Source of the DNA: an uncultured Methanosarcinales archaeon
GTDB taxonomy: Archaea; Nanobdellota; Nanobdellia; Woesearchaeales; GW2011-AR9
Assembly (NCBI GenBank): GCA_964344235.1
Contig: CAYFMJ010000001.1
Span: forward strand, 1 to 64,000
Length of the DNA: 64,000 bases
Reading direction: 5' to 3'
Part shown: positions 1 to 64,000 of the stretch, piece by piece
Position numbering within the stretch: the first letter of the stretch is position 1
Layout: every line of letters begins with the position of its first letter
Translations under genes and position numbers: made by a program
The notes under the pieces: model-generated
The model's database searches: none
Seen by the model: the letters and a program-made list of their open reading frames with translations, nothing else
Told to the model about the DNA's origin: nothing

Positions 1-119
1 AGCTAAGAAATGTGTAGTAGTTTCGTGTTGTGTAGCAGTTTCGGGATATTAGATATAGGGGAAGATACCTACTCCACAATAGTTAACAAACTTAATAACG
101 GGACTTCGCTTGTGAATCA

Positions 120-932
120 GTGATGGACTTTAAAATAGAGAAAAAAGCGAATGAAAATATGCATAAATATCCGACAGAGGATATGAAAATTGCGAAGAAG
201 TTTGCTGATATTTTGAAAAAAGAGTTAGGGGATTTTCTGATGGGTGTTGCAGTGTTTGGTAGTGCATCCAGGCACGAATCAGGTCCGAAGAGTGATATTG
301 ATGTTCTCTTGGTAACGGATGATGCCTCGTATGTGATCACAGAGCCTTTAGTTGAGGGGTATAGAATTATTGTTGATAGTGCTATTCAGAGAGTTTCATT
401 AAAATTGCATGTAACGTCAATGACCTTTACGTCTTTCTGGGAACATGTGAAGGCTGGCGATCCAGTTGTGGTCAATATTTTACGGGACGGATATGCGTTG
501 CAGGATAGAGGGTTCTTTGAGCCGTTACAATTATTGTTGAAGTCTGGAAAGATGCGGCCAACGGACGAGAGTGTCTGGCGATATTTTGGGAGAGCTCCTA
601 AGACGTTGTTAAATTCTCGATGGCATGTGTTGCAAGCAACGCTTGATTTGTATTGGGCTGTCATCGATTCGGCGCATGCAGCATTGATGCGAGCGCAGCA
701 ACTTCCGCCAACACCGGAACATGTAGCAGACATGTTAGAGAAAGCGTTTGTCAAACGGAAGTTACTTGAGAAAAAGTATGCGGATACAATGCGGCGGTTT
801 TATAGGTTGAGTAAGATGATTACGCATCGAGAGATTAAAGAAGTGTCTGGGCAGGAATTTGAACATTATTACGATGAAGCGGAAGCGTTTGTGAAGCGGA
901 TGAAAACGTTGATTGAACGACGATCGTATTAA
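120..932 (+). CDS. Nucleotidyltransferase (MNT) + HEPN domain fusion protein
   Basis: N-terminal FGSASR...SDIDVL pol-beta NTase motif; C-terminal helical domain LYWAVIDSAHAAL...RLSKMITH...AEAFV typical of HEPN. Confidence 0.75.
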   Translation: MMDFKIEKKANENMHKYPTEDMKIAKKFADILKKELGDFLMGVAVFGSASRHESGPKSDIDVLLVTDDASYVITEPLVEGYRIIVDSAIQRVSLKLHVTSMTFTSFWEHVKAGDPVVVNILRDGYALQDRGFFEPLQLLLKSGKMRPTDESVWRYFGRAPKTLLNSRWHVLQATLDLYWAVIDSAHAALMRAQQLPPTPEHVADMLEKAFVKRKLLEKKYADTMRRFYRLSKMITHREIKEVSGQEFEHYYDEAEAFVKRMKTLIERRSY

Positions 933-1264
933 TGAAGTTTTTTACCGTTTTCTGTTGGTTTATCAACGGTTGCAAGAATAATTCCATTTTCGTTATCAAA
1001 CCCTAACGTAAGAACTTCCGACATTAGTGGACCAATTTGTTTCGGTGGGAAGTTAACAACACATAACGCTTGTTTGTTGATTAATTCTTCTTTTGTATAT
1101 TGTTGTGTTATTTGGGCGCTTGATTTTTTGATACCAAGTTCTCCGAGATCAATCTGTAATTTGTACGCTGGCTTACGTGCTTCTGGGAAATCTTCTACTT
1201 TTACGATTGTACCAACACGGATGTCTACTTTTGTGAAGTCGTTGTAGGTTATTGGGGTTGTCAT
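929..1264 (-). CDS. csaA: tRNA-binding / export chaperone CsaA (Trbp111 family)
   Basis: DIRVGTI, ARKPAYKL, VVNFPPKQIG, SEVLTLG motifs; 111 aa. Confidence 0.9.
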   Translation of the reverse strand: MTTPITYNDFTKVDIRVGTIVKVEDFPEARKPAYKLQIDLGELGIKKSSAQITQQYTKEELINKQALCVVNFPPKQIGPLMSEVLTLGFDNENGIILATVDKPTENGKKLH

Positions 1265-1325
1265 TTTATTGTTTTAGTAGCAACACTAGAAACCTTTAAT
1301 AATCTATTTGTTATTCTACCCGTTG

Positions 1326-3026
1326 ATGAAAAAGACTGTGAGGGGGTTTGTTCTAAAGAATGCGTTAGACTTTGGAGGTAGTGTTAACCCGAAAGCGGTT
1401 TTGGGTTTAGTATTACGGTCACATCCGGAGTTGAAAAAAGATGTGCCAAGTGTGTTAAAAGAGATTGAAACAGTTGTGAAAGAGGTTGATGGGTTATCTC
1501 CGGAAGATATCAAAGAAGAGTTAGAAAAAGTTGCTCCCGAATTATTACGTGAAGTTGCGCCAGAGAAAGTGAAAGGGCCTTTGAAGGAATTGCCAAATGC
1601 GACGAAAGGGAAGGTTGTTGTACGGATCGCACCATCTCCATCTGGAACGTTACACATTGGTCATGCGTACGGAGCGTCATTAAATTATGAGTATGCAAAG
1701 ATGTATGGTGGTAAGTTCATTCTTAGGATAGAGGATACGAACCCGGAAAATATTTACGATAAAGCGTATGAATTAATTGAGGAGGATGCAAAGTGGTTAA
1801 CAGAAGATCACGTAGCAGAGGTTGTTGTACAATCAGAGAGGTTGGGACTATATTACGATGCAGCGGAAGCGTTAGTGGCGGCAGGGAATGCGTATGTATG
1901 TGAGTGTAATGCAGACACATGGAGAGAGATGAAGAATGATGGGAAAGCGTGTGCGTGTCGAGAGTTAGAGGTTAAGGAACAGCAGGTGCGGTACGCAAAG
2001 ATGTTTGATGAATACGTTGAGGGGGAAGCGGTGTTGCGGTTGAAGACTGACATCCAACATAAAAACCCCGCAATGAGGGATTTTGCAATTATGCGGATTA
2101 ATCAACATGTGCATCCAAAGACGGGAAAGGATAATCGAGTGTGGCCGTTAATGGTGTTATCAGTTGCGGTAGATGATCATGACTTGGGTATTACGCATGT
2201 GTTAAACGGCAAAGACCACACAGACAATGCAAAGAAGGAAGCGATGATTATGAAGATGCTAGGGTGGGGGGTGCCAGAGTATAAGCATTGGGGCAGAATT
2301 AATTTTGAAGGGTTTACCATAAGTAGTTCCAAAACGAGAATTGCCATTGAACAGAATGAATATACGGGATGGGATGATATCCGGTTACCATTCATGCCCG
2401 CGTTACGTAGAAGGGGGTATCAGCCGGAAGCGTTTCGGAAGTTTGCAACAGAAATTGGGTTGAGTTTGAATGATAAGAGTGTGACGCGGGAAGAGTTTTG
2501 GAAAATGGTTAATGCGTTCAACAAAGAGATTGTTGAAGAGAAAGCAAATCGGTATTTCTTTGTGGAGAAGCCAATAGAAGTTGAGATTGAATGGATGCCT
2601 ACGAAGACCGTGAAGTTAGATTTGCATCCAGACTTTCCGAAGCGAGGAAAGCGAGAGTTGGGAGTGGGGAATAAGTTCTACGTGGCTCGTGTGGATTATG
2701 AACAGTTAGAGGAAAGGAAAATACACCGGCTAATTGATTGTTGTAATTTTATTGTTGAAGAAGGAAAGTGTAAGTTTGTTTCAGAGGAATACATTGCATA
2801 CAAAGATGCAAGTAATAGAGGGAGGATCATCCATTGGCTACCGGTTTCTACAGAAGTTGTTGATGTAGAAGTGATGTTAGAAAATGGAAGTGTTGCTAAA
2901 GGAGTTGGCGAGAAAGGATTAGTTGAGTTGAAAGAAGGAACGATTGTGCAGCTGGAACGATGTTATTTTGCTCGTGTTGATCACGTGGAAAAAGACAGAG
3001 TGGTGCTGTGGTATTTACATAGATAA
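1326..3026 (+). CDS. gltX: Glutamate--tRNA ligase (archaeal type)
   Basis: RIAPSPSGTLHIGH, RIEDTNP, SSSKTR (KMSKS-like), GWDDIRLP; start moved to the ATG at 1326. Confidence 0.97.
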   Translation: MKKTVRGFVLKNALDFGGSVNPKAVLGLVLRSHPELKKDVPSVLKEIETVVKEVDGLSPEDIKEELEKVAPELLREVAPEKVKGPLKELPNATKGKVVVRIAPSPSGTLHIGHAYGASLNYEYAKMYGGKFILRIEDTNPENIYDKAYELIEEDAKWLTEDHVAEVVVQSERLGLYYDAAEALVAAGNAYVCECNADTWREMKNDGKACACRELEVKEQQVRYAKMFDEYVEGEAVLRLKTDIQHKNPAMRDFAIMRINQHVHPKTGKDNRVWPLMVLSVAVDDHDLGITHVLNGKDHTDNAKKEAMIMKMLGWGVPEYKHWGRINFEGFTISSSKTRIAIEQNEYTGWDDIRLPFMPALRRRGYQPEAFRKFATEIGLSLNDKSVTREEFWKMVNAFNKEIVEEKANRYFFVEKPIEVEIEWMPTKTVKLDLHPDFPKRGKRELGVGNKFYVARVDYEQLEERKIHRLIDCCNFIVEEGKCKFVSEEYIAYKDASNRGRIIHWLPVSTEVVDVEVMLENGSVAKGVGEKGLVELKEGTIVQLERCYFARVDHVEKDRVVLWYLHR

Positions 3027-3039
3027 AGGGGGTTTTACA

Positions 3040-3507
3040 ATGGGAAAAATATCAAGAGATACGCCTTTGGCGGAGATTACATTACGGCGGTATGAAAAGC
3101 CGACGATGGGTGAAAGAGAGTTAGTACGGAAGTTGTGTTTGTCTTTAGGTTTGTTACAACCTGGAGATTCTCGCGACGTGATGGTCGATGTGTTGCATCA
3201 ATTATTGATGGCTAGGCAAAGGCGGGAAGAGTTGCATTCGGAGGAAGTAAAGAATTTAGTGATGAGTTACCGGAAGAAGAATGGATTACCAATGTTAGGA
3301 ATTGCTTCGTCTAATATTCGAAGGCAGTTGAAGCGGTTAAAAGATTTACATTTGATTGAAACGAACGCTAATTTGTATAGAATTGCAGAGTGGAATAATG
3401 TGACGGAGATTTTTGAGGAGAAAATTCACAATTTCGTGTTACAGTCTGTGGTTTCTCGCGTTAGGGATTATGTGAAGAAAGTGGATGAGGAGTTTAAGGC
3501 CAATTAA
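3040..3507 (+). CDS. Conserved hypothetical winged-helix-like protein
   Basis: DTPLAEITLRRYEKP N-terminus and SNIRRQLKRLKDLHLIE HTH-like segment; ATG at 3040 follows GGGGG, just after gltX. Confidence 0.6.
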   Translation: MGKISRDTPLAEITLRRYEKPTMGERELVRKLCLSLGLLQPGDSRDVMVDVLHQLLMARQRREELHSEEVKNLVMSYRKKNGLPMLGIASSNIRRQLKRLKDLHLIETNANLYRIAEWNNVTEIFEEKIHNFVLQSVVSRVRDYVKKVDEEFKAN

Positions 3508-4055
3508 GAGGATGTTGGATCGAAGTGTAGTTTCCGGTAAAACTCCGGAGTGACCTGCGCTTTAAGTAAGTTTGATACAACTAAAATTCTATGGTCTCTC
3601 CCATCATACCCTCGAGGCACAAGGACTAAGTCTGTTTCATTTCCATCAGTTTGGCCACATAACTCAGCGAGGGTGGCACCTAGGGCATATAGTGTCCAAT
3701 CTCTCCCGGCTCTTTCTCCTGGCCAGGGTACTTCACCCATGTGAGACTGATAAGCGGCTGGTGCATCGCTGACCAATTCAGGTAGAGAGGGAAGGTCTGA
3801 TTCGTTGATTAAGTAAGGGTGATCCTAAGGTATCCTTAAATCATCCGTTTCAAAAAGTACTAGGCCGTTTGTGTGATTGACTGTAACCCTGGAGAGAACA
3901 GTTAAAGAAAAGTTGCTTCCTTCCCTAGGTTCAAGAAAGATCACAGTTTGGTTGGGGGCAAAATAATCACCAGAAACCCAATATAACTTCTGGTGGTCTA
4001 ATTCTCCACCATTTGGATCATAAAGAGCAAAATCAGACTCAATCGGGTCAATCAT
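3504..4055 (-). pseudogene. Hypothetical protein of 184 codons interrupted by one in-frame TAG at 3825-3827
   Basis: Track ORFs 3825-4055 and 3504-3776 are in the same frame, joined by TAG plus 16 sense codons (DHPYLINESDLPSLPE). Confidence 0.55.
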
Positions 4056-4103
4056 AAAAAAAATGAGAAAGTGTTATTTAAAAAGATTATTAATGTGGAA
4101 AAC

Positions 4104-4367
4104 CTAAATAATATCTTCCTCGGCAACCACAATAAAGTCACCAGTTGCAATGACTGCGGAGAATGGAATCAAAATGTTGCCTTCTCTTGATTTCTCTAAT
4201 TCCATTCTGTCTGTGTATGATGTTGGGTTTCGTAATAGTAAGTGGATTAGTTCTCCAGAACCTACTTCAAAAATTAAATCTCCAACATCTCCAAACTTTT
4301 TTCCCGATTTAGAAACTATTGTTTTTCCTAGGAGTTCTTTAGAATAACTTTTTTCGCGATCTACCAT
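4104..4367 (-). CDS. PRC-barrel domain protein (archaeal CdpB-like)
   Basis: LLGKTIVSKSGKKFGDVGDLIFEVGSGEL...ILIPFSAVIATGDFIVV is a single PRC barrel of 87 aa. Confidence 0.85.
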   Translation of the reverse strand: MVDREKSYSKELLGKTIVSKSGKKFGDVGDLIFEVGSGELIHLLLRNPTSYTDRMELEKSREGNILIPFSAVIATGDFIVVAEEDII

Positions 4368-4492
4368 GACAATTCACCCTCGTTTTAGCTTTATTTACGG
4401 AGAGAAGAGAAGAAAGTGACTATATAAAGTTTGCGGTGGTCTGATTATTATGATGCAAAAGCTTAATATAATTCTGTGTAGGAGTTAGAGTT

Positions 4493-5284
4493 ATGTGGGT
4501 GCATAATCTCGATCCAGTACTGGTGCCTCTCGGCCCCGTAGAAATTAGGTGGTATGGTTTAGTATATGTATTTGGTTTTCTTCTGAGTATCTGGTGGCTG
4601 CAATATATGCGGAAGCAAGGTAAGTTAGACCTAACATCTGATGAAATTTGGGATTTTATGCTATATCTAATTATTGGAGTATTAGTAGGTGCACGATTGT
4701 TTATGATTTTTTGGCAACCAGCCGATTTTCTGGCGAAACCATGGAATTTATTACGCCTCTGGGAAGGGGGGATGAGTTTCCACGGTGGTTTCGTAGGAGT
4801 TGTAGCAGCAGCGTGGTGGTATTCTAAGAAGAAAAAACTGAATTTTTGGAAGTTAGCGGATATGGTGTCTGTGCCAGCAATTTTTGCTTTGGCGTTGGGG
4901 AGGATTGCCAACTTTATTAATGGAGAGTTAGTGGGAAGAGTGTGGAATGGCCAGTGGTGTGTTGTGTTTCCTGATTTTGGGGAAGCATGTCGGCATCCGA
5001 GTACATTATATGCAGCAGGGAAGCGATTTATAGTATTTGGATGGTTAGTGTGGTTGAGTGTTTGGAAAGAGTTTAAGCCAGGTTTCATTTTCTGGAATTT
5101 CGTGATGTGGGAAGGATTAGGGAGAATTATTGTTGATTTTTATAGGGAAAATGCTGTATTTGCAGGATTTAGCTTAGGGCAATGGTTTAGTGTAATTATG
5201 GTAATTGTGGCCGTTATTGTCTTCAGAAAGCATTATGTAGAAGATTGGAAAAAGATATTTAAAAGAGAACGTAAATTAGGGTAA
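4493..5284 (+). CDS. lgt: Prolipoprotein diacylglyceryl transferase
   Basis: IRWYG, GARL, GGMSFHGG, GRIANFINGELVGR, RHPSTLY motifs; multiple TM segments. Confidence 0.93.
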   Translation: MWVHNLDPVLVPLGPVEIRWYGLVYVFGFLLSIWWLQYMRKQGKLDLTSDEIWDFMLYLIIGVLVGARLFMIFWQPADFLAKPWNLLRLWEGGMSFHGGFVGVVAAAWWYSKKKKLNFWKLADMVSVPAIFALALGRIANFINGELVGRVWNGQWCVVFPDFGEACRHPSTLYAAGKRFIVFGWLVWLSVWKEFKPGFIFWNFVMWEGLGRIIVDFYRENAVFAGFSLGQWFSVIMVIVAVIVFRKHYVEDWKKIFKRERKLG

Positions 5285-5310
5285 AATAGGGGTGTGGTGG
5301 AGGAAAAACA

Positions 5311-5706
5311 ATGAGAAATATACTATTAGGATTATTGTTAGTAAGTGTAATGTTCCTCGCAGCTTGTTCAACGGATGCTCCTGTTACAGGGGACGGAGTT
5401 GAAGAAGTGAGTGGTGAAGCAGCACTCAGTAACAATGTGTACCAAGTTGTTGTTGATGATTTATCGTTAATTCCAGCCGATATTGATATAGAGGTTGGAG
5501 ATACGATTGAATGGGTGAATAAAGATTTTGTTTCCCACACAGTTGAATTTGACAACGGCATGTTCAGCACAGAAGTGTTACCAAGTTCAGTGGTTTCATA
5601 TAGATTCATGGAAGCAGGTTCGTTTGGGTACTTGAGTGTACCACAAGATACAGACAACCCGGAATTCGAGTTTGAGAATTTTGTTGGAACTGTGAATGTT
5701 AAATAA
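5311..5706 (+). CDS. Cupredoxin-fold lipoprotein lacking the C-terminal copper ligands
   Basis: Lipobox LAA-C19; IDIEVGDTIEWVNKDFVSHTV plastocyanin-like segment; no C-x2-H-x2-M loop. Confidence 0.7.
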   Translation: MRNILLGLLLVSVMFLAACSTDAPVTGDGVEEVSGEAALSNNVYQVVVDDLSLIPADIDIEVGDTIEWVNKDFVSHTVEFDNGMFSTEVLPSSVVSYRFMEAGSFGYLSVPQDTDNPEFEFENFVGTVNVK

Positions 5707-5716
5707 TTTTTATTTT

Positions 5717-6475
5717 TTATTTATCTGTTTTTATTGCTTGTTTCCAGAGGAGGTTAAAATATTCTCTATATGATTGGGCAACTTCTTTATTCTTGATCAC
5801 AAAGCAAATCTTTTGCTCCCTGGTGAAGACAATGGTCCCAACAGTATCGGCGAACATGTAAAGAAAAACAGGGGTCTTAACTCCTTTTGGTAAGAAGCGT
5901 TGCTCAACATATTTCCTCTTCTGACGGTCTTTCAGATGCCATGTTTCGTAATCATAAATAACACGTCCGGGAATTTTCAATTCAGCACGTCGTTGGTGGT
6001 GTTGGCGAAAGTATGCATGAAAGTAGAGGCTTGCTTCTTTAGAATAGCCCAAAACAAGTAACTCTTCTTTCTGGGGGTTATCAGATAAAGACATTTCAAA
6101 CAGAGTTCTAATACCTCTTGGTCCATGAAGAATCTCTGCACTCGTTTTTTCCTCCGTTGGTTGGAGCAACTCCAATTGAGGGAGTATTTTTTGAAGTTCT
6201 TTTTCTTTTGTAACGATCTCTCTGCGTTTCTTTTCTAGAAGTTCTTGAAGATTCTTGGGAGGAACTGCTTGGAACACCTTAACACGACCTTCCATCACGC
6301 TTCCAACAAGACCTTTATCTGCAAGCCTTGCAAGTATATCATAAATTTTTGACCTTGACACGTGGGCCTGTTTGATAATCTTACCAACAGAAGTTTTGCC
6401 TAACGAAAGAAGAGTGATGTAAACTTTACTCTCTCCTTTGGTAAGGCCAATCCTTTCTAATGCTTCTATATTCAT
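5717..6475 (-). CDS. TrmB-family transcriptional regulator
   Basis: IGLTKGESKVYITLL...RSKIYDILARLADKGLV HTH followed by a PLD-like effector domain. Confidence 0.9.
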   Translation of the reverse strand: MNIEALERIGLTKGESKVYITLLSLGKTSVGKIIKQAHVSRSKIYDILARLADKGLVGSVMEGRVKVFQAVPPKNLQELLEKKRREIVTKEKELQKILPQLELLQPTEEKTSAEILHGPRGIRTLFEMSLSDNPQKEELLVLGYSKEASLYFHAYFRQHHQRRAELKIPGRVIYDYETWHLKDRQKRKYVEQRFLPKGVKTPVFLYMFADTVGTIVFTREQKICFVIKNKEVAQSYREYFNLLWKQAIKTDK

Positions 6476-6520
6476 CGGGCTTTGTATAGCGTATTTATTT
6501 AAAATTATTTCGTTTAGAAA

Positions 6521-6532
6521 CCCCCCAGGGGG
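6521..6532. promoter_or_regulatory. GC-rich palindrome CCCCCCAGGGGG in the divergent TrmB / PEP-mobile-domain promoter region
   Basis: Lies between AT-rich TATA-like boxes at ~6494-6503 and ~6539-6549. Confidence 0.3.
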
Positions 6533-6571
6533 CCAACATATTATTAAAAGGACTTTAGCTACAAGAGACGT

Positions 6572-7981
6572 ATGATAGATCCAACTGCAAAATTATTCCG
6601 TTGGGGACCGGTTCCGGGTAGATACTTTTACATGTCAGAGTTTATCCCGGTGTGTTACAAACATTTCAAAGAAAGATTTCCAAAGTGCTTTTGGCCAGAA
6701 GGGATAATCTTGTTTAAAGATAAACGAATGGTATGGGTCCATGATGATAATTCATTTAGAGATGAGGCAAGGAAGGTATTTACTCAATACACATTACATG
6801 AAAAACAACGTGAAACACTATACGGGGAGTGGTTATTCCATCTCAAAAAACTAATACGGTATCAAGAACATATTAACACAGTAGAACTTGCAAAGATTTC
6901 AAATGAGGACTTACTACAGATTTGGGAGAAGTTCTTTGAATTAGTTATTGCTTTCTGGATACCTACAATTCCACCAGAATTGGGTAATTATGGTTCTGAG
7001 AGTATATTACAAGAAGAATTGCAACAATACATTCTTGATCAAGATGAGCTGCGTGTAGCTATGGAAATTTTAACTGCTCCTGAGGAAATTTCATTTTATC
7101 AGGAAGAGGAGATCGAGCTTGCGAAGACAGAGAATATTGAAGCACACCAGAAAAAGTATTTTTGGTTGCACAACAGCTATGCTGGTGTGGATGAGTTGTG
7201 GGTTGCGAATTTCGAGGAACGGAAAAAGAACATTCCAAAAACAATCGAGGAGGAACTAGAGATTCGCATAGAAACAACAAAAGAGGAGCGGGAAGAAATC
7301 ATAAAGAGGTATGATCTACCGGAGGACATCAAAAAAATAGCAAAAGCAATTCGTGCTAACATTGTTTGGCAAGATCAACGGAAAAAATACATTTTCATCA
7401 ATTTGCACTACAAAGACTTGTTATGCAAAGAAGTTGCACGAAGGTTTAATTATGATTATAATGACTTGCTTAATGCGAATTATCAAGAAGTTGCAGAGAT
7501 CATAAATGACCAGCAGATGCAGAGAGTGCTACAAAAGCGGCGGAAGAGTTTTGGTATTCACTTTACCGAAGAAGAGAAACTTCTCAGCCCCGAGGAAGCT
7601 GCAAAAGCGTGGGATGAGTTTGCTCAAGAAAAAGTAGCCAAAGCGATTACAGAATTTACGGGGACAGTAGCGAGTAAAGGTGTAAGTCGTTTTACCCGAG
7701 GTAAAGTGAGAATAGTGTTTGATCCATTTGAAGCTGACGCTTTCAAGGAAGGAGAAATACTTGTCGCGCCAATGACCTCTCCCGAGTACGTTTTTCTGAT
7801 GAAAAAAGCTGACGCTATTATTACGGACACGGGAGGCCTTACCTGTCACGCGGCTATCGTAAGTAGGGAATTCAGCACTCCCTGCATTGTTGGAACGAGA
7901 GTAGCAACACAAGCATTGAAAGATGGGCAAACTGTTGAAGTTAATACTGAGAAAGGAATAGTTAGAATTATTGAGGATTAG
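6572..7981 (+). CDS. PEP-utilizing enzyme mobile (phospho-His) domain protein with a large N-terminal helical region and no ATP-grasp domain
   Basis: C-terminal GEILVAPMTSPEY...TDTGGLTCHAAIVSRE...VGTRVAT. Confidence 0.85.
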   Translation: MIDPTAKLFRWGPVPGRYFYMSEFIPVCYKHFKERFPKCFWPEGIILFKDKRMVWVHDDNSFRDEARKVFTQYTLHEKQRETLYGEWLFHLKKLIRYQEHINTVELAKISNEDLLQIWEKFFELVIAFWIPTIPPELGNYGSESILQEELQQYILDQDELRVAMEILTAPEEISFYQEEEIELAKTENIEAHQKKYFWLHNSYAGVDELWVANFEERKKNIPKTIEEELEIRIETTKEEREEIIKRYDLPEDIKKIAKAIRANIVWQDQRKKYIFINLHYKDLLCKEVARRFNYDYNDLLNANYQEVAEIINDQQMQRVLQKRRKSFGIHFTEEEKLLSPEEAAKAWDEFAQEKVAKAITEFTGTVASKGVSRFTRGKVRIVFDPFEADAFKEGEILVAPMTSPEYVFLMKKADAIITDTGGLTCHAAIVSREFSTPCIVGTRVATQALKDGQTVEVNTEKGIVRIIED

Positions 7982-9741
7982 CCATAATACCAATTACCAT
8001 TACTTCGTTGCTCTCTGTCTTTGACGGAATTGGGTTTATTGATTCTTGGTCTATGGGAAGTAACATCTCGCCGTAAGGTAATATCAAGTGATTTCAAGAA
8101 CGTATTCATCCCTTCTTCCATACTAAATGGACCTTGTAACAAACCAGACTTAGCTGGTGTTCCTGTGAAGACAATAACTCTATCAGAAAGATAATCCATG
8201 AACATTAAATCGTGATCAACAACAAGTACAGTAACGTCTCGTTCCCGAGCAATATTTTTAATAACTTTAGAGATTGCTAGACGTTGTTCAACATCTAAGT
8301 AAGCAGAGGGTTCGTCTAACAAGAAGAGTTCTGCGTCTTTGGACAAGCAGTGAGCGATTGCCACACGTTGTAATTGTCCGCCAGATAATTGTGATAATTT
8401 TTGAGTGAATAGTTTCTCTAAGTCTAACGGTTTGATTAATTGGTTCGAATATTCAGCAATTGCTTCATGTAAAAACTCTGCTACTAATTGGTCAGAAGAA
8501 GAGTCAAGATATTGTGGTTTGTACGAGACTTTCACTTCTCCGTCAATCTTTCCGGAGTCTGCTTCAAAGATTCCGGCAAGTAGTTTAATGAAAGATGTTT
8601 TCCCAATACCGTTCTCACCGAGAATGCCAACGATTTCGTTTTTGTACAAGACACCGTTTTCCGTTGCTAAAGAAAAGTTACCTAACTGTTTCTGTACTTT
8701 TTCCCAGGCAATCAGTTGTTGTGGTAAGTGGGTTCGAGTTTCTTGTGTTCTGCCAAACTTTAATGGAGAAGCTCGGAAACGAACGTTTTCTTCTTTGAGA
8801 AATCCTTCTAAGAAAGCGTTAATTCCCTCTCGCGTTGACTTGACCCCTGAAACTACACCAAACACCCCCTCAGTTCCGTACATGATGTTTAAGAGATCTG
8901 TCATGTAATCTAAAATAATAAGGTCGTGTTCAATGACCACGGTAGAAGTGTCTGCCGTTGCTAAAGAGGAAATAAATTGGGAGATATTAATCCGTTGTTT
9001 AATGTCTAAGTAGGAAGACGGCTCGTCGAAGAGGAAGAGGTTTGCATCTTTCAAGACTGCAGCAGCAATCGCGACTCGTTGTAATTCCCCTCCAGAGATT
9101 TTAGAGACTTCAGTGTCGAGGAAATGTGTAAGGTTTAATTGTTCTGTTATTGTGGCAAGTTTATTGTTAGAGTCTACTCTGGTGAGCAGTTCTTTTACGG
9201 TTCCAGAGAATTGTCTGGGGATTAATTCCACCTGTTGTGGTTTATAGGAAAGAGTAATGTCGTTGTTTTGTAATTTCTCTAAGAATTTCTGTGTTTCGGA
9301 ACCTTTGAAGTAATTGATAACCTCTTTGAATTCTGGTGGGTCTTGCCAATTTCCTAAATTTGGCTTAAGGATATTAGCCATGATTTTAAGTGCTGTAGAC
9401 TTTCCAATACCGTTCTTTCCTAACATCCCGGTTACTTTGCCAAATAACGGTGTCGGGAGGGAGTAGAGTTCAAAGGCATTCTCACCATATCGATGGACAG
9501 GATCTTTTGTTAAGTGTGCTGGGAGGTTGATGATAGTAATAGCACCGAAAGGACATCTGTTAGGACAGATACCACAACCTGTGCAAAGCATTTCATCGAT
9601 CCTGGCTTTTTTATCGGGTTCACCAGGATAGACACAATCACCACCCGCTCGATTAACGGGGCACAATTTAGCACAGAGATAATTACCACATTCATTCGGG
9701 TGACATTTTTCTTTATCGATGACAGCTATTCGTTTTCGCAT
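7978..9741 (-). CDS. rli1: Ribosome recycling factor ABCE1/RLI1
   Basis: N-terminal Fe-S cysteines (CHPNECGNYLCAKLCP; CTGCGICPNRCP); two ABC domains with GKNGIGKST and GENGIGKTS. Confidence 0.97.
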   Translation of the reverse strand: MRKRIAVIDKEKCHPNECGNYLCAKLCPVNRAGGDCVYPGEPDKKARIDEMLCTGCGICPNRCPFGAITIINLPAHLTKDPVHRYGENAFELYSLPTPLFGKVTGMLGKNGIGKSTALKIMANILKPNLGNWQDPPEFKEVINYFKGSETQKFLEKLQNNDITLSYKPQQVELIPRQFSGTVKELLTRVDSNNKLATITEQLNLTHFLDTEVSKISGGELQRVAIAAAVLKDANLFLFDEPSSYLDIKQRINISQFISSLATADTSTVVIEHDLIILDYMTDLLNIMYGTEGVFGVVSGVKSTREGINAFLEGFLKEENVRFRASPLKFGRTQETRTHLPQQLIAWEKVQKQLGNFSLATENGVLYKNEIVGILGENGIGKTSFIKLLAGIFEADSGKIDGEVKVSYKPQYLDSSSDQLVAEFLHEAIAEYSNQLIKPLDLEKLFTQKLSQLSGGQLQRVAIAHCLSKDAELFLLDEPSAYLDVEQRLAISKVIKNIARERDVTVLVVDHDLMFMDYLSDRVIVFTGTPAKSGLLQGPFSMEEGMNTFLKSLDITLRRDVTSHRPRINKPNSVKDREQRSNGNWYYG

Positions 9742-9830
9742 GATGGTATGGAAGAAAGTTGTTTTATATTAGTTTTGCTTTGGAAATGGGGAAACAAAAT
9801 TATTTAAAGAGAGTACATTTTGAAGTTTAT

Positions 9831-10154
9831 ATGAAAGGGGAACAGTCTACCAAATCAATGTCAAAGGGCAAACTCCAGGAGAAAGAGCCGGGAGAGATTG
9901 GGGAGAATATTACAACACAAGGTGTTCCATACGATTTTTTTGAAATTGGCGGAAGATACCGGGTTGGGGACGTTGAGATAGAGATCACTGAGCCATGTAA
10001 GCCTTGTTCTAATTTGCGATTGATGCCGTATGTTGGTGATGAAAAAATAACAGAGTTCATGAAAACAATGCTTCGGCGAAGGGGTTGGTATGCAAAAGTC
10101 ATTACAGAAGGTAAGGTGACTCAAGGAGATAGCATTGAGAGGTTAGTAGAGTAA
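9831..10154 (+). pseudogene. MOSC-domain protein with an apparent internal deletion and a frame-shifted N-terminus
   Basis: GENITTQG, EITEPCKPCSNL, RRGWYAKVITEG motifs; the N-terminal third is missing; a MOSC-like start GTVYQINVKGQTPGER is read in another frame at 9839-9886. Confidence 0.6.
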
Positions 10155-10315
10155 TGGCAAAATGTTCAATTTGTAGTAATAAAATTGCAGAGTTATTTCT
10201 TGGAAAGTTAAAAGGCACAATTGTAAAGAAGCCAGGGAAGAGTAAGCAGTTCCCAGTATGTTTTGATTGTCAGAAGAAGTTTCAGAGTAAGGAAGCGTTG
10301 TTAGAGAAGCTTTAA
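10154..10315 (+). CDS. Small CxxC...CxxC zinc-ribbon protein, 53 aa (not in the ORF track)
   Basis: MAKCSICSNKIAELFLGKLKGTIVKKPGKSKQFPVCFDCQKKFQSKEALLEKL; its ATG overlaps the upstream TAA (TAATG coupling). Confidence 0.75.
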   Translation: MAKCSICSNKIAELFLGKLKGTIVKKPGKSKQFPVCFDCQKKFQSKEALLEKL

Positions 10316-10884
10316 ACACTGGCAGCAAGTTGTTCTAAAGGCCTTTCCTCAGTGTCAATACGGTAGACCTTTCTCTTTGGGTCCAGAATACTATGAGCTC
10401 GCCAAGGTCTTTTATAGTACTCCCTCAAAGCGGCGAGAATTGCCTCTTGAGATTGTCCATGAAAAACTGCAGCGCGTCTGTCACCCCAATCATACATGTT
10501 GTGTGTTAAGTCAACCGCAACAAATGTGGTTGGAGGAATATAGATCAGACCTTTCGTGTCAAAATGGCTTTGTTGCAAACGGCCACCGCGCAGCTCAAAA
10601 TAGCTGGCGTGAGGGAATGTTCCAAAAAGCGTGGGTTCTTCATCTTCTTCAGCTAAAAGTAATCCAAATTCCCTTACCGCTTCATAACAAAAATTTTGGA
10701 AGTGGCCCTCCGTTCTAATATCAGCTCTACGAATATCTCCCTGCTGCCTGAAGAAAGCGGGAAAAGCAAATTCTAACACTTCAGCAAGAGGTTCTAATTC
10801 TACACCAAAGTTCATCGCCACTGGGCGTGACCGTAAGTCGTATTGCACAGTACAGCCATGCATTTTTCTTAGTGCTTGTGACAT
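10312..10884 (-). CDS. Hypothetical protein
   Basis: 190-aa ORF filling the gap, protein-like composition; no motif recognised. Confidence 0.55.
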   Translation of the reverse strand: MSQALRKMHGCTVQYDLRSRPVAMNFGVELEPLAEVLEFAFPAFFRQQGDIRRADIRTEGHFQNFCYEAVREFGLLLAEEDEEPTLFGTFPHASYFELRGGRLQQSHFDTKGLIYIPPTTFVAVDLTHNMYDWGDRRAAVFHGQSQEAILAALREYYKRPWRAHSILDPKRKVYRIDTEERPLEQLAASV

Positions 10885-10969
10885 ATTTATCGCAGAAGTT
10901 ATGTTTTTTAAGAATGTTTGGGAGAATTATGAATAATTTTAAAAATGAGGTGTTTCTGCAGTGAAATGC

Positions 10970-11041
10970 GCCCTCGTGGCTTAGTGGTATAGCGGCTGCC
11001 TCGTAAGCAGCAGGTCGTGGGTTCAAATCCCACCGAGGGCT
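10970..11041 (+). tRNA. tRNA-Thr(CGT)
   Basis: Acceptor GCCCTCG/CGAGGGC, anticodon arm GCTGC-CTCGTAA-GCAGC, T-loop TTCAAAT, U73; CCA not encoded. Confidence 0.96.
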
Positions 11042-11086
11042 TTTTATTCTGATAATTTATTTATACTATAATTCTTTTCAGAGTCC

Positions 11087-11278
11087 ATGGTTTTATGGGA
11101 AGGCCATTTCGGCCAGATGTTTGGAAAGTGTAAACATTGTAACCATGCTATTGCAGAAATCAAAGGAGAATGGCATCACGAAACATGGGACAGAGACCAT
11201 GAGGGTAAGACATGTAACATTCGTTGGATTAAGCAAGAGTTTCGAGGCCTGTGCGATTGTACATCTCCAAAACCATAG
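11087..11278 (+). CDS. Small Cys/His-rich hypothetical protein, 63 aa
   Basis: CKHC...WHH...C...CDC; preceded by a TATA-like ATTTATTTATA. Confidence 0.45.
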   Translation: MVLWEGHFGQMFGKCKHCNHAIAEIKGEWHHETWDRDHEGKTCNIRWIKQEFRGLCDCTSPKP

Positions 11279-11322
11279 TATTCTTTCCTAAATTTTATAA
11301 AACGATAATAGAAGTGGGATGT

Positions 11323-12165
11323 ATGAAAACGTTATTGATCGGAGAGATACACCTAGATGCGGAGAAGTTGCTGCAAGAGGGCACCGATTTGCAACACATG
11401 TCCAATGAACAGTTTTGTGCTGTCGCTGATTTCCCAGAAGTAGAAGCGTTGGTGCTACGAACGTTTACGCATTGTAAGAAGAATGAATTAGATTTCTTTC
11501 CACAATTGAAGTATATTGTTATTTGTAGTGTTGGTGTGAATAATTTAGATTTAGAGGAGATGGAGAAGAGGGGAATTACATTAATTCATGTTCCAGGCAC
11601 AAATGCCAATAGTGTGGCGGAGCATACATTGTATTTGTTATTTTCATTATTGCGAGAAGATGTGAAGAAGCCATTTGCTGAGTTAGAAGGAAAGACAATT
11701 GGAATTATTGGTTTAGGACATATTGGAAAATTAGTAGCGAGAAAAATGAAAGGGTTTGGTTGTAAGGTTATTGCGTTTGATGTGATTGAGCAAGATGAGG
11801 GAGTGTTGAGAGAACTACAGGTTGAGATGAAATCGTTTGAAGAAGTGTTGGGAAGTGATGTGGTAACAGTGCATGTTCCTTTGAATAAGCACACAAAGCA
11901 TTTGATTAATGAAGATGCTTTCTCTAAGATGAGAGAGGGTGCTTTTTTTATCAATACAAGCAGAGAAGAAGTGATTGATGAGGATGCATTAGTAAAGTTA
12001 CAATCAAAGTTCCGAGGGATTGGGTTAGATGTGTATTCTGAGAAACTGAAACAATTAGAAGGCAACGTTGTATTAACAGATCATGTGGCTGCACAGGGAG
12101 AGGAAAGTTTTAGGCAGCAATGTGTCAAACCAGTAGAAAAATTTCTAGAATCTATGCAGCGTTAA
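11323..12165 (+). CDS. D-isomer-specific 2-hydroxyacid dehydrogenase (NAD-binding)
   Basis: GVNNLD, NANSVAEH, GIIGLGHIG, FINTSR, LDV, LTDHVA. Confidence 0.9.
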   Translation: MKTLLIGEIHLDAEKLLQEGTDLQHMSNEQFCAVADFPEVEALVLRTFTHCKKNELDFFPQLKYIVICSVGVNNLDLEEMEKRGITLIHVPGTNANSVAEHTLYLLFSLLREDVKKPFAELEGKTIGIIGLGHIGKLVARKMKGFGCKVIAFDVIEQDEGVLRELQVEMKSFEEVLGSDVVTVHVPLNKHTKHLINEDAFSKMREGAFFINTSREEVIDEDALVKLQSKFRGIGLDVYSEKLKQLEGNVVLTDHVAAQGEESFRQQCVKPVEKFLESMQR

Positions 12166-13930
12166 GTACACCAATAACATCTTGCTGTATTGGAATTCTC
12201 TTTTTATCACACATGTGAAGGAATGCTGTTAAAATTGCTTTCTTGGCATGCATACTTGATAGTAAGTCAATACGAGTTTCTATGTGGTAACGATCTTCGA
12301 CCTGTTGTCTATCAGACTTACCAGTAGCTTTGACATCTGGCTTAGCATAATGGGAACCAGAAAGTAATTGCCGTTTTATATTGCGTTCGATGTCATGTTT
12401 CCGACGTTCCCTTGTTGGTAAAGTTCTAACAAGTTTCTCTAAGAACATTCTGTTTTCGGGGTGGTTCATGAGAGCCATACGAGGCTGCACCAAGTCATCA
12501 TCAAATGTTCCCCCAAAGAAGACTAAATCCTCATCAAACAATCGGTAGTGTGGGCCGTATTCAATACTGGTTACTTCACCGCGAGAGCTGGATACAAGAA
12601 CGACGGGAATGCCACTCTCTCTACAGGCAGCAAGAGGATGCCTATATGATTCAACAGGATCTTTCATTCGTAAACCAGCTGAACCAGTCGCTTGGATAAT
12701 CATCCCTGACAGATCTCCGCCAGTACGATCAATTATAGTCTGTAAGAGAATTGGGTCAGTTGAACTTTTTAACGAGAGGATGCCGGAGAAGTCTAAATCG
12801 TCGTTTGGAACTCCAGAATATTCTTCCCAGAATTCTGTGATCGTTCTTACCATTTGGGGGGAGTATCCTCCCTCTCGAGCTAAAAGAATCCCAAATACTC
12901 CCATTAAATGTTCGCGCTCAAGAAGTGTTCTTTTATCACGCTGGCGACGCAGGTTTTCAACTAACATAAAATAATGAGGTATTCGGCCGACAACTCTGCC
13001 TTTAAGGTTCATGGTATCGATGAGTGTTTCAATGTCATTAGCTATTCTACTCGGAGAATCGTTCGTTGGACGGCGTTTCAGTTCTTTCATACGTTCAGAA
13101 CCATACCCCAATAAGTGCGGTAAAGGAACCCTCCCCCTTCCACCAACAACTTTTGTATCAGCATAATCTAATGTGCCATCTCGAACTTCACGAAAATATT
13201 CAATTGCATCACGGATATACTTAAAAGGGTCTTGTCTCCTTCTTCTTTCAACTGCTCTGATAGCCCCCCCACTATCTAAGAGCTCTTCCAATTTGACTCG
13301 AGCAAAATAACTTCGCGTTCTTTCTTCATACCGTCTTTGATCTACTTCGGTCCCCTCTTGCCATCGGGGCGCAAGCTGAAAAGAACCCGGGCGGCGAAAA
13401 TTTTTTGCATAATGGCGCGTGTGCCAGTCAACTGCCCCGGAAGGAGTATCGTGTCTGCTCGTAATAATAACACCATTCGGACGGACTGCGAACACACCTG
13501 AACCATCACCATGAGCAGCAAAGATTCCTGCAGTAAGTGTATTAACGGGAGCGTCGGAGCCAACTTTTTCTGGTCCTTTGATTGAACCTAAGAACACAAC
13601 AGGATAACGCCACATTTCATTACCCATTAACGCCAGAGTTGGTGCAGCTAAATTCATGGTATCCGTGCCATAGGAGATAATAACGCCGTCTTTTTGCCCG
13701 GCATAATGGACTACGGTTTTTCCCAATTCAAGAATGTCAACCCGAGGGTGATCCGAACTATCACCAGATGCACGAACTGGGAACGCTTCATAACTAGTAT
13801 AAGGGACTTGGCCCAATGTTGTGAGTAGTGTGTCTTGAGCTGCAGGATCGACGTCTCGTGGTCCGGCTCCCGTTACACCACTGCCAATTGTACCGCCCGT
13901 TGCAGTGTAAAAAAACCTTCGTGTTCGCAT
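12152..13930 (-). CDS. Divergent asparaginase/GatD-like amidohydrolase with a large internal insertion
   Basis: ATGGTI, YGTDTM, PVVFLGS...SDAPVN N-domain; GMIIQATGSAG and IPVVLVSS C-domain separated by ~250 extra aa; start placed at the ATG at 13930. Confidence 0.7.
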   Translation of the reverse strand: MRTRRFFYTATGGTIGSGVTGAGPRDVDPAAQDTLLTTLGQVPYTSYEAFPVRASGDSSDHPRVDILELGKTVVHYAGQKDGVIISYGTDTMNLAAPTLALMGNEMWRYPVVFLGSIKGPEKVGSDAPVNTLTAGIFAAHGDGSGVFAVRPNGVIITSRHDTPSGAVDWHTRHYAKNFRRPGSFQLAPRWQEGTEVDQRRYEERTRSYFARVKLEELLDSGGAIRAVERRRRQDPFKYIRDAIEYFREVRDGTLDYADTKVVGGRGRVPLPHLLGYGSERMKELKRRPTNDSPSRIANDIETLIDTMNLKGRVVGRIPHYFMLVENLRRQRDKRTLLEREHLMGVFGILLAREGGYSPQMVRTITEFWEEYSGVPNDDLDFSGILSLKSSTDPILLQTIIDRTGGDLSGMIIQATGSAGLRMKDPVESYRHPLAACRESGIPVVLVSSSRGEVTSIEYGPHYRLFDEDLVFFGGTFDDDLVQPRMALMNHPENRMFLEKLVRTLPTRERRKHDIERNIKRQLLSGSHYAKPDVKATGKSDRQQVEDRYHIETRIDLLSSMHAKKAILTAFLHMCDKKRIPIQQDVIGVLNAA

Positions 13931-14047
13931 GGGAACTATAAAAAACGCCACATTATAAATGTTACTACTGTCGATGAACAAAATAAAAAAATAAGAGGTG
14001 AACTCAAAAGCAAAACATTCTTAAAGAGAGTTTGTCTCGAGGGGAGA

Positions 14048-14818
14048 ATGGACAAGGAGCCAGCTAAAAAAGCCGACGTTGAGACGAAAGAAGAACCAGT
14101 GATTCAGCCAGCACAGGTTGAAGAGCCAGAGATGTCTTCTGCAGAAATTTCAAAGGAAGCGATGTCCGTTAACCCTAAAGATAGGAAGTTTATTTTTATC
14201 GTTACAGGAGTCGTGATTTTATTATTTATTCTCGCTGTTGGTGGTTTAAAGATTACTGAATCATTTACAGGAGCGGCTGTTCTTTCAGTTGAAGAATTGC
14301 ATCAAAAGAACCTTGCGGGAGAATTACATGACGATAGGGGTTTGATGTATAATGGGTTTAGTTTTGTGAAGTATGAAGGGTTGTGGTGGACCGATTTATT
14401 GATTGGAGAGAGAAGAGTAAGAGTGCCGTTACATTTTAGTCCGGCTGAGGTGCAGGACATTCCAGTTACGGGCGAATTAGATTCGGGGTTTAATGCTGGA
14501 AACAGTGTATACTTAGCGATTGACCCAACTGTTGTGAGTGGACATTACGTTGTAGCGATGCGAGAATTAGGTGCGAATATTGCACAAGGTATTGGCCGAG
14601 ATTCTATTGGAGCGTGTACTACTGAACATGAGGGATGTGAGGATAGAGAAATTTTAAGTTGTGACAATACGCAAGGAAAGCCAGTTATTGAATTAGCAAT
14701 TGCAGAGGAAGCCGGTGTAGAGTTGAATGGTAGCTGTATCAAGATTAAGGGAACAGATTATGAGCTTCTACAGGCAACTGCACGATTGATCTATAAGTGG
14801 TACCAAGTTATGCCTTAG
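14048..14818 (+). CDS. Membrane-anchored hypothetical protein with a Cys-containing extracellular domain
   Basis: One TM (FIFIVTGVVILLFILAVGGL) followed by FTGAAV; YNGFSFVKYEGLWWT; C-terminal cysteines. Confidence 0.65.
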   Translation: MDKEPAKKADVETKEEPVIQPAQVEEPEMSSAEISKEAMSVNPKDRKFIFIVTGVVILLFILAVGGLKITESFTGAAVLSVEELHQKNLAGELHDDRGLMYNGFSFVKYEGLWWTDLLIGERRVRVPLHFSPAEVQDIPVTGELDSGFNAGNSVYLAIDPTVVSGHYVVAMRELGANIAQGIGRDSIGACTTEHEGCEDREILSCDNTQGKPVIELAIAEEAGVELNGSCIKIKGTDYELLQATARLIYKWYQVMP

Positions 14819-15900
14819 AAGAGGTATTTGGCAAATAAAAGAAACCGCGGTTCTTTGAACAACGAAAGGGTGACAAGTGGAATCGGGTTATCACGAGTGT
14901 ATCTTTCAAAAATGTTCTGAATTTTAGGTTGTTTGACGTACCGAATAAGTCTGTCCCAGTCTTTATCTGAGAACTTTGCAAGAATTTTCTGAATAACGAG
15001 ATGTAACCAAAGTTTACGTCGTAATGGCGTGAGGTGGAGGTAATAATTACGGTTTTCGTTAATACATTTTACAAGGGTTTGTACTTGTTTCATCGCCGGA
15101 ACGATGCCGCCCAGTGTTGTTGCTTTCACATAGGAAGAAGCATCCCCAACAAGAAAACAATTCCCTAGTTGCACTCGTTGTAATGGGTGGTACACAGGAA
15201 TAGTGCCAGCTTGCATTTCCTTTGCTGTGAAGGCATGCTCTTTCATGAACTTGTCAAAGTACTGTTTTGATTTACTTCTCATTGCTAAGCCAACACGTGC
15301 CGTTGTGGGCGATTCTGGAACGACCCACGCAAATAAGCCAGGACAAACATTCTTTCCAAAATATGTTTTGATGGTGTGTGGCTCAAAGTTTCCTTCAACA
15401 ACTGCTTGCACACCATAATAATTCTTTCTCCGTTTGTTATAGAAACCAAATGCTTTTGCAGTAGGGGAGAGAGGTCCATCAGCAGCAATGATGATGTCCG
15501 GTGTGACACGGATCTCTTTGTTTGTGGTTGAATTCTTAATGATAAGAGTATCGTCTTCCCGACGTTGAAATGAATGGTTAATGTGAATCACTGCTCCTTC
15601 TTTCTTTGCGAGGTCGGCGAAGAAATTGTCAAATTTTGTTCTGCAGACAATGTAGTCCTTTTGTGTAATTTTTAATGAATCATTGGGAGAAAAGACTTCA
15701 ATCGTATCAATAGTATTTACAAGAAAAGAGTCCATAGGAAAGTTGAATTCATCAAAATCTGATGTGAGTATGCCAGTGCATTGAATTGGGGCCCCTATAG
15801 AAGGGTGGTTTTCATAGATTGTAACATTGTGGCCAGTCTTTGCAAGAAGATAGCCAGCATAACAGCCAATAGGGCCTGCGCCAATGATCATAATGTTCAT
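14815..15900 (-). CDS. Geranylgeranyl reductase family FAD-dependent oxidoreductase
   Basis: IIGAGPIG, QCTGIL, IIAADGPLS, FAWVVP, LVGDASSYVKATTLGGI. Confidence 0.88.
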   Translation of the reverse strand: MNIMIIGAGPIGCYAGYLLAKTGHNVTIYENHPSIGAPIQCTGILTSDFDEFNFPMDSFLVNTIDTIEVFSPNDSLKITQKDYIVCRTKFDNFFADLAKKEGAVIHINHSFQRREDDTLIIKNSTTNKEIRVTPDIIIAADGPLSPTAKAFGFYNKRRKNYYGVQAVVEGNFEPHTIKTYFGKNVCPGLFAWVVPESPTTARVGLAMRSKSKQYFDKFMKEHAFTAKEMQAGTIPVYHPLQRVQLGNCFLVGDASSYVKATTLGGIVPAMKQVQTLVKCINENRNYYLHLTPLRRKLWLHLVIQKILAKFSDKDWDRLIRYVKQPKIQNIFERYTRDNPIPLVTLSLFKEPRFLLFAKYLF

Positions 15901-15988
15901 GGTGAATGTAAAAATTAACTAATTAAAAAGCTTATCAAACAAAAGAAGAAAAAAAGAAGAAAAAAAAGATTGGAGGAAGATACCCCAC

Positions 15989-17269
15989 TTAGTAATATGT
16001 TGGGTCTTCACCCTCGTCGTCTCTTCGTAGTCTTGAGAAGCCAATGATCAAGCCGATCACAACTAATAGGACCACTAAAACGATTAAGGCAATCTCTAAA
16101 CCGTCACGTAAGCTCTGGTTGCTTCCGCTCTGGGTTCCAGGAACAACGTTTGCTTCTAACATAACAGTTTGGAGTTCTTCTCCATCTGCGCTAACTGTTA
16201 CAGCAACTGCTTGTGCAGCTGCAGGTGTACCAGCGTTTGGAGTTACGTCAACAGTAACAATTTTGTGTTGACCTGGTCCTAGAACAACCAGTGCATCACT
16301 CTTTGAAACGCTTGCCCAGTCACCAGCTACAACATCAACGGTGTATGCTTCTGTACTGGTTCCAGTGTTCATTAGAGCAACAAAGTAACTTGCTGTAGCT
16401 CCCGTAAGAACGCTCTGCGTTTGAGGGCCAACTTGCAAAGTTAACTCTGAAACTTCTTGGAACATTTCGTTCTCAACAACCTGGATTTGGTATGTTTTTG
16501 TAACAGTTTCGTGGAAATTGTCGTATTGAGCAGAGACAACTAATTCGTATGTTCCTGCAGCAGTGTTACTTGGAATCTGTAAAGCCATTTCAGGAACATC
16601 TTCGAAGTCAAAGTTACCGTCATCATCTGTGTTTACTTCATCTACAATTTCAAACGCGCTAACGCCTAATTGTGGAATGGAAACGGATACTTTAACATCT
16701 TCTTCATCCTTCTCACCGAAGTTCTCTAGTAATACTGTGGTGAACAAGTGTCGACCAGCTTTTACTGTGGAACTTGGTGCAAAAGAAACATCTGCGATGT
16801 CTACTGCGTGACGCTGAGCTTCAACGGAAAGCTGAACAACTGTTTCGAATGCTGCTGTGTTTTTATCCATAACACGCACACGTAACCAGTAGTTCTCATC
16901 GTTTTCCAACTCATGCGGTAAATCTAAGTCTAAACTTACTTTCTTTGTGGTACCTGCTTTAATGTTGAACAATTCTGTGGTTGCTTCTAACTCATCAAAG
17001 TCGTTGTATTCGAAACCGCTAATTTCGATTTCAACTTCAAGGTCTTCAAGAGTTTCAGAACCTAAGTTCTCCAATGCTAGGTCAACTTCAATTGTTTCGC
17101 CTTCTTCTACAGCGAAAATTTCATCACCATCACCTGCTCCGAAGTTAACGTCGTGTTCGTTAACTTCTAACTCTGCGATGAACAAATCGTTACCATCTAA
17201 AGCGCTTACTAAGGAAAAGCTCAAAACGCTAAAGACAAACAATGCCATCAAAATGGTTAGTTTTCTCAT
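15989..17269 (-). CDS. Secreted Ig-like/CARDB-type surface protein with a C-terminal membrane anchor (putative S-layer-associated)
   Basis: Signal peptide; three beta-sandwich-like domains (VLLENFGEKDEEDVKVSVSIP; VALMNTGTSTEAYTV); TM followed by RLRR. Confidence 0.7.
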   Translation of the reverse strand: MRKLTILMALFVFSVLSFSLVSALDGNDLFIAELEVNEHDVNFGAGDGDEIFAVEEGETIEVDLALENLGSETLEDLEVEIEISGFEYNDFDELEATTELFNIKAGTTKKVSLDLDLPHELENDENYWLRVRVMDKNTAAFETVVQLSVEAQRHAVDIADVSFAPSSTVKAGRHLFTTVLLENFGEKDEEDVKVSVSIPQLGVSAFEIVDEVNTDDDGNFDFEDVPEMALQIPSNTAAGTYELVVSAQYDNFHETVTKTYQIQVVENEMFQEVSELTLQVGPQTQSVLTGATASYFVALMNTGTSTEAYTVDVVAGDWASVSKSDALVVLGPGQHKIVTVDVTPNAGTPAAAQAVAVTVSADGEELQTVMLEANVVPGTQSGSNQSLRDGLEIALIVLVVLLVVIGLIIGFSRLRRDDEGEDPTYY

Positions 17270-17431
17270 TTTTATCTTCCTCCAAATCTCTATAAAAGAG
17301 CATTATGGTTTCTTTTAACACCTCAAAACCTGGATCCTATATAAATGTTTCGCAAAAGTGAGTATTGGAGAGTAATTACACTTGTTTGCTATTGCGAAAT
17401 GACTATTATCTAACATCTTTTAGGAACGTAT

Positions 17432-20400
17432 TTATTGAACAGTTATGATCCGATGTGCTGTTTCATGGATCTGTGAGTTCTTTGCTGTGACTTTAATAAC
17501 GTAATCTCCGGAGGGTGCGTAATCGGGTATCTGGAGAGGGATTACGCGAGTTTCTCCTTCTCCATCATCTAAATTAAACTCACCTGTTGAGTAATAATAT
17601 TCTAAATCGTAGATGAATACTGTAAAACGTACATCTTTAAGGTCAACATTACCGTTATTCTCAACTCTTGTAACGATTGTTGTAGATTCTCCTGGATAGA
17701 CCACTTCAGGAGTTGGATGAGCGTAGACAATTTCAATGCCTTTCTTAGGTTTCTTGATAATATGGAATTCGTCGTTGTCGAAAGGGTTTTCACAACCGGG
17801 GTCTTCTAAGTCTAGGAAACCATCAAAGTCGTTGTCTATACCGTCCTGGCAGGCAGTGGTAGTGTCTCCTTCATTATTGTCTAATGGGTTGTAGTTGCCT
17901 GATTCGTCGTAACAACCAGGATCTTTAGCATCTGTAAGACCATCATTATCATTGTCTAGGTTGTCGGAGCAGACTGTTGCACCAACAACTATGATAATAT
18001 CTTCTAAGATAGGGGTGTTGATAATTGAGTCTGTTACTGAGACCCTAAGGTTATGTGTGCCAATTTGATCGACAGCCGGGGCCCAGGTGAATTCTTGGTT
18101 ATGGGTTGTTGCCCCGGTTGGAAGAGGGAGGTTAAAATCATATTTCAGGATATCTTCGCTGTCTCCATCAATTGCTTCAATAGTAAAAGTTAACGTATCT
18201 CCTAAGCTAACGGAATAGGCTGTTTCACTTACAAACTGAGGAATTTGGTTTACATCAAATACAGTTACTTCAAACTCTTCCTGCACGCGGTTTCCAGCAT
18301 TATCCATTACGGCAATTACGAGAGTAAATCCTTCTTCTAAACTAGGATGTTGAACAAATGTAAATAATGGTTTTAGTTGAATTGTGTAAGTGTTGTCTCC
18401 GTTATCAATTAAATTTACTGCATTACCCGCAATTGATTCCAAGTTCATCGTTATCGAATCTGGTGAAGCCACTTCTACAATTAATAGATCATCTTCAGGA
18501 TCATCAATTGTAAAATCAATTTCTAATAACTCTCCTTCGTTCACTGTTTGCGGTTTAATTGGTTCAATTGTTGGATCTTCGTTGATTACAGGATCATCAG
18601 ATTCATCATCGTCATGTGAAGATTCACAGCCGGGGTCGTTGGGGAAGTCGATTAACCAATCAGCATCATTATCCAGACCATCCTCGCATTGATTTAGGAT
18701 AATAACTGGTTCATCGGACTCATCATTATCCTGAGCGTTGTAATTGCCATCCTCGTCAAGACACCCTTCATCTAATTCATCAATGTTGCCATCACCGTCA
18801 TTGTCAATCCCATCCTGACATTGTGCTGCTGGAAGTTCTTCATCATCATCCTGTGGGCTGTCACAGCTGAAATCATCTGGGAAGTCAACGAAACCGTCGC
18901 CATCATTATCGATACCGTCTTGACATTGCGTTGTTGCGTCTGATTCATCATCATCAAGAGGGTCATAATTACCTTCTTCATCATAACAACCAGGGTCAGC
19001 AGCATTATTTAGGCCATCGCCATCATTGTCGATGTCATCGGAACATTCTGCAACTTCAACAACAATATTTGTTTCGTTATCATCTTCAGGAGACTCACAA
19101 CCCGCATCAGCAGGGAAATCAATAAAACCATCAGCGTCATTATCTACACCATCAGAACAGTAAGCGACAGCATTTGCAAATTCTAAGTTTGTTGGAGAGG
19201 TAACAGGAAGTGTTACTTCAAAGAAGCCATCGGAAGGTGCCATTTGAATGTAGCCTTCTGGGATGATTTCCCGTACAATATACGTTCCTGGCCCTAAGTC
19301 TGGAAAGAGGAACGCGCCGTTGCTGTCAGTAATAGTAAAGTATTCATCCGCATCAAGCATTTCATTGTTATTTTCATCAATGTAAATGGTAATTCCCTCA
19401 AGAAGAATATCATCCCCCAGTATTACGGAACCGCCAAGTCCGAAGAAATCAATCAGCTTGTTACTATTTTCAAAGATTTGTGCAGCTGGATCAATATCTT
19501 GTAACGGGCCGAGGGTTGCTGTAGCGCCAACACCAAATGCCCGTACGTTGTTTATCTTTGATTGTAATTCTATCGCTTCATCAAAATAGTTAAAATTTAA
19601 TGGTGCCCCGTCAGAGAGGAAAATAAGGTTACTATTTTCGCTTTCCAAGCTCTCAGAACCATATATTTCAAGTGCCTTCTGTAGTGCAGCTTCATAATCT
19701 GTGCTACCACCGGACGCAAGAGTTCCCAGTGCTTCCACAATATCTAATTCCCCATTGCCATCCGTATCATCGCCGGCAAGAGAAGTGATTTGAATACCGG
19801 CAGTGCCTGGTTGGGTGTCAACCTCTGTTGCGAAATCGTTAAAGGATATAATAGCAATCGTGGCAGAGTCGCCAAAGCCTTCAGCAACAATATGTTCTGT
19901 TAGTGCAATATACGCTGCAATCTCTGCATCAAGAACAGTGTTCACTGCACCATCTCCGTTCATATCTGGAACTGGGTCGCCAGCGAAAGGACTTATAGTA
20001 CTAGAAGAGGTGTCAATAACATACAGGATTGTTGGAGCGCCGGTAACGGAAGTGATTTCACAGATGCCATCTCTATTTGTGTCTTCACATTTAATTCCAG
20101 TTATCTCAAATGATGGAGGTAGAGGATTGAATTCATCATTATCGAGAGGATCGTAGAAGCCCCCTTCTTCATTACATCCTGGATCGTCAATGTCCACTAA
20201 GCCATCCCCGTCGTTGTCAATTCCGTCAGAACATTCAAAGGAAATGTCATCCGATTCATCGTTGTCAAAAGGGTTGTAGTTTCCGGTTTCTTCATAACAA
20301 CCAAAATCCTCTTCATCAATATGGCCATCGAAATCATTGTCTAAGTTATCGGAACATTGTGGTAATAAATCGTTGAACTCATTGTCATCTTCTGGCGAAT

Positions 20401-22072
20401 CGCAACCGGGATCGTCCATATCGACGAGTGTATCGCCATCATTGTCAATGCCATCTGAACAAGCGGTTGCAAGAACTACAATTGTTACATCTTGCGTTGC
20501 TACGTCAATCTCGTCAGTTGCAACAAACGTAACTTCGTGAGTTCCAATTTGATCGGATGTTGGGGTCCACGTGAATTCTGGGGTGTTGAATGAAGCGCCT
20601 GTTGGGAGAGGTTCTTCCCAGACAACTTTGACAGTGTCCTCAGCATCAGCATCAGTAACATCAACATCAAATTGTAGAAGTGTTCCCACTGGAATTTCAT
20701 AATAGTCACCCGAAGTGAATTCAGGAAGCTGGTTCACGTCTAGAACGGTGTAATCAAATGTCTGTTTCACTTTATGTGTTTCATCTTCTGCATAGACAAT
20801 TAACGTTGTTGATTTTTTTGTATCTGGGTGTTGAACGTACGTGTAATCTGGGGCGAAGGTAAATTGCCCAGTGCCATCGTTATTGTCAATGAATAAAACA
20901 TCTGTAGGAAGTGGAAGGTGGAGGCAGGTGTTCGTACCACTAATGCAACTATAAGTGTATGCAGAAAGTGTTACGGAATCAGAGTCCTCGTCTTCTGCGG
21001 TGATAGAAAGTACAGCTGTTTCGCCCTCATTGATTGTAATGTCATCTAATGGATCCCCACCGTTAATTATTGGACTCTGTTTCTCTTCGATTTTGAGAAT
21101 AACTCCGTAGGAGAAAGAGTCTTTACCATCGGTTACTGTAATGAATAAAGGGTAGATCCCTGCCGCGGTAGGTGTTCCGTAAATAAGTGCATTATCACTT
21201 CCTTCCCCAAGATCAGTAAATTGTACTCCTGGTGGAAGTTTGGTAATGATGGAATCAACAGAAAACTCTAAAGGATCGTTATCTGCATCAATACCAATAA
21301 CATCGATTGCTAATAGTTCGTTAACTGGTCTTTCAAACACAGGGAATGGTAGAAGTGCAAATAAGATGCTGTCTGCATCGGGGCTTAAGTCAAATGTTGG
21401 CGGGTGGTTTTCGTCTGAAGGTTCAAGAACGGTAATCGTTATCGTTTCTTCATCCGTGCCACCATTACCATCGTCTACTGTAATTGTGATTGTATATGTC
21501 CCCGGTTCTGTTGGTGTCCAGGAAAACTCTCCAGTGTCTTCATCGAAGGACATACCAGGTTCAGTTGGTTCTACTTCGTATGTTAATGTATCTCCATCTT
21601 CATCAGTTGCGGTTACTTGGAACTCAAGCGTTTGGTCTGCTTCAATTTCTTTATCACTAATAGGATCTAAAACAGGCGGGGAGTTGAGGGGAGTTACAAC
21701 CAAGGTAATTTCCTCTTGATCCACGTCTGTTGATGTGGTTGCAGTGATTTGGACAGTGTATGTTCCTTCCAGATCGTCGGTGTTTATTGTAAATAAGTGA
21801 TCATAGAAGAAATCGGAATAACTATTTATGTCAGCAAACGTTTGGATAATAGTTGTTCCTTCTAACAACACAACATCTATGTCCAGTGGGGGATTAGTAG
21901 TGTCGGCTTCTGCTTCGAAAAGAACGTTCGTGCCAGCTTCCACGGTTAGAGTTGTGGAACCAGGAGCATCAACCCACCAGATAAACACCGCAACATCATC
22001 TGCTGCTGCAGGTGTAGTGAATAGTGCAAGTACTAGTAGAACTGTTAGTATAATGTTGTATTGTTTTTTCAT
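17432..22072 (-). CDS. Giant Ca-binding adhesin, 1546 aa: cadherin/PKD-like domains, 10 Cys-Asp repeats, vWA, SdrD-B, CARDB
   Basis: Signal peptide; NxPP...FTWTP cadherin-like motifs; CxDGIDNDGDG repeats; VIDTSSS MIDAS; ITIYIDENNN...TDSNGAFLFPDLGPGTYIVRE. Confidence 0.85.
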   Translation of the reverse strand: MKKQYNIILTVLLVLALFTTPAAADDVAVFIWWVDAPGSTTLTVEAGTNVLFEAEADTTNPPLDIDVVLLEGTTIIQTFADINSYSDFFYDHLFTINTDDLEGTYTVQITATTSTDVDQEEITLVVTPLNSPPVLDPISDKEIEADQTLEFQVTATDEDGDTLTYEVEPTEPGMSFDEDTGEFSWTPTEPGTYTITITVDDGNGGTDEETITITVLEPSDENHPPTFDLSPDADSILFALLPFPVFERPVNELLAIDVIGIDADNDPLEFSVDSIITKLPPGVQFTDLGEGSDNALIYGTPTAAGIYPLFITVTDGKDSFSYGVILKIEEKQSPIINGGDPLDDITINEGETAVLSITAEDEDSDSVTLSAYTYSCISGTNTCLHLPLPTDVLFIDNNDGTGQFTFAPDYTYVQHPDTKKSTTLIVYAEDETHKVKQTFDYTVLDVNQLPEFTSGDYYEIPVGTLLQFDVDVTDADAEDTVKVVWEEPLPTGASFNTPEFTWTPTSDQIGTHEVTFVATDEIDVATQDVTIVVLATACSDGIDNDGDTLVDMDDPGCDSPEDDNEFNDLLPQCSDNLDNDFDGHIDEEDFGCYEETGNYNPFDNDESDDISFECSDGIDNDGDGLVDIDDPGCNEEGGFYDPLDNDEFNPLPPSFEITGIKCEDTNRDGICEITSVTGAPTILYVIDTSSSTISPFAGDPVPDMNGDGAVNTVLDAEIAAYIALTEHIVAEGFGDSATIAIISFNDFATEVDTQPGTAGIQITSLAGDDTDGNGELDIVEALGTLASGGSTDYEAALQKALEIYGSESLESENSNLIFLSDGAPLNFNYFDEAIELQSKINNVRAFGVGATATLGPLQDIDPAAQIFENSNKLIDFFGLGGSVILGDDILLEGITIYIDENNNEMLDADEYFTITDSNGAFLFPDLGPGTYIVREIIPEGYIQMAPSDGFFEVTLPVTSPTNLEFANAVAYCSDGVDNDADGFIDFPADAGCESPEDDNETNIVVEVAECSDDIDNDGDGLNNAADPGCYDEEGNYDPLDDDESDATTQCQDGIDNDGDGFVDFPDDFSCDSPQDDDEELPAAQCQDGIDNDGDGNIDELDEGCLDEDGNYNAQDNDESDEPVIILNQCEDGLDNDADWLIDFPNDPGCESSHDDDESDDPVINEDPTIEPIKPQTVNEGELLEIDFTIDDPEDDLLIVEVASPDSITMNLESIAGNAVNLIDNGDNTYTIQLKPLFTFVQHPSLEEGFTLVIAVMDNAGNRVQEEFEVTVFDVNQIPQFVSETAYSVSLGDTLTFTIEAIDGDSEDILKYDFNLPLPTGATTHNQEFTWAPAVDQIGTHNLRVSVTDSIINTPILEDIIIVVGATVCSDNLDNDNDGLTDAKDPGCYDESGNYNPLDNNEGDTTTACQDGIDNDFDGFLDLEDPGCENPFDNDEFHIIKKPKKGIEIVYAHPTPEVVYPGESTTIVTRVENNGNVDLKDVRFTVFIYDLEYYYSTGEFNLDDGEGETRVIPLQIPDYAPSGDYVIKVTAKNSQIHETAHRIITVQ
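17770..20470 (-). repeat. Ten C-x-D-x-x-D-N-D-x-D-(G)...D-x-(G)-C intragenic repeats in short and long variants
   Basis: Counted in the translation in three clusters (3+5+2). Confidence 0.85.
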
Positions 22073-22090
22073 TTTTCAAAACATCCTCTT

Positions 22091-23728
22091 TTATCGTTCT
22101 GGTTGTGTTAATGGATCGTAATTTGGATCATCGGTTCTGAACTCCCGAGGGACATAAGCATCATTGCTGCCAGCTTCACGTGCTGCGTCTCTACGGTATC
22201 TTCGAATTGCTTCCGACTCAAAGGGCGTTCCTTCAGTTGTTTCAGGAGTAGGTGTTGGTTGCGGCGATTCTTGTGGAGAGGGAGTAGTATACGCCGGTGT
22301 CGCAGGAGTTGCTCCCTGGTCTGGCACAATATACTGTTCGGTTGGCCTCGGTTGAATCTCTTCTGGAGCCACATAGACAGGACTTGGATCGACTTCTATA
22401 CCATAATCATCTGGAAGAGGGTGAAGTTGATTATAAATGTCTGGTTCTGCTGTTGATTCGGGTGTTGTTGCATCGGCCCCCGTTTTGAATTCGAAGAGGG
22501 TTCCAAAACTAACAGTAAGAACCCAAGGCGATTGACCAATAGCTTCACGAGCACCAGAATAACCAGCACCGAGTCTTCCAGCGAGGTCAATGCGCGCATG
22601 GTCAGTTTCAGCGATGGTGCCGTTAATTCCTACTTCCAGATTTAAATTACCGTAAACAACAGTTCGGCTATCTTCGGTTATCGTTGGGCCGAGTACTTTT
22701 GGTCCACCTTCCCCGTCAGGAAGGAGCGTTGGGGCATAATGATCAAGAACCTCCGGGATTTCAGAGTGAACGGAAACTGTGTGTTCTACTGAAGTTGTTT
22801 CCGTAACTCGAGTTGGATTGATCCCTCCTCTTAGACGAGCGAAAATGTCAAAGTCTTCAAAGTCATAGTGCAGTTGTGCCACTAGGTCTAATCCTCCTAC
22901 GAAACGATGAAGTGAATCTCTTTCATTCGTTTCACCACTTCGTAAATCGTAGGTGCCGTCAAGATTTTGTTCTGCGGTAATTGGGTTGATGATAAGGTTC
23001 CCACTTGAAGGGTCAGCGAAATAGAAACCGCCTCTAGCCCCTCCACCAAAACTAATGCCCCACGGAGTTTCATCGATGTTTGGGATATCAAGTAAGTAGG
23101 TAGCAGCTAGCGACCCAAGACCATCTTTGCTCACAAAAGGAGTTTCAAAGAGTAATCCAACTTCTAGTAAATGGCGGAGGTCAACCTTTTCTGTGTCGGT
23201 TGGCCGTTCCTCAAGCTCGCGGATTCTCTGTTGTGCTGCTTCCAAATTAGCTGCTAGCTGAGTTTTAGCTTCTTCGCAGTCTGTTTTTTCTGCGTGGCAC
23301 TGTCGTGCTTTATCTTCACATCCTGAAAGTAGAGTGTCTACTTCTTCCCTCGTTACGGAATCTTGGTCTAATGTAGAGTCAAGGATGTAACATAATTTAT
23401 CCGAAGCACAACCTTTGACGAGCTTATCGGTATATTGGTCCCACGGCATCCCGCCATCGGGATTAATATTTGCGCCATTTTCAGCTAAGATTCTTGCTTC
23501 ACTTTCTCTAAGACAAATACCCAGGTTACCACCATGTTCGCTTGCGAATTCATCTGACTCGCAATATGCTTTTACTCTTACTTTTGGTTGTTTCTTTTGT
23601 TTTTTGGTTTCGCCTTCAGTCACTAACTCCATCTGGTCTGATTTGCCAGGAGGTTGAGCATATGAGGGATTAGTTAAAGAAATTCCTGCAGCTGCAATTA
23701 TAGCAGCTAGTGTGAGCCTTTTTATCAT
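22091..23728 (-). CDS. Secreted protein: Cys-rich N-domain, coiled coil, predicted 8-stranded beta-barrel, Pro/Thr-rich tail
   Basis: Signal peptide MIKRLTLAAIIAAAGISLTNPSYA; eight amphipathic strands ending in WVLTVSFGTLFEF; no TM helix after the signal peptide. Confidence 0.6.
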   Translation of the reverse strand: MIKRLTLAAIIAAAGISLTNPSYAQPPGKSDQMELVTEGETKKQKKQPKVRVKAYCESDEFASEHGGNLGICLRESEARILAENGANINPDGGMPWDQYTDKLVKGCASDKLCYILDSTLDQDSVTREEVDTLLSGCEDKARQCHAEKTDCEEAKTQLAANLEAAQQRIRELEERPTDTEKVDLRHLLEVGLLFETPFVSKDGLGSLAATYLLDIPNIDETPWGISFGGGARGGFYFADPSSGNLIINPITAEQNLDGTYDLRSGETNERDSLHRFVGGLDLVAQLHYDFEDFDIFARLRGGINPTRVTETTSVEHTVSVHSEIPEVLDHYAPTLLPDGEGGPKVLGPTITEDSRTVVYGNLNLEVGINGTIAETDHARIDLAGRLGAGYSGAREAIGQSPWVLTVSFGTLFEFKTGADATTPESTAEPDIYNQLHPLPDDYGIEVDPSPVYVAPEEIQPRPTEQYIVPDQGATPATPAYTTPSPQESPQPTPTPETTEGTPFESEAIRRYRRDAAREAGSNDAYVPREFRTDDPNYDPLTQPER

Positions 23729-24774
23729 TGTTCATCACCACAATTAATTGGATATAATCTAAAGTTTAAAGGGTTCTCCGACCGATCTAGCCACGTTAAA
23801 AGGAGGTCTACAACCCCTGGCTGGTCTTCGCTACCGTACATTAAAGATGGCCTAGCTCCATCGAAAACGGTTGTTCTATAGGTTGCTTCCAACTGGTCCC
23901 TTAAAGATTTTGGTTGGTAAGAAGCAACTTTGTCTCCCCTTCTGGGATGGATGATAATATTACTCGTTCCACAGGTAAATGCTTCCAAGAGGCTTTGATA
24001 ATGAGCAATATCATCTTTATCAAACCCATCGAGCACTGAAGCGAGTTTGTCGTATTTCAACGGCGTTCCTTGAAGAGAGTAGCCTTCTAATGGGTGGATA
24101 TCCGCGGAGAATACTAAATCTGTTGGTTCTTCATCGACTGGGGGAGGGGGGCATAAATCGAATTCTGGTTGTAACTCGCCATTGAAACATTGGTAAAGAA
24201 TATCCGGTTCTGCTGATGGTTCTGGACAATCATAGCGGTCAGAAACGATACTGTCGTCAAGACATTGGTATTGTGTGATAACTATGGGTTCTTCAGAGTT
24301 AGGTGTTTCTCCTGGAAGTAAAGTGAAATCTGGGAGGCTAGGACATAGTTCTCTGTCGTAGACCCAACTACCATCAAGACATTCAAACTGGGTTGTTTCA
24401 TTCGGGTCAACTGTTTGAACAACTGCCGCTGGCTCAGTTCTTTGTGGTTCATATGAAGCAACGAAATGCGTAACTGCGCCAAGAGCAAATCCAACACCCA
24501 ACATACCAAGTGCCCAGCCTGCTGTTGGTCGTGTACGTGTTGGAGGGGCTTGATGTATTTGTACTGGTTCTATAACCTCAGCTTCATCTTCGTCAGGGAC
24601 AACCGCTTCTACTTCTTCCAATTGAACCCTATAAGTCTCACACTGTTCTCGGAGTTGGGCGATCGTTCCTTCTTGATCCTCAATAGCCCGTTCCAAACCT
24701 TTTGCTTTTGCTCGAAGATCAACATTCCTTCTACGAAGCCTATCAATCTCTCCGTCTCTAGAATCTTTACTCAT
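23725..24774 (-). CDS. Single-pass membrane protein with an N-terminal coiled coil and three disulfide mini-repeats
   Basis: TM GWALGMLGVGFALGAV; repeats FECLDGS..ELCP, YQCLDDS..YDCP, YQCFNGE..DLCP; ATGA overlap with the next gene. Confidence 0.65.
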   Translation of the reverse strand: MSKDSRDGEIDRLRRRNVDLRAKAKGLERAIEDQEGTIAQLREQCETYRVQLEEVEAVVPDEDEAEVIEPVQIHQAPPTRTRPTAGWALGMLGVGFALGAVTHFVASYEPQRTEPAAVVQTVDPNETTQFECLDGSWVYDRELCPSLPDFTLLPGETPNSEEPIVITQYQCLDDSIVSDRYDCPEPSAEPDILYQCFNGELQPEFDLCPPPPVDEEPTDLVFSADIHPLEGYSLQGTPLKYDKLASVLDGFDKDDIAHYQSLLEAFTCGTSNIIIHPRRGDKVASYQPKSLRDQLEATYRTTVFDGARPSLMYGSEDQPGVVDLLLTWLDRSENPLNFRLYPINCGDEQ

Positions 24775-24863
24775 TGTAAATATAGTTCCCCCATCCACTC
24801 CGATGACAAAGTCTTATATAAAGTTTTTGCAAGGGTTGTTAACGAAGAGTAGTAACTAAGTGG

Positions 24864-26033
24864 TTAGAAAAATGTGCTAAAGATTTGATAGATGATGCCA
24901 ACAACGAAAAGAGCTATGAGAAACATGCCAACAAACTTCGGGGTTTTCAGGGAATATTCCGGTTTTCGTTCTCCCAGTTTTTTTGCTTTCCAGTATATTA
25001 ACACGATTAAAATTGCATCCAAACCACCTGCGATGGCCCCAGTAACACCAAGCACGGAAATGAACGTTGTAAGGTTGAAGAGAACAATGATGAGGGGGAA
25101 GGAAAACGTTAACAGGATTGCAGCCCAGTGTGGAAAATCATAATCGTATCTATATGCATCCACTAATGCTAATCCTAATGCTAGGAAAGAGGTGAGCATG
25201 GTAATGATGGCGAGGAGGTTCGCGAAAAGTCCTAGGATCGGTTGGGAATATATACTAAGAGCAATTGTTGCTATTCGTTCGTTAGGGAGGAGTGCTTCAA
25301 ATTGTGGTAAACCCACTAAACCAACGATGATAAGTGAGAAGATCATATAGAGAAAGATTGGGATGACAGAGCCAATGATGATAGCTTTCTTCATTCTGTG
25401 TTTTTGATTCCCTAACACTTGTGCCATCTCTGGCAGAGCAGGCGAAGCCATAAAAGCGAAGAGAATAACACCATAGGGTAGAAAGAAGTGTAATGGATCA
25501 AACGAAGTGAAGTTCGTGAGAGAAATTTGGTCGAATGAAAAAATTCCAAGAGCGAGGACAACGAGGAAGAGGAGAGAGATGAGAATTAATTCCGCTTTGC
25601 CCGTTGCTTTGACCCCTTTGTAAATGATGAACACCATGACGGCAAAGAAAATGAGTGTGTAGAGGAGCGGTGTTCCAACACCAAGTACTGCATGAATTGT
25701 TGCTCCCTCACCAATTAGGTATGCTGTTAAGGCACCGTAGATGTTGATGAAGAGTGCTATTAGCATAACAACTTTGCCTTTTGCACCGAGGTATTTTTCT
25801 GCATAGCCAGTGAGTTGATGTTTCCCCTTTGTTCTAAGAACAATCTCTCCCGCGAAGAGGTTTAGAAAGATGAATGCTATTCCAATAAGGAGGATAATAA
25901 AGAAACCATAAAGAACACCTGCTTTGGCAATGACGTAAGGGATTCCTAGGATGCCAGCACCAACTATTGTACCAATCAACGTGGTGATGGCCATCAAGAA
26001 TTTATTCTGTAGGAACGGTACCTCTTTTTGCAT
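24864..26033 (-). CDS. Aromatic amino-acid permease (Trp/Tyr, HAAAP family)
   Basis: TLIGTIVGAGILGIPY, YGALTAYL, PYGVILFAF; ~11 TMs. Confidence 0.88.
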   Translation of the reverse strand: MQKEVPFLQNKFLMAITTLIGTIVGAGILGIPYVIAKAGVLYGFFIILLIGIAFIFLNLFAGEIVLRTKGKHQLTGYAEKYLGAKGKVVMLIALFINIYGALTAYLIGEGATIHAVLGVGTPLLYTLIFFAVMVFIIYKGVKATGKAELILISLLFLVVLALGIFSFDQISLTNFTSFDPLHFFLPYGVILFAFMASPALPEMAQVLGNQKHRMKKAIIIGSVIPIFLYMIFSLIIVGLVGLPQFEALLPNERIATIALSIYSQPILGLFANLLAIITMLTSFLALGLALVDAYRYDYDFPHWAAILLTFSFPLIIVLFNLTTFISVLGVTGAIAGGLDAILIVLIYWKAKKLGERKPEYSLKTPKFVGMFLIALFVVGIIYQIFSTFF

Positions 26034-26090
26034 GGTCTAGAGGGAGGTATGTTTGTTTATAATGGTTGTGGAGAATGGTGGGACTCACAA

Positions 26091-26187
26091 CCCACTCGAC
26101 AGGTATGAGTGAATCTTATAAGTCTGCAATACTCATTTTATCTCTCTTTGTTTTATTCCGGGAGCAAACAAAGAGGTGATAAAAATG
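26091..26187 (+). promoter_or_regulatory. Conserved LAGLIDADG leader cassette, copy 1 (CCCACTnGACA, TATA box, SD-sequestering hairpin)
   Basis: CCCACTCGACA 26091-26101; CTTATAA 26115-26121; stem CTCTTTGTTT 26144-26153 / AAACAAAGAG 26166-26175; GAGGTGAT-N4-ATG. Confidence 0.75.
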
Positions 26188-26829
26188 AAATTTAATGAAG
26201 ATTTGGCAGAGATCGTAGGGATTATGCTCGGCGATGGAGGTCTCCATCTGAACAAATCAAACAAATATAACTTAACTATTTCATCTGATAAAAAAGAGTT
26301 AGAGTACCTCGAATCTGTGAAATCATTGTTTACTGATTATTTCAAAAGTTATACATTTAGTATTTGGGAGTGTAAAGAGAAATTGTCGCTTGGCCATACC
26401 TCGGTGTTCGTGGGTGAGCAACTAATTAAGGCTGGCTTAAAGCATGGCAATAAGGTCAACAACAAAGTGCAGGTGCCAACATGGATTTTCTCAAATGAGC
26501 AGTTTTTAATCCGGTTGGTGAGGGGCATGTTTGATACAGATGGTTGTATCTACCGCAAATATGATCAATTTGCACAAATTCAGTTTAAATTCGGGTGTTT
26601 TGAAACTACAAAATCCCTTCACGATGTAATAAAAATTTTGAATTTTAATCCAACAGTAATTCAGAGGGAATTCAATAAATCTAAAGGATTCTATGCGTGG
26701 AAGTTCTACCTATGTCGACAAAGTGAGATTGATTCATTTTTTCAATCTATTAAGCCACGAAATCCAAAGCATGTTGAGAGATATAACAAAATAAGGAGTG
26801 GGGACGCTGGGATTCGAACCCAGATCTAA
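26185..26829 (+). CDS. Free-standing two-motif LAGLIDADG homing endonuclease
   Basis: LAEIVGIMLGDGG and RLVRGMFDTDGCI; VPTWI linker; the 3' end runs antisense into tRNA-Trp. Confidence 0.9.
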   Translation: MKFNEDLAEIVGIMLGDGGLHLNKSNKYNLTISSDKKELEYLESVKSLFTDYFKSYTFSIWECKEKLSLGHTSVFVGEQLIKAGLKHGNKVNNKVQVPTWIFSNEQFLIRLVRGMFDTDGCIYRKYDQFAQIQFKFGCFETTKSLHDVIKILNFNPTVIQREFNKSKGFYAWKFYLCRQSEIDSFFQSIKPRNPKHVERYNKIRSGDAGIRTQI

Positions 26830-26958
26830 GGCTTACCACAGAGAAGGTTTTTTCATCGCTTACGCTCAACCCTCCATTACTGGAGGCCCCTATATTGGTC
26901 AGTGTTTTAACACTTCTAGCCAGGATGTACGAAATTACTTTCTTTATACTACGTCCCC
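26799..26958 (-). tRNA. tRNA-Trp(CCA) with three introns (15/16, 22/23, 37/38)
   Basis: Acceptor GGGGACG/CGTCCCC, T-arm CTGGG-TTCGAAT-CCCAG; removing 26925-26943, 26895-26915 and 26834-26879 gives a canonical 74-nt tRNA (74+19+21+46=160). Confidence 0.88.
26834..26879 (-). ncRNA. tRNA-Trp intron carrying a minimal box D'/C' guide for C34 2'-O-methylation
   Basis: TGGAGG guide followed by TTGA, a GC-GTAA-GC hairpin and CGATGA; the +5 rule points to C34. Confidence 0.6.
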
Positions 26959-27010
26959 GTGAGTTTTGCAGAAAGAGAAGTTTTTTATTAAGCTTTTGTT
27001 TCGCAAGAAC

Positions 27011-28105
27011 ATGATTCACTTAGACGGTTCGTATGGAGAAGGCGGTGGTGCTTTAGTCCGCACAGCTCTGGCACTTTCTGTATTTACTGGAAAACCGTTT
27101 AGTGTGGATAAGATAAGAGCGGGGAGAAAGGTTCCGGGATTAAAACCGCAGCATCTGAAAGCGATTGAGGCGTTGAAAGAAATTTGTGGCGCTGAAGTTG
27201 GAGAAGTGGAGTTGGGTTCTATGACATTAGCGTTTACTCCAGGGAAGGTAAAGAAAGGAACATATACTATTGATATTGGGACGGCAGGAAGTATTACGTT
27301 GTTATTACAATCACTAATTCTCCTATGTATGTTTGCACCCGGAACTGTAACATTGCGAGTTATTGGAGGGACGTGTGGGAAGTGGCAGGCAGGCGTTGAT
27401 TATTTACAGAATATTCTGTTGCCATATCTTGAACGATTTGTGGAGAAAATTGAAATGAAGATTTTGAAGCGAGGGTATTATCCAAGAGGAGGTGGTGAGG
27501 TTGAGTTAAAGATTACACCGCGGTGGAAATTGAAAGATTTTGATTCTTATTCCGCACTGTTGGAAGAAGTGCGAGTGAAGACAGCGAAGATTGCATTGAG
27601 TGCGCAAGGCAAGTTAGAGCAGATACGAGGAGTGGTGAATGTTTCTTCCGAATTACAAGAGAAAGAAGTAGGAGAGAGAATTCAAAGAGTGTGTGAAGGG
27701 GATTTAAAAAAGTTAGGAGTGCCAGTAAATGTAAGAGTAGATTATGTTAATTCTCTAAGTGTTGGAGGAGAGGTTTTATTGTGGGGTGTGTTTAGTAATA
27801 ACGGACAGGTAGATTATGATAATCCCGTGTTATTAGGTGGGGATGCGTTAATTGAGAAAGGTAAGCGAAGTGAAGAGGTTGGAAAGGAGGCTGTTGCGGA
27901 ATTGTTAGAGGAAGTGGAGAGTGAAGCGGCTGTTGACGTACATTTAGCAGATATGTTGATTCCGTTTATGGGTTTGTTGTGTGGTTCTTCGATTGAGGTT
28001 AGTTCTGTTAGCGATCATGTTTTAACAAATATCTATGTGGTAGAGAAGTTTCTGGATGTAGGTTTTTCTGTTGAAGGGAAGAGAATTAGGGTTGAGAAGT
28101 GTTAG
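27011..28105 (+). CDS. rtcA: RNA 3'-terminal phosphate cyclase
   Basis: LDGSYGEGGGALVRTALALS, IRAGRKVPGLKPQHL, RGYYPRGGGEV, DVHLADML. Confidence 0.93.
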   Translation: MIHLDGSYGEGGGALVRTALALSVFTGKPFSVDKIRAGRKVPGLKPQHLKAIEALKEICGAEVGEVELGSMTLAFTPGKVKKGTYTIDIGTAGSITLLLQSLILLCMFAPGTVTLRVIGGTCGKWQAGVDYLQNILLPYLERFVEKIEMKILKRGYYPRGGGEVELKITPRWKLKDFDSYSALLEEVRVKTAKIALSAQGKLEQIRGVVNVSSELQEKEVGERIQRVCEGDLKKLGVPVNVRVDYVNSLSVGGEVLLWGVFSNNGQVDYDNPVLLGGDALIEKGKRSEEVGKEAVAELLEEVESEAAVDVHLADMLIPFMGLLCGSSIEVSSVSDHVLTNIYVVEKFLDVGFSVEGKRIRVEKC

Positions 28106-28923
28106 GTGATTTTCTTAAGGATAAAATTAACTTCGTTCATTTCACTTGAATCTGCAATAACAATATCGAATTTTTCTTTATACACAGGGAGTAACTTTTC
28201 AACATCTCTATTTAGAAAACCAATCTTTAGAATTGTATCGTGTGCGATTCCAGCGGCCATGCCTACGTCTGCTAAACTATCACCAAGGAGAATAACATTT
28301 GGTTTGTTTTGAATCTCTTGGAGGTATGGACTTTCTTGAATAGCATACTCGTGTTTATTTACAACTGTGATGAATTTGTCTTTTACTCCTGTTACTACGC
28401 CCATTTCATTGAATTTGTAAAAGTTAGAGATGATGTGGACGTTTGGAGTTAATAGGTTATTGTGTTTTAGAAACTCTTCAATGACATTACCGATACCTGC
28501 TGAGAAAATCAAAAGAGGAATGTTGTGTTTCGCAAGGGTTTCAAAGAACTCCGTTGCGCCACCCCGTAATTTGAGGTCGTTACTTCTGGCAAGGTCTTGG
28601 ATAACACCTTTATGCATGCCACTCTCCCGCATTAATTGGTAGTGGGATTCCCACCATTCCTGCATTTTCTGATAGCGTTCCTCTTCTGTGATGTCTGTAG
28701 AGATTTCATAAGGATAGTATTGATCAAATAATGCGTGTGCTTTTTCTGCGTACTCTGGAGTTAAATATTTGCCGTTACGAAGGTGCATATACACTGATTG
28801 TACTTTCAGTCCGTCAACAAAAGCTTTTGTTAGTGTTTTATCAAAATCTGCTACAACATGGAAATTCGTTTTTGTGAAAGCGTTGAGTTTCTCTTTGGCC
28901 TGTGGTTGGAAATGCGTAGTCAT
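28102..28923 (-). CDS. HAD 5'-nucleotidase of the cN-III (NT5C3) family, cN-IIIB-like
   Basis: ADFDKTLT, YYPYE, MQEWW, IFSAGIGNVIE, IISN, LLGDS, KIGFLN. Confidence 0.88.
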   Translation of the reverse strand: MTTHFQPQAKEKLNAFTKTNFHVVADFDKTLTKAFVDGLKVQSVYMHLRNGKYLTPEYAEKAHALFDQYYPYEISTDITEEERYQKMQEWWESHYQLMRESGMHKGVIQDLARSNDLKLRGGATEFFETLAKHNIPLLIFSAGIGNVIEEFLKHNNLLTPNVHIISNFYKFNEMGVVTGVKDKFITVVNKHEYAIQESPYLQEIQNKPNVILLGDSLADVGMAAGIAHDTILKIGFLNRDVEKLLPVYKEKFDIVIADSSEMNEVNFILKKIT

Positions 28924-29002
28924 TTCGCTTGATTAGTAGATAAATTTTATATAGGTTTAGTTTGTATTAATTGTTATACATTAAAAACAGGGGGTTTTAA
29001 CT

Positions 29003-30142
29003 ATGATTTTGAAGAAATATATGATTGTTGTTCTTGCACTCGTTGCGTTAGTGCTCATTGTAGGATGTGGTACTGATAGCGGAGAGGTGCAAGTTGTTGA
29101 GAAAGGAAGTGGATCAGACAAGATAATGTTTGGTTACCTTGGACCACTTACTGGAGATGTTAGTTTTATCGGTCAACAAAACAAAGCGGCCGTAGAACTT
29201 GCAGTAGAAGAAATTAACAATGCTGGGGGGATCAATGGGAAGATGATTCACGTTGTCTATGAAGATGGACGTTGTAGTGCAAAGGATGCTGCTAGCGCAG
29301 GAAGTAAGTTAATTAGTATCAATCGAGTTGATTACATTATCGGAGGAGCATGTTCCGGGGAAACACTGGCTGTCGCTCCGCTTGCTGAAGCGAATAAAGT
29401 AATCATGATGTCACCAGTATCATCTAGTCCTGACGTAACATATGCAGGAGATTATATCTTTCGAGATTATGTGAATGACAACGATGCGGGAAGAATCGTA
29501 GCTGAGAAAATGTACGAAGCCGGCCACAAAGAGGTTGCACTTTTGTTTAGTTTAAACGATTGGGCGCAGGCAATTTCGGAAGTATTCAAGAAGGAGTTCG
29601 AAGCGCTTGGTGGAACTGTAACGTTTGAAGAATCATTCGTACAAGGTTCAAAAGATTTGCAGTCCGTTGTTACAAAAGTAAAAAGCAGCGGAGCAGATGG
29701 AGTGGCGTTCTTTGAGTACACACAAGGGGCTGTTGCGTTCTTTAAGCAGAAAGAAGAATTAGGCCTAGATGTTCCAGTGTACGGAGCAGACACATTAAAC
29801 GACCCAGAGATTGCTGAAGGAGCAGGCGTAGGATTTGATGGAACGAAGTATGTTATCCTTAAAGATGCATATTCTGATGAGTTCAAAGCAAAGATTGCAG
29901 CAAAGACTGGAGAAAGTGACGTCAAAATCGGAACTGCAAATTCCTATGATGCTGTTAAGATTCTAGCAAAAGCAATCTCAGAAGTTGGCGATGATACGAC
30001 AAAAGTAAAAGAATGGTTGTATAATATGCCACTATATGATGGAGAGTCTGGCTCTGTTGCTTTTGACGAAAATGGAGACTTAGCAGACGCAGAGTTCTCA
30101 CTGTGGGAAGTACAAAACGGAGAATCTGTCGTTATTGGATAA
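29003..30142 (+). CDS. livK: Branched-chain amino-acid ABC transporter substrate-binding lipoprotein
   Basis: Lipobox IVG-C22; GPLTG, AVEEINNAGGINGK, YEDG, YDAV. Confidence 0.9.
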   Translation: MILKKYMIVVLALVALVLIVGCGTDSGEVQVVEKGSGSDKIMFGYLGPLTGDVSFIGQQNKAAVELAVEEINNAGGINGKMIHVVYEDGRCSAKDAASAGSKLISINRVDYIIGGACSGETLAVAPLAEANKVIMMSPVSSSPDVTYAGDYIFRDYVNDNDAGRIVAEKMYEAGHKEVALLFSLNDWAQAISEVFKKEFEALGGTVTFEESFVQGSKDLQSVVTKVKSSGADGVAFFEYTQGAVAFFKQKEELGLDVPVYGADTLNDPEIAEGAGVGFDGTKYVILKDAYSDEFKAKIAAKTGESDVKIGTANSYDAVKILAKAISEVGDDTTKVKEWLYNMPLYDGESGSVAFDENGDLADAEFSLWEVQNGESVVIG

Positions 30143-30216
30143 TCTTTTCTTTTTTTCTTTTTATTTTACTTCTGATATATAATAAACATTAAAAATAGTG
30201 GCTGTTTCTCTGATCT

Positions 30217-31101
30217 ATGGGATTATTTGCACAGTTATTGGTTAATGGTTTAATTGCAGGATCAATCTACGCATTAGTAGCGTGTGGTTTCTCGCTAATT
30301 TACGCAACAAATAGGTTTATGCACTTTGCCCATGGAACGAGTGTCGCTGTTGGGGCGTACTTGTTGTTAGCGTTGTTTAAGTTGTTTGGTCTGCCGTTTT
30401 ATTTAGCATGCATTTTGACAATAATCTTATCTGGGTTTTTGGGGGTTGCGTTGTATCAATTAGTATATGTCCCTCTGCAAAAGAAGAAAGCGTCAAATAT
30501 TATTTTATTGATTGCAAGTATTGGCATATTGATTTTATTTGAGAACATTCTGCAGATCATTTTCGGACCAGATACAGAAACGATTGGCTATATCAAAATT
30601 GCACAAGGGATCTCTGTCCTAGGAGCTTTCATTACCCCATTACAAATTGTGATTATTGTCGTGTCGTTGGTGTTGTTGGTTGCTCTTTATCTGTTCATGA
30701 AGAAAACGAAACTCGGCAGACATATGCGGGCTGTCGCGGATAATAAAGAGTTAGCGAGTGTCGTGGGAATTAATCATAAACGCATTGCGTATTACTCATT
30801 CTTTATTGGATCTGCATTAGCAGGGATTGCGGGTATTTTGATTGGTTTGGAACAAAACGTGGAACCAGTTATGGGGACAATGTTAATTGTGAAAGGGTTT
30901 ACAGGAGCGGTTATTGGAGGTGTAACATCTGTCCCTGCTTCAATTGTGGGAAGTTATCTTCTTGGATTGGTGGATAATTTTGGCGTCTGGTATTTGCCAT
31001 CAGGATATAAAGATGCGATTGCGTTTGGATTACTGTTCATATTTTTATTGTTTAAACCGACAGGTATATTTGGAATAAACAAGGGGATTAAAGATGTTTG
31101 A
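30217..31101 (+). CDS. livH: Branched-chain amino-acid ABC permease
   Basis: QLLVNGLIAGSIYALVACGFSLIY, FAHG, TKLGRHMRAVADN. Confidence 0.93.
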   Translation: MGLFAQLLVNGLIAGSIYALVACGFSLIYATNRFMHFAHGTSVAVGAYLLLALFKLFGLPFYLACILTIILSGFLGVALYQLVYVPLQKKKASNIILLIASIGILILFENILQIIFGPDTETIGYIKIAQGISVLGAFITPLQIVIIVVSLVLLVALYLFMKKTKLGRHMRAVADNKELASVVGINHKRIAYYSFFIGSALAGIAGILIGLEQNVEPVMGTMLIVKGFTGAVIGGVTSVPASIVGSYLLGLVDNFGVWYLPSGYKDAIAFGLLFIFLLFKPTGIFGINKGIKDV

Positions 31102-31966
31102 TGCGTTTATTATTCATTTATTGATCTTAATTGGCATTTATGTAATCTTAGCGGTAAGCTTGAATGTTGCAATTGGATATACGGGATTACTAAATTTAGG
31201 ACACATTGCATTTTTTGGCATAGGAGCGTACACATCGGCATTGTTAACGAAAGCGGGAGTGCCGTTTGTCATAGCGTTTATTGTAGCAGGATTGTTTACC
31301 ACGGTGTTTGGCTATGTGCTAGTATTAGCAACCGGAAAGTTGAAAGGAGATTATCTTGCATTAGCAACGTTAGGATTTAATTTTGTGATTTATTCTGTAT
31401 TGTTAAATTGGGTTTCCCTCACTAGGGGGCCGTTAGGCATTCCGGGAATTGATAAACCGTCTTTCTTGGGGGTGGCAATTAGTTCGAATACGGGATACTT
31501 GGTGTTTGTGATTATTATTACAGTAATAGCTGTGTGGTTAATGCATCGAATTGTTTCTTCGCCATTCGGCAAGTTGCTACAAGCAACACGGGATGATGAA
31601 GTTGGGTTGAGAGTATTAGGAAAAAATACGTTCAAATTAAAGTGGAAAGCAATGATGATTTCAGCGTTCTTTGCAGGCATTGCCGGAAGTTTATTTGCAC
31701 ATTATATTTCATTCATCGATCCGACGTCGTTTAATTTGAAAGAAATTATTTTGATTTTAACAATTGTAATTGTCGGTGGAGCAGCATCGATTAAAGGCAG
31801 TATTATCGGAACGTTTGTGATTATTTTATTACCGGAAGCGTTACGGTTCTTAGCGTTGCCAAGTTCGATCCTAGGACCTGCACGGCAGGTGGTGTATGCA
31901 GTTATTTTATTGGCTATCTTGCTCTATAGACCACGAGGAATCTTTGGGAGGGTTGATTTAGTATGA
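31094..31966 (+). CDS. livM: Branched-chain amino-acid ABC permease
   Basis: GYTGLLNLGHIAFFGIGAY, KGDYLALATLGF, LTRGPLG. Confidence 0.93.
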   Translation: MFDAFIIHLLILIGIYVILAVSLNVAIGYTGLLNLGHIAFFGIGAYTSALLTKAGVPFVIAFIVAGLFTTVFGYVLVLATGKLKGDYLALATLGFNFVIYSVLLNWVSLTRGPLGIPGIDKPSFLGVAISSNTGYLVFVIIITVIAVWLMHRIVSSPFGKLLQATRDDEVGLRVLGKNTFKLKWKAMMISAFFAGIAGSLFAHYISFIDPTSFNLKEIILILTIVIVGGAASIKGSIIGTFVIILLPEALRFLALPSSILGPARQVVYAVILLAILLYRPRGIFGRVDLV

Positions 31967-32697
31967 CTGCTCTCGAAGTAAAGGAAGTGTACAAAGCGTT
32001 TGGTGGAGTGAAAGCGTTGAATGGTTGCAGCTTTGCCGTGGAGAAAGGAAAAATTACTGCATTAATTGGACCAAACGGATCTGGGAAGTCAACTATTTTT
32101 AATGTTATCTCTCGCATACTGAAAGAAGATGCAGGCACAGTTGTGTTGCAGGGTAATGATGTGACTGCGGTGAAAGATTTTGCAGTGGCACGGCAAGGAG
32201 TTGCGAGGACATTTCAGCAGGTTCGCTTGTTCAAGAACTTAACGATTCAAGAACATTTAGAAATTGCGATGGATGAACAGGATGAGGGGATGTTGAAAAA
32301 TTTATTTCGAAGAAAGCGTGGTGGATTGCAGAGGATTAGAGAAGTGTTAGCAATTGTAGGATTAGATAAACCGCTTTCCACATACGCAACTGATTTATCC
32401 TACGGACAGCGGAAGTTGTTAGATTTAGCAATTGCCATTGCCAAACCACATTCAGTATTGATGTTAGATGAGCCAGTAGCTGGAGTGAATCCAGCGTTAC
32501 GGCAGGAGATTAAGAGAATTCTGCGAGACTTACATGCGAATGGTGAAACGATTTTAGTGATTGAACACGATATGAATTTTGTGATGGACTTAGCAGAATA
32601 CATTTTTGTGCTTGACCAGGGCAAAGTGATTGCAGCAGGAAAACCAAAGACAATTCAAAATAACAAAAAGGTATTGAATGCGTATCTAGGAGAGTAG
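31963..32697 (+). CDS. livG: Branched-chain amino-acid ABC ATPase
   Basis: GPNGSGKST, RTFQ, LSYGQRK, LDEPVAG, IEHDM. Confidence 0.94.
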   Translation: MTALEVKEVYKAFGGVKALNGCSFAVEKGKITALIGPNGSGKSTIFNVISRILKEDAGTVVLQGNDVTAVKDFAVARQGVARTFQQVRLFKNLTIQEHLEIAMDEQDEGMLKNLFRRKRGGLQRIREVLAIVGLDKPLSTYATDLSYGQRKLLDLAIAIAKPHSVLMLDEPVAGVNPALRQEIKRILRDLHANGETILVIEHDMNFVMDLAEYIFVLDQGKVIAAGKPKTIQNNKKVLNAYLGE

Positions 32698-32698
32698 A

Positions 32699-33409
32699 AT
32701 GTTAACGATTACAGGATTAAATGCTGGGTATGGGGAATTACATATTTTGAAGGATGTAGGAATTACTGTGAAAGCAAAACAAATGGTAGCGCTGATTGGA
32801 CCAAACGGCGCTGGAAAGTCAACGGTGTTGAAATCGATTTTCAACATTGCTAAGGTATTGGGTGGGAAGATTGAGTTTAATGAGAAAGACGTTACCGGTT
32901 TAAGAACACATGAGTTGTTAGGAGTAGGGATTAGTTATGTGCCGCAAGGAAGAATTAATTTTTCTGAGTTGACTGTATTAGAAAATTTAGAAATTGGTGG
33001 AGATATGATTAAAGATAAAGCAGTAATGCGGGAGCATTTAGAGAAAGTATTTGAGAAATTGCCAATCCTACGAGAGAAGCAGGATGATTTAGCATTTTCA
33101 TTAAGTGGAGGACAGCAGCAGATGTTAGCGCTAGGAAGGGCGTTGATGCAGAATCCACAATTGTTGTTATTAGATGAACCAACATTAGGGTTGAGTCCAA
33201 AGTTGCAGAAAGAGTTGTTCGCGACGTTACGTCGGTTACGAGATGAGGAAGGACTAGCGATTTTAATTGTGGAGCAGAATGCGAAGAAAGCGATAGAAGC
33301 AGCTGATAGGACGTATTTGTTAGAGAATGGAAAAGTTGCTTTGGAAGGAGGGAAAGAGATTGTGAAGAACCCTAAGATTAAAAGTATCTATTTAGGTGGG
33401 CATTATTAA
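32699..33409 (+). CDS. livF: Branched-chain amino-acid ABC ATPase
   Basis: GPNGAGKST, YVPQGR, LSGGQQQMLALGRAL, LDEPTLGLSP. Confidence 0.94.
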   Translation: MLTITGLNAGYGELHILKDVGITVKAKQMVALIGPNGAGKSTVLKSIFNIAKVLGGKIEFNEKDVTGLRTHELLGVGISYVPQGRINFSELTVLENLEIGGDMIKDKAVMREHLEKVFEKLPILREKQDDLAFSLSGGQQQMLALGRALMQNPQLLLLDEPTLGLSPKLQKELFATLRRLRDEEGLAILIVEQNAKKAIEAADRTYLLENGKVALEGGKEIVKNPKIKSIYLGGHY

Positions 33410-33446
33410 GAGAAAATTTATAAATAACTCGGGTTCTGCAGTGAGT

Positions 33447-33617
33447 ATGGAAGCAAAATTATGTCAAGCGACAAAAAAGCGAATTGAAAACGATTCGGGG
33501 GCAGTAACGTTCATGTGTCCACAGTGTGGTAAGCATGAAATTGTGCGGAGTTCATTTGCTCGAAAGAATGCAATCCCGTACACTTGTCCTGAATGTGGGT
33601 TTACAGGTCCTAATTAG
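33447..33617 (+). CDS. Zinc-ribbon protein of the DUF1610/HVO_2753 family
   Basis: FMCPQCG...YTCPECGFTGP; the usual archaeal position upstream of EF-1beta. Confidence 0.85.
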   Translation: MEAKLCQATKKRIENDSGAVTFMCPQCGKHEIVRSSFARKNAIPYTCPECGFTGPN

Positions 33618-33628
33618 AGGTGAATTTT

Positions 33629-33907
33629 ATGGCAAAAGCAATTATTACATTTAAATTAATGCCTGAATCTATCGATATAGATTTGGCACCAATTCAAGAG
33701 AAGGCGTTAGAGATTGCTAAAGGAGCAGGCTCTATCGGAGAAATGCAAGCGAAACAGGAACCTATTGCGTTCGGTTTGAAAGCAGTTCTTGTATTAGCGA
33801 TGTATGAAGTTGAGGGTAGTGATTTTGACGGTATTGCAGCAAAGATGGGCGAGTTAGAGGGTGTGCAAACTGCTGAGGTTGCTAAAATGGATTTAGCATT
33901 GGGATAG
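33629..33907 (+). CDS. ef1b: Elongation factor 1-beta
   Basis: KLMPESIDIDL, EPIAFGLKAV, LEGVQTAEV; SD GAGGTGA. Confidence 0.92.
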   Translation: MAKAIITFKLMPESIDIDLAPIQEKALEIAKGAGSIGEMQAKQEPIAFGLKAVLVLAMYEVEGSDFDGIAAKMGELEGVQTAEVAKMDLALG

Positions 33908-34027
33908 ATGGCGAGAAGTGAACTGATTTCTATTCTAGTAGAAAAGTCTCAATCCGGTGAACGGAGAGATTTTAGAGCTGCTTCTGATTTATCTATAAGG
34001 AGTTTCTATAAAGGCGGGGGAGTTAGT

Positions 34028-34207
34028 ATGGCTACTGAACTTCTAAGATTTTATGAAGACATGTTAGTGCCACTCTACACAAAACTGGTACAAGGGTGCC
34101 CCCCAAGCCAATTTGAATCATTAGCTGATGATATTGAACATTTAGAAGCAGAGCGGAGCCATATTGTTGATTATATTCCTCAGTTACGTGGTAGCTTTTT
34201 GCATTAA
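34028..34207 (+). CDS. Small helical hypothetical protein
   Basis: MATELLRFYEDML...IPQL; start at the ATG at 34028 within track ORF 33908-34207. Confidence 0.45.
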   Translation: MATELLRFYEDMLVPLYTKLVQGCPPSQFESLADDIEHLEAERSHIVDYIPQLRGSFLH

Positions 34208-34257
34208 TCGTTTTCAGAGATAATATAATTGCAATAAGTATAAAAAGCTGGCGTTCT

Positions 34258-34545
34258 TTGAACATTTTTATGGTTATTGATACTATATTCCAAACGATAT
34301 CTGCCTATCTTCCATTTAGGAATAACGGTGATAAAAAAGGATGCGAAGAACGAAGAGTGCCATGGGCTGCTATAGAGTTTTACAGATTCTATGGCGAAAG
34401 AATAGATATAATTGAGCATTATGTGGCTGATAATGATTTGAGTCTGGATGAGGTGCGTTGTCTTGAGAATTTAGCTCAACAGCTTCGGGAGAGAAGAAGA
34501 GAGATGGAGGACGAACATCCAGGACTGCCAATTATTTGCCCTTAA
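34258..34545 (+). CDS. Small helical hypothetical protein
   Basis: 95-aa ORF; weak similarity to the upstream ORF. Confidence 0.5.
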   Translation: MNIFMVIDTIFQTISAYLPFRNNGDKKGCEERRVPWAAIEFYRFYGERIDIIEHYVADNDLSLDEVRCLENLAQQLRERRREMEDEHPGLPIICP

Positions 34546-35650
34546 GAATCCTGATTACTTCTTTGATTGACTTTTTTGTTTTAATTCCATTTAAAGAGAA
34601 ATGGGTCCGGACACCACGGAGGTTCTTTGTTGGCACGTCAAGTTTTGGACAGGCAATATAGTGTTTCTTGCTGATGACGTGGAGGTCATAAAAGCCAGGG
34701 AGATTGAGAGTGGATTCTTTTTGTAATGCTTCAAGAAATTTTTGTTCCTCTGGAAATGTGTTGTTTTTGACCATTGTCTTAAGAAGTTTAGAATCGAACA
34801 ATTTTCCAACCCATAATGGTCCTGCTACTTGGTTGAAGTTCTTTTCATTGTTACTCGGAGAAGTTTTGAATTCACTTGTTTTAGAGTTGTAAAGGAAGTA
34901 TTGATGTTGTTTCAGGAGATTATCACATTTCGTTTTACCACTGTCAGAGCGGAGGTAGATACGGACGTAATGGTCTTTGTGGTAACTTAGGATTGGAGTG
35001 AGTGCTTTCTCAAATTGTGCGCCAAGTAGTTGAATTTTTCGAATAAGAATTCTAATACCAATTTCGTGCATTAAATGATTCCGTAGCGGAGTTGCCCAAT
35101 ATTTACGTTTGGTGACGTTTTCATACGTTCCTGAAAGAGCAGCAGTGTCAGTTGCTGTAACAGCGATAATTCCTTTACGGGAAATTCTAGCGATAGCAGC
35201 TGAGAGGAAAGGGTTGGGGGAACCAAACGGATCGAGGTCGATGTAGTCGAAATAGCCGCAAAAACTTTTAGGTTTAGTTTTTGAATTGATTTGGTTGAGT
35301 AAGAAGAGAGATGCCTCTTCGTTTGTTATGGTGGTTTTTTTGGTTTTGATATTATTTGTTTTGAAGTTTTTGGTAAGTGTTTTGTTGAAATTCTCTTTTT
35401 TATCGTTGAAAAAAATGTGGTTGATTTTTTCTTTTGAGAGTTCTTTCAGAAAGCGTACGCCACGTATACCAGAACCTGCTAACGGTAAAGCAATGTTCAT
35501 GTCTTTGTTTAGAATAGAGTTGAGTAACGTTATGGAGATGTTTCTGTTGGAAACCATTATTGGATTGTAGAACACATCCATTTTTTTAGAAACGTTTTTT
35601 GTTGAATGGGAAACGCGGATTGTGGTGGAGTGTTCGGTTATTGATTGCAT
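34532..35650 (-). CDS. trm1: tRNA (guanine-26-N2)-dimethyltransferase
   Basis: VFYNPIMVSNRNIS, LAGSGIRGVRF, YIDLDPFGSP, VTATDTAAL, GPLWVGKL. Confidence 0.93.
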   Translation of the reverse strand: MQSITEHSTTIRVSHSTKNVSKKMDVFYNPIMVSNRNISITLLNSILNKDMNIALPLAGSGIRGVRFLKELSKEKINHIFFNDKKENFNKTLTKNFKTNNIKTKKTTITNEEASLFLLNQINSKTKPKSFCGYFDYIDLDPFGSPNPFLSAAIARISRKGIIAVTATDTAALSGTYENVTKRKYWATPLRNHLMHEIGIRILIRKIQLLGAQFEKALTPILSYHKDHYVRIYLRSDSGKTKCDNLLKQHQYFLYNSKTSEFKTSPSNNEKNFNQVAGPLWVGKLFDSKLLKTMVKNNTFPEEQKFLEALQKESTLNLPGFYDLHVISKKHYIACPKLDVPTKNLRGVRTHFSLNGIKTKKSIKEVIRILKGK

Positions 35651-35681
35651 GGAATGAAAAGAAGAAAGTGGTTTAAGAATC

Positions 35682-36716
35682 TTACGACATTTCTCGATAT
35701 ATTTGGACAGTGGTGGTGAACAATGCTAAGATAATTGGTCCAAAGAATAAGCCGAGAATACCGAAGACTTGTAAGCCACCAAGAACGCCAAGGAAAATGG
35801 CGAACGATGAGAGTTTGATTTTATTCCCAATCAATTTTGGTTTCAGGAAGTTGTCAACATAACCAAGTACAACAACGGAGAAGATGATGAGGATAATCGC
35901 TTTGACAATACTTCCCTGGATGAATAGGATGATAGCAGCAGGTATCCAGATCAGAGCTGCACCAACTGCTGGAATGAACGCGAGAATGGCCATGATTAAA
36001 CCCCAGAATAAAGGCAGTGGTAAACCAAGCAGAGCGAAGATGACGCCGCCAAAGAAGCCTTGCAATAAAGCCGTGCTGATATTCCCACCAACAACTGCGT
36101 TAATGGTTTGTTTTAGTCTGTCATAAATTCGGTGTTTGTATGCTTTCTTTAAAGGAATTGTTTCCAATAATGTTTCTTTGAATTCTCTGCCATGTTGTAG
36201 GAAGTAGAATGTTGCGAAGACCATGATGACTAAGAAAATGATTGCAGAGACAAAACCGCTAATTACATCGGAGATACTTTTGAAAAATAATGAACCGGCT
36301 GTTTGCAGAAGTTCGCCACTTTTTTGGGTGAAGCCTTCAGAGCGGAGATCGGTTTTCAGTTCCTTCGTTGCATCACAGAGGAAGCCTTCACGGCAATCAT
36401 GGTCACCCACATAGAGATTAATGTAATGTTCCGTTCTTTGAGAAAGGTCTTGTACTTGTTCCGCTAATGGAAGAACAAGACCGGCAAAGAGGACCAATAA
36501 GATAACTAAACCAAATAAGCCAACCAGTATTTGTGTTACAACTGTAGATTTTACTTTGCTTTGAATCCACTTGTATAGTGGAGATAAGAAATATGCAAGC
36601 AGTGCCCCTACGAGTAACGCGCTAAGATAGGGTTTAATGATGTATAAAGAGAGTGCTAAGAGTGCTACGAAGATTCCAATCATCACCCACTTCTTTTGTT
36701 GGTCTGAAAAGGCCAT
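35682..36716 (-). CDS. AI-2E family (PerM-like) transporter
   Basis: LAFIPAVGAALIWIP, DNFLKPKLIG, GILGLFFGP. Confidence 0.9.
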   Translation of the reverse strand: MAFSDQQKKWVMIGIFVALLALSLYIIKPYLSALLVGALLAYFLSPLYKWIQSKVKSTVVTQILVGLFGLVILLVLFAGLVLPLAEQVQDLSQRTEHYINLYVGDHDCREGFLCDATKELKTDLRSEGFTQKSGELLQTAGSLFFKSISDVISGFVSAIIFLVIMVFATFYFLQHGREFKETLLETIPLKKAYKHRIYDRLKQTINAVVGGNISTALLQGFFGGVIFALLGLPLPLFWGLIMAILAFIPAVGAALIWIPAAIILFIQGSIVKAIILIIFSVVVLGYVDNFLKPKLIGNKIKLSSFAIFLGVLGGLQVFGILGLFFGPIILALFTTTVQIYREMS

Positions 36717-36793
36717 GTGTTAGAGAAAGATTGAGGGTATATAAAAGTTACTTCGTAGTTACATTTAAAAAGTTGGGGTTGTGGGAGTAGAAT

Positions 36794-38578
36794 ATGGCAA
36801 TTCGGAAAGTCTTAGTAACAGTGGTAGGGCATGTTGACCACGGAAAAACGTCGTTGTTAGATAAGATTAGACGGACCGCCGTCACACGAGGGGAAGCTGG
36901 CGGGATTACGCAGGCGATTGGAGTATCAATTATTCCGATTGAGACAATTAAGAAAGTCTGTGGAAGTTTATTAGATTCATTCAAAGACAATTTAACAGTT
37001 CCCGGTTTGTTAACTATCGATACGCCGGGTCATGCAGCATTTACATCTCTACGGAAGCGAGGAGGAAGTTTAGCGGACATTGCGATTTTAGTGGTAGATA
37101 TTAATGAGGGGTTTAAACCACAAACGATTGAGAGTATTGAAATTCTGAAGGCAAACAAAGTACCGTTTATTGTTGCCGCTAACAAGATTGATTTGATGCA
37201 TTATTGGCAGTATGATGAGAAGAAAAATTTGATGCAGAATATTGGTTCTTTAAATCACCAAATTCAGGGAGAGTTTGAAAAGAAGTTGTACGAACTCGTT
37301 GGACAATTTGGAGAACACGGTGTGCAAGCAGAGCGATTCGATAGAGTGCAGGATTATACCAAACAAATTGCCATCGTGCCAGTGTCTGCGGAAACTGGAC
37401 AGGGCATTCCAGAATTGTTAATGGTGTTAACGGGTTTAGCGCAGAAGTATTTGGAGGCGAGTCTAGAGATTGAAGAGGAAGGTAATTGTAAAGGAACGAT
37501 CTTGGAAGTAACCGAGGAGAAAGGGTTAGGTACGACGTTAAATGTGATTATTTACAATGGTTCTCTTGCTGTGAATGATACGCTGGTAATTGGTGGCGTG
37601 GAAGAACCGATTGTTGTTAAAGTACGGGCGTTACTTGAGCCAGCAGAATTGGCAGAGATGCGAGAGAAGAAAAGTAAGTTCAAGAATATCAAAGAAGTGC
37701 ATGCCGCTACAGGTGTAAAAATCGCAGCGCCAGGGTTAGAGAATGCTGTAGCAGGGATGCCCGTAAGAAGTTGTTCTGGAGATGCTGAGGAAGTGGAGAG
37801 GTTAAAGAAAGAAGTACAGGAAGAGGTTGGCGAGACAGTTGTTGAGAATGAAGAAATGGGCGTGATGATTAAAGCCGATACAATTGGTGGTTTGGAAGCA
37901 TTACGAAAATTGTTGGAAGAGAAAGATATTCCCGTTTCATCTGCATCTTTAGGAAATATTAGTAAGAAAGATTTAGCGAGCTTGGAATCGTTGAAGGATA
38001 AAGATCCATTCTTTGGCGTGTTACTTGGATTTAATATTACGTTGGGAAGTGATTTAGAAGAAACTTTGAAGAATAAGAAATTGAAAGTGATTACCCACGA
38101 TGTTATTTACCAAATCATCGATGATTATGAAGAGTATCGTGAGACGTTGAAGAAAGATATTGAAATGAAAGAGTTCTCTGCATTGGTTCGACCGTGTAAA
38201 TTTGCTGTGTTGAAGGGGTATACATTTAGACAGAGTAATCCCGCGATTGTTGGAGTGGAGATTGAAATTGGTCGGATAAAAACAGGAGACGGCATTTTGA
38301 AAGATGGTCGAGGTCGCGTTGGAGTTGTTAAGAGTTTGAAGGAAGGAAAAGAAAATGTGTCTGTTGCAGAGCAGGGAAGGCAATTAGCGATGGCAATGGA
38401 AGGAGTTACTCTAGGAAGACAAGTGGAAGAGGGTGACTTTCTGTATACAGATATTCCTGAAGAAGATTTTGTGAAGTTGAAAGCGTTGAAGCAACATTTA
38501 TCTAAGGTTGAGATTAGTGTGCTGAAAGAAATAGCTGAGATTAAACGGAAAGATAACCCTGTGTGGGGAGTTGGGTAA
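36794..38578 (+). CDS. infB: Translation initiation factor aIF5B (IF-2)
   Basis: GHVDHGKTSLLDKIR, DTPGH, NKID, KADTIGGLEAL. Confidence 0.97.
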   Translation: MAIRKVLVTVVGHVDHGKTSLLDKIRRTAVTRGEAGGITQAIGVSIIPIETIKKVCGSLLDSFKDNLTVPGLLTIDTPGHAAFTSLRKRGGSLADIAILVVDINEGFKPQTIESIEILKANKVPFIVAANKIDLMHYWQYDEKKNLMQNIGSLNHQIQGEFEKKLYELVGQFGEHGVQAERFDRVQDYTKQIAIVPVSAETGQGIPELLMVLTGLAQKYLEASLEIEEEGNCKGTILEVTEEKGLGTTLNVIIYNGSLAVNDTLVIGGVEEPIVVKVRALLEPAELAEMREKKSKFKNIKEVHAATGVKIAAPGLENAVAGMPVRSCSGDAEEVERLKKEVQEEVGETVVENEEMGVMIKADTIGGLEALRKLLEEKDIPVSSASLGNISKKDLASLESLKDKDPFFGVLLGFNITLGSDLEETLKNKKLKVITHDVIYQIIDDYEEYRETLKKDIEMKEFSALVRPCKFAVLKGYTFRQSNPAIVGVEIEIGRIKTGDGILKDGRGRVGVVKSLKEGKENVSVAEQGRQLAMAMEGVTLGRQVEEGDFLYTDIPEEDFVKLKALKQHLSKVEISVLKEIAEIKRKDNPVWGVG

Positions 38579-38603
38579 AGAAAAAAAGAGAAAAGAAAAA
38601 AAA

Positions 38604-40031
38604 TTAAATTTCTTCTGTTACAGTTGCATCTTCTGCAGTTGTTCCTTCAATGATTACTTCCATGCCACCGGCACTTGCAATCTTTTCCGGATAATTTGCC
38701 AAGACTTTTGCAGCTAAACGAGTATCCTCACCGCTGTATCCCGCGATTAGTAAGGCATAGTTGCCATTAGCATGTTGGAACAACTGGATCTTCGCTTTAC
38801 CTGGTTCGAAGCCTTCTGTACAGTCTGAAGGAAAGCCAAGTAATTCTGCTGCAACAGTGTTAACACAGGGGTTACCAACAACGATCAAGTTCTGTGCTGG
38901 GACACTAGCAATTTCTGAATCAAGTTTTGTCGCACCCATACTAGGTTCATAGTAGCCCAATGTAGCGAAAAATACCGCCACATCAATCATAGAGAGAACA
39001 TCAATAGGGGCCGCAGATTCACCAACAACAAACAGGCCGTTAAATTTCCCTTCAGTAAGGAACATGGTAGGATAATCTGAAAGATCATTTCCTACAGGTA
39101 AATTGTAAACTTCTGTCTCGAAATCATCAACTTCCTCAATGAACTCTTCAATGTCGTTCTCCAAATCTTTAAGGTCGTCTGTCAATTCGTCTTTTTCCTC
39201 ATCGTTCAATTCAGAATCTTCAATTTGATCAATCAGATCGTGAACTGCATCTTCAAGGTCCATGAGGGATTCACTTAGCGAGTTGATGTCATCCTTAGCT
39301 TCAGAAAGTGTTTCTTCGCCAGATTATTCAATTGCATCGTCAACAGCATCTTTGATGTCATCGAACCAATCTTCGAGATCTTTGTATTCATCTTGTAGGT
39401 CATCAACTGCGTCTTCGTAAAGACTTAAGCCAGCTAACTCTGCATCAATCATTGCTTTAAAGACACTATATGGTTGAGCGCCTAGTAATGGTTTATCGTT
39501 GATGAAAAACTGGGGAGTGCCAGTGATTCCAGCATCGGCTGCCTCAGCGAAGTTGTTTTCAACTAAGTTAGTATATTTACCGTTCATCAGACATTGAGTG
39601 AATTCAGGAACGTTGATACCTGACTTTTTAGCTAATGTTCGAAATGTTGAGTAGTCAAAGTCCGGGTTTTTCCAGAATAAGTATCGTTGGTATTGCCAAT
39701 ACTTTCCTTGTTCACCCGCACAGTGAGCTGCTTCAGAAGCTTCTTGAGCCCATGGGTGAAACGATAGAGGGAAGTCATGGAAAACGATTTGCACTAACCC
39801 TTTGTTAATGTAATTAGTCTTAATTTTAGGAAATGTTTCCTTGTAGAAGTTTTTGTTAAATGGGCCTTGGTAATCTCCAAACCAGACAATTGTCACTGGA
39901 GCATTTCCTGCACCAAGTGAAGGGCCTTCAACAAAATCTTCATTAAATTCAGGTTCAGCAATAGCTGTTACAGCAAAGATTGAAACAAGAAATACTGTAA
40001 GTAAAACCATACTTAATGTTGATTTTTTCAT
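38604..40031 (-). pseudogene. DsbA-like + acidic helical + S-layer-C-like fusion interrupted by one in-frame TAA at 39324-39326
   Basis: Track ORFs 39324-40031 and 38604-39263 are in frame, joined by TAA plus 20 sense codons; DsbA motifs GPSLG...APVTIV, HDFPLSFH, GITGTPQFFIN; QNLIVVGNPCVN. Confidence 0.7.
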
Positions 40032-40160
40032 TTTTGTAATGCCTCGTGTGTGTTTTTATTGCCAGAAGAGGGTTGTTTATTTAAACTTTCGCATTGTTAT
40101 TACTACCAAGTGGTTTTTTTGAAGGAAACTATTAAGTAGCTCGATGATTCTGGAAGGTAG

Positions 40161-40625
40161 ATGATTGGATTAAAAATATTGAATTCGAGGGAACGGAAGA
40201 AGATGAATGAAATTCTAAAGCAGCAGTTTGGTTGTAGTTTGGTGAAAGAGTATGCGTACTTGATGAATGGTAAAGATAAAGCGTTTGTGGTGAATAAAGA
40301 TGTTGATAGAGTTGATTTAGGAAAGATTCGAGTGGATAGATTGGGGTTATATTTCGCTGAATGGAAGAATACGCAGGTTAGATTGAGTAAGGAAGGAGCG
40401 GCGTTACTTGTTGCGGAGAATAAGGGCAAAGTGGAGAATATTGTAGATTTGAGTAAGGAAGAGGTTGAGAAGTATTTCAAAGGGAATGATTTGAAGAAAG
40501 ATTTAGGGGGGGATCGTTTGGTTATTTTACGATTTGAGGATAATATTATTGGTTGTGCTAAGTATAAACAAGGAGAAATTCTGAATTTTTTGCCTAAAAT
40601 TCATAGGGGAACCGTTATCGTTTGA
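40161..40625 (+). CDS. NIP7/RsmF-C-like pre-PUA/PUA RNA-binding protein
   Basis: RVDRLGLYFAE, RLSKEGA, LSKEEVEKYFKGNDL, IGCAKYK...LNFLPK. Confidence 0.75.
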   Translation: MIGLKILNSRERKKMNEILKQQFGCSLVKEYAYLMNGKDKAFVVNKDVDRVDLGKIRVDRLGLYFAEWKNTQVRLSKEGAALLVAENKGKVENIVDLSKEEVEKYFKGNDLKKDLGGDRLVILRFEDNIIGCAKYKQGEILNFLPKIHRGTVIV

Positions 40626-40715
40626 GGGGGGGTACTACTTTTAAGTAGCGTCTTTACGAAACATTTATAAAAAACTATAGTCTGGAGTATCTAAAACCTC
40701 GAGGAGCGATTTAAA

Positions 40716-42332
40716 ATGAGAATGAAAGCATTATATTTACTTGTCTTGGCTGTTTTTCTAGTTGGTTTAGTAAGCCCAGGAGTTGCAGCTGCGGATGAAG
40801 TTGACTTAAAAGTAACTAACTTAGGATTGTCAACATTCGATTTTGATGCTGATGCTAAAACTGTTTCATTTAGTGTTGGTGTACAGAATGTAGGGGATGT
40901 AGAAGTTGAAGACTATGAAATCACTTTACAGACTCTTGCAGAAGATGGTTCTGTTGTTGACAGCAAAACATACGATAATAAGTTCAAAAGTGCGTTAGTA
41001 CCAAATGCAATGAGAAGCCATGGAGTAGTTGATTTGCCTGTAGATGCAGATTTACTTGCAAATGAAGGAATTGTAAGAATTGGCGCGGTTGTTGAAACAG
41101 AAGGCGATGTTGAGCCTACAAACAACGAAGCAACAAAAGATTTCCAGGTTGACGAAATAAATTACGATTTAATTGTCTTTGGTATGGCTCAGAGTGAATT
41201 TGAGGTTGATGAAAATGGTTTAGCTTCATTTACTGTCTTTGTACAAAACATTGGAACCACACAAATCCAAGATAGTTACTCAGTTTTAGTTGAAACATTG
41301 GATAATGAAGGGAACGTTGTTGGAACGTATGTAAAAAATACGTTTGGAACATTAACTCCAAATTCAATCTTATATGTTCATGTTTCAGACATCTTAGTTG
41401 ACACCACTGAAGCAACAACCACTCTTCGAGCAACTGTTGATTCAGAGAATGTGATTGCTGAAACAAATGAAGAGAACAACGTACTGACAAAGGTTGTTGA
41501 CTTACCTGGAGATGTTGTTATTGTTGCAGATGAAGATGGTGACGGTATTGAAGATGCAGACGATAATTGTCCAGCTGTCGAGAATGCAGATCAGGCTGAC
41601 GTTGACGGAGATTCTGTAGGAGATGCTTGTGATGGTGATAACACAGATGGCCCTTTAGCAGATGCTGACGAAGACGGTGTTGCTAATGCTGAAGACAATT
41701 GTCCAGCCGACGCTAATACTGATCAAATTGATACAGACGGTGACGGTACAGGAGATGTCTGTGAACCCGTTGAGTTAAGCGAAGAGGAAGAAGATCTTAT
41801 TGGGTTTGAAGATGATTACGATGAGTATTACAAGGACTTCAAAGATCTGAAGAAAGATTACAAGAAAGAGCTTAAGGACAAAGATTACGATAAAATCGAT
41901 GAGATTGAAGAAGATTTAATCTCATTAGATGATGACCTTGAGAACTTAGAAGAAGACGTAGAGGACTTGGAGGAAGAGATCGAAGATGCTGATCCCGCAT
42001 TAGAGAATGAGGATGAGTTGCTTGATGATATCGAAACACTCTTAGATGACATCGATGAATTGCGTGATGACATTGCTGCGTTAATTGGTGATGATATTAA
42101 CAGTTCATTTTCAAGTTCCAGTTCAAACTTTGACCCATATGTTCCACCAGTACAGGAAGATAACGTTGTCTTAGAACCGTTCAACTTCGATCTCCCTGCG
42201 TTTACAGGAGCAAGCGTTGCTCCGGAAGAAACGTCTGGTTGGAGTGACTTTAGATTAATCGCATGGGGCATTGCAGGACTTGTAGTCTTGTTAGCGGTAA
42301 TAATCTTCTTAGTTGCAGTATTACTGCGATAA
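40716..42332 (+). CDS. Surface protein with two CARDB domains, TSP type-3 repeats, an acidic helical module and a C-terminal TM anchor
   Basis: VQNVG..., [28 protein letters not shown]...[10 protein letters not shown]; TM followed by LR. Confidence 0.85.
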
Positions 42333-42364
42333 TTTTTTATTTTATTATTTTATTTATTTCTATA

Positions 42365-42871
42365 ATGAGATGGAACTTATTTTATGGAGCTGCATGTATC
42401 TATTTTCTTGGCTGTATGGGGACGGCTCCACAAAGAGCTGAGGAACCAGTATTGCCCCTTAAACAAATGGTGGATCCGGAAGTTGCGGCCTTAGCACGAG
42501 CTGTTCGAGATACAGCTGACCGTCGAGATGTAGGAAATGCCGCGGGTTATGACACATACGAAAGGGATATCACAGCAATAGAACTTCGATTTACGGTACA
42601 ATTTCGTGACCGCTCAGTTGATGCTCGAAAGCCACCAGATGGAGAAATTGGTCTAGAAGACGCTATTCTTATTGATGTCTATAAACCAAACGAAACATGG
42701 CGATGGAGGAGGTACGTAGACCAAAGTCTTAATGGTATTCACCCATATACGAAAGACATGGCGCCCGGCAAACCACTTCATTGGTTATCTCCTAAACAAT
42801 TACAGATGAGGAACCAAGAATACTTTGCGGATGTACGGCAAGCTTTGATAGCGTTAGAAAAACAAAAATAA
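42365..42871 (+). CDS. Putative lipoprotein, hypothetical
   Basis: MRWNLFYGAACIYFLG-C17; ATG at 42365 follows a T-rich terminator. Confidence 0.55.
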   Translation: MRWNLFYGAACIYFLGCMGTAPQRAEEPVLPLKQMVDPEVAALARAVRDTADRRDVGNAAGYDTYERDITAIELRFTVQFRDRSVDARKPPDGEIGLEDAILIDVYKPNETWRWRRYVDQSLNGIHPYTKDMAPGKPLHWLSPKQLQMRNQEYFADVRQALIALEKQK

Positions 42872-42872
42872 A

Positions 42873-43106
42873 TTATTTTAGAACGTCTTCGATAGGTTTC
42901 TTACCTTTCAGCTTCTTCGCTTCGGTTTTCGCTTGCTTCACCAAATCAACCCCGAGGCCTTTGAGTTCTTTAACGTGCATCTGCATTAATTGCTCAACAA
43001 TTTGAAGAATACGCATCAGTTCTTCCCGTTCTTTGCTTAACGTAGCGAGGGAACCTTTATGGAAGCCCACTTTTTCATCTTTTGATTCTGTTTGCTTTTT
43101 TGCCAT
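42873..43106 (-). CDS. Small conserved archaeal helical protein
   Basis: FHKGSLATLSKEREELMRILQIVEQLMQMHVKEL. Confidence 0.6.
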   Translation of the reverse strand: MAKKQTESKDEKVGFHKGSLATLSKEREELMRILQIVEQLMQMHVKELKGLGVDLVKQAKTEAKKLKGKKPIEDVLK

Positions 43107-43188
43107 AAAATGGAAGGGAGGAAGAACCTTATTAAGTTTTTGGTTAATGGAAGAAAAGATTTAAATTGGTTTATTGTATTCTCTAGGT

Positions 43189-43539
43189 ATGGGGTTTTTT
43201 AGTAAACTGAAGTTTTGGAAGAAGAAAGATTCATTAGATTTTGATTCTCTAGCAAGTAAAGAGTTCTCTGGGAGTGCGTTCCCAGATCAAGAGATGTTGG
43301 GGAAAGCTCCAGAGTTTAACGATCCGATGGTTGGAAGACGGAGTGAATCTTTGGGGCAGTACACACCGCCAACAAGTGCATTACCGCAGCAGGGAAGTGT
43401 GGGAGAAGGGAGAGATTTAGAGTTGATTAGCAGTAAGCTAGACACGATTAAAGCACTTCTGACATCGATGGAACAACGGTTAGCGAACGTGGAAAAGAGC
43501 CTCGGCTCACAACAGAAGCCACCGCAGCGATTATGGTAG
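43189..43539 (+). CDS. Hypothetical protein with a C-terminal coiled coil
   Basis: MGFFSKLKFWKK; DLELISSKLDTIKALLTSMEQRLANVE; overlaps the lspA start. Confidence 0.65.
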   Translation: MGFFSKLKFWKKKDSLDFDSLASKEFSGSAFPDQEMLGKAPEFNDPMVGRRSESLGQYTPPTSALPQQGSVGEGRDLELISSKLDTIKALLTSMEQRLANVEKSLGSQQKPPQRLW

Positions 43540-43964
43540 CAAAGCAGTATTGGAAATTATTCTGGGGAATTGTATTTAGTGTTATTTTTATTGATCAAGT
43601 GACGAAGTATTTTGTTGCTCTGCATAAACCAACGATTGATTGGGGTTTGCTGAGGATTGAGTATATCACCAATACGGGAGCAGGGTTTGGTATTCTACAA
43701 GGACAAGTGTTCTGGTTGGCTGTAGTTTCATTTATTGTAGCTGTTGGCATTATTGCGTTCTATAAGAAAATTCCACAAGAGAAATGGACGCAAGTGTTCA
43801 TGGGATTATTTCTCGGAGGAGTTATTGGGAATTTAATTGATAGGGTGTTGCGGGGCTATGTTATTGATTTTGTGAATTTGACATTCTGGCCAGCGTTTAA
43901 TGCGGCAGATGTAGCATTAAGTGTGGCAGTTGTTGGGTTGCTGATAGTGACGTGGAAGAATTAA
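43533..43964 (+). CDS. lspA: Lipoprotein signal peptidase II
   Basis: DQVTK, NTGAGFG, GGVIGNLIDR, VIDF, PAFNAAD with both catalytic Asp present. Confidence 0.93.
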   Translation: MVAKQYWKLFWGIVFSVIFIDQVTKYFVALHKPTIDWGLLRIEYITNTGAGFGILQGQVFWLAVVSFIVAVGIIAFYKKIPQEKWTQVFMGLFLGGVIGNLIDRVLRGYVIDFVNLTFWPAFNAADVALSVAVVGLLIVTWKN

Positions 43965-44413
43965 TTAGTTTGCTCCCATCGTGTTCCATCAGGAAAGGTA
44001 ATGAGGTCGTCGTTATATGCCGGCCCTTTAGTGAATTCTGGTTGAGGGAATTGCTGTTTAAATCCAGAACCGTCTTGCGCTTCCAAATGTAGAATATCAT
44101 TTTGAATATACCAGATCCCCCAGTAAGTCTGTTCACCGTTATTCTCTAGATGGAATAAGCCATTATGTGGATGTGGAGCATCATCACTAGTTGCAGAATC
44201 GAAACTGATAACATCATAATCTTGGTTAGGAACACTCCACTTACCTAAAAACTCTATTGGTGAAGACCAATCTGTCGCTACTTCTTCCATAGGAGGGATT
44301 GGGGCTTGTGGAGAGGGATGCGATGGTGGTTCACCCGTAGTAACTTCAATTGAACAAGATGTTAGTAATAGTAAAGGTGTTAAAAGACTGACGAGAATGA
44401 AAAATGATTTCAT
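43961..44413 (-). CDS. Putative lipoprotein with a small beta-rich domain
   Basis: MKSFFILVSLLTPLLLLTS-C20, Pro-rich linker; start placed at the ATG at 44413. Confidence 0.6.
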   Translation of the reverse strand: MKSFFILVSLLTPLLLLTSCSIEVTTGEPPSHPSPQAPIPPMEEVATDWSSPIEFLGKWSVPNQDYDVISFDSATSDDAPHPHNGLFHLENNGEQTYWGIWYIQNDILHLEAQDGSGFKQQFPQPEFTKGPAYNDDLITFPDGTRWEQTN

Positions 44414-44447
44414 AAAGTAAAGATTAAATAGAAGTTTATATACTTTG

Positions 44448-45032
44448 TCAAACACAATTGTGGGCTTTGTATCCTTGTTCCCAAGCGTCTTCTTTTTTGT
44501 CAAACCATCTGCGACGTTCTTTTTTGATTTTTTTCGCCCACTCACACTTAGGAACGTGATACATATTGCTGTTAGAACTGGCAACGAATTTACCTGGCGA
44601 GAATTTCTTTTTAGGCGCTACTTTCTTGGCAGCAGTTTTTGTTGCTTTTACAACAGGAGCTGGTTCATCAAAGACAATACTATGTGGTTCTTCAGAGATT
44701 GGTTGCGGTGCACTATAGGTAGGAAATGCAACGAAGAAACCAATTAATGCAATGATAATTAATGTTGGAAAAAAACTGCCGTGTACTAACCAAATTAAAA
44801 CAAAGTTGATAACGTACAGAAAAAAAAGTGTAAAGAATACTGAGTCGCTCCAATGTTTTGTGTAACCAAGAAGGCCAATGAAAAATAAGAGTGCAAACAG
44901 AAGGAAAATGATCAGTTCAATCCAGAAAAATGCACCAGATGTGTTGATGAAAATAGTTAACGATGCAAATGAGAGAATAACAAATGCTAACGCATATACT
45001 ACAAGTTTCCAGACGCTCTTGATACCATTCAT
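44448..45032 (-). CDS. Four-TM protein with a C-terminal Ada-like metal-binding domain
   Basis: FVASSNSNMYHVPKCEWAKKIK...EQGYKAHNC. Confidence 0.7.
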   Translation of the reverse strand: MNGIKSVWKLVVYALAFVILSFASLTIFINTSGAFFWIELIIFLLFALLFFIGLLGYTKHWSDSVFFTLFFLYVINFVLIWLVHGSFFPTLIIIALIGFFVAFPTYSAPQPISEEPHSIVFDEPAPVVKATKTAAKKVAPKKKFSPGKFVASSNSNMYHVPKCEWAKKIKKERRRWFDKKEDAWEQGYKAHNCV

Positions 45033-45088
45033 AGAATAAATTGTAGAAAAAACGTATTTAAGAATTTCGATGGTTGAATAGGAATGTT

Positions 45089-45412
45089 CTAAAATTCTTC
45101 TTCAAGACTCTTTAAGTAACCCTTCCGTTTAAGAAATTCAACCTCTGCTTTACTACGGTATTTATAGACAACGTCGCCTTTCTCGTCTCCACCCAGTTCC
45201 CATGGTTCAATAAGGACAACATTTTGTTCCCGTACCCATAATGCTCTTCGTAATCTGCCTGGAATTCTACAGATACGTTCTTTACCATCTAAACAGAGAA
45301 CGCGCATTCTTGAACCACCTAATCGTTGCTGCACAATGCCAAGGACTTCTTTGCCTTTTGGAATTCTTACTCTTAGCACTTGTGGTTGATCAGATTGCTG
45401 TGGTTTCGCCAT
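45089..45412 (-). CDS. eif1a: Translation initiation factor aIF-1A
   Basis: LGGSRMRVLCLDGKERICRIPGRLRRALWVRE, GDVVYKY. Confidence 0.95.
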   Translation of the reverse strand: MAKPQQSDQPQVLRVRIPKGKEVLGIVQQRLGGSRMRVLCLDGKERICRIPGRLRRALWVREQNVVLIEPWELGGDEKGDVVYKYRSKAEVEFLKRKGYLKSLEEEF

Positions 45413-45522
45413 TTGTATTGGTTGGGTTGGGAGTTCTTTATAAAAGTTTGTAAGAGTATAGTTTTGAACATAATAGTTTCAGTCGCTGAATTCTTTTATA
45501 GCGGTGTGAGTTTGAAGTAGCT

Positions 45523-45696
45523 ATGGCACGATCATTACAAAAAGAGTTGCAAGAAATAAAGAAGAAGTTAAAGTCGTACGAGCGGAAAATGGAAGCGAAA
45601 GTGCAAGAACATCCGATGGCAGCAGTAGGCATTGCGCTAGGGGTTGGAGTGTTATTAGGAGCTGTCGTAAGTACATTAATTTCACGGAAGAAATAA
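45523..45696 (+). CDS. ElaB/YqjD/DUF883-like tail-anchored protein, 57 aa (not in the ORF track)
   Basis: MARSLQKELQEIKKKLKSYERKMEAKVQEHPMAAVGIALGVGVLLGAVVSTLISRKK. Confidence 0.7.
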   Translation: MARSLQKELQEIKKKLKSYERKMEAKVQEHPMAAVGIALGVGVLLGAVVSTLISRKK

Positions 45697-45972
45697 ATGG
45701 CAGGAAAAATTATGCGCGCATTGATAGAGGGTTTTCAGATGATGACTTCTCTCGCAGAGAATGTGGATAGGGCTGTTACAGCGCAATTGTATAGGGCGAA
45801 GAGAAGTGTGTTTCGTTCTGCGGTGCAGTTAGTGTTGTTTCTATTAGCTGTCGGGTTTATTGTCGTAGGGATTGTATTATTTCTAATGCGGTTTTTTTCA
45901 GTGGATATTGTGTTAGTGGTGTTTGGATTAGTGTTACTGTATATTATTATGTTAACTACTAAGTTCCGGTGA
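45697..45972 (+). CDS. Two-TM protein, YqjE/holin-X-like
   Basis: Amphipathic N-terminus followed by two TMs; starts immediately after the YqjD-like stop. Confidence 0.55.
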   Translation: MAGKIMRALIEGFQMMTSLAENVDRAVTAQLYRAKRSVFRSAVQLVLFLLAVGFIVVGIVLFLMRFFSVDIVLVVFGLVLLYIIMLTTKFR

Positions 45973-46031
45973 GAAAGTAATATATAGTACCTAGTTTCTG
46001 AAATTTCGCAAAAGGAGGAGGGATTATTTTT

Positions 46032-46847
46032 ATGGCAAAGCGGGTTGAGTCACCATCATCGATTAACACATTTAAGCAATGTAAACGGAAGTACTACTAT
46101 CAATATATTGAGAAGCTTCCTACAGTAAGTAATATCCACCAAGTGCGGGGAAATATTGCACATTCGGTTTTAGAAGATTTTTTTGATGTTGAGGTGGTAG
46201 GGTTCACGCAGGAGAATTATAAGCAGAAGCTCCAGGAAGTTATTCAGAAGTTGTTTGTGTTCAATTGGAATAAGTATAAAGCTCGGTTGGATGCGCTAGA
46301 ATTGGGGAGTGATAAGGAACGGTTTTATTTTGAAGAGACAATGCTAATGTTGTTGAATTGGACAAAGCATTTCATTGTAAGTGTTGAAGAGAGGATGGAA
46401 ATGAAACAATATACGTTCCATCAAGCGTTTGAAGAATTGAAACCAATCAGGGAGAAAGAGTTTAGATCTCAGGAACATTCTGTAAGAGGGTTTATTGATG
46501 CAATTCAACACGTGGATGAACAGGTGCATATTATAGATTATAAAACAAATTCTAAGTTTGATTTCAAAGATAGTATTAAGTTACAATTGGCTATCTATTC
46601 GTTGTTGTATTCGGAATTGCATGGAAAAATGCCAGATAAAGTGGGGATATTTTTTCTGCGTCATAAGTTGAAGATGATGAACGTTGATCCGGATCTGTTA
46701 GAGTTAGCTCGAAGAGAGATAGCAATGGTGCATGGACATACGTCTTCAACAGAAGCGTTAGCAGATTATCCTAGAACAGTTAATGGCCTATGTAAATGGA
46801 AGACGGGACAATGTGATTTCTATGAGCCGTGTCAGCCGCATGGATAA
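46032..46847 (+). CDS. Stand-alone PD-(D/E)XK RecB/Cas4-like nuclease with an Fe-S cysteine set
   Basis: SPSSINTFKQCKRKY, GNIAHSVLE, RGFIDAI, IIDYKT, QLAIY, LCKWKTGQCDFYEPC. Confidence 0.85.
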   Translation: MAKRVESPSSINTFKQCKRKYYYQYIEKLPTVSNIHQVRGNIAHSVLEDFFDVEVVGFTQENYKQKLQEVIQKLFVFNWNKYKARLDALELGSDKERFYFEETMLMLLNWTKHFIVSVEERMEMKQYTFHQAFEELKPIREKEFRSQEHSVRGFIDAIQHVDEQVHIIDYKTNSKFDFKDSIKLQLAIYSLLYSELHGKMPDKVGIFFLRHKLKMMNVDPDLLELARREIAMVHGHTSSTEALADYPRTVNGLCKWKTGQCDFYEPCQPHG

Positions 46848-47720
46848 TTAACTTCCAAGTGCCAGTAAACTCTGTCTGATTATATCTTGATAAATAGTAA
46901 CGTTCTGTAAGACAAATGTTTCGACGGCGGCTCCAACAAGGAGGAAGATTAAGGCAAAGAGGAATAAGTACATATTCAAGCCAAAGACTTCAAAGAACCG
47001 ATGAGATGCGAATTTTTCGAGGATAACATCTTTTGATATTACCGAACCAGAGATGGCGGCGAGGAAATATGAGATGGCTTCCAACATCATGTGAGGGAAG
47101 ACGATTAACATAATTAGGCCGAAGAGAAGGTAAGGATTTTGACCAGAGAACAGTGCAGCGTTTTTGGCAGTGAACCCAAAGATGGTCCCCCAAACAGATG
47201 CGTTCCATGTGATTAAGAAAATTGCACCATCGCCTGTTAGCAAAGCAAGAATGAAACAGGCCATTAACACAAGGAAGTTGTTACTAAGTAAATCGTAAAA
47301 TAAACCGCTGCCCACGATAGCGTTGCCGGCAAAGCCCTGGCCGAGCCTGATTTCTAATTGTTCACGGAATAAGGTGTTTGCTTCAAACGCTGGAAGTAAC
47401 ATTGTGCCAACAGCGTAGACCAGAAGAATGCCGAGAAACATGAAAATGTAAATCCTAATGATGTTAATATCATCTCGCCAGAGGATTCGGAGAGAGATCC
47501 GTTGTTCCATACTTTGCTGTCGTTCTTCAATGGAGAAGATTTTGTATAGTTCGGGTAATAGTAATAACGAGGTGAAGGCAACTGCTACTAAAGCTGGATC
47601 GCCAGGGAATAGAATAGAAGCAAGGAGAATTCCGACAATGGAATAGATAGCTCCAAGAACGAAAGCATACCTCCCTTTCCGTTCTAACCAATTTTCTGGG
47701 AAAATGTGTTCTAAAACCAT
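46848..47720 (-). CDS. SpoIIM-like integral membrane protein
   Basis: LLSNNFLV, PHMMLEAISY, GAAVET. Confidence 0.75.
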   Translation of the reverse strand: MVLEHIFPENWLERKGRYAFVLGAIYSIVGILLASILFPGDPALVAVAFTSLLLLPELYKIFSIEERQQSMEQRISLRILWRDDINIIRIYIFMFLGILLVYAVGTMLLPAFEANTLFREQLEIRLGQGFAGNAIVGSGLFYDLLSNNFLVLMACFILALLTGDGAIFLITWNASVWGTIFGFTAKNAALFSGQNPYLLFGLIMLIVFPHMMLEAISYFLAAISGSVISKDVILEKFASHRFFEVFGLNMYLFLFALIFLLVGAAVETFVLQNVTIYQDIIRQSLLALGS

Positions 47721-47831
47721 TTACTACCTCTTTTTTAGCTAGAAGTAATTAGTTTTGGTTTATATAAGTATTGTTCCGTAACATTTTTAAAATGGAATCT
47801 CTATTTTAGAGAGAATAGGGGGAAAAACCAA

Positions 47832-48380
47832 ATGGCTATTGCAACATGGATTATAGTGGTAATTGTTGTGGTTGTGTTATTTTTAATATACATCTATAAC
47901 AGTTTAATTCGACTACGTGTTCGAGTAAAGAATGCGTGGGCACAGATTGACGTACAGTTAAAGCGGCGGTACGATTTAATTCCAAATTTAGTGAAGACTG
48001 TCAAAGGATACATGAAGCACGAGAAGGGTGTATTAGAAAGTGTTACCAAGGCTCGGACTTCATTGATTAATGGAACAACGCAGGAGAAAGCTGCAGCTTC
48101 CAATCAAATTACAGATGCATTGAAAAGTATCTTTGCAGTTGCGGAGAATTATCCACAACTTAAAGCGAATGAGAATTTCAAACATTTACAGGAAGAGTTA
48201 TCTGGCACGGAAAGTAAGATTGCCTATGCACGCCAGTTTTACAACGATAGTGTCATGCAGTTTAACGAAGCACTGCAAGTTTTCCCGAAGAATGTGTTTG
48301 GAAAGATGTTTGGCTTTACGAACGAAGCGTTCTTTGAAACGAAAGGTAAGCAGCGTGAGAACGTAAAGGTAGAGTTTTAA
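47832..48380 (+). CDS. lemA: LemA family protein
   Basis: YNSLIRLR, AWAQIDVQLKRRYDLIPNLV, AVAENYPQLKANENF, RQFYND. Confidence 0.95.
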   Translation: MAIATWIIVVIVVVVLFLIYIYNSLIRLRVRVKNAWAQIDVQLKRRYDLIPNLVKTVKGYMKHEKGVLESVTKARTSLINGTTQEKAAASNQITDALKSIFAVAENYPQLKANENFKHLQEELSGTESKIAYARQFYNDSVMQFNEALQVFPKNVFGKMFGFTNEAFFETKGKQRENVKVEF

Positions 48381-48395
48381 TTTTTTCTTTGTACT

Positions 48396-49301
48396 ATGAA
48401 AACCAATTTTTATAATGAGATTGCATCGAACAAACGGAGAACATACGTATTAGTATTCTTCTTTTTTGTGTTCATTATATTTATTGGTTTAGTTGGAGGA
48501 GCGTTATATGGCAGTATGTATTCTGGCATTGTGTTAGCTGTGATAATTGGTGTGATTTATTTTCTGTTTAGTTATTATGGTGGAGCGAATGCTATTCTAA
48601 CAATGAGTAAAGCGAAAGAAGCGACGAAACCACAGTATACACATCTGATTAATACAGTTGAGGGATTGGCGATTGCAGCAGGTTTACCAAAGCCACCGAA
48701 AGTGTATGTGATTAATGATAGTGCATTAAACGCATTTGCCACAGGAAGAGATCCAGAACATTCTGCAGTTACTGTAACGACGGGGTTGTTAGCGAAGTTG
48801 AATAAAATTGAATTAGAGGGAGTTATTGCGCATGAAATTTCCCACATTAAGAATTATGATATTCGAGTGATGATGTTGGCTGCTGTGATGGTTGGGTTAA
48901 CTGTATTGTTATCTGATTTTATTTTACGAAGCTTTCTTTGGGGCGGCCATGGTGGACGAAGAGAAAGTGGAGGAGTCGGTGCAGTAATGATAGTTGTGGG
49001 TTTAGCACTGGCGATTTTATCGCCATTAGTTGGGGAAGCGATTAAGTTAGCTATTTCCAGAAAGAGAGAATATTTAGCAGATGCGTCAGGAGCGATGTTA
49101 ACTCGCTATCCAAAGGGGTTAGCGGATGCGTTGCGGAAAATTAGTCAAGATCCTGATCCGTTAGTGGATCATGCGAATAAAGCAACGGCACACTTGTTTA
49201 TCTCTACGCCATTTCGCAAGAAGAGGGGCGGTTTTATGAAGAAGATTTTTTCGACACACCCACCGATTGGAGAGAGGATTCGAAGGTTGGAAGGGATGTA
49301 A
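48396..49301 (+). CDS. htpX: M48 zinc metalloprotease HtpX
   Basis: NAFATG, GVIAHEISH, SRKREYLAD, FSTHPP. Confidence 0.93.
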   Translation: MKTNFYNEIASNKRRTYVLVFFFFVFIIFIGLVGGALYGSMYSGIVLAVIIGVIYFLFSYYGGANAILTMSKAKEATKPQYTHLINTVEGLAIAAGLPKPPKVYVINDSALNAFATGRDPEHSAVTVTTGLLAKLNKIELEGVIAHEISHIKNYDIRVMMLAAVMVGLTVLLSDFILRSFLWGGHGGRRESGGVGAVMIVVGLALAILSPLVGEAIKLAISRKREYLADASGAMLTRYPKGLADALRKISQDPDPLVDHANKATAHLFISTPFRKKRGGFMKKIFSTHPPIGERIRRLEGM

Positions 49302-49353
49302 TGCGTTCTGGAGTAACAATATCTTTATAATTCTGAATTCAACAACTTTTTTG

Positions 49354-50904
49354 ATGGTTACAAAATCTGGTTCTAAAGGAGATGGCGGTTTAGTCGAGGC
49401 CTTCAAGGATTTAAGGACTTCTTTGTTTGTGGAGCGACGAGAAACCGAGAGATTAAAGGGGATTGTTGGAACGAGAGATGGAGAGATACGGAAGTTAACT
49501 GGGCAAGTCGAAGACCTAGAGGCCGAGGTTGCTGGTTACAGAGCACAGTTAGCAGAAGCGCCACCAAAAGATGTGGCTAAACTACAGGAAAGGTTAAGGA
49601 ACCAAGCTGAAAAAATAGAGGGATTGCGTAGCGAGCTTCTTGCTGCAAAGGGTAGAATTTTTGGCTATGAAAAGGAGGTTAAAGGCCTGGAAAAGGAGAG
49701 AGATGATCTTAGAGCTGACTTATTTGCTGCGCAGCAAGGAGGGCCATCAGCTGCATTGATTGAGGAGTTAGAAGCGAGAATCGAATCATATGAAAAGAGA
49801 GAGGAACGGCATGAGGGAAGTGAACGTGCAATCAAAGATTTGACAAATGAGGTTAACAGATTAAATGGAGATTTGGAGAGATATAGAAAGAGAGTTGACG
49901 ATTTAGGCCAAGGGTTGAAGGATAGTAAAAGAGTTATTGGTGAACTTGGAAGTATTGAGGACGAGCAAGCTGCATTACATGATGCAATTGGGGAAAGAGA
50001 TGAAACAATAGCTGCGCTGGAGGCGAGAATTGCTGAATATGAAGCTGCGGGAGGAATAAGGCCAACTGTTGAGGTTGAAGAAGAAAGCGTATTCCCTGAC
50101 TTACGGCTTGAAGGAGAGGATGCATTTGTCTATGATTTAGCACGCTCTTTAATGGAACACTGTGTTGAGACAGGAAGATATAGAGAGGGGGATCTAGTTG
50201 GTTTGGGTATGAATGGAAGTTTTACGTACGTGCCATGGGATACACGGATTGGATTCACGTCACTTGATGACGTAGAGGTGATAGCCCCTTCAGAAAACAC
50301 TTCACCAGGAGAAAAACAAAGAGTATGGGCGGTCTTTCAGGCATACAGAAAAGCAGTAAAAGATTATGGGGGGATTTTTGATATGAGTGGAATTGGCCAA
50401 AGTGATACCGTGCGGGCACCACTAGCATTATTAGCACAGCTTACTTGTATGGGCTCTGGGCCAGCTAAAAAAATAACAAGAGTAATTGAAAGTCTTGGTT
50501 TTTCTGAAGAACTATTGCGAAAGGGCGCAGAAGAATACGATCTCTTTGACCTAGGAAAAAGAGAAACAAGCGTAACACAACGAAGTATCAAAGAAGCGAT
50601 GAATTTAATTTATCCTGTCTTTATGGAGCACCGTGAGAGATTATACCACGAAGTAACTTCATGGAATAATATTTTTAAAAGAGCAGCGTTTTTACGCTAT
50701 TACCCGGAGATACACGAAAGTGTAATCTCACCCCAACGTTGCACTTCCTCTGTGATGACCATGATCAGGGGCGTTATACGTTGGGTTCATTTAATTTTTC
50801 TAAGGTTTTCTCAAATTGTTTTTTTGGTTTCACTGCCATTGGAGAGGAACCGCCATGCCACGTTAAACGAGGCCGCACCTGTACAGGGAAGATTCTTTCG
50901 TTAG
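49354..50904 (+). CDS. Long coiled-coil hypothetical protein
   Basis: ~230 aa of heptad-rich sequence followed by a globular domain; start placed at the ATG at 49354. Confidence 0.65.
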   Translation: MVTKSGSKGDGGLVEAFKDLRTSLFVERRETERLKGIVGTRDGEIRKLTGQVEDLEAEVAGYRAQLAEAPPKDVAKLQERLRNQAEKIEGLRSELLAAKGRIFGYEKEVKGLEKERDDLRADLFAAQQGGPSAALIEELEARIESYEKREERHEGSERAIKDLTNEVNRLNGDLERYRKRVDDLGQGLKDSKRVIGELGSIEDEQAALHDAIGERDETIAALEARIAEYEAAGGIRPTVEVEEESVFPDLRLEGEDAFVYDLARSLMEHCVETGRYREGDLVGLGMNGSFTYVPWDTRIGFTSLDDVEVIAPSENTSPGEKQRVWAVFQAYRKAVKDYGGIFDMSGIGQSDTVRAPLALLAQLTCMGSGPAKKITRVIESLGFSEELLRKGAEEYDLFDLGKRETSVTQRSIKEAMNLIYPVFMEHRERLYHEVTSWNNIFKRAAFLRYYPEIHESVISPQRCTSSVMTMIRGVIRWVHLIFLRFSQIVFLVSLPLERNRHATLNEAAPVQGRFFR

Positions 50905-52123
50905 CATCGTCAAAAATTACTGCTGAGCCTTTCACACGGGGGAGATGATCGATCTCTTGCTCTAAGCCATGACGCATATAACTTTGCGTTAATTGACCAA
51001 GGGCGTCGGTGTCGAGTTTAGCAGTTAGACGATGCGCCAAGACCGTATCTGCTTGTGTCATAACATCAGTATGAATTTTTCCAGGTTGCTGTGATGCTAA
51101 AATGAGAGAAATTCCGGGTTGTCTTCCTTCTCTGAGAATTGTGATTAAAGGATCTGTAGCAGCAGTTTTGCCATCTTTGGGGAGCAGTTCATGCGCTTCA
51201 TCAATTGCAACCCAAACAAGGGGTTCAGTTAACTTAGATTCGTTTTCCTTTGAGAAGTAATGCATCGCAGCGTCGACTGTTTTGAATTCCTCTGTTTTTC
51301 TAGCAAGCATCCTCTGGTTGAATAATGTCCGGCAAATTAAACCCACTACAAGCGCTTTAATTTCCCAGCCAGACGCTTGCGTTGCGTACGGAGAAACGTC
51401 TAAGACAGTTACTTGGCCACCCCGCACAATATCTTTAAGAGGTGTTCCTTTCTCAGAGAAGATTTCCCAGCCTTGTGCTTTTTTGAATTCATTCATCACA
51501 ACACTTCGAACCACAGGGTCACTTTCATGATCGGCATGCACTGTGTTGATGAGAGCTTGCATGGAATAACTTACGCCACGTTTCTTTAGATCCTGAACTA
51601 TTCTCGTGATGAGAACTCCTTCCGCAGAGTTTGGGTCAATGGAAAATGCGGTACACCAATCGTGTGGGCCAACGTCGATAGGTCTTAGAGAAAATGGAAA
51701 ATCCGTAGGGATGCCTTGTTCTTGGTATTTGTGGTAAAATCCTTCTGGAGTGTAAATTTTAACATCAAGTGGTTTTGGTTGTAATCCCCATTTTTGTAAT
51801 AAATCTGCATCTTGATAATTGGGATATTTCATCGTCCAATAAATGCCCATGGTATCGAGAAGGATGATAGAAAGGTTTTGTTTGACTTCTTTTGGAAGAT
51901 CAGCTAAGCCTTCAGCGATAGCGCCCATAGTATAGGATTTTCCGGAACCCCTTTTTCCCACGATGAATGTGACGTGTGCACCGGCGACATCTAGATAAAT
52001 TGGGTTGGATAAAGAAGTGGTTTGGCCCATTTTGACGTATTGCTTGCCAAGAAAGATTGTCCCTTCTTTGCCGAATTTTTGTACATCCTCTTTAGAGCGG
52101 CCAATAATAACATCAAACACCAT
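50774..52123 (-). CDS. HerA/FtsK-superfamily ATPase (DUF87 type)
   Basis: GKRGSGKSYT Walker A, WVAIDEAH Walker B, REGRQPG, SQQP. Confidence 0.85.
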   Translation of the reverse strand: MVFDVIIGRSKEDVQKFGKEGTIFLGKQYVKMGQTTSLSNPIYLDVAGAHVTFIVGKRGSGKSYTMGAIAEGLADLPKEVKQNLSIILLDTMGIYWTMKYPNYQDADLLQKWGLQPKPLDVKIYTPEGFYHKYQEQGIPTDFPFSLRPIDVGPHDWCTAFSIDPNSAEGVLITRIVQDLKKRGVSYSMQALINTVHADHESDPVVRSVVMNEFKKAQGWEIFSEKGTPLKDIVRGGQVTVLDVSPYATQASGWEIKALVVGLICRTLFNQRMLARKTEEFKTVDAAMHYFSKENESKLTEPLVWVAIDEAHELLPKDGKTAATDPLITILREGRQPGISLILASQQPGKIHTDVMTQADTVLAHRLTAKLDTDALGQLTQSYMRHGLEQEIDHLPRVKGSAVIFDDANERIFPVQVRPRLTWHGGSSPMAVKPKKQFEKTLEKLNEPNV

Positions 52124-52183
52124 GGTGAGATGAATAGAAGAGAGGATAAAAAGGTTGTGGTAAGAAAAAATAAAGTAAAAAAA

Positions 52184-53467
52184 TTATAATTTATCGTCAG
52201 TTGCGATGTGTACCCGTACGGGCTGCTTGACTTTGGAACCAGTTCCAACGATGTGTTTGATCTGTAGCTTTTCTGCCAGTTGAGCAAGTTCAGGGTCAAC
52301 TGGGCCGTCTAATGCTAACGCATAGATGCCACCGTTCAAACTTTTAATGGTGCTGTTTAGCTCGCTTAATGGCACCTTACCAAGTACGTTTAACTTCTGA
52401 TCAAAGATACACGCTCCCCGCGTACCAAGCAAATCGTCCATTGTGCTTTTGAGCACTTTCTTCTCTTCTGGGGAGAACGTGGTTCTTGCCGGGGCTGGAC
52501 GAGGTGTCCTTGTTGCTTGAGAAGATCTCTGAAACGTTCTACCGTTTTGACGGCCGTTCTGTGCACGTGGTCGTGGAGCGGGTCTGCGATCTCTGCTCTG
52601 ACGAGCTGGTTCACGAAGCGTTCCGTCATCATTTACACCTAGATCAAGCTTCGCTTGTTCAGCTGTGATTTTACCGCGAAGTGCTTTATGGATTTCTTTC
52701 TTTGTTAGCTCTTCTACTTCTTTTCCATCAGGAGCTTTACAAACGAAATCTAATTCCGCTACGTTAAGTAATTCGCGAATGATTAAATTTCCGCCTCGGT
52801 CTCCATCCACGAAAACAGTTGCTGCTTTCTTTCTGGAAAGCTCCTTAATCGTTTGTGGGCAAGATGTGCCATTCATTGCGATTGCGTTCTTGAAGCCATG
52901 CTTGAGTAACGTTAACACATCTGCTCTACCCTCAACAATGATGATTTCATCTGATTCGTCAATTGCTGGACCTGCTGCAATTCTTTCAGGACCATATTCA
53001 GTAACTTCCATCATCCGCACCGATTGCGCTACTTCGTATGCTAACTCTTGAGAGTCAGGAAGGGTTTCTCGCGTCAGACTTTGCAGAAGTTGTTTTGCCC
53101 TATCAATAACAAATTGCCTCTTGCTTGAACGAACGTCTTCGATTTTTTTAACTTCCACTTTCGCATTACACGGGCCGATTCGTTGGATAACTTCAAGAGC
53201 CGCTGCAACGATTGCTGTTTCTGTTTTGTCAAGAGAACTTGGGATAATGATTTCTCCCTTTGTTTTCCCTGAGCTTGTAGAAACATTTACTTCGATCCTA
53301 CCAATTCTGCCGGATCGTTGTAATTCTCGTAACTCTAAACCTGAGCCGAGAAGACCTTCAGTTTGTCCGAAAACAGCTCCGATGACGTCAGGTCTATCTA
53401 CTATTCCATCAATGGTGATGGTTGATTGAACTATGTATTTTGATGCTACTGGGCTTATTTTTGCCAT
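52184..53467 (-). CDS. dnaG: Archaeal DnaG (TOPRIM primase-like / exosome-associated)
   Basis: VDRPDVIGAVFGQTEGLLG, IIIVEGRADV, FVDGDRGG. Confidence 0.95.
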   Translation of the reverse strand: MAKISPVASKYIVQSTITIDGIVDRPDVIGAVFGQTEGLLGSGLELRELQRSGRIGRIEVNVSTSSGKTKGEIIIPSSLDKTETAIVAAALEVIQRIGPCNAKVEVKKIEDVRSSKRQFVIDRAKQLLQSLTRETLPDSQELAYEVAQSVRMMEVTEYGPERIAAGPAIDESDEIIIVEGRADVLTLLKHGFKNAIAMNGTSCPQTIKELSRKKAATVFVDGDRGGNLIIRELLNVAELDFVCKAPDGKEVEELTKKEIHKALRGKITAEQAKLDLGVNDDGTLREPARQSRDRRPAPRPRAQNGRQNGRTFQRSSQATRTPRPAPARTTFSPEEKKVLKSTMDDLLGTRGACIFDQKLNVLGKVPLSELNSTIKSLNGGIYALALDGPVDPELAQLAEKLQIKHIVGTGSKVKQPVRVHIATDDKL

Positions 53468-53696
53468 TTTTTTGCCTCCAGTTATTATAGAAAAAGCGTA
53501 CCCCTACCTGCAGTGAACTAGTTGTTCGTTATAGTTTGTGAGGTGATAAGCATGCTTTTTCTGTGCAGAAATTGGTCTTCACACTACGTTGTGTTTGTTG
53601 GTGATGGTGTGATTGTGATCCTATTTCTTTAAAAGGCTTGTGCCTTTTCGTTGATGTATTCTTGTCAGGAATACGTGTTTGATTCATGTAAGTATG

Positions 53697-53773
53697 AAGC
53701 CCGAGTCACTAACCCCCAAGTTCATTGAATGCTTTACAGCGAACACTCCCTTAGGTACTCTCGTGTCGGGCTT
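53697..53773 (-). ncRNA. Candidate 77-nt structured RNA or 5' leader element
   Basis: AAGCCCGA/TCGGGCTT terminal stem, inner CCTAAG/CTTGGG, GTTC/GAAC and a GCT-GTAA-AGC GNRA cap; TTTATATA box ~23 nt upstream. Confidence 0.4.
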
Positions 53774-53871
53774 GTAACTCTCGTGTATTCTCTAGTATAT
53801 AAATCTATTGGTAAATTGTTCAAATTTTGTTGGAATTGGGGAGAAATTGTTTTGAATTTCGATTCTAAGTG

Positions 53872-53988
53872 AAAAATGAGGAGGAAGAAACCCCAGCCGG
53901 TTTCGAGAAACCAGCTGAGGACCCACAAAGGAAAGTTCCTTTGGGGCATCCGGTTTGACCCGGATGAAAGAGGTGGTTTTGAGGTGTT
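53872..53988 (-). ncRNA. Candidate ~110-nt four-way-junction RNA
   Basis: Three GC-rich hairpins (53894-53917, 53922-53946, 53947-53966) plus a closing helix; TATA ATTTAAATA at 54011-54019; oligo-T at 53872-53876. Confidence 0.5.
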
Positions 53989-54091
53989 TGCTACTCGAGA
54001 GTAGTGCTCTTATTTAAATCTTTTGTTTGTTTTTACTCACTAGTGACAATAATCAGAAACATTTATATATGATAAGTTGATTGAGAGAGAT

Positions 54092-55825
54092 ATGGCTAAG
54101 AAAGATGCAGGAAAAAGGAGTGTACTAGAATCTGTCGCAAAGGGCTGGGGCTCTGTTAAAGAGGGGCGACTTGAATTTGCTTACAGGGTTGATCAATTAT
54201 TTGAAGTTGCTGGAGACAGATACCATGATTTCATACAGGGCCCTGGTTTATGGAAACCTGTTGTCGGAGGGGTTGTTGGAACTACGCTCGGAGCAGGTAT
54301 TGTTGCGTTAGCTGATTATTTAGGGCTTGAACCAGGAGCACTATGGTACTTTGGTGGTGCTGCAGGAGGCGCAGGTGTTGGGGTAAAGAAAGGGCAAGCA
54401 CTAAGGACCCGGCCAGATGGAGATCTTGAAGAGAAAGTTGAAGTAGATTATTACGGTACTGCAGTTGACGTAATTGGAGAGTATAAGAAAGCCACTCCAG
54501 ACTCATTTTCGCTAATGGACCTAGAACTTTTTGGAAGCGATTATGTTGATCCTGAAGAAAGTGAATTTAGTGTTGAAGGCGACTTACAGCACTTACCAGC
54601 AGTTATCTCGGATCGAGTAGCTGTTTTTGAGCATGGATTACAACGAATGCATTGGAATGAAGGAAATATTGAGAGAGTATCACGCTATAGGGAAAGCCGG
54701 GTGGCAAGTGCTAGAAGAGATCCTAGAAAAATTGCAACAGTCGGTTCGCGACGAATGGTTAAAGGTGGTGTGCCAGAACACACAACGTATATCGACCCAC
54801 TAGATGAACTAGTGGCAAAATCTGATGTTGGTAAAGTACAAGAAGAAAGCGCATTCCCGGTATTGTATGATGAAGCATTTGCACAGGTGCAGGAACAATT
54901 TGATAGTAATGTCGCGAGAGTTAAAAGAACACTTGCTGAGCGGAATGCACCGGAATTTGATGATAAAGGAAGATATAATGGAACAGAACATGCACGGCAA
55001 AGTAACCGAGCAGAGGATGAAGGAGACGTCACAACAAGAAGACGAAGAAGAGATGCCTTTGGTGATGAACTCACAAGTTATGCGCGAGATGTTGCTGCAG
55101 AAGCTAAGGAGGAAGGAGTATTGAAATGGTTAGGGCACAAAGTAACGAGAGGTTACTTTAGAAAAGAGGAACATGTTGAGGAAGAACCATCAGATGTGGA
55201 AGTTGCAATGGGAGAGGATTTACATGAGAGGCTAATGCAAGCTTATCAACTTGCAGATTGGGCTGCTGGTTTTTATGAAAGTAGAGGCCGGAAATTTGGA
55301 AAAGCGTTTAGAAAAGTGAGTTATGAAAGTTTAGGCTTAGTTGGTGGTTTAGGAGATCACCAACGTATAAACCCAACAAGAGCGATTTCGCGGTACAGGG
55401 ATATTGTAGAGAAACCTGCTTTGGGTATACTTGAGAATCCTGATTATATCAGTAATTTAAGAGAAGAGTTTGATAATTTAGAGGCGATTGCGCAATGGGT
55501 TAGCGAGCTTGCTCGAGAACCGCTTCCTTGGAGCGTTGAAGATATGAAAGGAAGGAAAAAGAAGAGAGCACGAAAATGGATTGCAAGGGTTTCTGAGAAA
55601 GTGCAAAACGAATTAGAAGAGATGGGCTTCTCTTTAGACCCTTATGACTTGCCAGATGTGATTACCAAGCTTAGAAGAGACATTGAGGATAGATATTGGG
55701 CAGTGCAACGGGAACAAGAAAGCCAGCCCGAAGAAAGGAGAATTGTCCCTCGTGGCCAGCATCCGGTAGATCATCTTATTCGAAGACCATCGCAAGAAGA
55801 CTTAGTGAGAGATATTGCCGCGTAG
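54092..55825 (+). CDS. Hypothetical protein with a glycine-zipper hydrophobic hairpin
   Basis: VVGGVVGTTLGAGIVALA...GGAAGGAGVG; charged helical remainder; BRE/TATA GAAACATTTATATA upstream. Confidence 0.65.
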   Translation: MAKKDAGKRSVLESVAKGWGSVKEGRLEFAYRVDQLFEVAGDRYHDFIQGPGLWKPVVGGVVGTTLGAGIVALADYLGLEPGALWYFGGAAGGAGVGVKKGQALRTRPDGDLEEKVEVDYYGTAVDVIGEYKKATPDSFSLMDLELFGSDYVDPEESEFSVEGDLQHLPAVISDRVAVFEHGLQRMHWNEGNIERVSRYRESRVASARRDPRKIATVGSRRMVKGGVPEHTTYIDPLDELVAKSDVGKVQEESAFPVLYDEAFAQVQEQFDSNVARVKRTLAERNAPEFDDKGRYNGTEHARQSNRAEDEGDVTTRRRRRDAFGDELTSYARDVAAEAKEEGVLKWLGHKVTRGYFRKEEHVEEEPSDVEVAMGEDLHERLMQAYQLADWAAGFYESRGRKFGKAFRKVSYESLGLVGGLGDHQRINPTRAISRYRDIVEKPALGILENPDYISNLREEFDNLEAIAQWVSELAREPLPWSVEDMKGRKKKRARKWIARVSEKVQNELEEMGFSLDPYDLPDVITKLRRDIEDRYWAVQREQESQPEERRIVPRGQHPVDHLIRRPSQEDLVRDIAA

Positions 55826-55862
55826 GCAAGACATTTAAAGCTGATTCTTTTTTATTACTTCT

Positions 55863-56570
55863 ATGGTAACCCTAACATATCAAGAACGATTCAAAACAGC
55901 CAAAGGAGTATTTGATGAGTTTACTGAAAGAACATTATTTACATTAGAGAAAAAAGGGTTGTTTGACGAGTTAGTTTCTCCATTGAAAGTTGGAAAGGAA
56001 AGTAACGTGTTCGTTGCAGTGAAGGACGGTAAGAACGTTATTGTCAAAATTTATCGAATGCAAAATGCTGATTTTAAGAGAATGTTTGAATATATTAAAC
56101 AGGACAAACGGTACGATTTTTTACAAAATAAGAGAAGGCAGATTATTTTAGCATGGGCGCAGCGGGAATATAAGAATCTGATGAGAGCAGAAAAAAGTGG
56201 CGTGAAAGTTCCTACACCATTAGGATGGAATAATAACATTATTGTGATGGAGCTTATTGGAAAGGAAGAAGTTGCACCGCCATTAAAAGATGCATATCCA
56301 GCATATCCGTATCAGTTCCTGCAGGATGTGGTTACGGATATGAAGAGATTGTATAAAGGAGGGTTAGTGCATGGAGATTTATCTTCATTTAATATCCTGA
56401 ATAATGACGAAAAACCAGTGTTGATTGATTTCTCCCAAGCAACTCTTTTGAAAACACCGAATGCAGAAGAATTGTTGAAGCGAGATATTAAGAATGTGTT
56501 GCAATTTTTCAAGAAGTTAGGCGTGGAAGCGGATAAAGAGGAAATATATAAAAAAATAACCGAGAAATAA
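55863..56570 (+). CDS. rio1: RIO1 serine/threonine kinase
   Basis: GKESNVF, VKIYR, AQREYKNL, VHGDLSSFNIL, IDFSQ. Confidence 0.93.
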   Translation: MVTLTYQERFKTAKGVFDEFTERTLFTLEKKGLFDELVSPLKVGKESNVFVAVKDGKNVIVKIYRMQNADFKRMFEYIKQDKRYDFLQNKRRQIILAWAQREYKNLMRAEKSGVKVPTPLGWNNNIIVMELIGKEEVAPPLKDAYPAYPYQFLQDVVTDMKRLYKGGLVHGDLSSFNILNNDEKPVLIDFSQATLLKTPNAEELLKRDIKNVLQFFKKLGVEADKEEIYKKITEK

Positions 56571-56576
56571 GAGAGA

Positions 56577-57122
56577 ATGGAAACGCATGATCAACATTCA
56601 GAGTTTACGTACGAAGTAAAAATTCCAGAAGAGCGGGTTGCTGTACTGATTGGAACGGATGGAAGTACAAAGAAGTTGATTGAAGAGGAAACAGGAAGTG
56701 CGTTAGATATTACTGCAGAAGGAGACGTGGTCATTTCAGGGGAAGATGGTTTAGGATTGTATACAACCAAAGAAATTGTGAAAGCTATTGCCCGGGGATT
56801 CAATCCAAAAGTGGCGTTGTTATTGTTGAAGCAAGATTATGCGTTTGAATTGATTGACATGAAAGATATTGCAGGGAAGAGTAAGAATACCTTGCAACGG
56901 TTAAAAGGAAGAGTTATTGGGAAAGGCGGAAGAGCCAGAGAGGAGATAGAGAGATTAACAGATTGTCACGTGACTGTGTATGGGAAAACCATTGGGATTA
57001 TTGGAGAGACAGTGCAAGTGGGGTTATCTCGGCAAGCGGTAGCGATGTTGTTACAAGGAGCCATGCATAAGACTGTGTATAAATTCTTAGAGAAGAAAAA
57101 GAAAGAGATGTTATTTGGGTGA
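56577..57122 (+). CDS. KH-domain rRNA-processing protein Dim2/Pno1
   Basis: RVAVLIGTDG, AIARGF, RLKGRVIGKGG, GAMHKTVY; adjacent to rio1. Confidence 0.92.
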   Translation: METHDQHSEFTYEVKIPEERVAVLIGTDGSTKKLIEEETGSALDITAEGDVVISGEDGLGLYTTKEIVKAIARGFNPKVALLLLKQDYAFELIDMKDIAGKSKNTLQRLKGRVIGKGGRAREEIERLTDCHVTVYGKTIGIIGETVQVGLSRQAVAMLLQGAMHKTVYKFLEKKKKEMLFG

Positions 57123-57440
57123 ATCTTTAGCCCTATATGCATCAAAAATTATTTCAAGCTTGCTTTTAGCGTCTCTTAATGCAGTTAATTGTTCGCTTAT
57201 TGCGAGACTTTCTTCCATGCCCGGTACACTTGCTGCTCTTTCATAGCAACGAAGTAAGCTGTCGACATCAGATTTTCTTGGATCGTACCACATTCTAAAG
57301 TGGGCAGGTTTTTGATCAAGAATTTCTTGAACATCAGGCCTTGCGAGATATTGCCGTCTTTGTTCAGCAGCGTAGTCCGCTTCACTACAGACTAATTCTT
57401 CCTCTTCTTCTTCCAGAAATTGTCCATGAGGTTCTTCCAT
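57111..57440 (-). CDS. Hypothetical protein
   Basis: Protein-like ORF; start placed at the ATG at 57440 (uncertain). Confidence 0.45.
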   Translation of the reverse strand: MEEPHGQFLEEEEEELVCSEADYAAEQRRQYLARPDVQEILDQKPAHFRMWYDPRKSDVDSLLRCYERAASVPGMEESLAISEQLTALRDAKSKLEIIFDAYRAKDSPK

Positions 57441-57523
57441 GGAGTATTGTGTAGGATCATTTGAGATATAAAGATTTCTGTGATGAAAGGTAGGTTTAAA
57501 TAACTGGTCCAATTTGTTAAGAT

Positions 57524-58705
57524 ATGTTTTTTAAGAGGTATAGAAGTTTCAATATTAAATCTAAGAATATTATTGTTCTGTATATAGCAACATTCTTCTT
57601 TGGTTTGACTTTTTTTGCGCCAATCTGGGCGTTATACATTGAAGAAAGTCTTTTTTCCGTCGTAAATGTTGCTGTGATCATAGCAATACAATCTCTCACC
57701 GCCGTTGTATTAGAAGTGCCAACAGGTGCAATCGCAGACCTTTTTGGCAGAAGGAACACAGTTATTCTTGGCGCATTTGGTGTATTGGCCTCAACCATTT
57801 TCCTATACATTGGAGGCAGTATGGTAATGTTTATTCTTTATGCAATCTTAAGTGCTGTTGGTGGGGCATTGGCAAGTGGGGCTGATGATGCTCTTATTTA
57901 TGATACGCTAAAATCTGAAAGAAAAGAGAAACATTACAAACATATTATTGGAACATTAGGAGCATTGTGGCCATTAGGGGCGGTCATTGGATCCCTTGGT
58001 GGAGGATACCTGGCGAGTGTCTCTCTTTCCTTTCCTGTATTGATCACGATAATTCCATTTGCTCTTGGTTTTCTTCTGACGTTTTTCCTCAAGGAACCGA
58101 AATATCACAAAGAAAAAGAACATGGTGTATTAAAACAGATGCATGTTTCTTGCATGGCAATTCTGAAAAATAGACAAATTATTCTGTTAATGGCGGCAGG
58201 ATTTCTTTTCTGGGGATTAGGAGAATCAATCCATTTGTTGAAATCAATCTATTTTCTGTTTAAAGACATCCCAATTGTACAGTTCGGGTATATTTTTGCT
58301 TTAACATTTGGCTTTTCATCACTTGGACATTATAGTTCAGCGTTTTTAGCGGATAAATTCGGAGAGAAAAAGATGTTAATTATGACTTCCCTAATTGATC
58401 CCCTGTTAATCATTATATCAACTTTAACATGGGGATTGTTTTCTGCATTGTTTTTGATCTTACCTTCAATTTCGTTTGGTATTAGAAACCCGATCCTAAA
58501 CCACATGCTCAATAAAGAGGTAAGTTCACGGAGGCGGGCAACGGTTCTTTCCATTAACAGCCTTATGTGGCAATTTGGAAAAGTCATATTTGCACCGTTT
58601 GTTGGTTGGTTGGCAGATTTATACTCCATAAATACAGCGTTCATGATCACAGGAGCATTGATGCTAAGCGGGTTTTTTGTATTATTAGGTCTAAAGCAGA
58701 AGTAG
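57524..58705 (+). CDS. MFS transporter
   Basis: [33 protein letters not shown]; ~12 TMs. Confidence 0.92.
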
Positions 58706-58751
58706 CAATACCACCAAAACCATTATAAATTACCCTCAAAATATTTTTACT

Positions 58752-60431
58752 ATGGTTAAAAAATCAGCGGAAGAGTTAGCGAAAAAACATAGAGAAATCT
58801 CTATCGCTGAGTTTTTTGAGAAGAATAGACACTTATTAGGATTCGATAATCCTCGACGAGCGTTAATGACTGCAGTGAAAGAAGCTGTTGATAATGCGTT
58901 AGATGCGTGTGAGGAAGCACGAATTCTGCCTGAGTTGAATGTAGAGATCATTCAGCTTTCTGACACACGATTTAGGATGGTTGTGGAAGATAACGGCCCG
59001 GGAATCATAAAAAAGCAAGTGCCTAAAATATTTGCAAAGTTATTATATGGTTCGAAATTCCATAAATTATCCGCGACACGGGGGCAGCAGGGGATTGGAA
59101 TTAGTGCGGCAGTATTGTATGGGCAATTAACGACAGGAAAGCCGGCAGTGATTGTTTCTAAAACAGGAAAAGGGAAGAAGGCACATATGATCCAATTAAA
59201 AATTGATACGCAAACCAATAATCCAAAGATCTTAGCGGATGATGAAGTAGAATGGGGTGAGAAAGAACACGGAACGAGAATTGAAATTGACATGGATGGT
59301 GCGTATAATAAAGGAAAACAGTCCATTGATGAGTATTTGAAAGAAACTGCTATCGTTAACCCTCACTGTACGATTATTTACACAGATCCAAACGCGGAAC
59401 AGATTATTTTCCCACGAGCGGTTGAAGTTCTGCCACCAGAACCAACGGAAATTAAACCACACCCATATGGCGTGGAGTTAGGAATGTTAATGAAAATGTT
59501 GCAGAGGACTGATGCGAAGACATTGCAGCAGTTTTTAACAACAGAATTTGTACGAGTGGGAGCAGGAACAGCTAAACGAATCTGTGAGAACGCTTCTTTG
59601 TTACCGCGAACAAAGCCGAAGAAGATTAGTAGGGAAATGGCAGAGCAGTTGTACAAAGGAATTCAGAAAACAAAAATTATTGCACCGCCAACAGACTGTA
59701 TTAGTCCCATTGGAGAAGAGCAGTTAGAAAAAGGGTTGCGAAAAGAAATTAATGCAGAGTTTTATTGCGCGACCACGAGGCCGCCGACAGTGTATAGAGG
59801 GAACCCATTCATTATTGAAGTGGCGTTAGCGTATGGTGGAGAGCAGGACGGCGATAAAACTGTTCGGATCATGCGATTTGCAAATAGAGTGCCGTTAATG
59901 TATCAGCAAGGGGCATGTGCTACGACGAAATCCATTGGGCAAACCTCATGGCGATCGTATGGTTTACAACAAAGCAGGAACTCTTTACCTTCTGGGCCTT
60001 GTACGTTGGTTGTTCATATGACGTCTGTTTGGGTACCGTTTACATCGGAAGCGAAGGAAGCGTTAGCGCATTATGAAGAAATTATGAAAGAGATTAAGTT
60101 AGCGCTGCAAGAATGTGGAAGAAAGTTGGGAAGTTTTGTGAATAAGAAAAAGCGAATTAAAGATGAAGCGAAGAAGCGAAGTTATATTGAAAAATATATC
60201 CCTCACGTTGCAGAAGGATTGAAAGAAATTTTAGGATTAGATGATGTGAAAGTGAAGAAGATTGAGGATGATTTATGTGAGATTCTCGAACACACCCGAG
60301 GCGAGTTGGAAGAGATTACAGTTGACAACCCAGATTATGATCCAGAATTAGCGAAGATTGGAAAGGAAGAGAAAAAAGTTGAGGATACAGAAGAAGAGAA
60401 GAAGGAAACAAAACAAACGACATTAGCGTAA
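58752..60431 (+). CDS. top6B: DNA topoisomerase VI subunit B
   Basis: [41 protein letters not shown]. Confidence 0.97.
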
Positions 60432-60432
60432 A

Positions 60433-61527
60433 ATGGTTAAGAAAAAAAATACAGTTGTAGAGAAAATTGCAGATGTTGCACAAGGGATTTACAATACTAT
60501 CCGGAAGATTAAACAGCCAGAGTTAGAGATGCCTATTCGTTCTTTGAGTAATGTTGCATATAACGAGAAAGAGGGGTATTTTAAGATCTTAAGTAAGGTT
60601 AAGACGCGGACACTGACTGCTTCTACGATTAAGACATTTGCACAGACATTACGGATGATGGGTTTGTCAAAGGAGCTTGTAAATGATAACGAGATTGCTA
60701 CTAAAAGAGAGGCGTATTACTTAAGTAAAAATTGGGGCGATGCGCGATTTAAAGAGCAACCAGAATCGGATTCGGTTATGGATGATATTGAAGCGATGAT
60801 GGGGGTTAACAGAGAACAAATTGGCTTTATTCCTGGTGAGAAAGGAGGAGCTGTCGCGGGTGAACTTACAGTTGTTGATGTTGACAGTGAAACGGGTGAG
60901 AAACTTGAGATAGATTGTACAAAGTTTGGGTCAGGAGCGTATTCTATTCCATCAACAGTTGAACATCTTAAATTTAAAACTAACGCTAAGTTTGTTCTTG
61001 CAATTGAAACAGCGGGTATGTTTGAACGGTTAAATAAGCATAAGTATTGGAAGCAAGCTAAATGTATTTTGATTGCAATGTCAGGAGTTCCTACAAGAGC
61101 AACAAGAAGGTTCATGAGAAAGCTTGCGGATGAACAGAAATTACCGGTGTATGTGTTTACAGACGGCGATCCATACGGATATTTTTCAATTTACAGAACA
61201 CTAAAAGTTGGATCTGGAAATGCTGCACATATTAATAAATACTTTTGTGTGCCAAATGCGAAGTTTATTGGTGTAACACCACAGGATATTGAAGATTATA
61301 AATTGCCAACGCATCCTTTGAAAGATGTTGACTTTAAGAAGATTAAAGATGTTCTGAAAAACGATCCGTTCTGTCAGCACCACAAAGAATGGCAAAGAGC
61401 GTTGAAGAAAATGGCGAAAATGAAAGTTAGGGTAGAGCAGCAGGCATTCTCAGCTCATAGTTTAAATTTTGTAATAGAGAAGTATCTTCCTGAGAAAATT
61501 AAGAATAAAAAAACGTGGTTGCCTTAG
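60433..61527 (+). CDS. top6A: DNA topoisomerase VI subunit A
   Basis: TKREAYY catalytic Tyr, EQPESD, IETAGMF, FTDGDPYG, EQQA. Confidence 0.97.
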   Translation: MVKKKNTVVEKIADVAQGIYNTIRKIKQPELEMPIRSLSNVAYNEKEGYFKILSKVKTRTLTASTIKTFAQTLRMMGLSKELVNDNEIATKREAYYLSKNWGDARFKEQPESDSVMDDIEAMMGVNREQIGFIPGEKGGAVAGELTVVDVDSETGEKLEIDCTKFGSGAYSIPSTVEHLKFKTNAKFVLAIETAGMFERLNKHKYWKQAKCILIAMSGVPTRATRRFMRKLADEQKLPVYVFTDGDPYGYFSIYRTLKVGSGNAAHINKYFCVPNAKFIGVTPQDIEDYKLPTHPLKDVDFKKIKDVLKNDPFCQHHKEWQRALKKMAKMKVRVEQQAFSAHSLNFVIEKYLPEKIKNKKTWLP

Positions 61528-61566
61528 GAGCAAAAATATTTTATATTTAGTTTGATCAGTTATTGT

Positions 61567-62265
61567 ATGGAGAGGGTGCCACTTGCTGTTGACATTGATG
61601 AGACAATCGTTTATCTCTTACGGTTTTTTCTAGAGTATTACAATAATAAAAATGGTACCGCCTTTTCGGAGGAGGGTTTTTGTTCATACAGGTGGTGGGA
61701 AATTTTAAGGATATCAAAAGAACAAGCATATGCAGAAGCAGTAGAGTGGGCGGCTTGGAAAACACGTGATGAGGGAAGGCCGGTAAATGGGTACTTTGGA
61801 ATCCAGTTCGTGGAAGGTGCTGAACAAGGTCTCGATTTGTTGTCTCGTTATTATCAGCTTCATGCGATATCGGATCGCAGTCCTGTGCTTGACCCAGATA
61901 CGTTCAATATTTCTTGTGCATTGTATGTTGAAGAAGGGGAAGGGACTTATTTCCCTGACATTCCTGTTGGTGATACTGGAGATCTTATTCTACCAACAAG
62001 TCAGATATACTTAACAAAAGAATGGGGGATGCCAAAGGCCGAGATTTGCCATATGGTTGGCGCGAAAACAATTATTGAAGATAATGGAGACAGGGCTATC
62101 GAATGCGCTGAAGAAGGAGTTGAAGTTCTTTTACTTGAAAAACCATGGAATAAGGGCGTAGAAAGAGAAAATATTACGAGAGTTAGTGGTTGGCAAGAAG
62201 TATGTGATCTTCTAACTCCAAGCTCGATTAGATTTCCGTACCCTTACGAAGCACGTTATCTATAA
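61567..62265 (+). CDS. HAD 5'(3')-deoxyribonucleotidase-like (NT5C family)
   Basis: AVDIDETI, ISDRS, KAEIC...IIEDN, KPWN, RVSGWQEV. Confidence 0.75.
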   Translation: MERVPLAVDIDETIVYLLRFFLEYYNNKNGTAFSEEGFCSYRWWEILRISKEQAYAEAVEWAAWKTRDEGRPVNGYFGIQFVEGAEQGLDLLSRYYQLHAISDRSPVLDPDTFNISCALYVEEGEGTYFPDIPVGDTGDLILPTSQIYLTKEWGMPKAEICHMVGAKTIIEDNGDRAIECAEEGVEVLLLEKPWNKGVERENITRVSGWQEVCDLLTPSSIRFPYPYEARYL

Positions 62266-62270
62266 AAAAT

Positions 62271-62630
62271 TCATGCAACGCAACTACATTGTTTGTAGCC
62301 GTTGTTTAATGCTGTGTTTTTTGATGCAAATACCTGTTTATTTTTTGGTTTGATATTTTTAGCGAACGCACAATTCTTTGCATGGAACTTTGATGCTGTC
62401 TTTGAAGCAACAAATTTCTTTGCTGTTTTCGTTGCTGTGCGTGCAACTCTTGTATAGCGTTTTCGTGCTTTTTTCAAGCTAAGGGTTGCTAACTTCTCTG
62501 TTAGTTCTGCATTCCGTAGCTGTAATTTACGTACTTCATCATATAATACGTTAATATGATCAAATAATGTGTAAATATCCTGCTTCGCTAACTGAAATGA
62601 GCGAATTGTGTTTAATTGGTGTTGATTCAT
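62271..62630 (-). CDS. Coiled-coil protein with a C-terminal Ada-like metal-binding domain
   Basis: FVASKTASKFHAKNCAFAKNIK...NNGYKQCSC. Confidence 0.7.
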   Translation of the reverse strand: MNQHQLNTIRSFQLAKQDIYTLFDHINVLYDEVRKLQLRNAELTEKLATLSLKKARKRYTRVARTATKTAKKFVASKTASKFHAKNCAFAKNIKPKNKQVFASKNTALNNGYKQCSCVA

Positions 62631-62739
62631 TGTAGGTAGTAAAGAGAGGGTTTATTTATAAACCTTTTGTTTATTTATCACTGTAAAGTGACGTCTTTTT
62701 TTGGAAAGGTTTAAATGGGAGTTGAGGCGGGAGGGAAGA

Positions 62740-63330
62740 ATGAGAAAAATAGTGGTAGTTATGATAATGATGCTGAGTGTTATAGTAGCATCGTGTGGAG
62801 GAGGAACAATGAAAAACGCAACATTTGAAACGTCAATGGGAGAGTTTACAGTTGAATTATATACAGATAAAATGCCGATTACAGCGGGTAATTTCGTAAA
62901 GTTAGCAGAAGAAGGCTTCTACGACGGGACAAAATTTCATAGAGTAATTGGGCCAATCAAATCGCCGCCACATGGGTTTATGATTCAGGGTGGAGATCCG
63001 TTAACGAAAGATGATAATTTACAACATGCCTGGGGCACTGGCGGGCCTGGGTATGCGATTGAAGATGAGTTTGTGGATGGTTTAAGTAATTTGAGAGGAA
63101 CGTTAAGTATGGCTAACTCTGGACCAAATAGCGGGGGGAGTCAGTTCTTCATTAACCTGAATGATAACACATTTTTAGACTTTGACAAACCGCCAATGCA
63201 GAGTAAACACCCGGTGTTTGGAAAAGTTGTGAGTGGTATGGATATCGTTGAGAAGATTGGTAATGTTGGAACGGACGGTATGGACAGACCATTAGAACCA
63301 GTTGTGATTACGAAGATTACAATAGAATAA
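62740..63330 (+). CDS. Cyclophilin-type peptidyl-prolyl isomerase with a lipoprotein signal (alternative start at 62809)
   Basis: FHRVI, FMIQGGDP, GTLSMANSGPNSGGSQFFIN, HPVFGKV; VAS-C19. Confidence 0.92.
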   Translation: MRKIVVVMIMMLSVIVASCGGGTMKNATFETSMGEFTVELYTDKMPITAGNFVKLAEEGFYDGTKFHRVIGPIKSPPHGFMIQGGDPLTKDDNLQHAWGTGGPGYAIEDEFVDGLSNLRGTLSMANSGPNSGGSQFFINLNDNTFLDFDKPPMQSKHPVFGKVVSGMDIVEKIGNVGTDGMDRPLEPVVITKITIE

Positions 63331-63363
63331 TTTAAAAGTAGTTTCTTTTATTTGACACTATAA

Positions 63364-63438
63364 GGGCCCGTAGTTTAGCCTGGATAGAACGACAGCCTTC
63401 TAAGCTGTAGGTCGGGGGTTCGAATCCTCCCGGGCCCA
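63364..63438 (+). tRNA. tRNA-Arg(TCT)
   Basis: GGGCCCG/CGGGCCC, ACAGC-CTTCTAA-GCTGT, GGGGG-TTCGAAT-CCTCC. Confidence 0.96.
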
Positions 63439-63450
63439 CTTCTTCCACTC

Positions 63451-63549
63451 CCCACTAGACAACCGTCAGCAGGGCTTATTAATTAATGATCTTCTAATTT
63501 CAGCACTCTCTGTTTTATTCTTGGTGTAAACAGAGAGGTGATTGAAATG
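63451..63549 (+). promoter_or_regulatory. Conserved LAGLIDADG leader cassette, copy 2
   Basis: CCCACTAGACA 63451-63461; CTTATTAA 63475-63482; stem CTCTCTGTTT 63506-63515 / AAACAGAGAG 63528-63537; GAGGTGAT-N4-ATG. Confidence 0.75.
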
Positions 63550-64000
63550 AACGAGAATCTGAAGAATAATCCAGAGCTGGCTCGCTTAGTGGCAGACTTA
63601 ACGAGTGATGGACACCTACAAGTAAAGGGTAATAGACATGTTGCATCGTTCTACTCAAAAGAGATATACGAAATTGAAGCAGTTCGCAGCAGATTCTTAT
63701 CGTTGTTTGGGCTTGTAGGTAATGTCCATGTCGACAAACGTCCTGCGAAAGAGGGAGGGAGAGAAGTTGTTCGATACCAAGTTTACTTCTGTTCGAAAGC
63801 TGTCTGTGTATTCCTAAAAAATATCGGTACCCCCATCGGCAACAAGACAGATAATGAGTTTTTGATTCCGGACTGGATCATGAATGGCGCTAGCCAAACC
63901 AAACAATCATACCTAAAAGGTCTATACGATGCTGAGGGAAGCATATTTTGCGGAAAGGATGGGAAATGGCAAATTACGTTCAAAATGGCTAAAAACAAAT
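63547..64000 (+). CDS. Free-standing two-motif LAGLIDADG endonuclease, 3'-partial (not in the ORF track)
   Basis: Translated by hand: MNENLKNNPELARLVADLTSDGH...GNKTDNEFLIPDWI...SYLKGLYDAEGSI; open to the window end. Confidence 0.88.
   Translation, partial: MNENLKNNPELARLVADLTSDGHLQVKGNRHVASFYSKEIYEIEAVRSRFLSLFGLVGNVHVDKRPAKEGGREVVRYQVYFCSKAVCVFLKNIGTPIGNKTDNEFLIPDWIMNGASQTKQSYLKGLYDAEGSIFCGKDGKWQITFKMAKNK

Follow-up and report, generated by a model that had tools for sequence, protein, structure and literature searches.

Can an archaeon mature its lipoproteins with the bacterial enzymes Lgt and LspA? The Haloferax volcanii AliA/AliB paper (PMC12462473, 2025) identified no archaeal Lgt or Lsp homologues, a later preprint (bioRxiv 10.64898/2026.03.08.710431, 2026) states that no homologues of the bacterial enzymes are known in archaea, and the separate AliA/AliB model was built on this assumed absence (both sources). 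The window, that is, the whole 64-kb stretch of DNA analysed here, carries both genes and five lipobox proteins. We consider, with a probability of roughly 80%, that its source, a Woesearchaeota-type DPANN archaeon, matures its lipoproteins through a functional pathway of bacterial type. The identity of the genes, their intact catalytic residues and archaeal context, their distribution in the lineage, the substrate excess and the Cys conservation were seen directly; the chemistry we infer. The features concerned are:

4493..5284, + strand: lgt, prolipoprotein diacylglyceryl transferase homologue, 263 aa (PF01790, TIGR00544, 5AZB alignment, AF2 model)
5311..5706, + strand: small cupredoxin-like lipoprotein, lipobox LAAC, Cys19 (weak Cupredoxin_1 and Copper-bind matches)
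29003..30142, + strand: LIV-type ABC substrate-binding lipoprotein, lipobox IVGC, Cys22 (Peripla_BP_6, 181.9 bits)
42365..42871, + strand: lipobox protein of unknown family, FLGC, Cys17, the weakest of the five signals
43533..43964, + strand: lspA, lipoprotein signal peptidase II, 143 aa (PF01252, TIGR00077, structure-sequence alignment)
43961..44413, - strand: lipobox protein of unknown family, convergent with lspA, LTSC, Cys20
62740..63330, + strand: cyclophilin-type peptidyl-prolyl isomerase lipoprotein, VASC, Cys19 (Pro_isomerase, 168.8 bits)

The first-pass annotation had called lgt at 4493-5284, and the gene does encode a full-length Lgt. In a profile search, PF01790 scored 219.7 bits (cut-off 24.9) and covered profile positions 1-238 of 240, and TIGR00544 reached 187.8 bits (cut-off 118.9), both above the curated cut-offs. 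E. coli Lgt (5AZB) matched by sequence with an E-value of 9e-38. The same structure was the sole significant PDB match of the AF2 model (pLDDT 80, pTM 0.79; E 2.4e-10, TM 0.72), which predicts the seven-helix Lgt fold. The catalytic residues are kept. Y26, H103, D129, R143, N146, N149, E151, G154, H196, Y201, R239 and R246 are identical in this protein and E. coli Lgt; R143, N146, N149, E151 and G154 of the signature motif G142-RxxNFxNGExxG154, plus Y26 and H103, are also identical in 40/40 archaeal Lgts. Moreover, lgt is under purifying selection: comparison with 17 family relatives gave 69-79% identity at codon positions 1+2 and 34-49% at position 3, with dN of 0.22-0.38 and saturated dS. 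Compared with E. coli Lgt (PDB 5AZB/5AZC; PMC4728403), the protein is shorter (263 vs. 291 aa), lacks the 160-190 head-domain insert and the loop bearing W256 and Y259, and belongs to an archaeon without bacterial phospholipid synthesis genes.

LspA had been described as keeping both catalytic Asp. It is full-length and above the Pfam and TIGRFAM cut-offs (PF01252, 107 bits vs. 25; TIGR00077, 95.8 bits vs. 73.95), and alignment to 6RYO, 9EMZ and 5DIR placed the catalytic pair at D112 (in YVIDF) and D126 (in FNAAD), together with GNxxDR and NTGA motifs. It thus shares the Asp pair and the NxGA, GNxxDR and FNxAD motifs with bacterial LspA (MEROPS A8; S. aureus 6RYO, P. aeruginosa 5DIR), to which it matches along its full length. 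It differs in its smaller size (143 aa), its reduced inter-Asp loop (14 residues apart vs. 18-19) and its archaeal host.

Going by homology to the pathway of E. coli and Gram-positive bacteria, maturation would begin with the export of precursors whose Sec-type signal peptide ends in a lipobox. Lgt would then attach the glyceryl-lipid moiety of a phosphatidylglycerol-type donor to this lipobox Cys through a thioether link, and LspA would cleave off the signal peptide just before the modified residue. Remodelling of the N-terminus may follow, by a Lit-like enzyme whose gene lies elsewhere in the genome. Lnt-dependent triacylation is of the Gram-negative type; PF20154 (apolipoprotein N-acyltransferase) was not found in this 96%-complete genome.

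All five proposed lipobox signals proved real: FLAAC at 5311, LIVGC at 29003, YFLGC at 42365, LLTSC at 44413 (minus strand) and IVASC at 62740. The cupredoxin-like gene lies 27 nt downstream of lgt, and a lipobox ORF is found just downstream of lgt in 9 of 17 family relatives. The substrate-binding protein gene (29003..30142) heads an operon whose other genes (30217-33409) encode two BPD_transp_2 permeases and two ABC ATPases, and the products of 42365..42871 and 43961..44413 gave no Pfam match in the profile search. Loss of the lipobox Cys in orthologues, named earlier as a way for this reading to fail, is not what we observed: the Cys was conserved in 8/8 aligned cupredoxin-like sequences (homologues from 7 of the 17 family relatives), and a lipobox with Cys was present in 17 of the 19 complete family orthologues of the cyclophilin that were recovered. 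Genome-wide, using signal peptides ending in the pattern [LVI][ASTVI][GAS]C, we counted 39 lipobox ORFs among 1370 ORFs. Of 657 pattern matches, 39 had Cys at position +1, where a Cys frequency of 1.21% would predict 7.9 (4.9-fold, binomial p 1.3e-15). The same scan on a 490,885-bp relative without Lgt or LspA displayed no enrichment, with Cys at +1 in 3/214 matches (p 0.27) and 3 lipobox ORFs among 583. The substrates are typical of a single-membrane cell: ABC substrate-binding proteins, the cyclophilin, the small cupredoxin-like protein and many proteins without a known function.

Given bacterial-type genes in an assembly of 37 contigs, bacterial contamination or mis-assembly in the metagenome bin could be suspected for the lgt and lspA regions. 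However, the 1.19-Mb genome (GTDB phylum Nanoarchaeota/Nanobdellota) is 96% complete with an estimated contamination of only 0.6%. Both genes lie inside one contig of 412,874 bp, of which the window is the first 64 kb, with even GC along the window (0.39-0.44) and among archaeal/eukaryote-type informational genes (TrmB, ABCE1/RLI, aIF5B, eIF-1A, and TopoVI A and B). In four relatives, lgt and lspA are also found on one contig and one strand, 24-47 kb apart. The closest homologues (62-73% identity) come under the names Woesearchaeota or Nanoarchaeota, and the best bacterial matches reach at most 37%. Among 301 sampled genomes of the phylum, PF01790 was present in 264 and PF01252 in 265 (around 88%); 254 had both, 21 only one and 26 neither, and some of the genomes bearing them are single-contig. 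Since the genes sit on a 413-kb archaeal contig among such informational genes, contamination is already effectively refuted and we regard it as extremely improbable; the chimeric or bacterial contig that would have undone the original claim is not there. As the first-pass annotation held, Lgt and LspA are real, the genome that carries them is truly archaeal, and their substrates exist. The pathway is near-universal in the phylum and not peculiar to this organism. In the Lgt tree, archaeal sequences fell on the Proteobacteria/Bacteroidota side of a 97% split, and archaeal monophyly was not rejected (p-AU 0.586), with a bacterial sample of 10 sequences, mostly plasmid-borne and including no CPR bacteria. 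Because archaeal Lgt resembles the Proteobacteria/Bacteroidota type, lgt and lspA were probably acquired from bacteria early, by an ancestor of the class, and vertical inheritance under purifying selection probably followed.

Despite its intact catalytic residues, the Lgt of the window departs from E. coli Lgt in the head-domain hydrogen-bond network, where R239 and R246 are kept and E202, Y235 and E243 are replaced. Alignment to 5AZB confirmed the two altered motifs noticed before as E243D (RIIVDFYR) and Q199T plus E202A (HPSTLYA), and revealed Y235E as a third change. The suggestion that such substitutions reflect a changed lipid donor in archaea is unsupported: when 40 archaeal Lgts were aligned with 10 bacterial ones, 26-27 of the 40 kept the bacteria-like E202, Y235 and E243, and those that did belong to other families and other orders within the class. 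The differences from E. coli (E202A, Y235E, E243D and Q199T) are confined to the clade of the window, and no sequence outside this family-level clade combines E202A/S, Y235E and E243D (13/13 rows inside it, 100% SH-aLRT). The stem of the clade is long (0.88 substitutions per site). Judged from the alignment, one hydrogen-bond network seems to have been rearranged in a coordinated manner within this lineage, rather than the whole domain having adapted. Y235E and E243D fall where E. coli Lgt tolerates almost no substitution: Y235F/L/S and E243A/Q/R fail to complement, in a mutant set that did not include these two exact changes (Mao et al. 2016; PMC4728403).

The clade could have kept the genes while Lgt activity was lost or changed through E202A, Y235E and E243D, with another enzyme (e.g., AliA-type) performing the lipidation. 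The intolerance of Y235 and E243 to the substitutions assayed in E. coli and the long branch fit this scenario, but the three changes are invariant in 22 clade members alongside all catalytic residues, purifying selection on lgt is strong, and the lipobox excess and Cys conservation are found in the same genome and family. Moreover, a pocket carboxylate is retained, shifted from 202 to 235, which looks compensatory. We find this loss or change of activity quite unlikely. Lgt is studied as an antibiotic target, and the E202A/Y235E/E243D set is a natural experiment on Lgt residues thought immutable.

For the working pathway that we favour, the first-pass annotation asked the right question about the Lgt donor: is it an archaeal diether lipid, or a bacterial-type lipid obtained from a host? 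Core-lipid synthesis genes of either kind were not found in the window's genome, and neither were CdsA, PlsY, PlsC, a ketoacyl synthase/fatty-acid synthase or a CFA (cyclopropane-fatty-acid) synthase. Making core lipids of neither kind, the cell must scavenge them. The genome encodes CarS (CDP-archaeol synthase) at equivalog level (152.7 bits vs. a cut-off of 148) and five CDP-alcohol phosphatidyltransferases with best scores as PgsA or ClsA; one of the five carries a fused lipid kinase of the DAG-kinase type. CarS was present in 8/8 sampled family members and in just 33 of the 81 genomes sampled across the phylum; it therefore cannot account for the donor in the lineage as a whole. The Lit-like protein matched PF07314 with 69.3 bits (cut-off 24), at profile positions 54-176 only, and scored below the cut-offs of TIGR01906 (66.5 vs. 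74.8) and, by far, of the NCBIfam Lit equivalog NF051877 (33 vs. 400). The PF07314 match places it in one Pfam family with Bacillus cereus Lit (PDB 7B0O; PMC8275575), of which it keeps H85, V89, F149, H153, F157 and W162, with H85/H153 as the catalytic pair. Its gene lies on a separate contig, unlinked to lgt. In the phylum, PF07314 was detected in 222/301 genomes, and its gene adjoins lgt in four and lspA in a fifth. A Lit-type transacylase requires an sn-2 ester (PMC8275575), and its reaction is impossible on an ether-linked anchor. The cues conflict: CarS, the PgsA-like transferases and the absence of PlsY, PlsC, CdsA and fatty-acid synthase would point to an ether-lipid donor, and the Lit-like enzyme would point to an ester-lipid one.

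The pathway may even be exactly bacterial. The membrane would then hold ester-linked phosphatidylglycerol scavenged from a bacterial host, Lgt would transfer diacylglyceryl, and Lit would move the sn-2 acyl chain to the Cys amine, yielding lyso-form lipoproteins. The Lit-like enzyme argues for this, with its catalytic His pair, wide occurrence and operon-like adjacency to lgt or lspA, as do a strong cyclopropane-fatty-acid synthase score in 2 of 35 family relatives and the published suggestion that Woesearchaeia obtain lipids from bacterial hosts and then modify them (PMC11868695). In the E. coli enzyme, Y26 and R143 touch the ester oxygens (PMC4728403), and both are invariant in the 40 archaeal Lgts, but their conservation fits either donor because both residues are also catalytic. 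The equivalog-level CarS of this family, the bacterial-type lipid genes not found in this genome and the low equivalog score of the Lit-like protein speak against bacterial phosphatidylglycerol, which we consider quite possible, if short of even odds. For the window's genome we lean weakly towards archaetidylglycerol, rebuilt from scavenged archaeal core lipid via CarS and PgsA-like enzymes; we lean no further because the Lit-like enzyme, being conserved, would favour a chain in ester linkage. A broader proposal, less likely than not, is that most Woesearchaeales/Pacearchaeales-type DPANN keep operon-linked Lgt, LspA and Lit because their membranes hold ester-linked bacterial-type glycerolipids from bacterial hosts, or a mixture of ether and ester lipids (CarS is retained in the window's genome as well). 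If true, an entire radiation of archaea would straddle the 'lipid divide', and Lgt would be the first lipid-transfer enzyme shown operating in both membrane worlds.

Canonical Lgt and LspA with matching substrates, present in about 88% of the 301 genomes sampled from a radiation that is among the largest in the archaea, offer a testable handle on how lipoproteins get lipidated where membrane lipids are archaeal. They offer another on the lipids carried by uncultured DPANN cells unable to make their own, and therefore a clue to the identity of their hosts. Public databases already label these lgt and lspA genes, and we found no paper discussing them in the literature searched. DPANN genomes had been predicted to be lipoprotein-rich (PMC12462473). 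Haloferax volcanii AliA/AliB (arCOG02177; PMC12462473) have the same proposed outcome, lipidation of the archaeal lipobox Cys; AliA has only marginal similarity to Lgt (HHpred 29%, as given in that paper), whereas the protein of the window is a canonical Lgt. Finally, halocyanin of Natronobacterium pharaonis, a blue copper lipoprotein (Mattar et al. 1994), is likewise a small archaeal cupredoxin with a lipobox Cys. The window's cupredoxin-like copy differs from it in having lost the copper ligands (Cys/His/Met), which are kept in three orthologues.

At the level of family assignment, the two enzymes in the window are clear Lgt and LspA members in an unexpected domain. They are encoded as follows:

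4493-5284, + strand: lgt; product of 263 aa, Pfam LGT (PF01790), TIGR00544
43533-43964, + strand: lspA; product of 143 aa, Peptidase_A8 (PF01252), TIGR00077

Against the Pfam LGT profile, which it covered entirely, the Lgt protein scored 219.7 bits (cut-off 24.9); the TIGR00544 equivalog gave 187.8 bits (cut-off 118.9). E. coli Lgt (5AZB/5AZC, E 9e-38) was its sole solved relative in the sequence search, and its AlphaFold2 model (pLDDT 80, pTM 0.79, from an alignment of 22 sequences) retrieved 5AZB as the single significant PDB match (E 2.4e-10, TM 0.72). NCBI and JGI annotation had already given the name Lgt to these proteins. LspA scored 107 bits with Peptidase_A8 and 95.8 bits with TIGR00077 (cut-off 73.95). 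Aligned with the structures 6RYO, 9EMZ, and 5DIR, it keeps the catalytic Asp pair, D112 (YVIDF) and D126 (FNAAD), as well as the NTGA and GNxxDR motifs.

Homologues of Lgt or Lsp were not known from archaea according to a study of archaeal lipoproteins in Nature Communications in 2025 (PMC12462473), and its 2026 follow-up (bioRxiv 10.64898/2026.03.08.710431) stated the same. Beyond these, our literature search for 'diacylglyceryl transferase' and DPANN returned unrelated work only, and lipoproteins went unmentioned across the DPANN comparative-genomics literature searched. Here, canonical Lgt and LspA are encoded by an archaeon, and the active-site network of Lgt is remodelled in the window's clade.

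The window spans the initial 64 kb of a contig of 412,874 bp, within a 1.19-Mb genome of 37 contigs (estimated completeness 96.3%, contamination 0.6%), and its GC content is even. When window positions 1-10000 were compared with sequencing runs, two DNA runs shared 7-8% of the sequence words and no RNA run matched. TrmB lies beside lgt and eIF-1A beside lspA; the window also encodes ABCE1/RLI, aIF5B, an archaeal-type GluRS, and TopoVI A and B. At NCBI, the closest Lgt homologues, which share 62-73% identity, carry the names Candidatus Woesearchaeota or Nanoarchaeota archaeon, and the best plasmid-borne bacterial Lgts reach 37% identity with the window Lgt. The two genes lie 38 kb apart; four relatives likewise carry both on a single contig and strand, at a distance of 24-47 kb.

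Both enzymes are widespread in the phylum. Among 301 genomes, each at least 90% complete, PF01790 was found in 264 and PF01252 in 265; both enzymes occurred in 254, one only in 21, and neither in 26, with 25 of these 26 coming from other orders of the class. The odds ratio for co-occurrence was 60, related genomes not being independent. Two unpublished genomes (G242 and G243), which also supplied rows A_L006 and A_L027 of the alignment and tree, are counted here; no conclusion rests on them alone.

The five lipobox signals listed by the first-pass annotation are all present:

5311-5706, + strand: cupredoxin-like protein, lipobox Cys C19
start 29003: substrate-binding protein, first in a complete LIV-type ABC operon, lipobox Cys C22
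start 42365: family not assigned, lipobox Cys C17
start 44413, - strand: family not assigned, lipobox Cys C20
start 62740: cyclophilin, lipobox Cys C19

We extended the count to the whole genome by scanning for signals in which an n-region and a hydrophobic core precede [LIVMFWSTAG][LIVMFYSTAGCQ][AGS], with a residue X and then a polar stretch after it. X was Cys in 39 ORFs among 657 matches over all 20 residues, against 7.9 expected from a Cys content of 1.21% (p 1.3e-15), and most lipobox matches were textbook signals such as MKKLMIVVLAILALALVIGC. The same scan was applied to a whole genome of the same class, G059 (single contig of 490,885 bp, loci L068-L092), which had no match to Lgt, LspA, the Lit family, or CarS (CDP-archaeol synthase); it displayed no Cys excess at the lipobox position (3/214, p 0.27). 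Lipobox cysteines are conserved in orthologues: the gene directly downstream of lgt has homologues at the same place in 7/17 family relatives, with the lipobox Cys in 8/8 aligned sequences, and complete cyclophilin orthologues retain it in 17/19. The lgt-downstream lipoprotein is a cupredoxin whose type-1 copper ligands (H...C..H..M) are kept in three orthologues (L052, L058, and L063 compared) and lost in the window copy and others.

For the Lgt active site, we aligned 40 archaeal and 10 bacterial sequences, E. coli K-12 among them (E. coli numbering). Y26, H103, D129, R143, N146, N149, E151, G154, H196, Y201, and R239 are kept in the window Lgt and in 40/40 archaeal sequences; position 246 holds R in 35 of them and K in the other five. 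The two changes first reported are real, E243D in RIIVDFYR and HPSTLYA, the latter amounting to Q199T plus E202A, and a third one, Y235E, had been missed. In E. coli Lgt, E202, Y235, R239, E243, and R246 form one buried hydrogen-bond network, and E202 and Y235 lie in the pocket holding the donor's glycerol backbone (Mao et al. 2016, PMC4728403). In that study, none of the Y235F/L/S or E243A/Q/R variants complemented, and the substitutions tested did not extend to E243D or Y235E.

In our alignment, E202A/S, Y235E, and E243D are found only as a set, one confined to the window's clade (13/40 archaeal rows), and the E202A, Y235E, E243D set is invariant in a 22-member alignment of this clade. Elsewhere in the class, the 27 archaeal rows that represent further families and orders are almost all E, Y, E like bacteria. 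Thus, the set is specific to the window's clade, and it probably represents a compensatory rearrangement in which a carboxylate moved from position 202 to 235. As a domain-wide adaptation to a changed donor, the substitutions were rejected because most of the archaeal Lgts have the bacterial residues. In the short external head region, C156 and C166 are also invariant among the 22 members, and a disulfide between them could replace part of the lost head domain.

In comparisons of lgt with 17 relatives, codon positions 1+2 are 69-79% identical and position 3 is 34-49% identical, a pattern that indicates long-term purifying selection; dS was saturated. In a quick IQ-TREE analysis with a small bacterial sample, archaeal Lgts grouped with the Proteobacteria/Bacteroidota type, and Firmicutes, cyanobacterial, and Deinococcus Lgts split off from the archaeal side (97% SH-aLRT). 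The free search nested Proteobacteria and Bacteroidota within archaeal Lgts. We do not retain this placement: it involved unsupported branches only, archaeal monophyly was not rejected (p-AU 0.586), and the constrained tree had a slightly higher likelihood.

Regarding the donor lipid, GGGP synthase, PlsY, PlsC, CdsA, and ketoacyl synthase were not found in the window's genome, and other candidates failed. The only Fe-ADH_2 match for G1P dehydrogenase (EgsA) is a generic iron alcohol dehydrogenase beside PEP mutase in an apparent phosphonate cluster; the only UbiA-family gene, considered as DGGGP synthase, scores best as a decaprenyl-phosphate phosphoribosyltransferase (C1:350535-351389, L039:1381-2235; 207 bits, just below the cut-off of 234); and the lone weak CdsA match is CarS itself. 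The cell must therefore scavenge core lipids, ether or ester. The genome does encode an equivalog-level CarS and five CDP-alcohol phosphatidyltransferases scoring best as PgsA or ClsA, one of them fused to a DAG-kinase-type lipid kinase (489 aa, C1:268257-269726, L036:1501-2970). Scavenged core lipid could be re-phosphorylated by the fusion and passed on to CarS; with these genes, archaeal core lipid could be activated again and could acquire a glycerol head group, yielding archaetidylglycerol.

This gene set would allow an archaetidylglycerol-type ether donor for Lgt. On the other hand, Lit (lipoprotein intramolecular transacylase) chemistry requires an sn-2 ester, and CarS is present in just 33/81 sampled genomes of the phylum, though in 8/8 of the family, so we rejected it as a lineage-wide explanation. 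Strong matches to cyclopropane-fatty-acyl-phospholipid synthase occur in two family relatives (273 bits in L120, G304:C2:109350-110129; 236 bits in L121, G161:C1:225141-225938), with none in the window's genome, and published work suggests that Woesearchaeia may modify bacterial lipids obtained from bacterial hosts (PMC11868695). Weighing these points, we keep the donor open: we give an ether lipid roughly 45%, consider an ester lipid possible at about one chance in three, and assign the rest to mixed or other donors.

A Lit-like third enzyme is also encoded in the genome (C12:8465-9052; PF07314, 69 bits, cut-off 24). In an alignment with B. cereus Lit (7B0O), the catalytic H85 and H153 are present together with the conserved V89, F149, F157, and W162, and the protein lies far under the cut-off of the NCBIfam Lit equivalog (33 vs. 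400). Lnt was not found in this genome. PF07314 occurs in 222/301 genomes, and coordinates place the Lit-like gene directly next to lgt in four genomes and next to lspA in a fifth, all of them representing other families of the class:

G167:C16:9233-10589: Lit-like and lgt
G250:C9:11608-12964: Lit-like and lgt
G267:C6:3447-4800: Lit-like and lgt
G177:C30:3486-4695: Lit-like and lgt
G252:C19:6956-7928: Lit-like and lspA

This adjacency supports a role of the Lit-like enzyme in the same pathway as Lgt and LspA. The same pairing with lgt is seen on the Listeria monocytogenes plasmid NZ_CP053633.1 (L046), where lgt adjoins a TIGR01906 (Lit-family) gene.

Elsewhere in the genome, C1:325256-327794 (L093:87-2625) encodes a PEP mutase (TIGR02320, 391 bits, cut-off 319.55) whose N-terminal part is a cytidylyltransferase domain. 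The iron alcohol dehydrogenase, which resembles phosphonate-pathway reductases, comes next, and the two genes look like a cluster for phosphonate biosynthesis, here in a DPANN archaeon. Finally, the window encodes two large secreted surface proteins (40716-42332 and 17432-22072), which may be cell-contact proteins. The first combines CARDB and thrombospondin type-3 repeats with a long acidic segment and a membrane anchor at its C terminus; the second, 1546 aa long, contains He_PIG, PKD, and Ig-like domains.

Follow-up and report, generated by a model that had tools for sequence, protein, structure and literature searches.

The gene under study, P0001, lies within a window of 64,000 nucleotides (the whole stretch of DNA that was analysed) and belongs to a cassette with the order permease, variable protein with one transmembrane (TM) helix, stalked barrel protein, anchorless He_PIG adhesin and TM-anchored Ig protein (Table 1). 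The upstream gene ends in an ATGA overlap with the start of P0001. In relatives an ORF with 10-13 TM helices is found at the permease position, and most of them carry a 1-TM protein of 150-860 aa at the upstream position; homology between these proteins and the upstream 1-TM protein of the window was not detectable. The CARDB-like domain at the C-terminus of the adhesin is conserved (alignment A3), and orthologues of ig426 are present in 104 of 113 family genomes at 42-58% identity.

Table 1. Features of the P0001 cassette, with positions in the window.
Feature	Position	Strand	Basis
Trp/Tyr-type amino-acid permease, upstream cassette boundary	24864..26033	(-)	Pfam
Upstream gene, 357 aa; N-terminal coiled coil, one TM helix (~96-114), Cys-containing ectodomain	23725..24798	(-)	
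P0001 gene, stalked barrel protein of 545 aa	22091..23728	(-)	ORF translation
Sec-type signal peptide of P0001, residues 1-24, end ..SYA↓Q	23657..23728	(-)	hydrophobicity, judged by eye
7-Cys head (~residues 25-150) and helical stalk (~151-181)	23186..23656	(-)	family-profile match
Beta domain, residues 186-414, eight amphipathic strands	22487..23173	(-)	strand pattern
C-terminal tail, 131 aa, Pro/Thr/Glu-rich, basic stretch at end	22094..22486	(-)	composition
Downstream adhesin, 1546 aa, anchorless; He_PIG/PKD, VWA, C-terminal CARDB-like domain	17432..22072	(-)	Pfam
ig426; signal peptide, CARDB/NPCBM_assoc Ig-like domains, C-terminal TM anchor	15989..17269	(-)	Pfam and TM prediction

The host of P0001 is an archaeon, since its genome (40% GC, 96% complete) contains an archaeal SSU rRNA and encodes an ABCE1 that is 76% identical to those of Woesearchaeota MAGs. 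The composition of the gene is native, because its GC3 (0.315) lies at the 26th percentile and its codon score at the 14th percentile; recent horizontal transfer was rejected on the same two measures. A second assembly also holds the same protein.

P0001 is a real, exported, modular surface protein, in which a signal peptide is followed by a Cys-containing head, a helical stalk, a beta domain of ~229 aa and the tail. A preliminary description of this DNA had reported a Sec signal peptide and no TM helix, and a hydrophobicity scan of the whole protein agrees: just one stretch of 19 residues is strongly hydrophobic, the signal peptide at the N-terminus (judged as such by eye), and no TM helix was found. 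The orthologues in alignment A1 have a cleavage motif, ..AYAQ, in common. The head and stalk give weak coiled-coil matches in Pfam, and none of the 17 orthologues in that alignment has a tail of this kind.

Searches with P0001 alone, whether by word index, by phmmer against 1.84 billion representatives or by tblastn against 60 relatives, returned only P0001 itself. A word-index search with alignment A1 gave the same single hit and was probably swamped by low-complexity words. A reading of the gene as an orphan in a strain-specific island was dropped after synteny revealed the same slot in the loci of its family. The slot family ("stalked barrel") is defined in the present analysis by cassette position and carries no earlier name. 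The extended loci of the PF13505 matches (L233, L232, L230 and L231) have the same gene order, as do another 19 loci of the family, and in 19 of 19 extended loci the next gene downstream of the slot gene is an orthologue of the adhesin (E 1e-12 to 1e-121). Linkage of barrel and adhesin genes was observed in 7 of 26 short loci, compared with none of 80 control loci and 0.4% of windows drawn at random.

Besides its position in the cassette, P0001 has homology to the family profile in its N-terminal half. When that profile is built without P0001, the protein is the top match among the 1235 ORFs of its own genome (E 3.4e-4; E 6.3e-6 in a set of 23), positions 3-197 of the profile aligning to residues 2-182. 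BLASTP of P0001 against the orthologues of G032 and G018 gives E 0.002-0.003. A profile made from the orthologue barrels only misses the P0001 barrel, which it places fourth in the protein's own proteome at E 0.57; sequence homology is therefore demonstrated just for the N-terminal half, alongside genomic position. P0001 is a fast-evolving orthologue of the slot gene, which is conserved throughout its Woesearchaeal family.

The beta domain had been described as a series of eight amphipathic strands in which short turns (2-3, 4-5, 6-7) alternate with long loops (3-4, 5-6) and the last strand ends in F-x-F. All three features hold. The eight strands originally quoted fall inside the domain as delimited in Table 1; they are 10-15 residues long, with 5-8 consecutive alternate positions hydrophobic. 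Their hydrophobic face (54 positions) is 81% hydrophobic and 28% aromatic with 0 charged residues, and the opposite face is 22% Gly and 27% charged, with no Lys. Compared with shuffles of the same amino-acid composition as the tested sequence, the beta hydrophobic moment gives p 0.004-0.01 (2000 shuffles), and a 10-residue strand score counts 9 strands versus 2.8 +/- 1.4, with 0 of 5000 shuffles reaching 9. The connectors between strands 1 to 8 measure 8, 7, 38, 2, 54, 5 and 10 residues. Those on the "turn" side (T1-T3; 7, 2 and 5 residues) are the three shortest, an arrangement for which simple arithmetic gives a chance of 1 in 35, and the long loops L2 and L3 have 38 and 54 aa; connectors 1-2 and 7-8 are just 8 and 10 residues. 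A reading with 10 or 12 strands, the weak extra ones lying inside L2 and L3, was rejected, and eight were kept because compact orthologues shorten exactly these two loops. At the level of sequence, the domain has the eight membrane-length amphipathic strands, the meander and the turns alternating with loops that mark members of OMP_b-brl and the barrel clan.

The end of the last strand, SFGTLFEF (residues 407-414), conforms to the bacterial beta-signal consensus polar-x-G-x-x-aromatic-x-aromatic (PMC10945584). This motif is internal in P0001, away from its usual C-terminal position, because the Pro/Thr-rich tail comes after the barrel, and P0001 does not share the aromatic end at the last strand that characterizes slot proteins. 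In A1 its barrel is colinear with those of the orthologues and F414 falls on their C-terminal Phe; the other rows stop at the barrel's final strand or within ~9 residues of it. The orthologues carry G-x-x-aromatic-x-Phe exactly at the end, and 16 of 22 slot proteins have an aromatic C-terminal residue (..GYKF, ..TYRF) versus a background of 7.7% (P 7e-14). Two that lie outside A1 (G010 and G026) end without a beta-signal-like motif. The in/out pattern recurs in the orthologue columns, in an agreement partly forced by the aligner.

Families of the barrel clan in Pfam are matched by 7 of 18 slot barrel domains (OMP_b-brl 5, DUF3575 1, Phenol_MetA_deg 1), the best OMP_b-brl match among the 18 having E 6.6e-6; every Pfam family other than OMP_b-brl matched one domain only. 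The compact orthologue domains measure ~168-193 aa, including ~25 residues upstream of the barrel, a length near that of 8-stranded OMP barrels. Of 113 genomes of the family, 9 contain OMP_b-brl matches, and in 3 these exceed the curated cut-off (28.7 bits); in the order, 17 of 301 genomes contain them. Orthologue matches to PF13505 are weak or just over the cut-off. P0001 itself gave no match to PF13505 (cut-off 28.7 bits) even at E 10, nor to OmpA_membrane or OmpA_C in an hmmscan of the whole protein or its parts. Pfam, NCBIfam and the PDB sequences likewise contain no match for the whole of P0001 or its parts. Against the PDB, the A2 profile found nothing significant and two small orthologues had no match.

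Sequence alone does not give the direction of the hydrophobic face, and alternation by itself does not say which face is buried. The beta domain might be water-soluble, with the fold of a beta-sandwich, jelly roll or lipocalin/YceI-like barrel and the hydrophobic face as its core or lipid pocket, which would make P0001 an ordinary member of the adhesin cassette, secreted or associated with the S-layer. We think this rather unlikely. It is favoured by the missing OMP family match of P0001, by the failure of the barrel-only orthologue profile, by the lack of a detectable Omp85 (see below) and by the fact that, to our knowledge, no second membrane is known for Woesearchaeota, the group to which P0001 belongs. 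Sequence-only barrel predictors also yield 2.7-5.3% false positives (PMC10629564).

Against a soluble domain stands the calibration of the strand score, which gives P0001 10 strands and a value of 44.0, versus 4-9 strands and 19-40 for seven E. coli OMPs (OmpA, OmpX, OmpW, PagP, OmpF, Tsx and OmpT), whereas the soluble 8-stranded barrels Blc and YceI obtain only 1 and 4 strands, respectively. When 1254 non-alpha-TM ORFs from 2.0 Mb of E. coli K-12 are scored, 23 reach 8 strands or more, and Pfam or annotation identifies at least 19 of the 23 as outer-membrane barrels. The score is also high for beta-helices (11 strands in a surface protein of the same archaeal genome and 10 in an E. coli autotransporter passenger); in the archaeal genome, Ig-rich surface proteins without a TM helix all score below P0001. 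A protein language model places residues 178-418 next to bacterial clusters exclusively (DUF3575, DUF6850 and OMP_b-brl; 0.91-0.93), and these neighbours are OMP clusters, with no lipocalins among them. The length and unbroken alternation of the strands, the Gly-rich and Lys-free polar face, and orthologues that stop exactly at the G-x-x-aromatic-x-Phe motif and in 7 of 18 cases match OMP-barrel-clan families argue in the same direction. AlphaFold without an alignment returned a pLDDT of 34.6 for the whole of P0001 and 30.5 for residues 178-418, values too low to speak for or against any fold.

We know of no archaea that make outer-membrane-type beta-barrels or the machine that inserts them. 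Omp85 (PF01103) is absent from the genome of P0001, and 0 of 114 family genomes score over the cut-off, so that a barrel assembled by Omp85/BamA finds no counterpart here. Secretin, TolC-type and autotransporter families were not found in the genome either, the autotransporter beta-domain PF03797 having no match at E 10. P0001 is the sole barrel candidate: a second barrel was not found in the genome by the strand score of its ORFs, and the A2 profile finds only P0001. The ORFs with the next-best strand scores were considered as a second barrel and rejected, being GlyRS, a metallo-beta-lactamase, an aldolase and beta-helix surface proteins. Lgt and LspA are truly present in the genome. Lgt is found in 55 of 61 genomes of the lineage and the barrel cassette is likewise lineage-wide, so the co-occurrence of the two holds at lineage level.

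These results bear on the proposal, made in the preliminary description, of a second membrane with a bacteria-like envelope toolkit, which was to be checked by a genome search for Omp85/BamA and further barrels. That search came back negative, and with one barrel gene the second membrane is not supported. Of the toolkit, the presence of Lgt and LspA and the lineage-level co-occurrence with the cassette stand; a functional link to the barrel would be conjecture, and P0001 lacks a lipobox. It is in our view improbable that P0001 is a barrel in the archaeon's own outer membrane, serving a diderm lineage as a porin or an OmpA-like tether in a bacteria-like envelope that includes Lgt and LspA. The OMP-like pattern and beta-signal-like termini conserved across the family, the lineage-wide bacterial-type enzymes and the double membranes reported for some other archaea (PMC8871954) would fit such an arrangement. 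Bacteria that contain barrels devote at least 0.27% of their proteome to them (PMC10629564), against the one candidate in a genome that is 96% complete; the accompanying secretion and insertion families named above were not found, and the gene sits within an adhesin cassette and not among envelope-biogenesis genes.

That P0001 is a non-functional ORF, or an orphan in rapid drift whose strand pattern merely follows from its composition, is very improbable: the failure of the single-sequence searches speaks for it, and against it are a 545-codon frame whose GC3 and codon use are native to a genome of 40% GC, a start coupled to the upstream gene, a positional orthologue in each family locus examined together with the profile match, and the 0 of 5000 same-composition shuffles that reproduce the pattern.

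The beta domain is most likely a small up-and-down barrel of eight strands. Its outside would carry lipid-facing hydrophobic residues with aromatic ends, and its lumen would be rich in Gly and charged residues, as in OmpA, OmpX and OMP_b-brl proteins. The strand pattern is read as OmpA/OmpX-type because positional orthologues have an OMP-like C-terminal Phe and some match OMP_b-brl. To this extent the OmpA/OmpW/PagP topology first suggested is upheld, by the pattern and by the orthologues; for P0001 itself the fold is a prediction. After Sec export, the barrel would enter a lipid layer without an Omp85 machine. Small bacterial barrels can insert into lipid in vitro without Omp85. Once inserted, it would form the lipid-embedded foot of an adhesion module in presumed partnership with the adhesin, with head, stalk and tail on the side of entry and the loops L2 and L3, which are variable, on the opposite one. 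The membrane entered would most likely be that of an attached host cell, the alternative being the envelope of the archaeon itself. A BAM-independent, OmpA/OmpX-like foot of this kind is the best reading of the data, and we regard it as probable. More tentatively, and with considerable doubt on our part, a whole DPANN lineage may possess Omp85-free OMP-type barrels that act in the host membrane as the foot of an attachment organelle made up of the adhesin and anchor proteins of the cassette, and that perhaps also serve there as a pore or conduct lipids.

In textbooks, membrane beta-barrels mark the outer membranes of bacteria and the organelles that derive from these, and a machine of the Omp85 family is generally taken to be needed for their assembly. 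A conserved archaeal family with the same sequence grammar and no Omp85 raises the question of which lipid layer is entered, what reads the beta-signal-like end, and whether the barrel was acquired from bacteria or arose independently. Archaea of this group are believed to live attached to other cells; since the gene is hard-wired to an adhesin cassette in such archaea, the barrel is a concrete, clonable candidate for a physical link between symbiont and host. If the more tentative of the two readings is true, archaea would join bacterial outer membranes and organelles as a third setting in which membrane beta-barrels occur. The literature searched yielded no description of such barrels in Woesearchaeota.

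Among known systems, the small pore protein Ihomp1/Imp1227 is alpha-helical and has no beta-barrel. It is the main outer-membrane protein of Ignicoccus hospitalis (PMC4243693), and resembles the proposed P0001 in being a membrane protein of an archaeal outer lipid layer, differing in its unrelated lineage and context. PopA and the 8-strand oligomeric "lipid-trapping" porin-like superfamilies (PMC12228718) offer a small-barrel surface protein in a cell that attacks or attaches to others, and a possible distant archaeal relative in Altiarchaeales is mentioned there. The likeness to P0001 is one of description, and oligomerisation and lipid trapping are properties of these superfamilies.

Type V secretion systems (autotransporters, YadA) share with P0001 the order of signal peptide, head, helical stalk and C-terminal barrel, the adhesion context and, in most slot orthologues, the terminal Phe of the barrel. 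They differ in that PF03797 is unmatched, the slot barrel has ~145-230 aa, the adhesin is a separate gene and no BAM/TAM was found. A length of ~145-230 aa fits 8 strands better than the number in autotransporters (12) or in each subunit of the trimeric kind (4).

The small bacterial OMP barrels (OmpA N-terminal domain, OmpX/Ail, OmpW, PagP and PF13505, the last of which we take to belong to the Pfam outer-membrane beta-barrel clan "MBB") differ from P0001 in several respects: P0001 comes from an archaeal host in which no Omp85 was found, it has no HMM match, and it carries a Cys-containing head and helical stalk before the barrel in a gene of an adhesin cassette. With them P0001 shares a Sec signal peptide and an eight-strand amphipathic meander that has its short turns on one side and its long, variable loops on the opposite side, as well as aromatic residues at the strand ends, a second face rich in Gly and charge, and a last strand of beta-signal type. 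OmpA likewise has a Pro-rich segment after the barrel, as does P0001.

The target product is an exported modular protein encoded in a conserved adhesion cassette (permease, 1-TM protein, slot protein, He_PIG adhesin, anchored Ig protein), and its beta domain follows the same sequence grammar as small outer-membrane barrels do. By slot protein we mean the product that takes the position of the target in related genomes. The start codon of the target overlaps the stop codon of the upstream 357-aa gene (ATGA), and the gene for the 1546-aa He_PIG/PKD/VWA adhesin begins 18 bases past the target stop. The host genome (1.19 Mb, 37 contigs, 96% complete) possesses an archaeal SSU rRNA and an ABCE1 76% identical to 'Candidatus Woesearchaeota' MAGs; the 413-kb contig holding the window carries archaeal genes around the target, such as those for ABCE1, RNA cyclase and geranylgeranyl reductase. 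The target has a GC3 of 0.315 (26th percentile) and native codon use, and is thus neither contamination nor a recent import.

Coordinates of the features discussed (window positions unless a locus is named)
Feature	Position	Strand	Description
Target gene	22091-23728	-	one ORF, 545 aa
Eight strands of the target	22487-23173		residues 186-414
1-TM gene upstream of target	23725-24798	-	same position in related loci L265-L284
C-terminal domain of adhesin	17435-17750	-	CARDB-like, ~105 aa
LAGLIDADG-type endonuclease-like ORF	26176-26829	+	weak Pfam matches
Lgt	4493-5284	+	PF01790, 219.5 bits, clear bacterial type
LspA	43533-43964	+	PF01252, 106.6 bits, clear bacterial type
OMP_b-brl-like gene, genome G125 (same order)	L203:1132-2355	-	signal peptide, Lys-rich stalk, barrel, Pro/Thr tail
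Barrel-like ORF, genome G040	L229:6822-7634	+	270 aa, 10 strands
Barrel-like ORF, genome G040	L229:7671-8591	+	306 aa, 10 strands

All eight strands quoted in the preliminary description were found, and the alternating hydrophobicity ascribed to them is borne out: the hydrophobic face comprises 54 positions, none charged and 28% aromatic, and on the second face Gly makes up 22% and charged residues 27%. In order, the connectors have lengths of 8, 7, 38, 2, 54, 5 and 10; the shortest three fall at the expected turns, and helix-level hydrophobicity is confined to the N-terminus, in agreement with the claim of no TM helix. The last strand has the proposed F-x-F ending (SFGTLFEF), in line with the beta-signal consensus of PMC10945584. 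The earlier description needs correcting in that the protein continues past the barrel with a Pro/Thr-rich tail of 131 aa, and the beta-signal-like motif is therefore internal. In this region the beta hydrophobic moment lies above that of shuffles (p 0.004-0.01). A simple strand score over 10 residues, which favours a hydrophobic face opposite one of small or polar residues, finds nine strands here versus 2.8 +/- 1.4 in shuffles, none of 5000 reaching nine.

Over 260 aa the target has 10 strands (score 44.0), seven E. coli outer-membrane proteins have 4-9 (score 19-40), and the soluble eight-stranded barrels Blc and YceI have one and four. The first 2.0 Mb of E. coli K-12 supplied 1254 ORFs lacking alpha-helical TM segments; eight or more strands are reached by 23 of these, and Pfam or annotation identifies at least 19 of the 23 as outer-membrane barrels. 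When the 998 ORFs of its own genome that lack TM helices are ranked, the target comes first, and the runners-up are plainly non-barrels. The score is not specific for barrels: an autotransporter passenger fragment (10) and a beta-helix surface protein of the same genome (11) are also high, and published sequence-only barrel predictors give 2.7-5.3% false positives (PMC10629564). Overall, we lean towards a membrane-type barrel and consider a soluble beta domain rather unlikely.

Searches with the target itself returned no match in Pfam, NCBIfam or PDB sequences, no homologue in a word-index search or an exhaustive phmmer search of 1.84 billion representatives, and none by tblastn in 60 relatives. 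AlphaFold run without an alignment gave a pLDDT of 34.6 for the whole target and 30.5 for residues 178-418, too low for use. Every protein-language-model neighbour of residues 178-418 is a bacterial cluster (DUF3575, DUF6850, OMP_b-brl; 0.91-0.93); this serves as a lead only.

Matches to OMP_b-brl (PF13505), an outer-membrane beta-barrel family, are weak to moderate. Of 301 genomes from the order to which the host belongs, 17 have one; within its family the figure is 9 of 113, three of these over the cut-off. A Pfam-wide scan of ten matching proteins placed OMP_b-brl top in seven, the few extra weak matches being mostly to other outer-membrane-barrel families. The matching proteins resemble neither one another nor the target, so this class is a fast-evolving one. 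In 7 of 26 short loci the next gene downstream, on the same strand, encodes a homologue of the adhesin; the comparison figures are none of 80 control loci and 0.4% of random own-genome windows. The G125 copy sits on one closed 0.8-Mb contig, so such barrel genes are not bin contamination. In one relative, G040, the two adjacent ORFs that precede the adhesin gene have the appearance of barrel genes in tandem.

Extended loci keep the gene order of the window. In locus L233 of G018 (same family) this runs geranylgeranyl reductase, Ig-protein orthologue (52.6% identical to the window's 426-aa protein), He_PIG adhesin, 499-aa protein, 1-TM protein, 11-TM permease and RNA cyclase; the 499-aa protein matches OMP_b-brl with 28.6 bits, ends in ..IKYHF and is overlapped by the 1-TM protein by 4 bases. 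Ig-protein orthologues occur in 104 of 113 family genomes. The region upstream of the Ig protein was compared in 19 of these, and all 19 contain a permease, a slot protein and an adhesin orthologue (E 1e-12 to 1e-121); the variable 1-TM protein is present in all but three. The slot proteins of these loci have 403-588 aa, a signal peptide and no TM helices.

The 1-TM protein is hypervariable (150-860 aa), the copies in L265-L284 having no detectable homology to that of the window, and despite this, start/stop coupling between its gene and the barrel gene is frequent. In length the anchorless adhesins range from ~600 to 1600 aa, and all keep the CARDB-like C-terminal domain, which ends in ..YR..TV, has a mean column identity of 37% (alignment A3) and resembles domains of the adjacent anchored Ig protein; the adhesin may dock through this end. 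The LAGLIDADG-like ORF lies between the permease and RNA cyclase genes, adjoining an intron-bearing tRNA.

One similarity cluster joins twelve slot proteins. Positions 3-197 of a family profile built from 14 slot proteins, the target left out, align to target residues 2-182 (E 6.3e-6, set of 23), covering the signal peptide (ending ..YAQ), conserved Cys positions and a helical stalk. Against 1235 own-genome ORFs this profile places the target top (E 3.4e-4; next best 0.023). Pairwise BLASTP with two orthologues gave E 0.002-0.003 and a weak colinear match within the barrel. When the target is aligned with 17 orthologues (A1), its strands are colinear with their barrels and F414 falls on their C-terminal Phe; none of the 17 has a counterpart of the long tail. 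Mean hydropathy of orthologue columns is +1.4 under the target's hydrophobic face versus -1.05 under the other, a difference that the aligner imposes in part. Every orthologue fills the strand columns, the turns are short throughout, and loops L2 and L3 range from 21 to 49 residues. OMP_b-brl matches five of the 18 barrel domains, and DUF3575 and Phenol_MetA_deg one each. A search of PDB sequences with the family profile gave no significant match. A barrel-only profile, also without the target, fails to detect the target barrel (E 0.57), so barrel-level homology is supported by position, colinearity and pattern rather than by a score. The target is a family member diverged to the point that synteny and the N-terminal profile are its only ties to the others.

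Of the proposed bacteria-like envelope toolkit, Lgt and LspA are both present; nothing links Lgt functionally to the cassette, and a check for assembly machinery found no Omp85, secretin, TolC-type or autotransporter family in the genome, nor a second barrel. Omp85 exceeds the cut-off in none of 114 family genomes. A bacteria-like outer membrane with the usual protein set is thus unlikely. Lgt occurs in 55 of 61 related genomes and none of four archaeal controls, and according to a 2025 paper (PMC12462473), homologues of bacterial Lgt or Lsp had not been identified in archaea. Lgt and the cassette are each lineage-wide, and the target lacks a lipobox. On balance we regard a barrel in a true outer membrane of the archaeon itself as improbable. 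That this ORF, an orphan in direct searches and the occupant of the cassette slot, should be non-functional is barely credible.

As a membrane-type barrel, the reading we prefer, the beta domain would fold into eight strands and insert into a lipid layer without assistance, something small bacterial barrels are capable of in vitro, and would then be the lipid-embedded foot of the adhesion module. The even strand number would leave head, stalk and tail on the entry side, with the variable loops reaching the far side. In a DPANN-type symbiont, the most attractive destination would be the membrane of the host cell; the alternative is the envelope of the archaeon itself.

No paper on such barrels in Woesearchaeota was found in the literature searched, the closest remark being that Altiarchaeales may have a distant relative of PopA (PMC12228718). 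New from this window is a highly diverged slot-family member with a new C-terminal tail and an internal beta-signal-like motif. The last residue is aromatic in 16 of 22 slot proteins versus 7.7% of own-genome ORFs (P 7e-14), and typical endings (..GYKF, ..TYRF, ..GVRF, ..GSRF) are the classic C-terminus of bacterial outer-membrane proteins, the consensus of which is LGLGYRF (PMC10629564).

Follow-up and report, generated by a model that had tools for sequence, protein, structure and literature searches.

Monomeric archaeal LAGLIDADG endonucleases of the I-DmoI type are carried by an rRNA intron or an intein, and in the bacterial SOS box/LexA regulon a single operator is common to repair genes and to mobile or selfish elements, which turn the damage signal to their own use. 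Hairpin-controlled homing-endonuclease genes of the T4 type include I-TevI, I-TevII, I-TevIII, segB, Aeh1 mobE and seg43(25) of Aeromonas phage 25, in the last of which the base of the hairpin abuts the ribosome-binding site (PMC2988022). T4 SegB is a free-standing homing endonuclease situated in a tRNA gene cluster, with its target in the tRNA region (PMC2988022, Table 1). In Sulfolobales, the DNA-damage-responsive element 5'-ANTTTC-3' is bound by Orc1-2 (PMC6061795).

The window, i.e. the whole 64,000-nt stretch analysed, contains two free-standing LAGLIDADG genes and belongs to a tiny Woesearchaeota-type DPANN archaeon with a genome of 1.19 Mb. Their arrangement is probably best described as three separable layers: a promoter shared by a regulon, a hairpin leader and a class of tRNA-linked mobile nuclease genes. 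The elements of the two loci are

26083–26126, plus strand: operator-promoter module, copy 1 (PWM score 38.5 bits; one of 25 discrete copies in the genome)
26091–26101, plus strand: box core CCCACTCGACA of module copy 1
26115–26122, plus strand: TATA-like element CTTATAAG of module copy 1 (CTTATAA at 26115–26121)
26144–26175, plus strand: leader hairpin, copy 1 (10-bp stem, 12-nt loop)
26173–26180, plus strand: Shine–Dalgarno (SD) sequence GAGGTGAT, copy 1, followed by four nucleotides and the ATG at 26185
26185–26829, plus strand: free-standing double-motif LAGLIDADG gene, 214 aa
26800–26958, minus strand: intron-bearing tRNA-like gene (acceptor stem GGGGACG/CGTCCCC; T arm CTGGG-TTCGAAT-CCCAG)
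62701–63330: syntenic gene for a putative PPIase-like protein of 209 aa, upstream of tRNA-Arg(TCT)
63364–63439, plus strand: tRNA-Arg(TCT) (ARAGORN; Rfam 68.5 bits)
63443–63486, plus strand: operator-promoter module, copy 2 (PWM score 43.6 bits)
63451–63461, plus strand: box core CCCACTAGACA of module copy 2
63475–63482, plus strand: TATA-like element CTTATTAA of module copy 2 (CTTATTA at 63475–63481)
63506–63537, plus strand: leader hairpin, copy 2 (stem 63506–63515/63528–63537; loop TATTCTTGGTGT)
63535–63542, plus strand: SD sequence GAGGTGAT, copy 2, with the ATG at 63547
63547–64000, plus strand: free-standing LAGLIDADG gene, 228 aa, continuing past the window to contig position 64233

The sequence-only reading had proposed a common promoter and leader cassette for both genes, and its elements agree base for base with the sequence in both copies. 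Exactly 13 nt separate the box core from CTTATAA in copy 1 and from CTTATTA in copy 2. The stem of copy 1 pairs CTCTTTGTTT (26144–26153) with AAACAAAGAG (26166–26175) around the loop TATTCCGGGAGC, its 3' arm terminating in the GAG of the SD, and the compensatory T-A to C-G change between the two copies is real and lies at stem position 5. The hairpins of copies 1 and 2 fold with −10.7 and −13.9 kcal/mol (z −2.1 and −3.4), score 67.3 and 68.8 bits against the covariance model R1 and leave the SD with predicted unpaired probabilities of 0.14 and 0.26, respectively. The shared promoter/leader unit is confirmed. It is modular rather than a fixed cassette of about 95 bp, orthologues of both proteins being found with different leader arrangements as well.

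CCCACTnGACA forms the core of a 44-nt box-plus-TATA module, in which the box occupies about 30 nt ahead of the TATA element and the consensus is roughly (A/G)CCACTnCCCACTnGACAACCACnGGTAGAnnTATAAA. A gapless 44-nt PWM covering box and TATA gave 25 matches in the genome at 33–60 bits, no genome site scored in the gap between 10 and 33 bits and the shuffled genome gave no matches, so that chance does not explain the occurrence of the module. Every one of the 25 copies retains the 13-nt box–TATA spacing and is directed at a gene. All 12 free-standing LAGLIDADG genes of the genome lie downstream of a copy; the remaining LAGLIDADG matches sit within long open reading frames and are regarded as inteins. 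The other targets are Hef, Lhr, RadC, an HRDC protein, DUF4186, two tyrosine recombinases (the module-bearing recombinase/integrase genes, both of the Xer type) and small ORFs, and 12 of the 25 targets are leaderless, with 22–30 nt from TATA to ATG.

Of the other genera in the family, 14 of 24 contain the strict pattern, which none of 16 other families has; the reversed control gave no hits. An unbiased sample of 20 box sites from six genera comprised Lhr, UvrB, Bro-N, ORF6N, Dcm, an RNase_H_2 exonuclease, two recombinases, four LAGLIDADG genes and conserved small ORFs. The small ORFs, an 85–92-aa protein, the recombinases and Lhr are thus box targets again in six genera beyond this genome. 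Across related genera the box precedes Hef, RadC, UvrB, Lhr and Bro-N/ORF6N genes, including syntenic copies of the first four. About 13 of 28 Hef orthologues (counted as genera) and 9 of 27 RadC orthologues have it upstream; since roughly half of the sampled Hef orthologues and two-thirds of those of RadC lack it, membership of the regulon is fluid. No published description of the box was found in the literature.

Because the same box stands before repair genes both here and in related genera, the module appears to be the operator-promoter of a regulon and not an element end. CCCACTnGACA had been expected only before LAGLIDADG genes and offered as a possible operator or element end; its occurrence at a fixed distance from TATA before 25 genes, host-type repair genes included, contradicts both the restriction and the element end. 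It is very improbable that the sequence is the end of a mobile element or a homing or recombination site of the cassette, even though the module is present at the tRNA-Arg locus described below when this is occupied and absent when it is empty, as if travelling with the gene, and even though two Xer-type recombinase genes bear it. The rigid spacing and invariable orientation towards a gene argue against such a role, as do the conserved syntenic host genes (Hef, RadC, UvrB and Lhr) that follow the module in many genera, and no second box copy, inverted or direct, bounds the cassettes.

As an operator-promoter, the module would consist of a putative regulator-binding site fused to BRE/TATA and would mark a family-wide regulon in Woesearchaeota-type DPANN archaea. 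Its host part would comprise Hef, Lhr, UvrB, RadC, the HRDC protein, DUF4186, a YprB-like exonuclease and Xer-type recombinases, and its selfish-type part every free-standing LAGLIDADG gene, the Bro-N/ORF6N genes and the Dcm methylase. Since the nuclease genes carry the module along, they are probably co-expressed with the recombination machinery that homing requires. As in the SOS box/LexA regulon, one operator is common to repair genes and to mobile or selfish genes, and the gene content (Hef, Lhr, UvrB, RadC, HRDC and Bro-N) would support an SOS-like character; however, the transcription machinery is archaeal, and LexA/RecA* logic is not known for the box regulon. The module also resembles the Sulfolobales element in being a short conserved element upstream of the core promoter, which in that case defines an archaeal DNA-damage regulon (PMC6061795). 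It differs in its unrelated sequence, its much greater length (a box of about 30 nt before TATA), its rigid spacing and a gene set made up of Hef, Lhr, UvrB, RadC and nucleases, for which damage induction is putative.

The hairpin leader consists of the hairpin, GAGGTGAT, four or five nucleotides and the ATG. A scan of the genome with model R1 returned four copies, each before a LAGLIDADG gene. Further LAGLIDADG copies had been expected to carry the motif, which holds for the box in all 12 genes and fails for the hairpin in eight, which have the box without it; five of the LAGLIDADG genes are leaderless. Likewise, the absence of the motif from unrelated genes applies to the hairpin, which stands almost exclusively before LAGLIDADG genes, and not to the promoter half. 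Among relatives, R1 matched 22 of 113 other genomes of the family, compared with only four of about 139 genomes of other families. The genes downstream of the hairpins in relatives are nearly all LAGLIDADG genes, as anticipated; their anticipated proximity to tRNAs is seen in part, a T arm lying beside 10 of 20 cassettes.

The proposal that the hairpin covaries and touches the SD is upheld by alignment A5 (32 sense hits of R1), in which 97.3% of cells are paired and 7 of 10 pairs show changes on both sides (27 such cells), figures that are inflated because A5 was fitted to the model; none of 500 shuffles equalled it, and slid controls were 52–74% paired. In one clade, an A-C mismatch interrupts the middle of the stem. 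The SD sequence GAGGTGAT is complementary to the 16S 3' end (...GGATCACCTCC at C3 93935), and its GAG is included in the core stem in nearly all 32 copies through pairing with CTC. The core stem covers only three of the eight SD bases, leaving GTGAT free, and fuller masking needs two to four extra pairs that are not universal and depend on the transcription start. Across the leaders, most of the SD is predicted to be concealed, with an unpaired probability of 0.13–0.26, a value that depends on the position of the 5' end. When 94 GGTGA-N3-9-ATG sites are ordered by folding energy, the four leaders take ranks 1, 2, 8 and 13. The linkage to the module is frequent in relatives, where 16 of 21 LAGLIDADG-linked hairpin leaders score at least 10 bits against the module PWM; in some, the leader is 150–210 nt long and the hairpin is distant from the promoter.

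These features suggest a translational layer in which some of the LAGLIDADG genes (four in this genome, among them both genes studied) would have a short leader in place of the leaderless arrangement of about half of the regulon. A hairpin of 9–10 bp would begin at the inferred transcription start and enter a perfect 8-nt SD with its 3' arm, most likely damping translation of a potentially toxic nuclease. An alternative, unlikely in our estimate, is that the hairpin is no brake and acts as a 5'-terminal mRNA stabilizer against 5'-to-3' exonucleases of the aRNase J/aCPSF2 type, the adjacent strong SD merely substituting for leaderless initiation. The stem does begin at TATA+28 to +30, the position of the ATG in leaderless members of the promoter family, the loop is unconstrained in sequence and length and the core stem leaves GTGAT free. 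However, a stabilizer would not explain why the stem always terminates inside the SD (CTC/GAG) instead of a few bases upstream, nor the low predicted SD accessibility, and two other LAGLIDADG leaders of this genome, at C2 142289 and C1 269812, bury the start codon itself in unrelated hairpins, which suggests that the initiation region is being blocked.

A further alternative is a T4-like two-transcript switch, of the kind documented for I-TevI, segB and mobE (PMC2988022). The SD would be closed only in read-through from the upstream tRNA or gene, whereas transcripts from the box promoter would begin within the 5' arm and be translatable, so that protein would be made only with the regulon on. 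Copy 2 has no T-run between tRNA-Arg and the module, the window in which transcription is inferred to begin (TATA+23 to +30) coincides in part with the base of the stem and a start 3 nt inside the stem raises the unpaired probability of GGTGAT from 0.16–0.34 to 0.35–0.79. Such a switch is nevertheless unlikely, as the truncated transcripts still hold 7 of the 10 stem pairs, the start position is itself only inferred and the hairpin lies far from the promoter in the relatives with 150–210-nt leaders.

The analogy with phage T4 drawn in the sequence-only reading is apt: in both cases a stable hairpin lies directly at the consensus SD of a homing-endonuclease gene with a promoter at or near it, the nearest geometry being that of seg43(25) (PMC2988022). 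In contrast to the T4-type leaders, those found here have an archaeal host and a TATA-type promoter, precede LAGLIDADG rather than GIY-YIG or HNH genes, have a core stem limited to three of eight SD bases and are common to many unrelated paralogues across genera, with one promoter seen.

The two proteins had been considered similar at the motif level only, but they share 27.7% identity over 148 aa (E = 1.7 × 10−7), within a group of highly divergent paralogues (27–30% identity). The full-length 63547 protein matches Pfam LAGLIDADG_3 (E = 1.5 × 10−10) and, like most paralogues, lies above the PF14528 cut-off. The 26185 protein falls slightly short of both LAGLIDADG_2 (24.1 bits, cut-off 25) and LAGLIDADG_3 (20 bits, cut-off 22.5) and scores 231.8 bits against the profile of the paralogue family. 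It keeps an acidic residue in each of its two motifs; in alignment A6, nine of ten proteins, including both studied here, have ..G(D/E)G in motif 1 and D-x-(D/E)-G in motif 2, retention that would be as expected for active homing enzymes. The family thus resembles the I-DmoI type in size (about 200–250 aa) and in its two LAGLIDADG motifs with an acidic residue in each, and differs in that the genes are free-standing with their own promoter. Orthologues of the 26185 protein (56–58% identity) occur in two other genomes (G107 and G109), and those of the 63547 protein in G120 (56% identity) and G013, in the latter again at the tRNA-Arg locus.

The promoter box is general to the regulon, whereas the hairpin at the SD and the position beside tRNA genes set apart the nuclease genes, which are probably mobile. 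A tRNA is found within 150 nt of seven of the 12 LAGLIDADG genes, against a mean of 0.28 and a maximum of 4 in 5000 random permutations, and of none of the 11 other regulon genes. The other five are not beside a detected tRNA, in a genome whose tRNA annotation is incomplete because many of its tRNAs carry several introns. The landing site of copy 2 is tRNA-Arg(TCT), 4 nt from the module. At least eight genera have this locus, which follows the syntenic 209-aa gene, in an empty state; elsewhere it is occupied by three LAGLIDADG families (in G000/G013, in G071 with G069 and G070, and in G067), inserted on either side of the tRNA. Such presence/absence polymorphism at a conserved syntenic locus is the pattern required of a free-standing homing endonuclease, and the vacancy of the locus in some genera and its filling by different families in others indicate that the LAGLIDADG genes are probably mobile, tRNA-anchored endonuclease genes. 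The free-standing, tRNA-linked and mobile character proposed earlier is consistent with both results. These genes would settle beside tRNA genes that are likely to serve as cleavage or anchor sites. As with SegB, the gene of a free-standing endonuclease sits between or next to tRNA genes, although here many paralogues and many different tRNAs of a cellular chromosome are involved and cleavage of the tRNA genes is putative.

Domestication of the LAGLIDADG proteins by the host, in roles such as DNA-repair nuclease or tRNA-gene-associated regulator, could account for the placement of all 12 genes under a host regulon, for orthologues at 56–58% identity across genera (in two cases again beside a tRNA) and for the member at C6 12148, which combines a degenerate second motif with a resolvase-type HTH. 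It is nonetheless distinctly improbable given the patchy presence of the genes, with different families at one locus that is empty in most genera, the 27–30% identity among paralogues and the retained catalytic residues. A more far-reaching and decidedly tentative reading, which we consider doubtful, is that this family of DPANN archaea has a previously undescribed SOS-like damage/recombination regulon built on the rigid 44-nt operator-promoter, and that a swarm of tRNA-targeting free-standing LAGLIDADG nucleases has captured this promoter, while the hairpin by the ribosome-binding site would add another brake. The nucleases would then be produced exactly while the break-repair machinery of the host is active, and a multi-intron tRNA load could be the counterpart in an arms race, since introns disrupt nuclease target sites.

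At the 26-kb locus, the final 10 codons of the LAGLIDADG gene overlap the 3' end of the minus-strand tRNA-like gene. The latter was not called by ARAGORN or Rfam (Rfam tRNA score of only 15.7 bits) and has a perfect 7-bp acceptor stem. Multi-intron tRNA genes are unusually numerous in these genomes.

The arrangement ascribed to the two upstream regions by the sequence-only reading, namely CCCACTnGACA, 13 nt, CTTAT(A/T)A, a stem, a loop, a Shine–Dalgarno (SD) sequence and ATG, is exact in front of both LAGLIDADG genes of the window, at 26185 (copy 1) and 63547 (copy 2), as read from the sequence and from alignment A1. The 10-bp stem begins 29 or 31 nt after the C of CTTAT(A/T)A, the loop in both copies is 12 nt long and starts with TATTC, and 3' of the loop the order is GAGGTGAT, four bases and ATG. 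The stems differ by a single compensatory change, T-A to C-G, as had been claimed, with fold energies of -10.7 (z -2.1) and -13.9 kcal/mol (z -3.4) for copies 1 and 2, respectively. The two proteins, which had been credited with motif-level similarity only, are distant yet clearly homologous (27.7% identity, E = 1.7e-7), and both retain an acidic residue in each LAGLIDADG motif.

Nineteen copies of CCCACTnGACA are present in the genome (37 contigs, 1.19 Mb in total), 18 of them with identical flanks. Scanning with a 44-nt weight matrix derived from these flanked copies identified 25 modules scoring 33-60 bits, none at 10-33 bits and none in a shuffled genome. The consensus is roughly (A/G)CCACTnCCCACTnGACAACCACnGGTAGAnnTATAAA, and the box is also written CCACTGGACA. 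A lone CCCACTGGACA at 21880-21890 of the window (reverse strand), within a 1546-aa ORF (17432-22072), lacks TATA or module context and was dismissed as a chance match.

What lies behind the 25 modules of the genome
LAGLIDADG genes: 12
Hef helicase-nuclease, with DEAD, Helicase_C, ERCC4 and HhH domains
RadC; DUF4186; a zinc-ribbon/HRDC protein
Tyrosine recombinases: 2
Lhr-type helicase, with a leader of 176 nt
Non-coding leader preceding a weak tRNA-like match (module at contig 2, 8137-8180, reverse strand)
Small or unknown ORFs: 5

Neither Pfam PF14528 nor a paralogue-derived profile detected a free-standing LAGLIDADG gene in the genome that lacks the module. The sole matches without it (contig 4, 25824-26471; contig 1, 171896-172408; contig 14, 18783-19421) lie within ORFs of 1461, 1185 and 689 aa, respectively, and are presumably inteins. 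In 12 of the 25 copies the distance from the initial T of the TATA element to the ATG is 22-30 nt, which indicates that these mRNAs are leaderless and places the probable transcription start at about TATA+23 to +30.

Several of the less familiar members of this regulon recur in other genera. Small ORFs of 39-42 aa (contig 8, 1979-2098) and 41 aa (contig 1, 381810-381935, behind the module at 381735-381778) follow near-identical box-plus-SD leaders; the former is conserved under the box in other genera (loci L164, L171, L181, L049 and L052) and the latter in another genus (L165). On contig 1 (165683-166078) the box and a leader of ~100 nt precede an 85-aa protein with a FRAGAISATVW motif, of which 88-92-aa orthologues with equally long leaders occur in three genera (L168, L175 and L182). 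A common structured leader, composed of GGCCAAGARAGGCC, AAAAGCAA and a hairpin in that order, opens two box-driven transcripts, both on the reverse strand, one before the Lhr helicase gene and the other before the weak tRNA-like match (contig 3, ~51870-52040, and contig 2, ~7990-8137). Rfam has no match for these shared leaders or for the box-driven non-coding leaders in L030 and L031. Two 85-aa proteins and a 190-aa protein of the regulon have no match in PHROGs, NCBIfam or Pfam, and two small ORFs none in PHROGs or Pfam; no candidate for the regulator came out of these scans.

Of 24 further genera in the family, 14 contain a strict form of the pattern, CCCACTNGACAASNNNNNNTAR; of 16 other families in the order, none does, and a reversed control gave zero everywhere. 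The box stands at leaderless distance 5' of about 13 of 28 Hef orthologues and nine of 27 RadC orthologues. Twenty more box sites from six genera, sampled regardless of gene, precede four LAGLIDADG genes, two tyrosine recombinase genes, genes for Lhr, UvrB, a C5 DNA methylase, an RNase_H_2 (YprB-like) exonuclease and one protein each of the Bro-N and ORF6N types, orthologues of the small ORFs (42-aa, three times; 45-aa, once) and, three times, the 88-92-aa protein with a conserved leader of ~105 nt. The sequence-only reading had also offered the box as a possible element end; its position 5' of Hef, RadC, Lhr, UvrB and other genes across genera speaks against this and suggests instead that it serves as operator or activator site for a regulon concerned with repair, recombination and the mobilome.

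The sole comparable archaeal damage regulon, the ANTTTC/Orc1-2 system of Sulfolobales (PMC6061795), is unrelated to the CCCACTnGACA module. The rigid module, with Hef, Lhr, UvrB and RadC as well as all stand-alone homing-endonuclease genes under it, offers a candidate DNA-damage regulon of DPANN archaea that can be tested directly, and would be a case of selfish nucleases wired into a host regulon. Neither the box nor the regulon nor the leader is described for Woesearchaeota/DPANN in any publication found by full-text literature searches.

The leader hairpin is more restricted than the module. A covariance model (R1) built from three hairpin copies has exactly four real matches in the genome, all behind the module and before LAGLIDADG genes, namely those at 26185, 63547 and 65738 (reverse strand) and on contig 5 at 38357. 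R1 matches occur in 22 of 113 other genomes of the family and 16 of 58 genera, the genus of the window included, with only four weak matches in ~139 genomes from other families of the order. It had been expected that such a model would hit only LAGLIDADG genes near tRNAs. The genes behind the matches are almost all LAGLIDADG, from several sub-families; two matches precede copies of the 42-aa ORF and four weak ones are probably false. Of 20 hairpin cassettes in relatives, ten lie beside a T arm, often convergent with it and overlapping it with the ORF end. At gathering score Rfam reports only two tRNAs, its hairpin matches being at chance level.

Across 32 sense-strand matches, in an alignment fitted to R1 itself, 97.3% of cells hold standard pairs, and in seven of ten pairs both partners have changed (27 cells). 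None of 500 shuffles equalled this covariation, and sliding the partner by 1-3 columns lowered pairing to 52-74%. The loop varies in sequence and length, which argues for an RNA structure over a protein-binding palindrome. As to strand, six G-U cells favour the sense orientation, while five A-C cells, the mid-stem mismatch of one clade, would read as G-U in antisense. Among 94 GGTGA-N3-9-ATG sites the four leaders of this genome rank 1, 2, 8 and 13 in fold energy, so the arrangement is no general habit of SD-led genes.

In relatives, the module scores at least 10 bits at 16 of 21 LAGLIDADG-linked hairpin copies, ending either 57-64 nt before the ATG, as in the genome of the window, or 149-212 nt before it, the latter class having an additional structured leader segment between module and hairpin. 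This longer region ('type B') had been considered as a second promoter, a reading that was rejected on finding the box-TATA module 149-212 nt 5' of the ATG in nine of 14 loci; it is a longer leader, with the insertion between promoter and hairpin, and is absent from the genome of the window. At L035, L036, L042, L057-L059 and L176 the extra conserved segment, ~100-150 nt long and located between box promoter and SD hairpin, harbours a covarying palindrome of its own (AAAACTTTT...AAAAGTTTT or AAATTCTTT...AAAGAAATTT) as well as a GAGTTTCGCTAGACT-like block.

All 8 nt of GAGGTGAT are complementary to the 16S 3' end, and the core stem occupies the first three of them. In predicted ensembles two to four more pairs 5' of the stem cover GTG(A) of the SD, leaving it a mean unpaired probability of 0.13-0.26. 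With its base at TATA+25 to +30, the stem begins inside the likely start window, and a transcript starting 3 nt into the stem would have a predicted SD unpaired probability of 0.35-0.79. The hairpin could alternatively act as a stabilizer of the 5' end, or as a T4-like switch that is closed only in read-through transcripts. Given the predicted masking of the SD and the position of the stem base within the start window, damping of translation by the hairpin is the favoured interpretation. Two other LAGLIDADG leaders carry unrelated hairpins spanning the ATG, in which TTGTTCATC pairs with GATGAACAA and CATATTTC with GAAATATG (contig 2, ~142254-142300, gene 142289; contig 1, ~269790-269815, gene 269812); these ATG-burying structures fit occlusion of the initiation region as a common theme of LAGLIDADG leaders.

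The closest documented cases to the leader hairpin are the ribosome-binding-site (RBS) hairpins of the homing-endonuclease genes I-TevI, I-TevII, I-TevIII, segB, mobE and seg43(25) (PMC2988022). The leader hairpin would carry the control principle of the T4 endonucleases over to archaea and to LAGLIDADG genes.

The four hairpin-bearing proteins share 27-30% identity, no closer than to hairpin-less paralogues. The orthologue of the 63547 protein in one relative (G120, 56% identity) has a long leader and the hairpin, and that in another (G013) has the box and a leaderless start; in front of the orthologues of the 26185 protein (56-58% identity), the hairpin has another stem sequence, in which the changes are fully compensated. 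The gene at 11175 on contig 6 is leaderless, and its 57%-identical orthologues bear the hairpin. The box copies at 1904 on contig 8 and 381735 on contig 1 are near-identical through the SD and are followed by different small ORFs. These differing leaders of orthologues and shared leaders of small ORFs show that ORFs and leaders have been recombined behind a common promoter. A comparison of cassette and protein identity by gapped global alignment was uninformative (shuffled baseline 69%, maximum 82%) and was not used.

To our knowledge, the gene regulation of DPANN archaea is almost unknown. The kinds of system combined here are known ones, namely an operator-promoter regulon, control by an RBS hairpin of genes for homing endonucleases, and free-standing homing genes next to tRNAs, and the interest lies in the co-occurrence of these three layers in a lineage of otherwise unknown regulation.

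The tRNA neighbours of the two cassettes in the window are as follows.
63364-63439, forward strand: tRNA-Arg(TCT); the copy 2 module begins 4 nt past its end
26800-26958, reverse strand: tRNA-like gene of 159 nt; a T arm is present and the 7-bp acceptor stem is perfect

The 26185 ORF enters the 3' end of the latter by 30 nt (its last ten codons) on the opposite strand. This tRNA-like gene is missed by ARAGORN and scores only 15.7 bits with Rfam, probably because it contains several introns; brute-force removal of one intron followed by ARAGORN gave 2661 mutually inconsistent calls of its identity. With ARAGORN allowing introns and a scan for acceptor stems and T arms, 23 tRNA or tRNA-like genes were collected in the genome. 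Such a gene is found within 150 nt of seven of the 12 LAGLIDADG cassettes, and four of the seven overlap it; 5000 permutations gave a mean of 0.28 and a maximum of four adjacent cassettes. Among 11 other regulon genes tested, none is this close to a tRNA or tRNA-like gene.

Occupied and empty alleles could be compared by tracing the locus 3' of the 209-aa gene at 62701-63330 (putative PPIase-like) and tRNA-Arg(TCT) in 29 other genera. In at least eight genera unrelated genes follow the tRNA and the module is missing. Among the relatives with an occupied locus, the 63547 protein has its orthologue there in G013; in G071 (also G069 and G070) the occupant is a different, hairpin-bearing LAGLIDADG gene, and in G067 it belongs to a third LAGLIDADG family and lies on the opposite side of the tRNA. 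This pattern is what would be expected of free-standing homing-endonuclease genes repeatedly invading beside a conserved target. The nearest precedent is T4 segB, which is located in a tRNA region and cuts it (PMC2988022). The empty and occupied alleles provide concrete substrates in the search for new LAGLIDADG specificities, and the linkage allows a test of homing endonucleases shaping tRNA genes, perhaps including their many introns. Judged by gene length from the tRNA lists, most tRNAs look intron-bearing with or without a LAGLIDADG neighbour (about six of the seven adjacent ones and about 11 of the 16 others).
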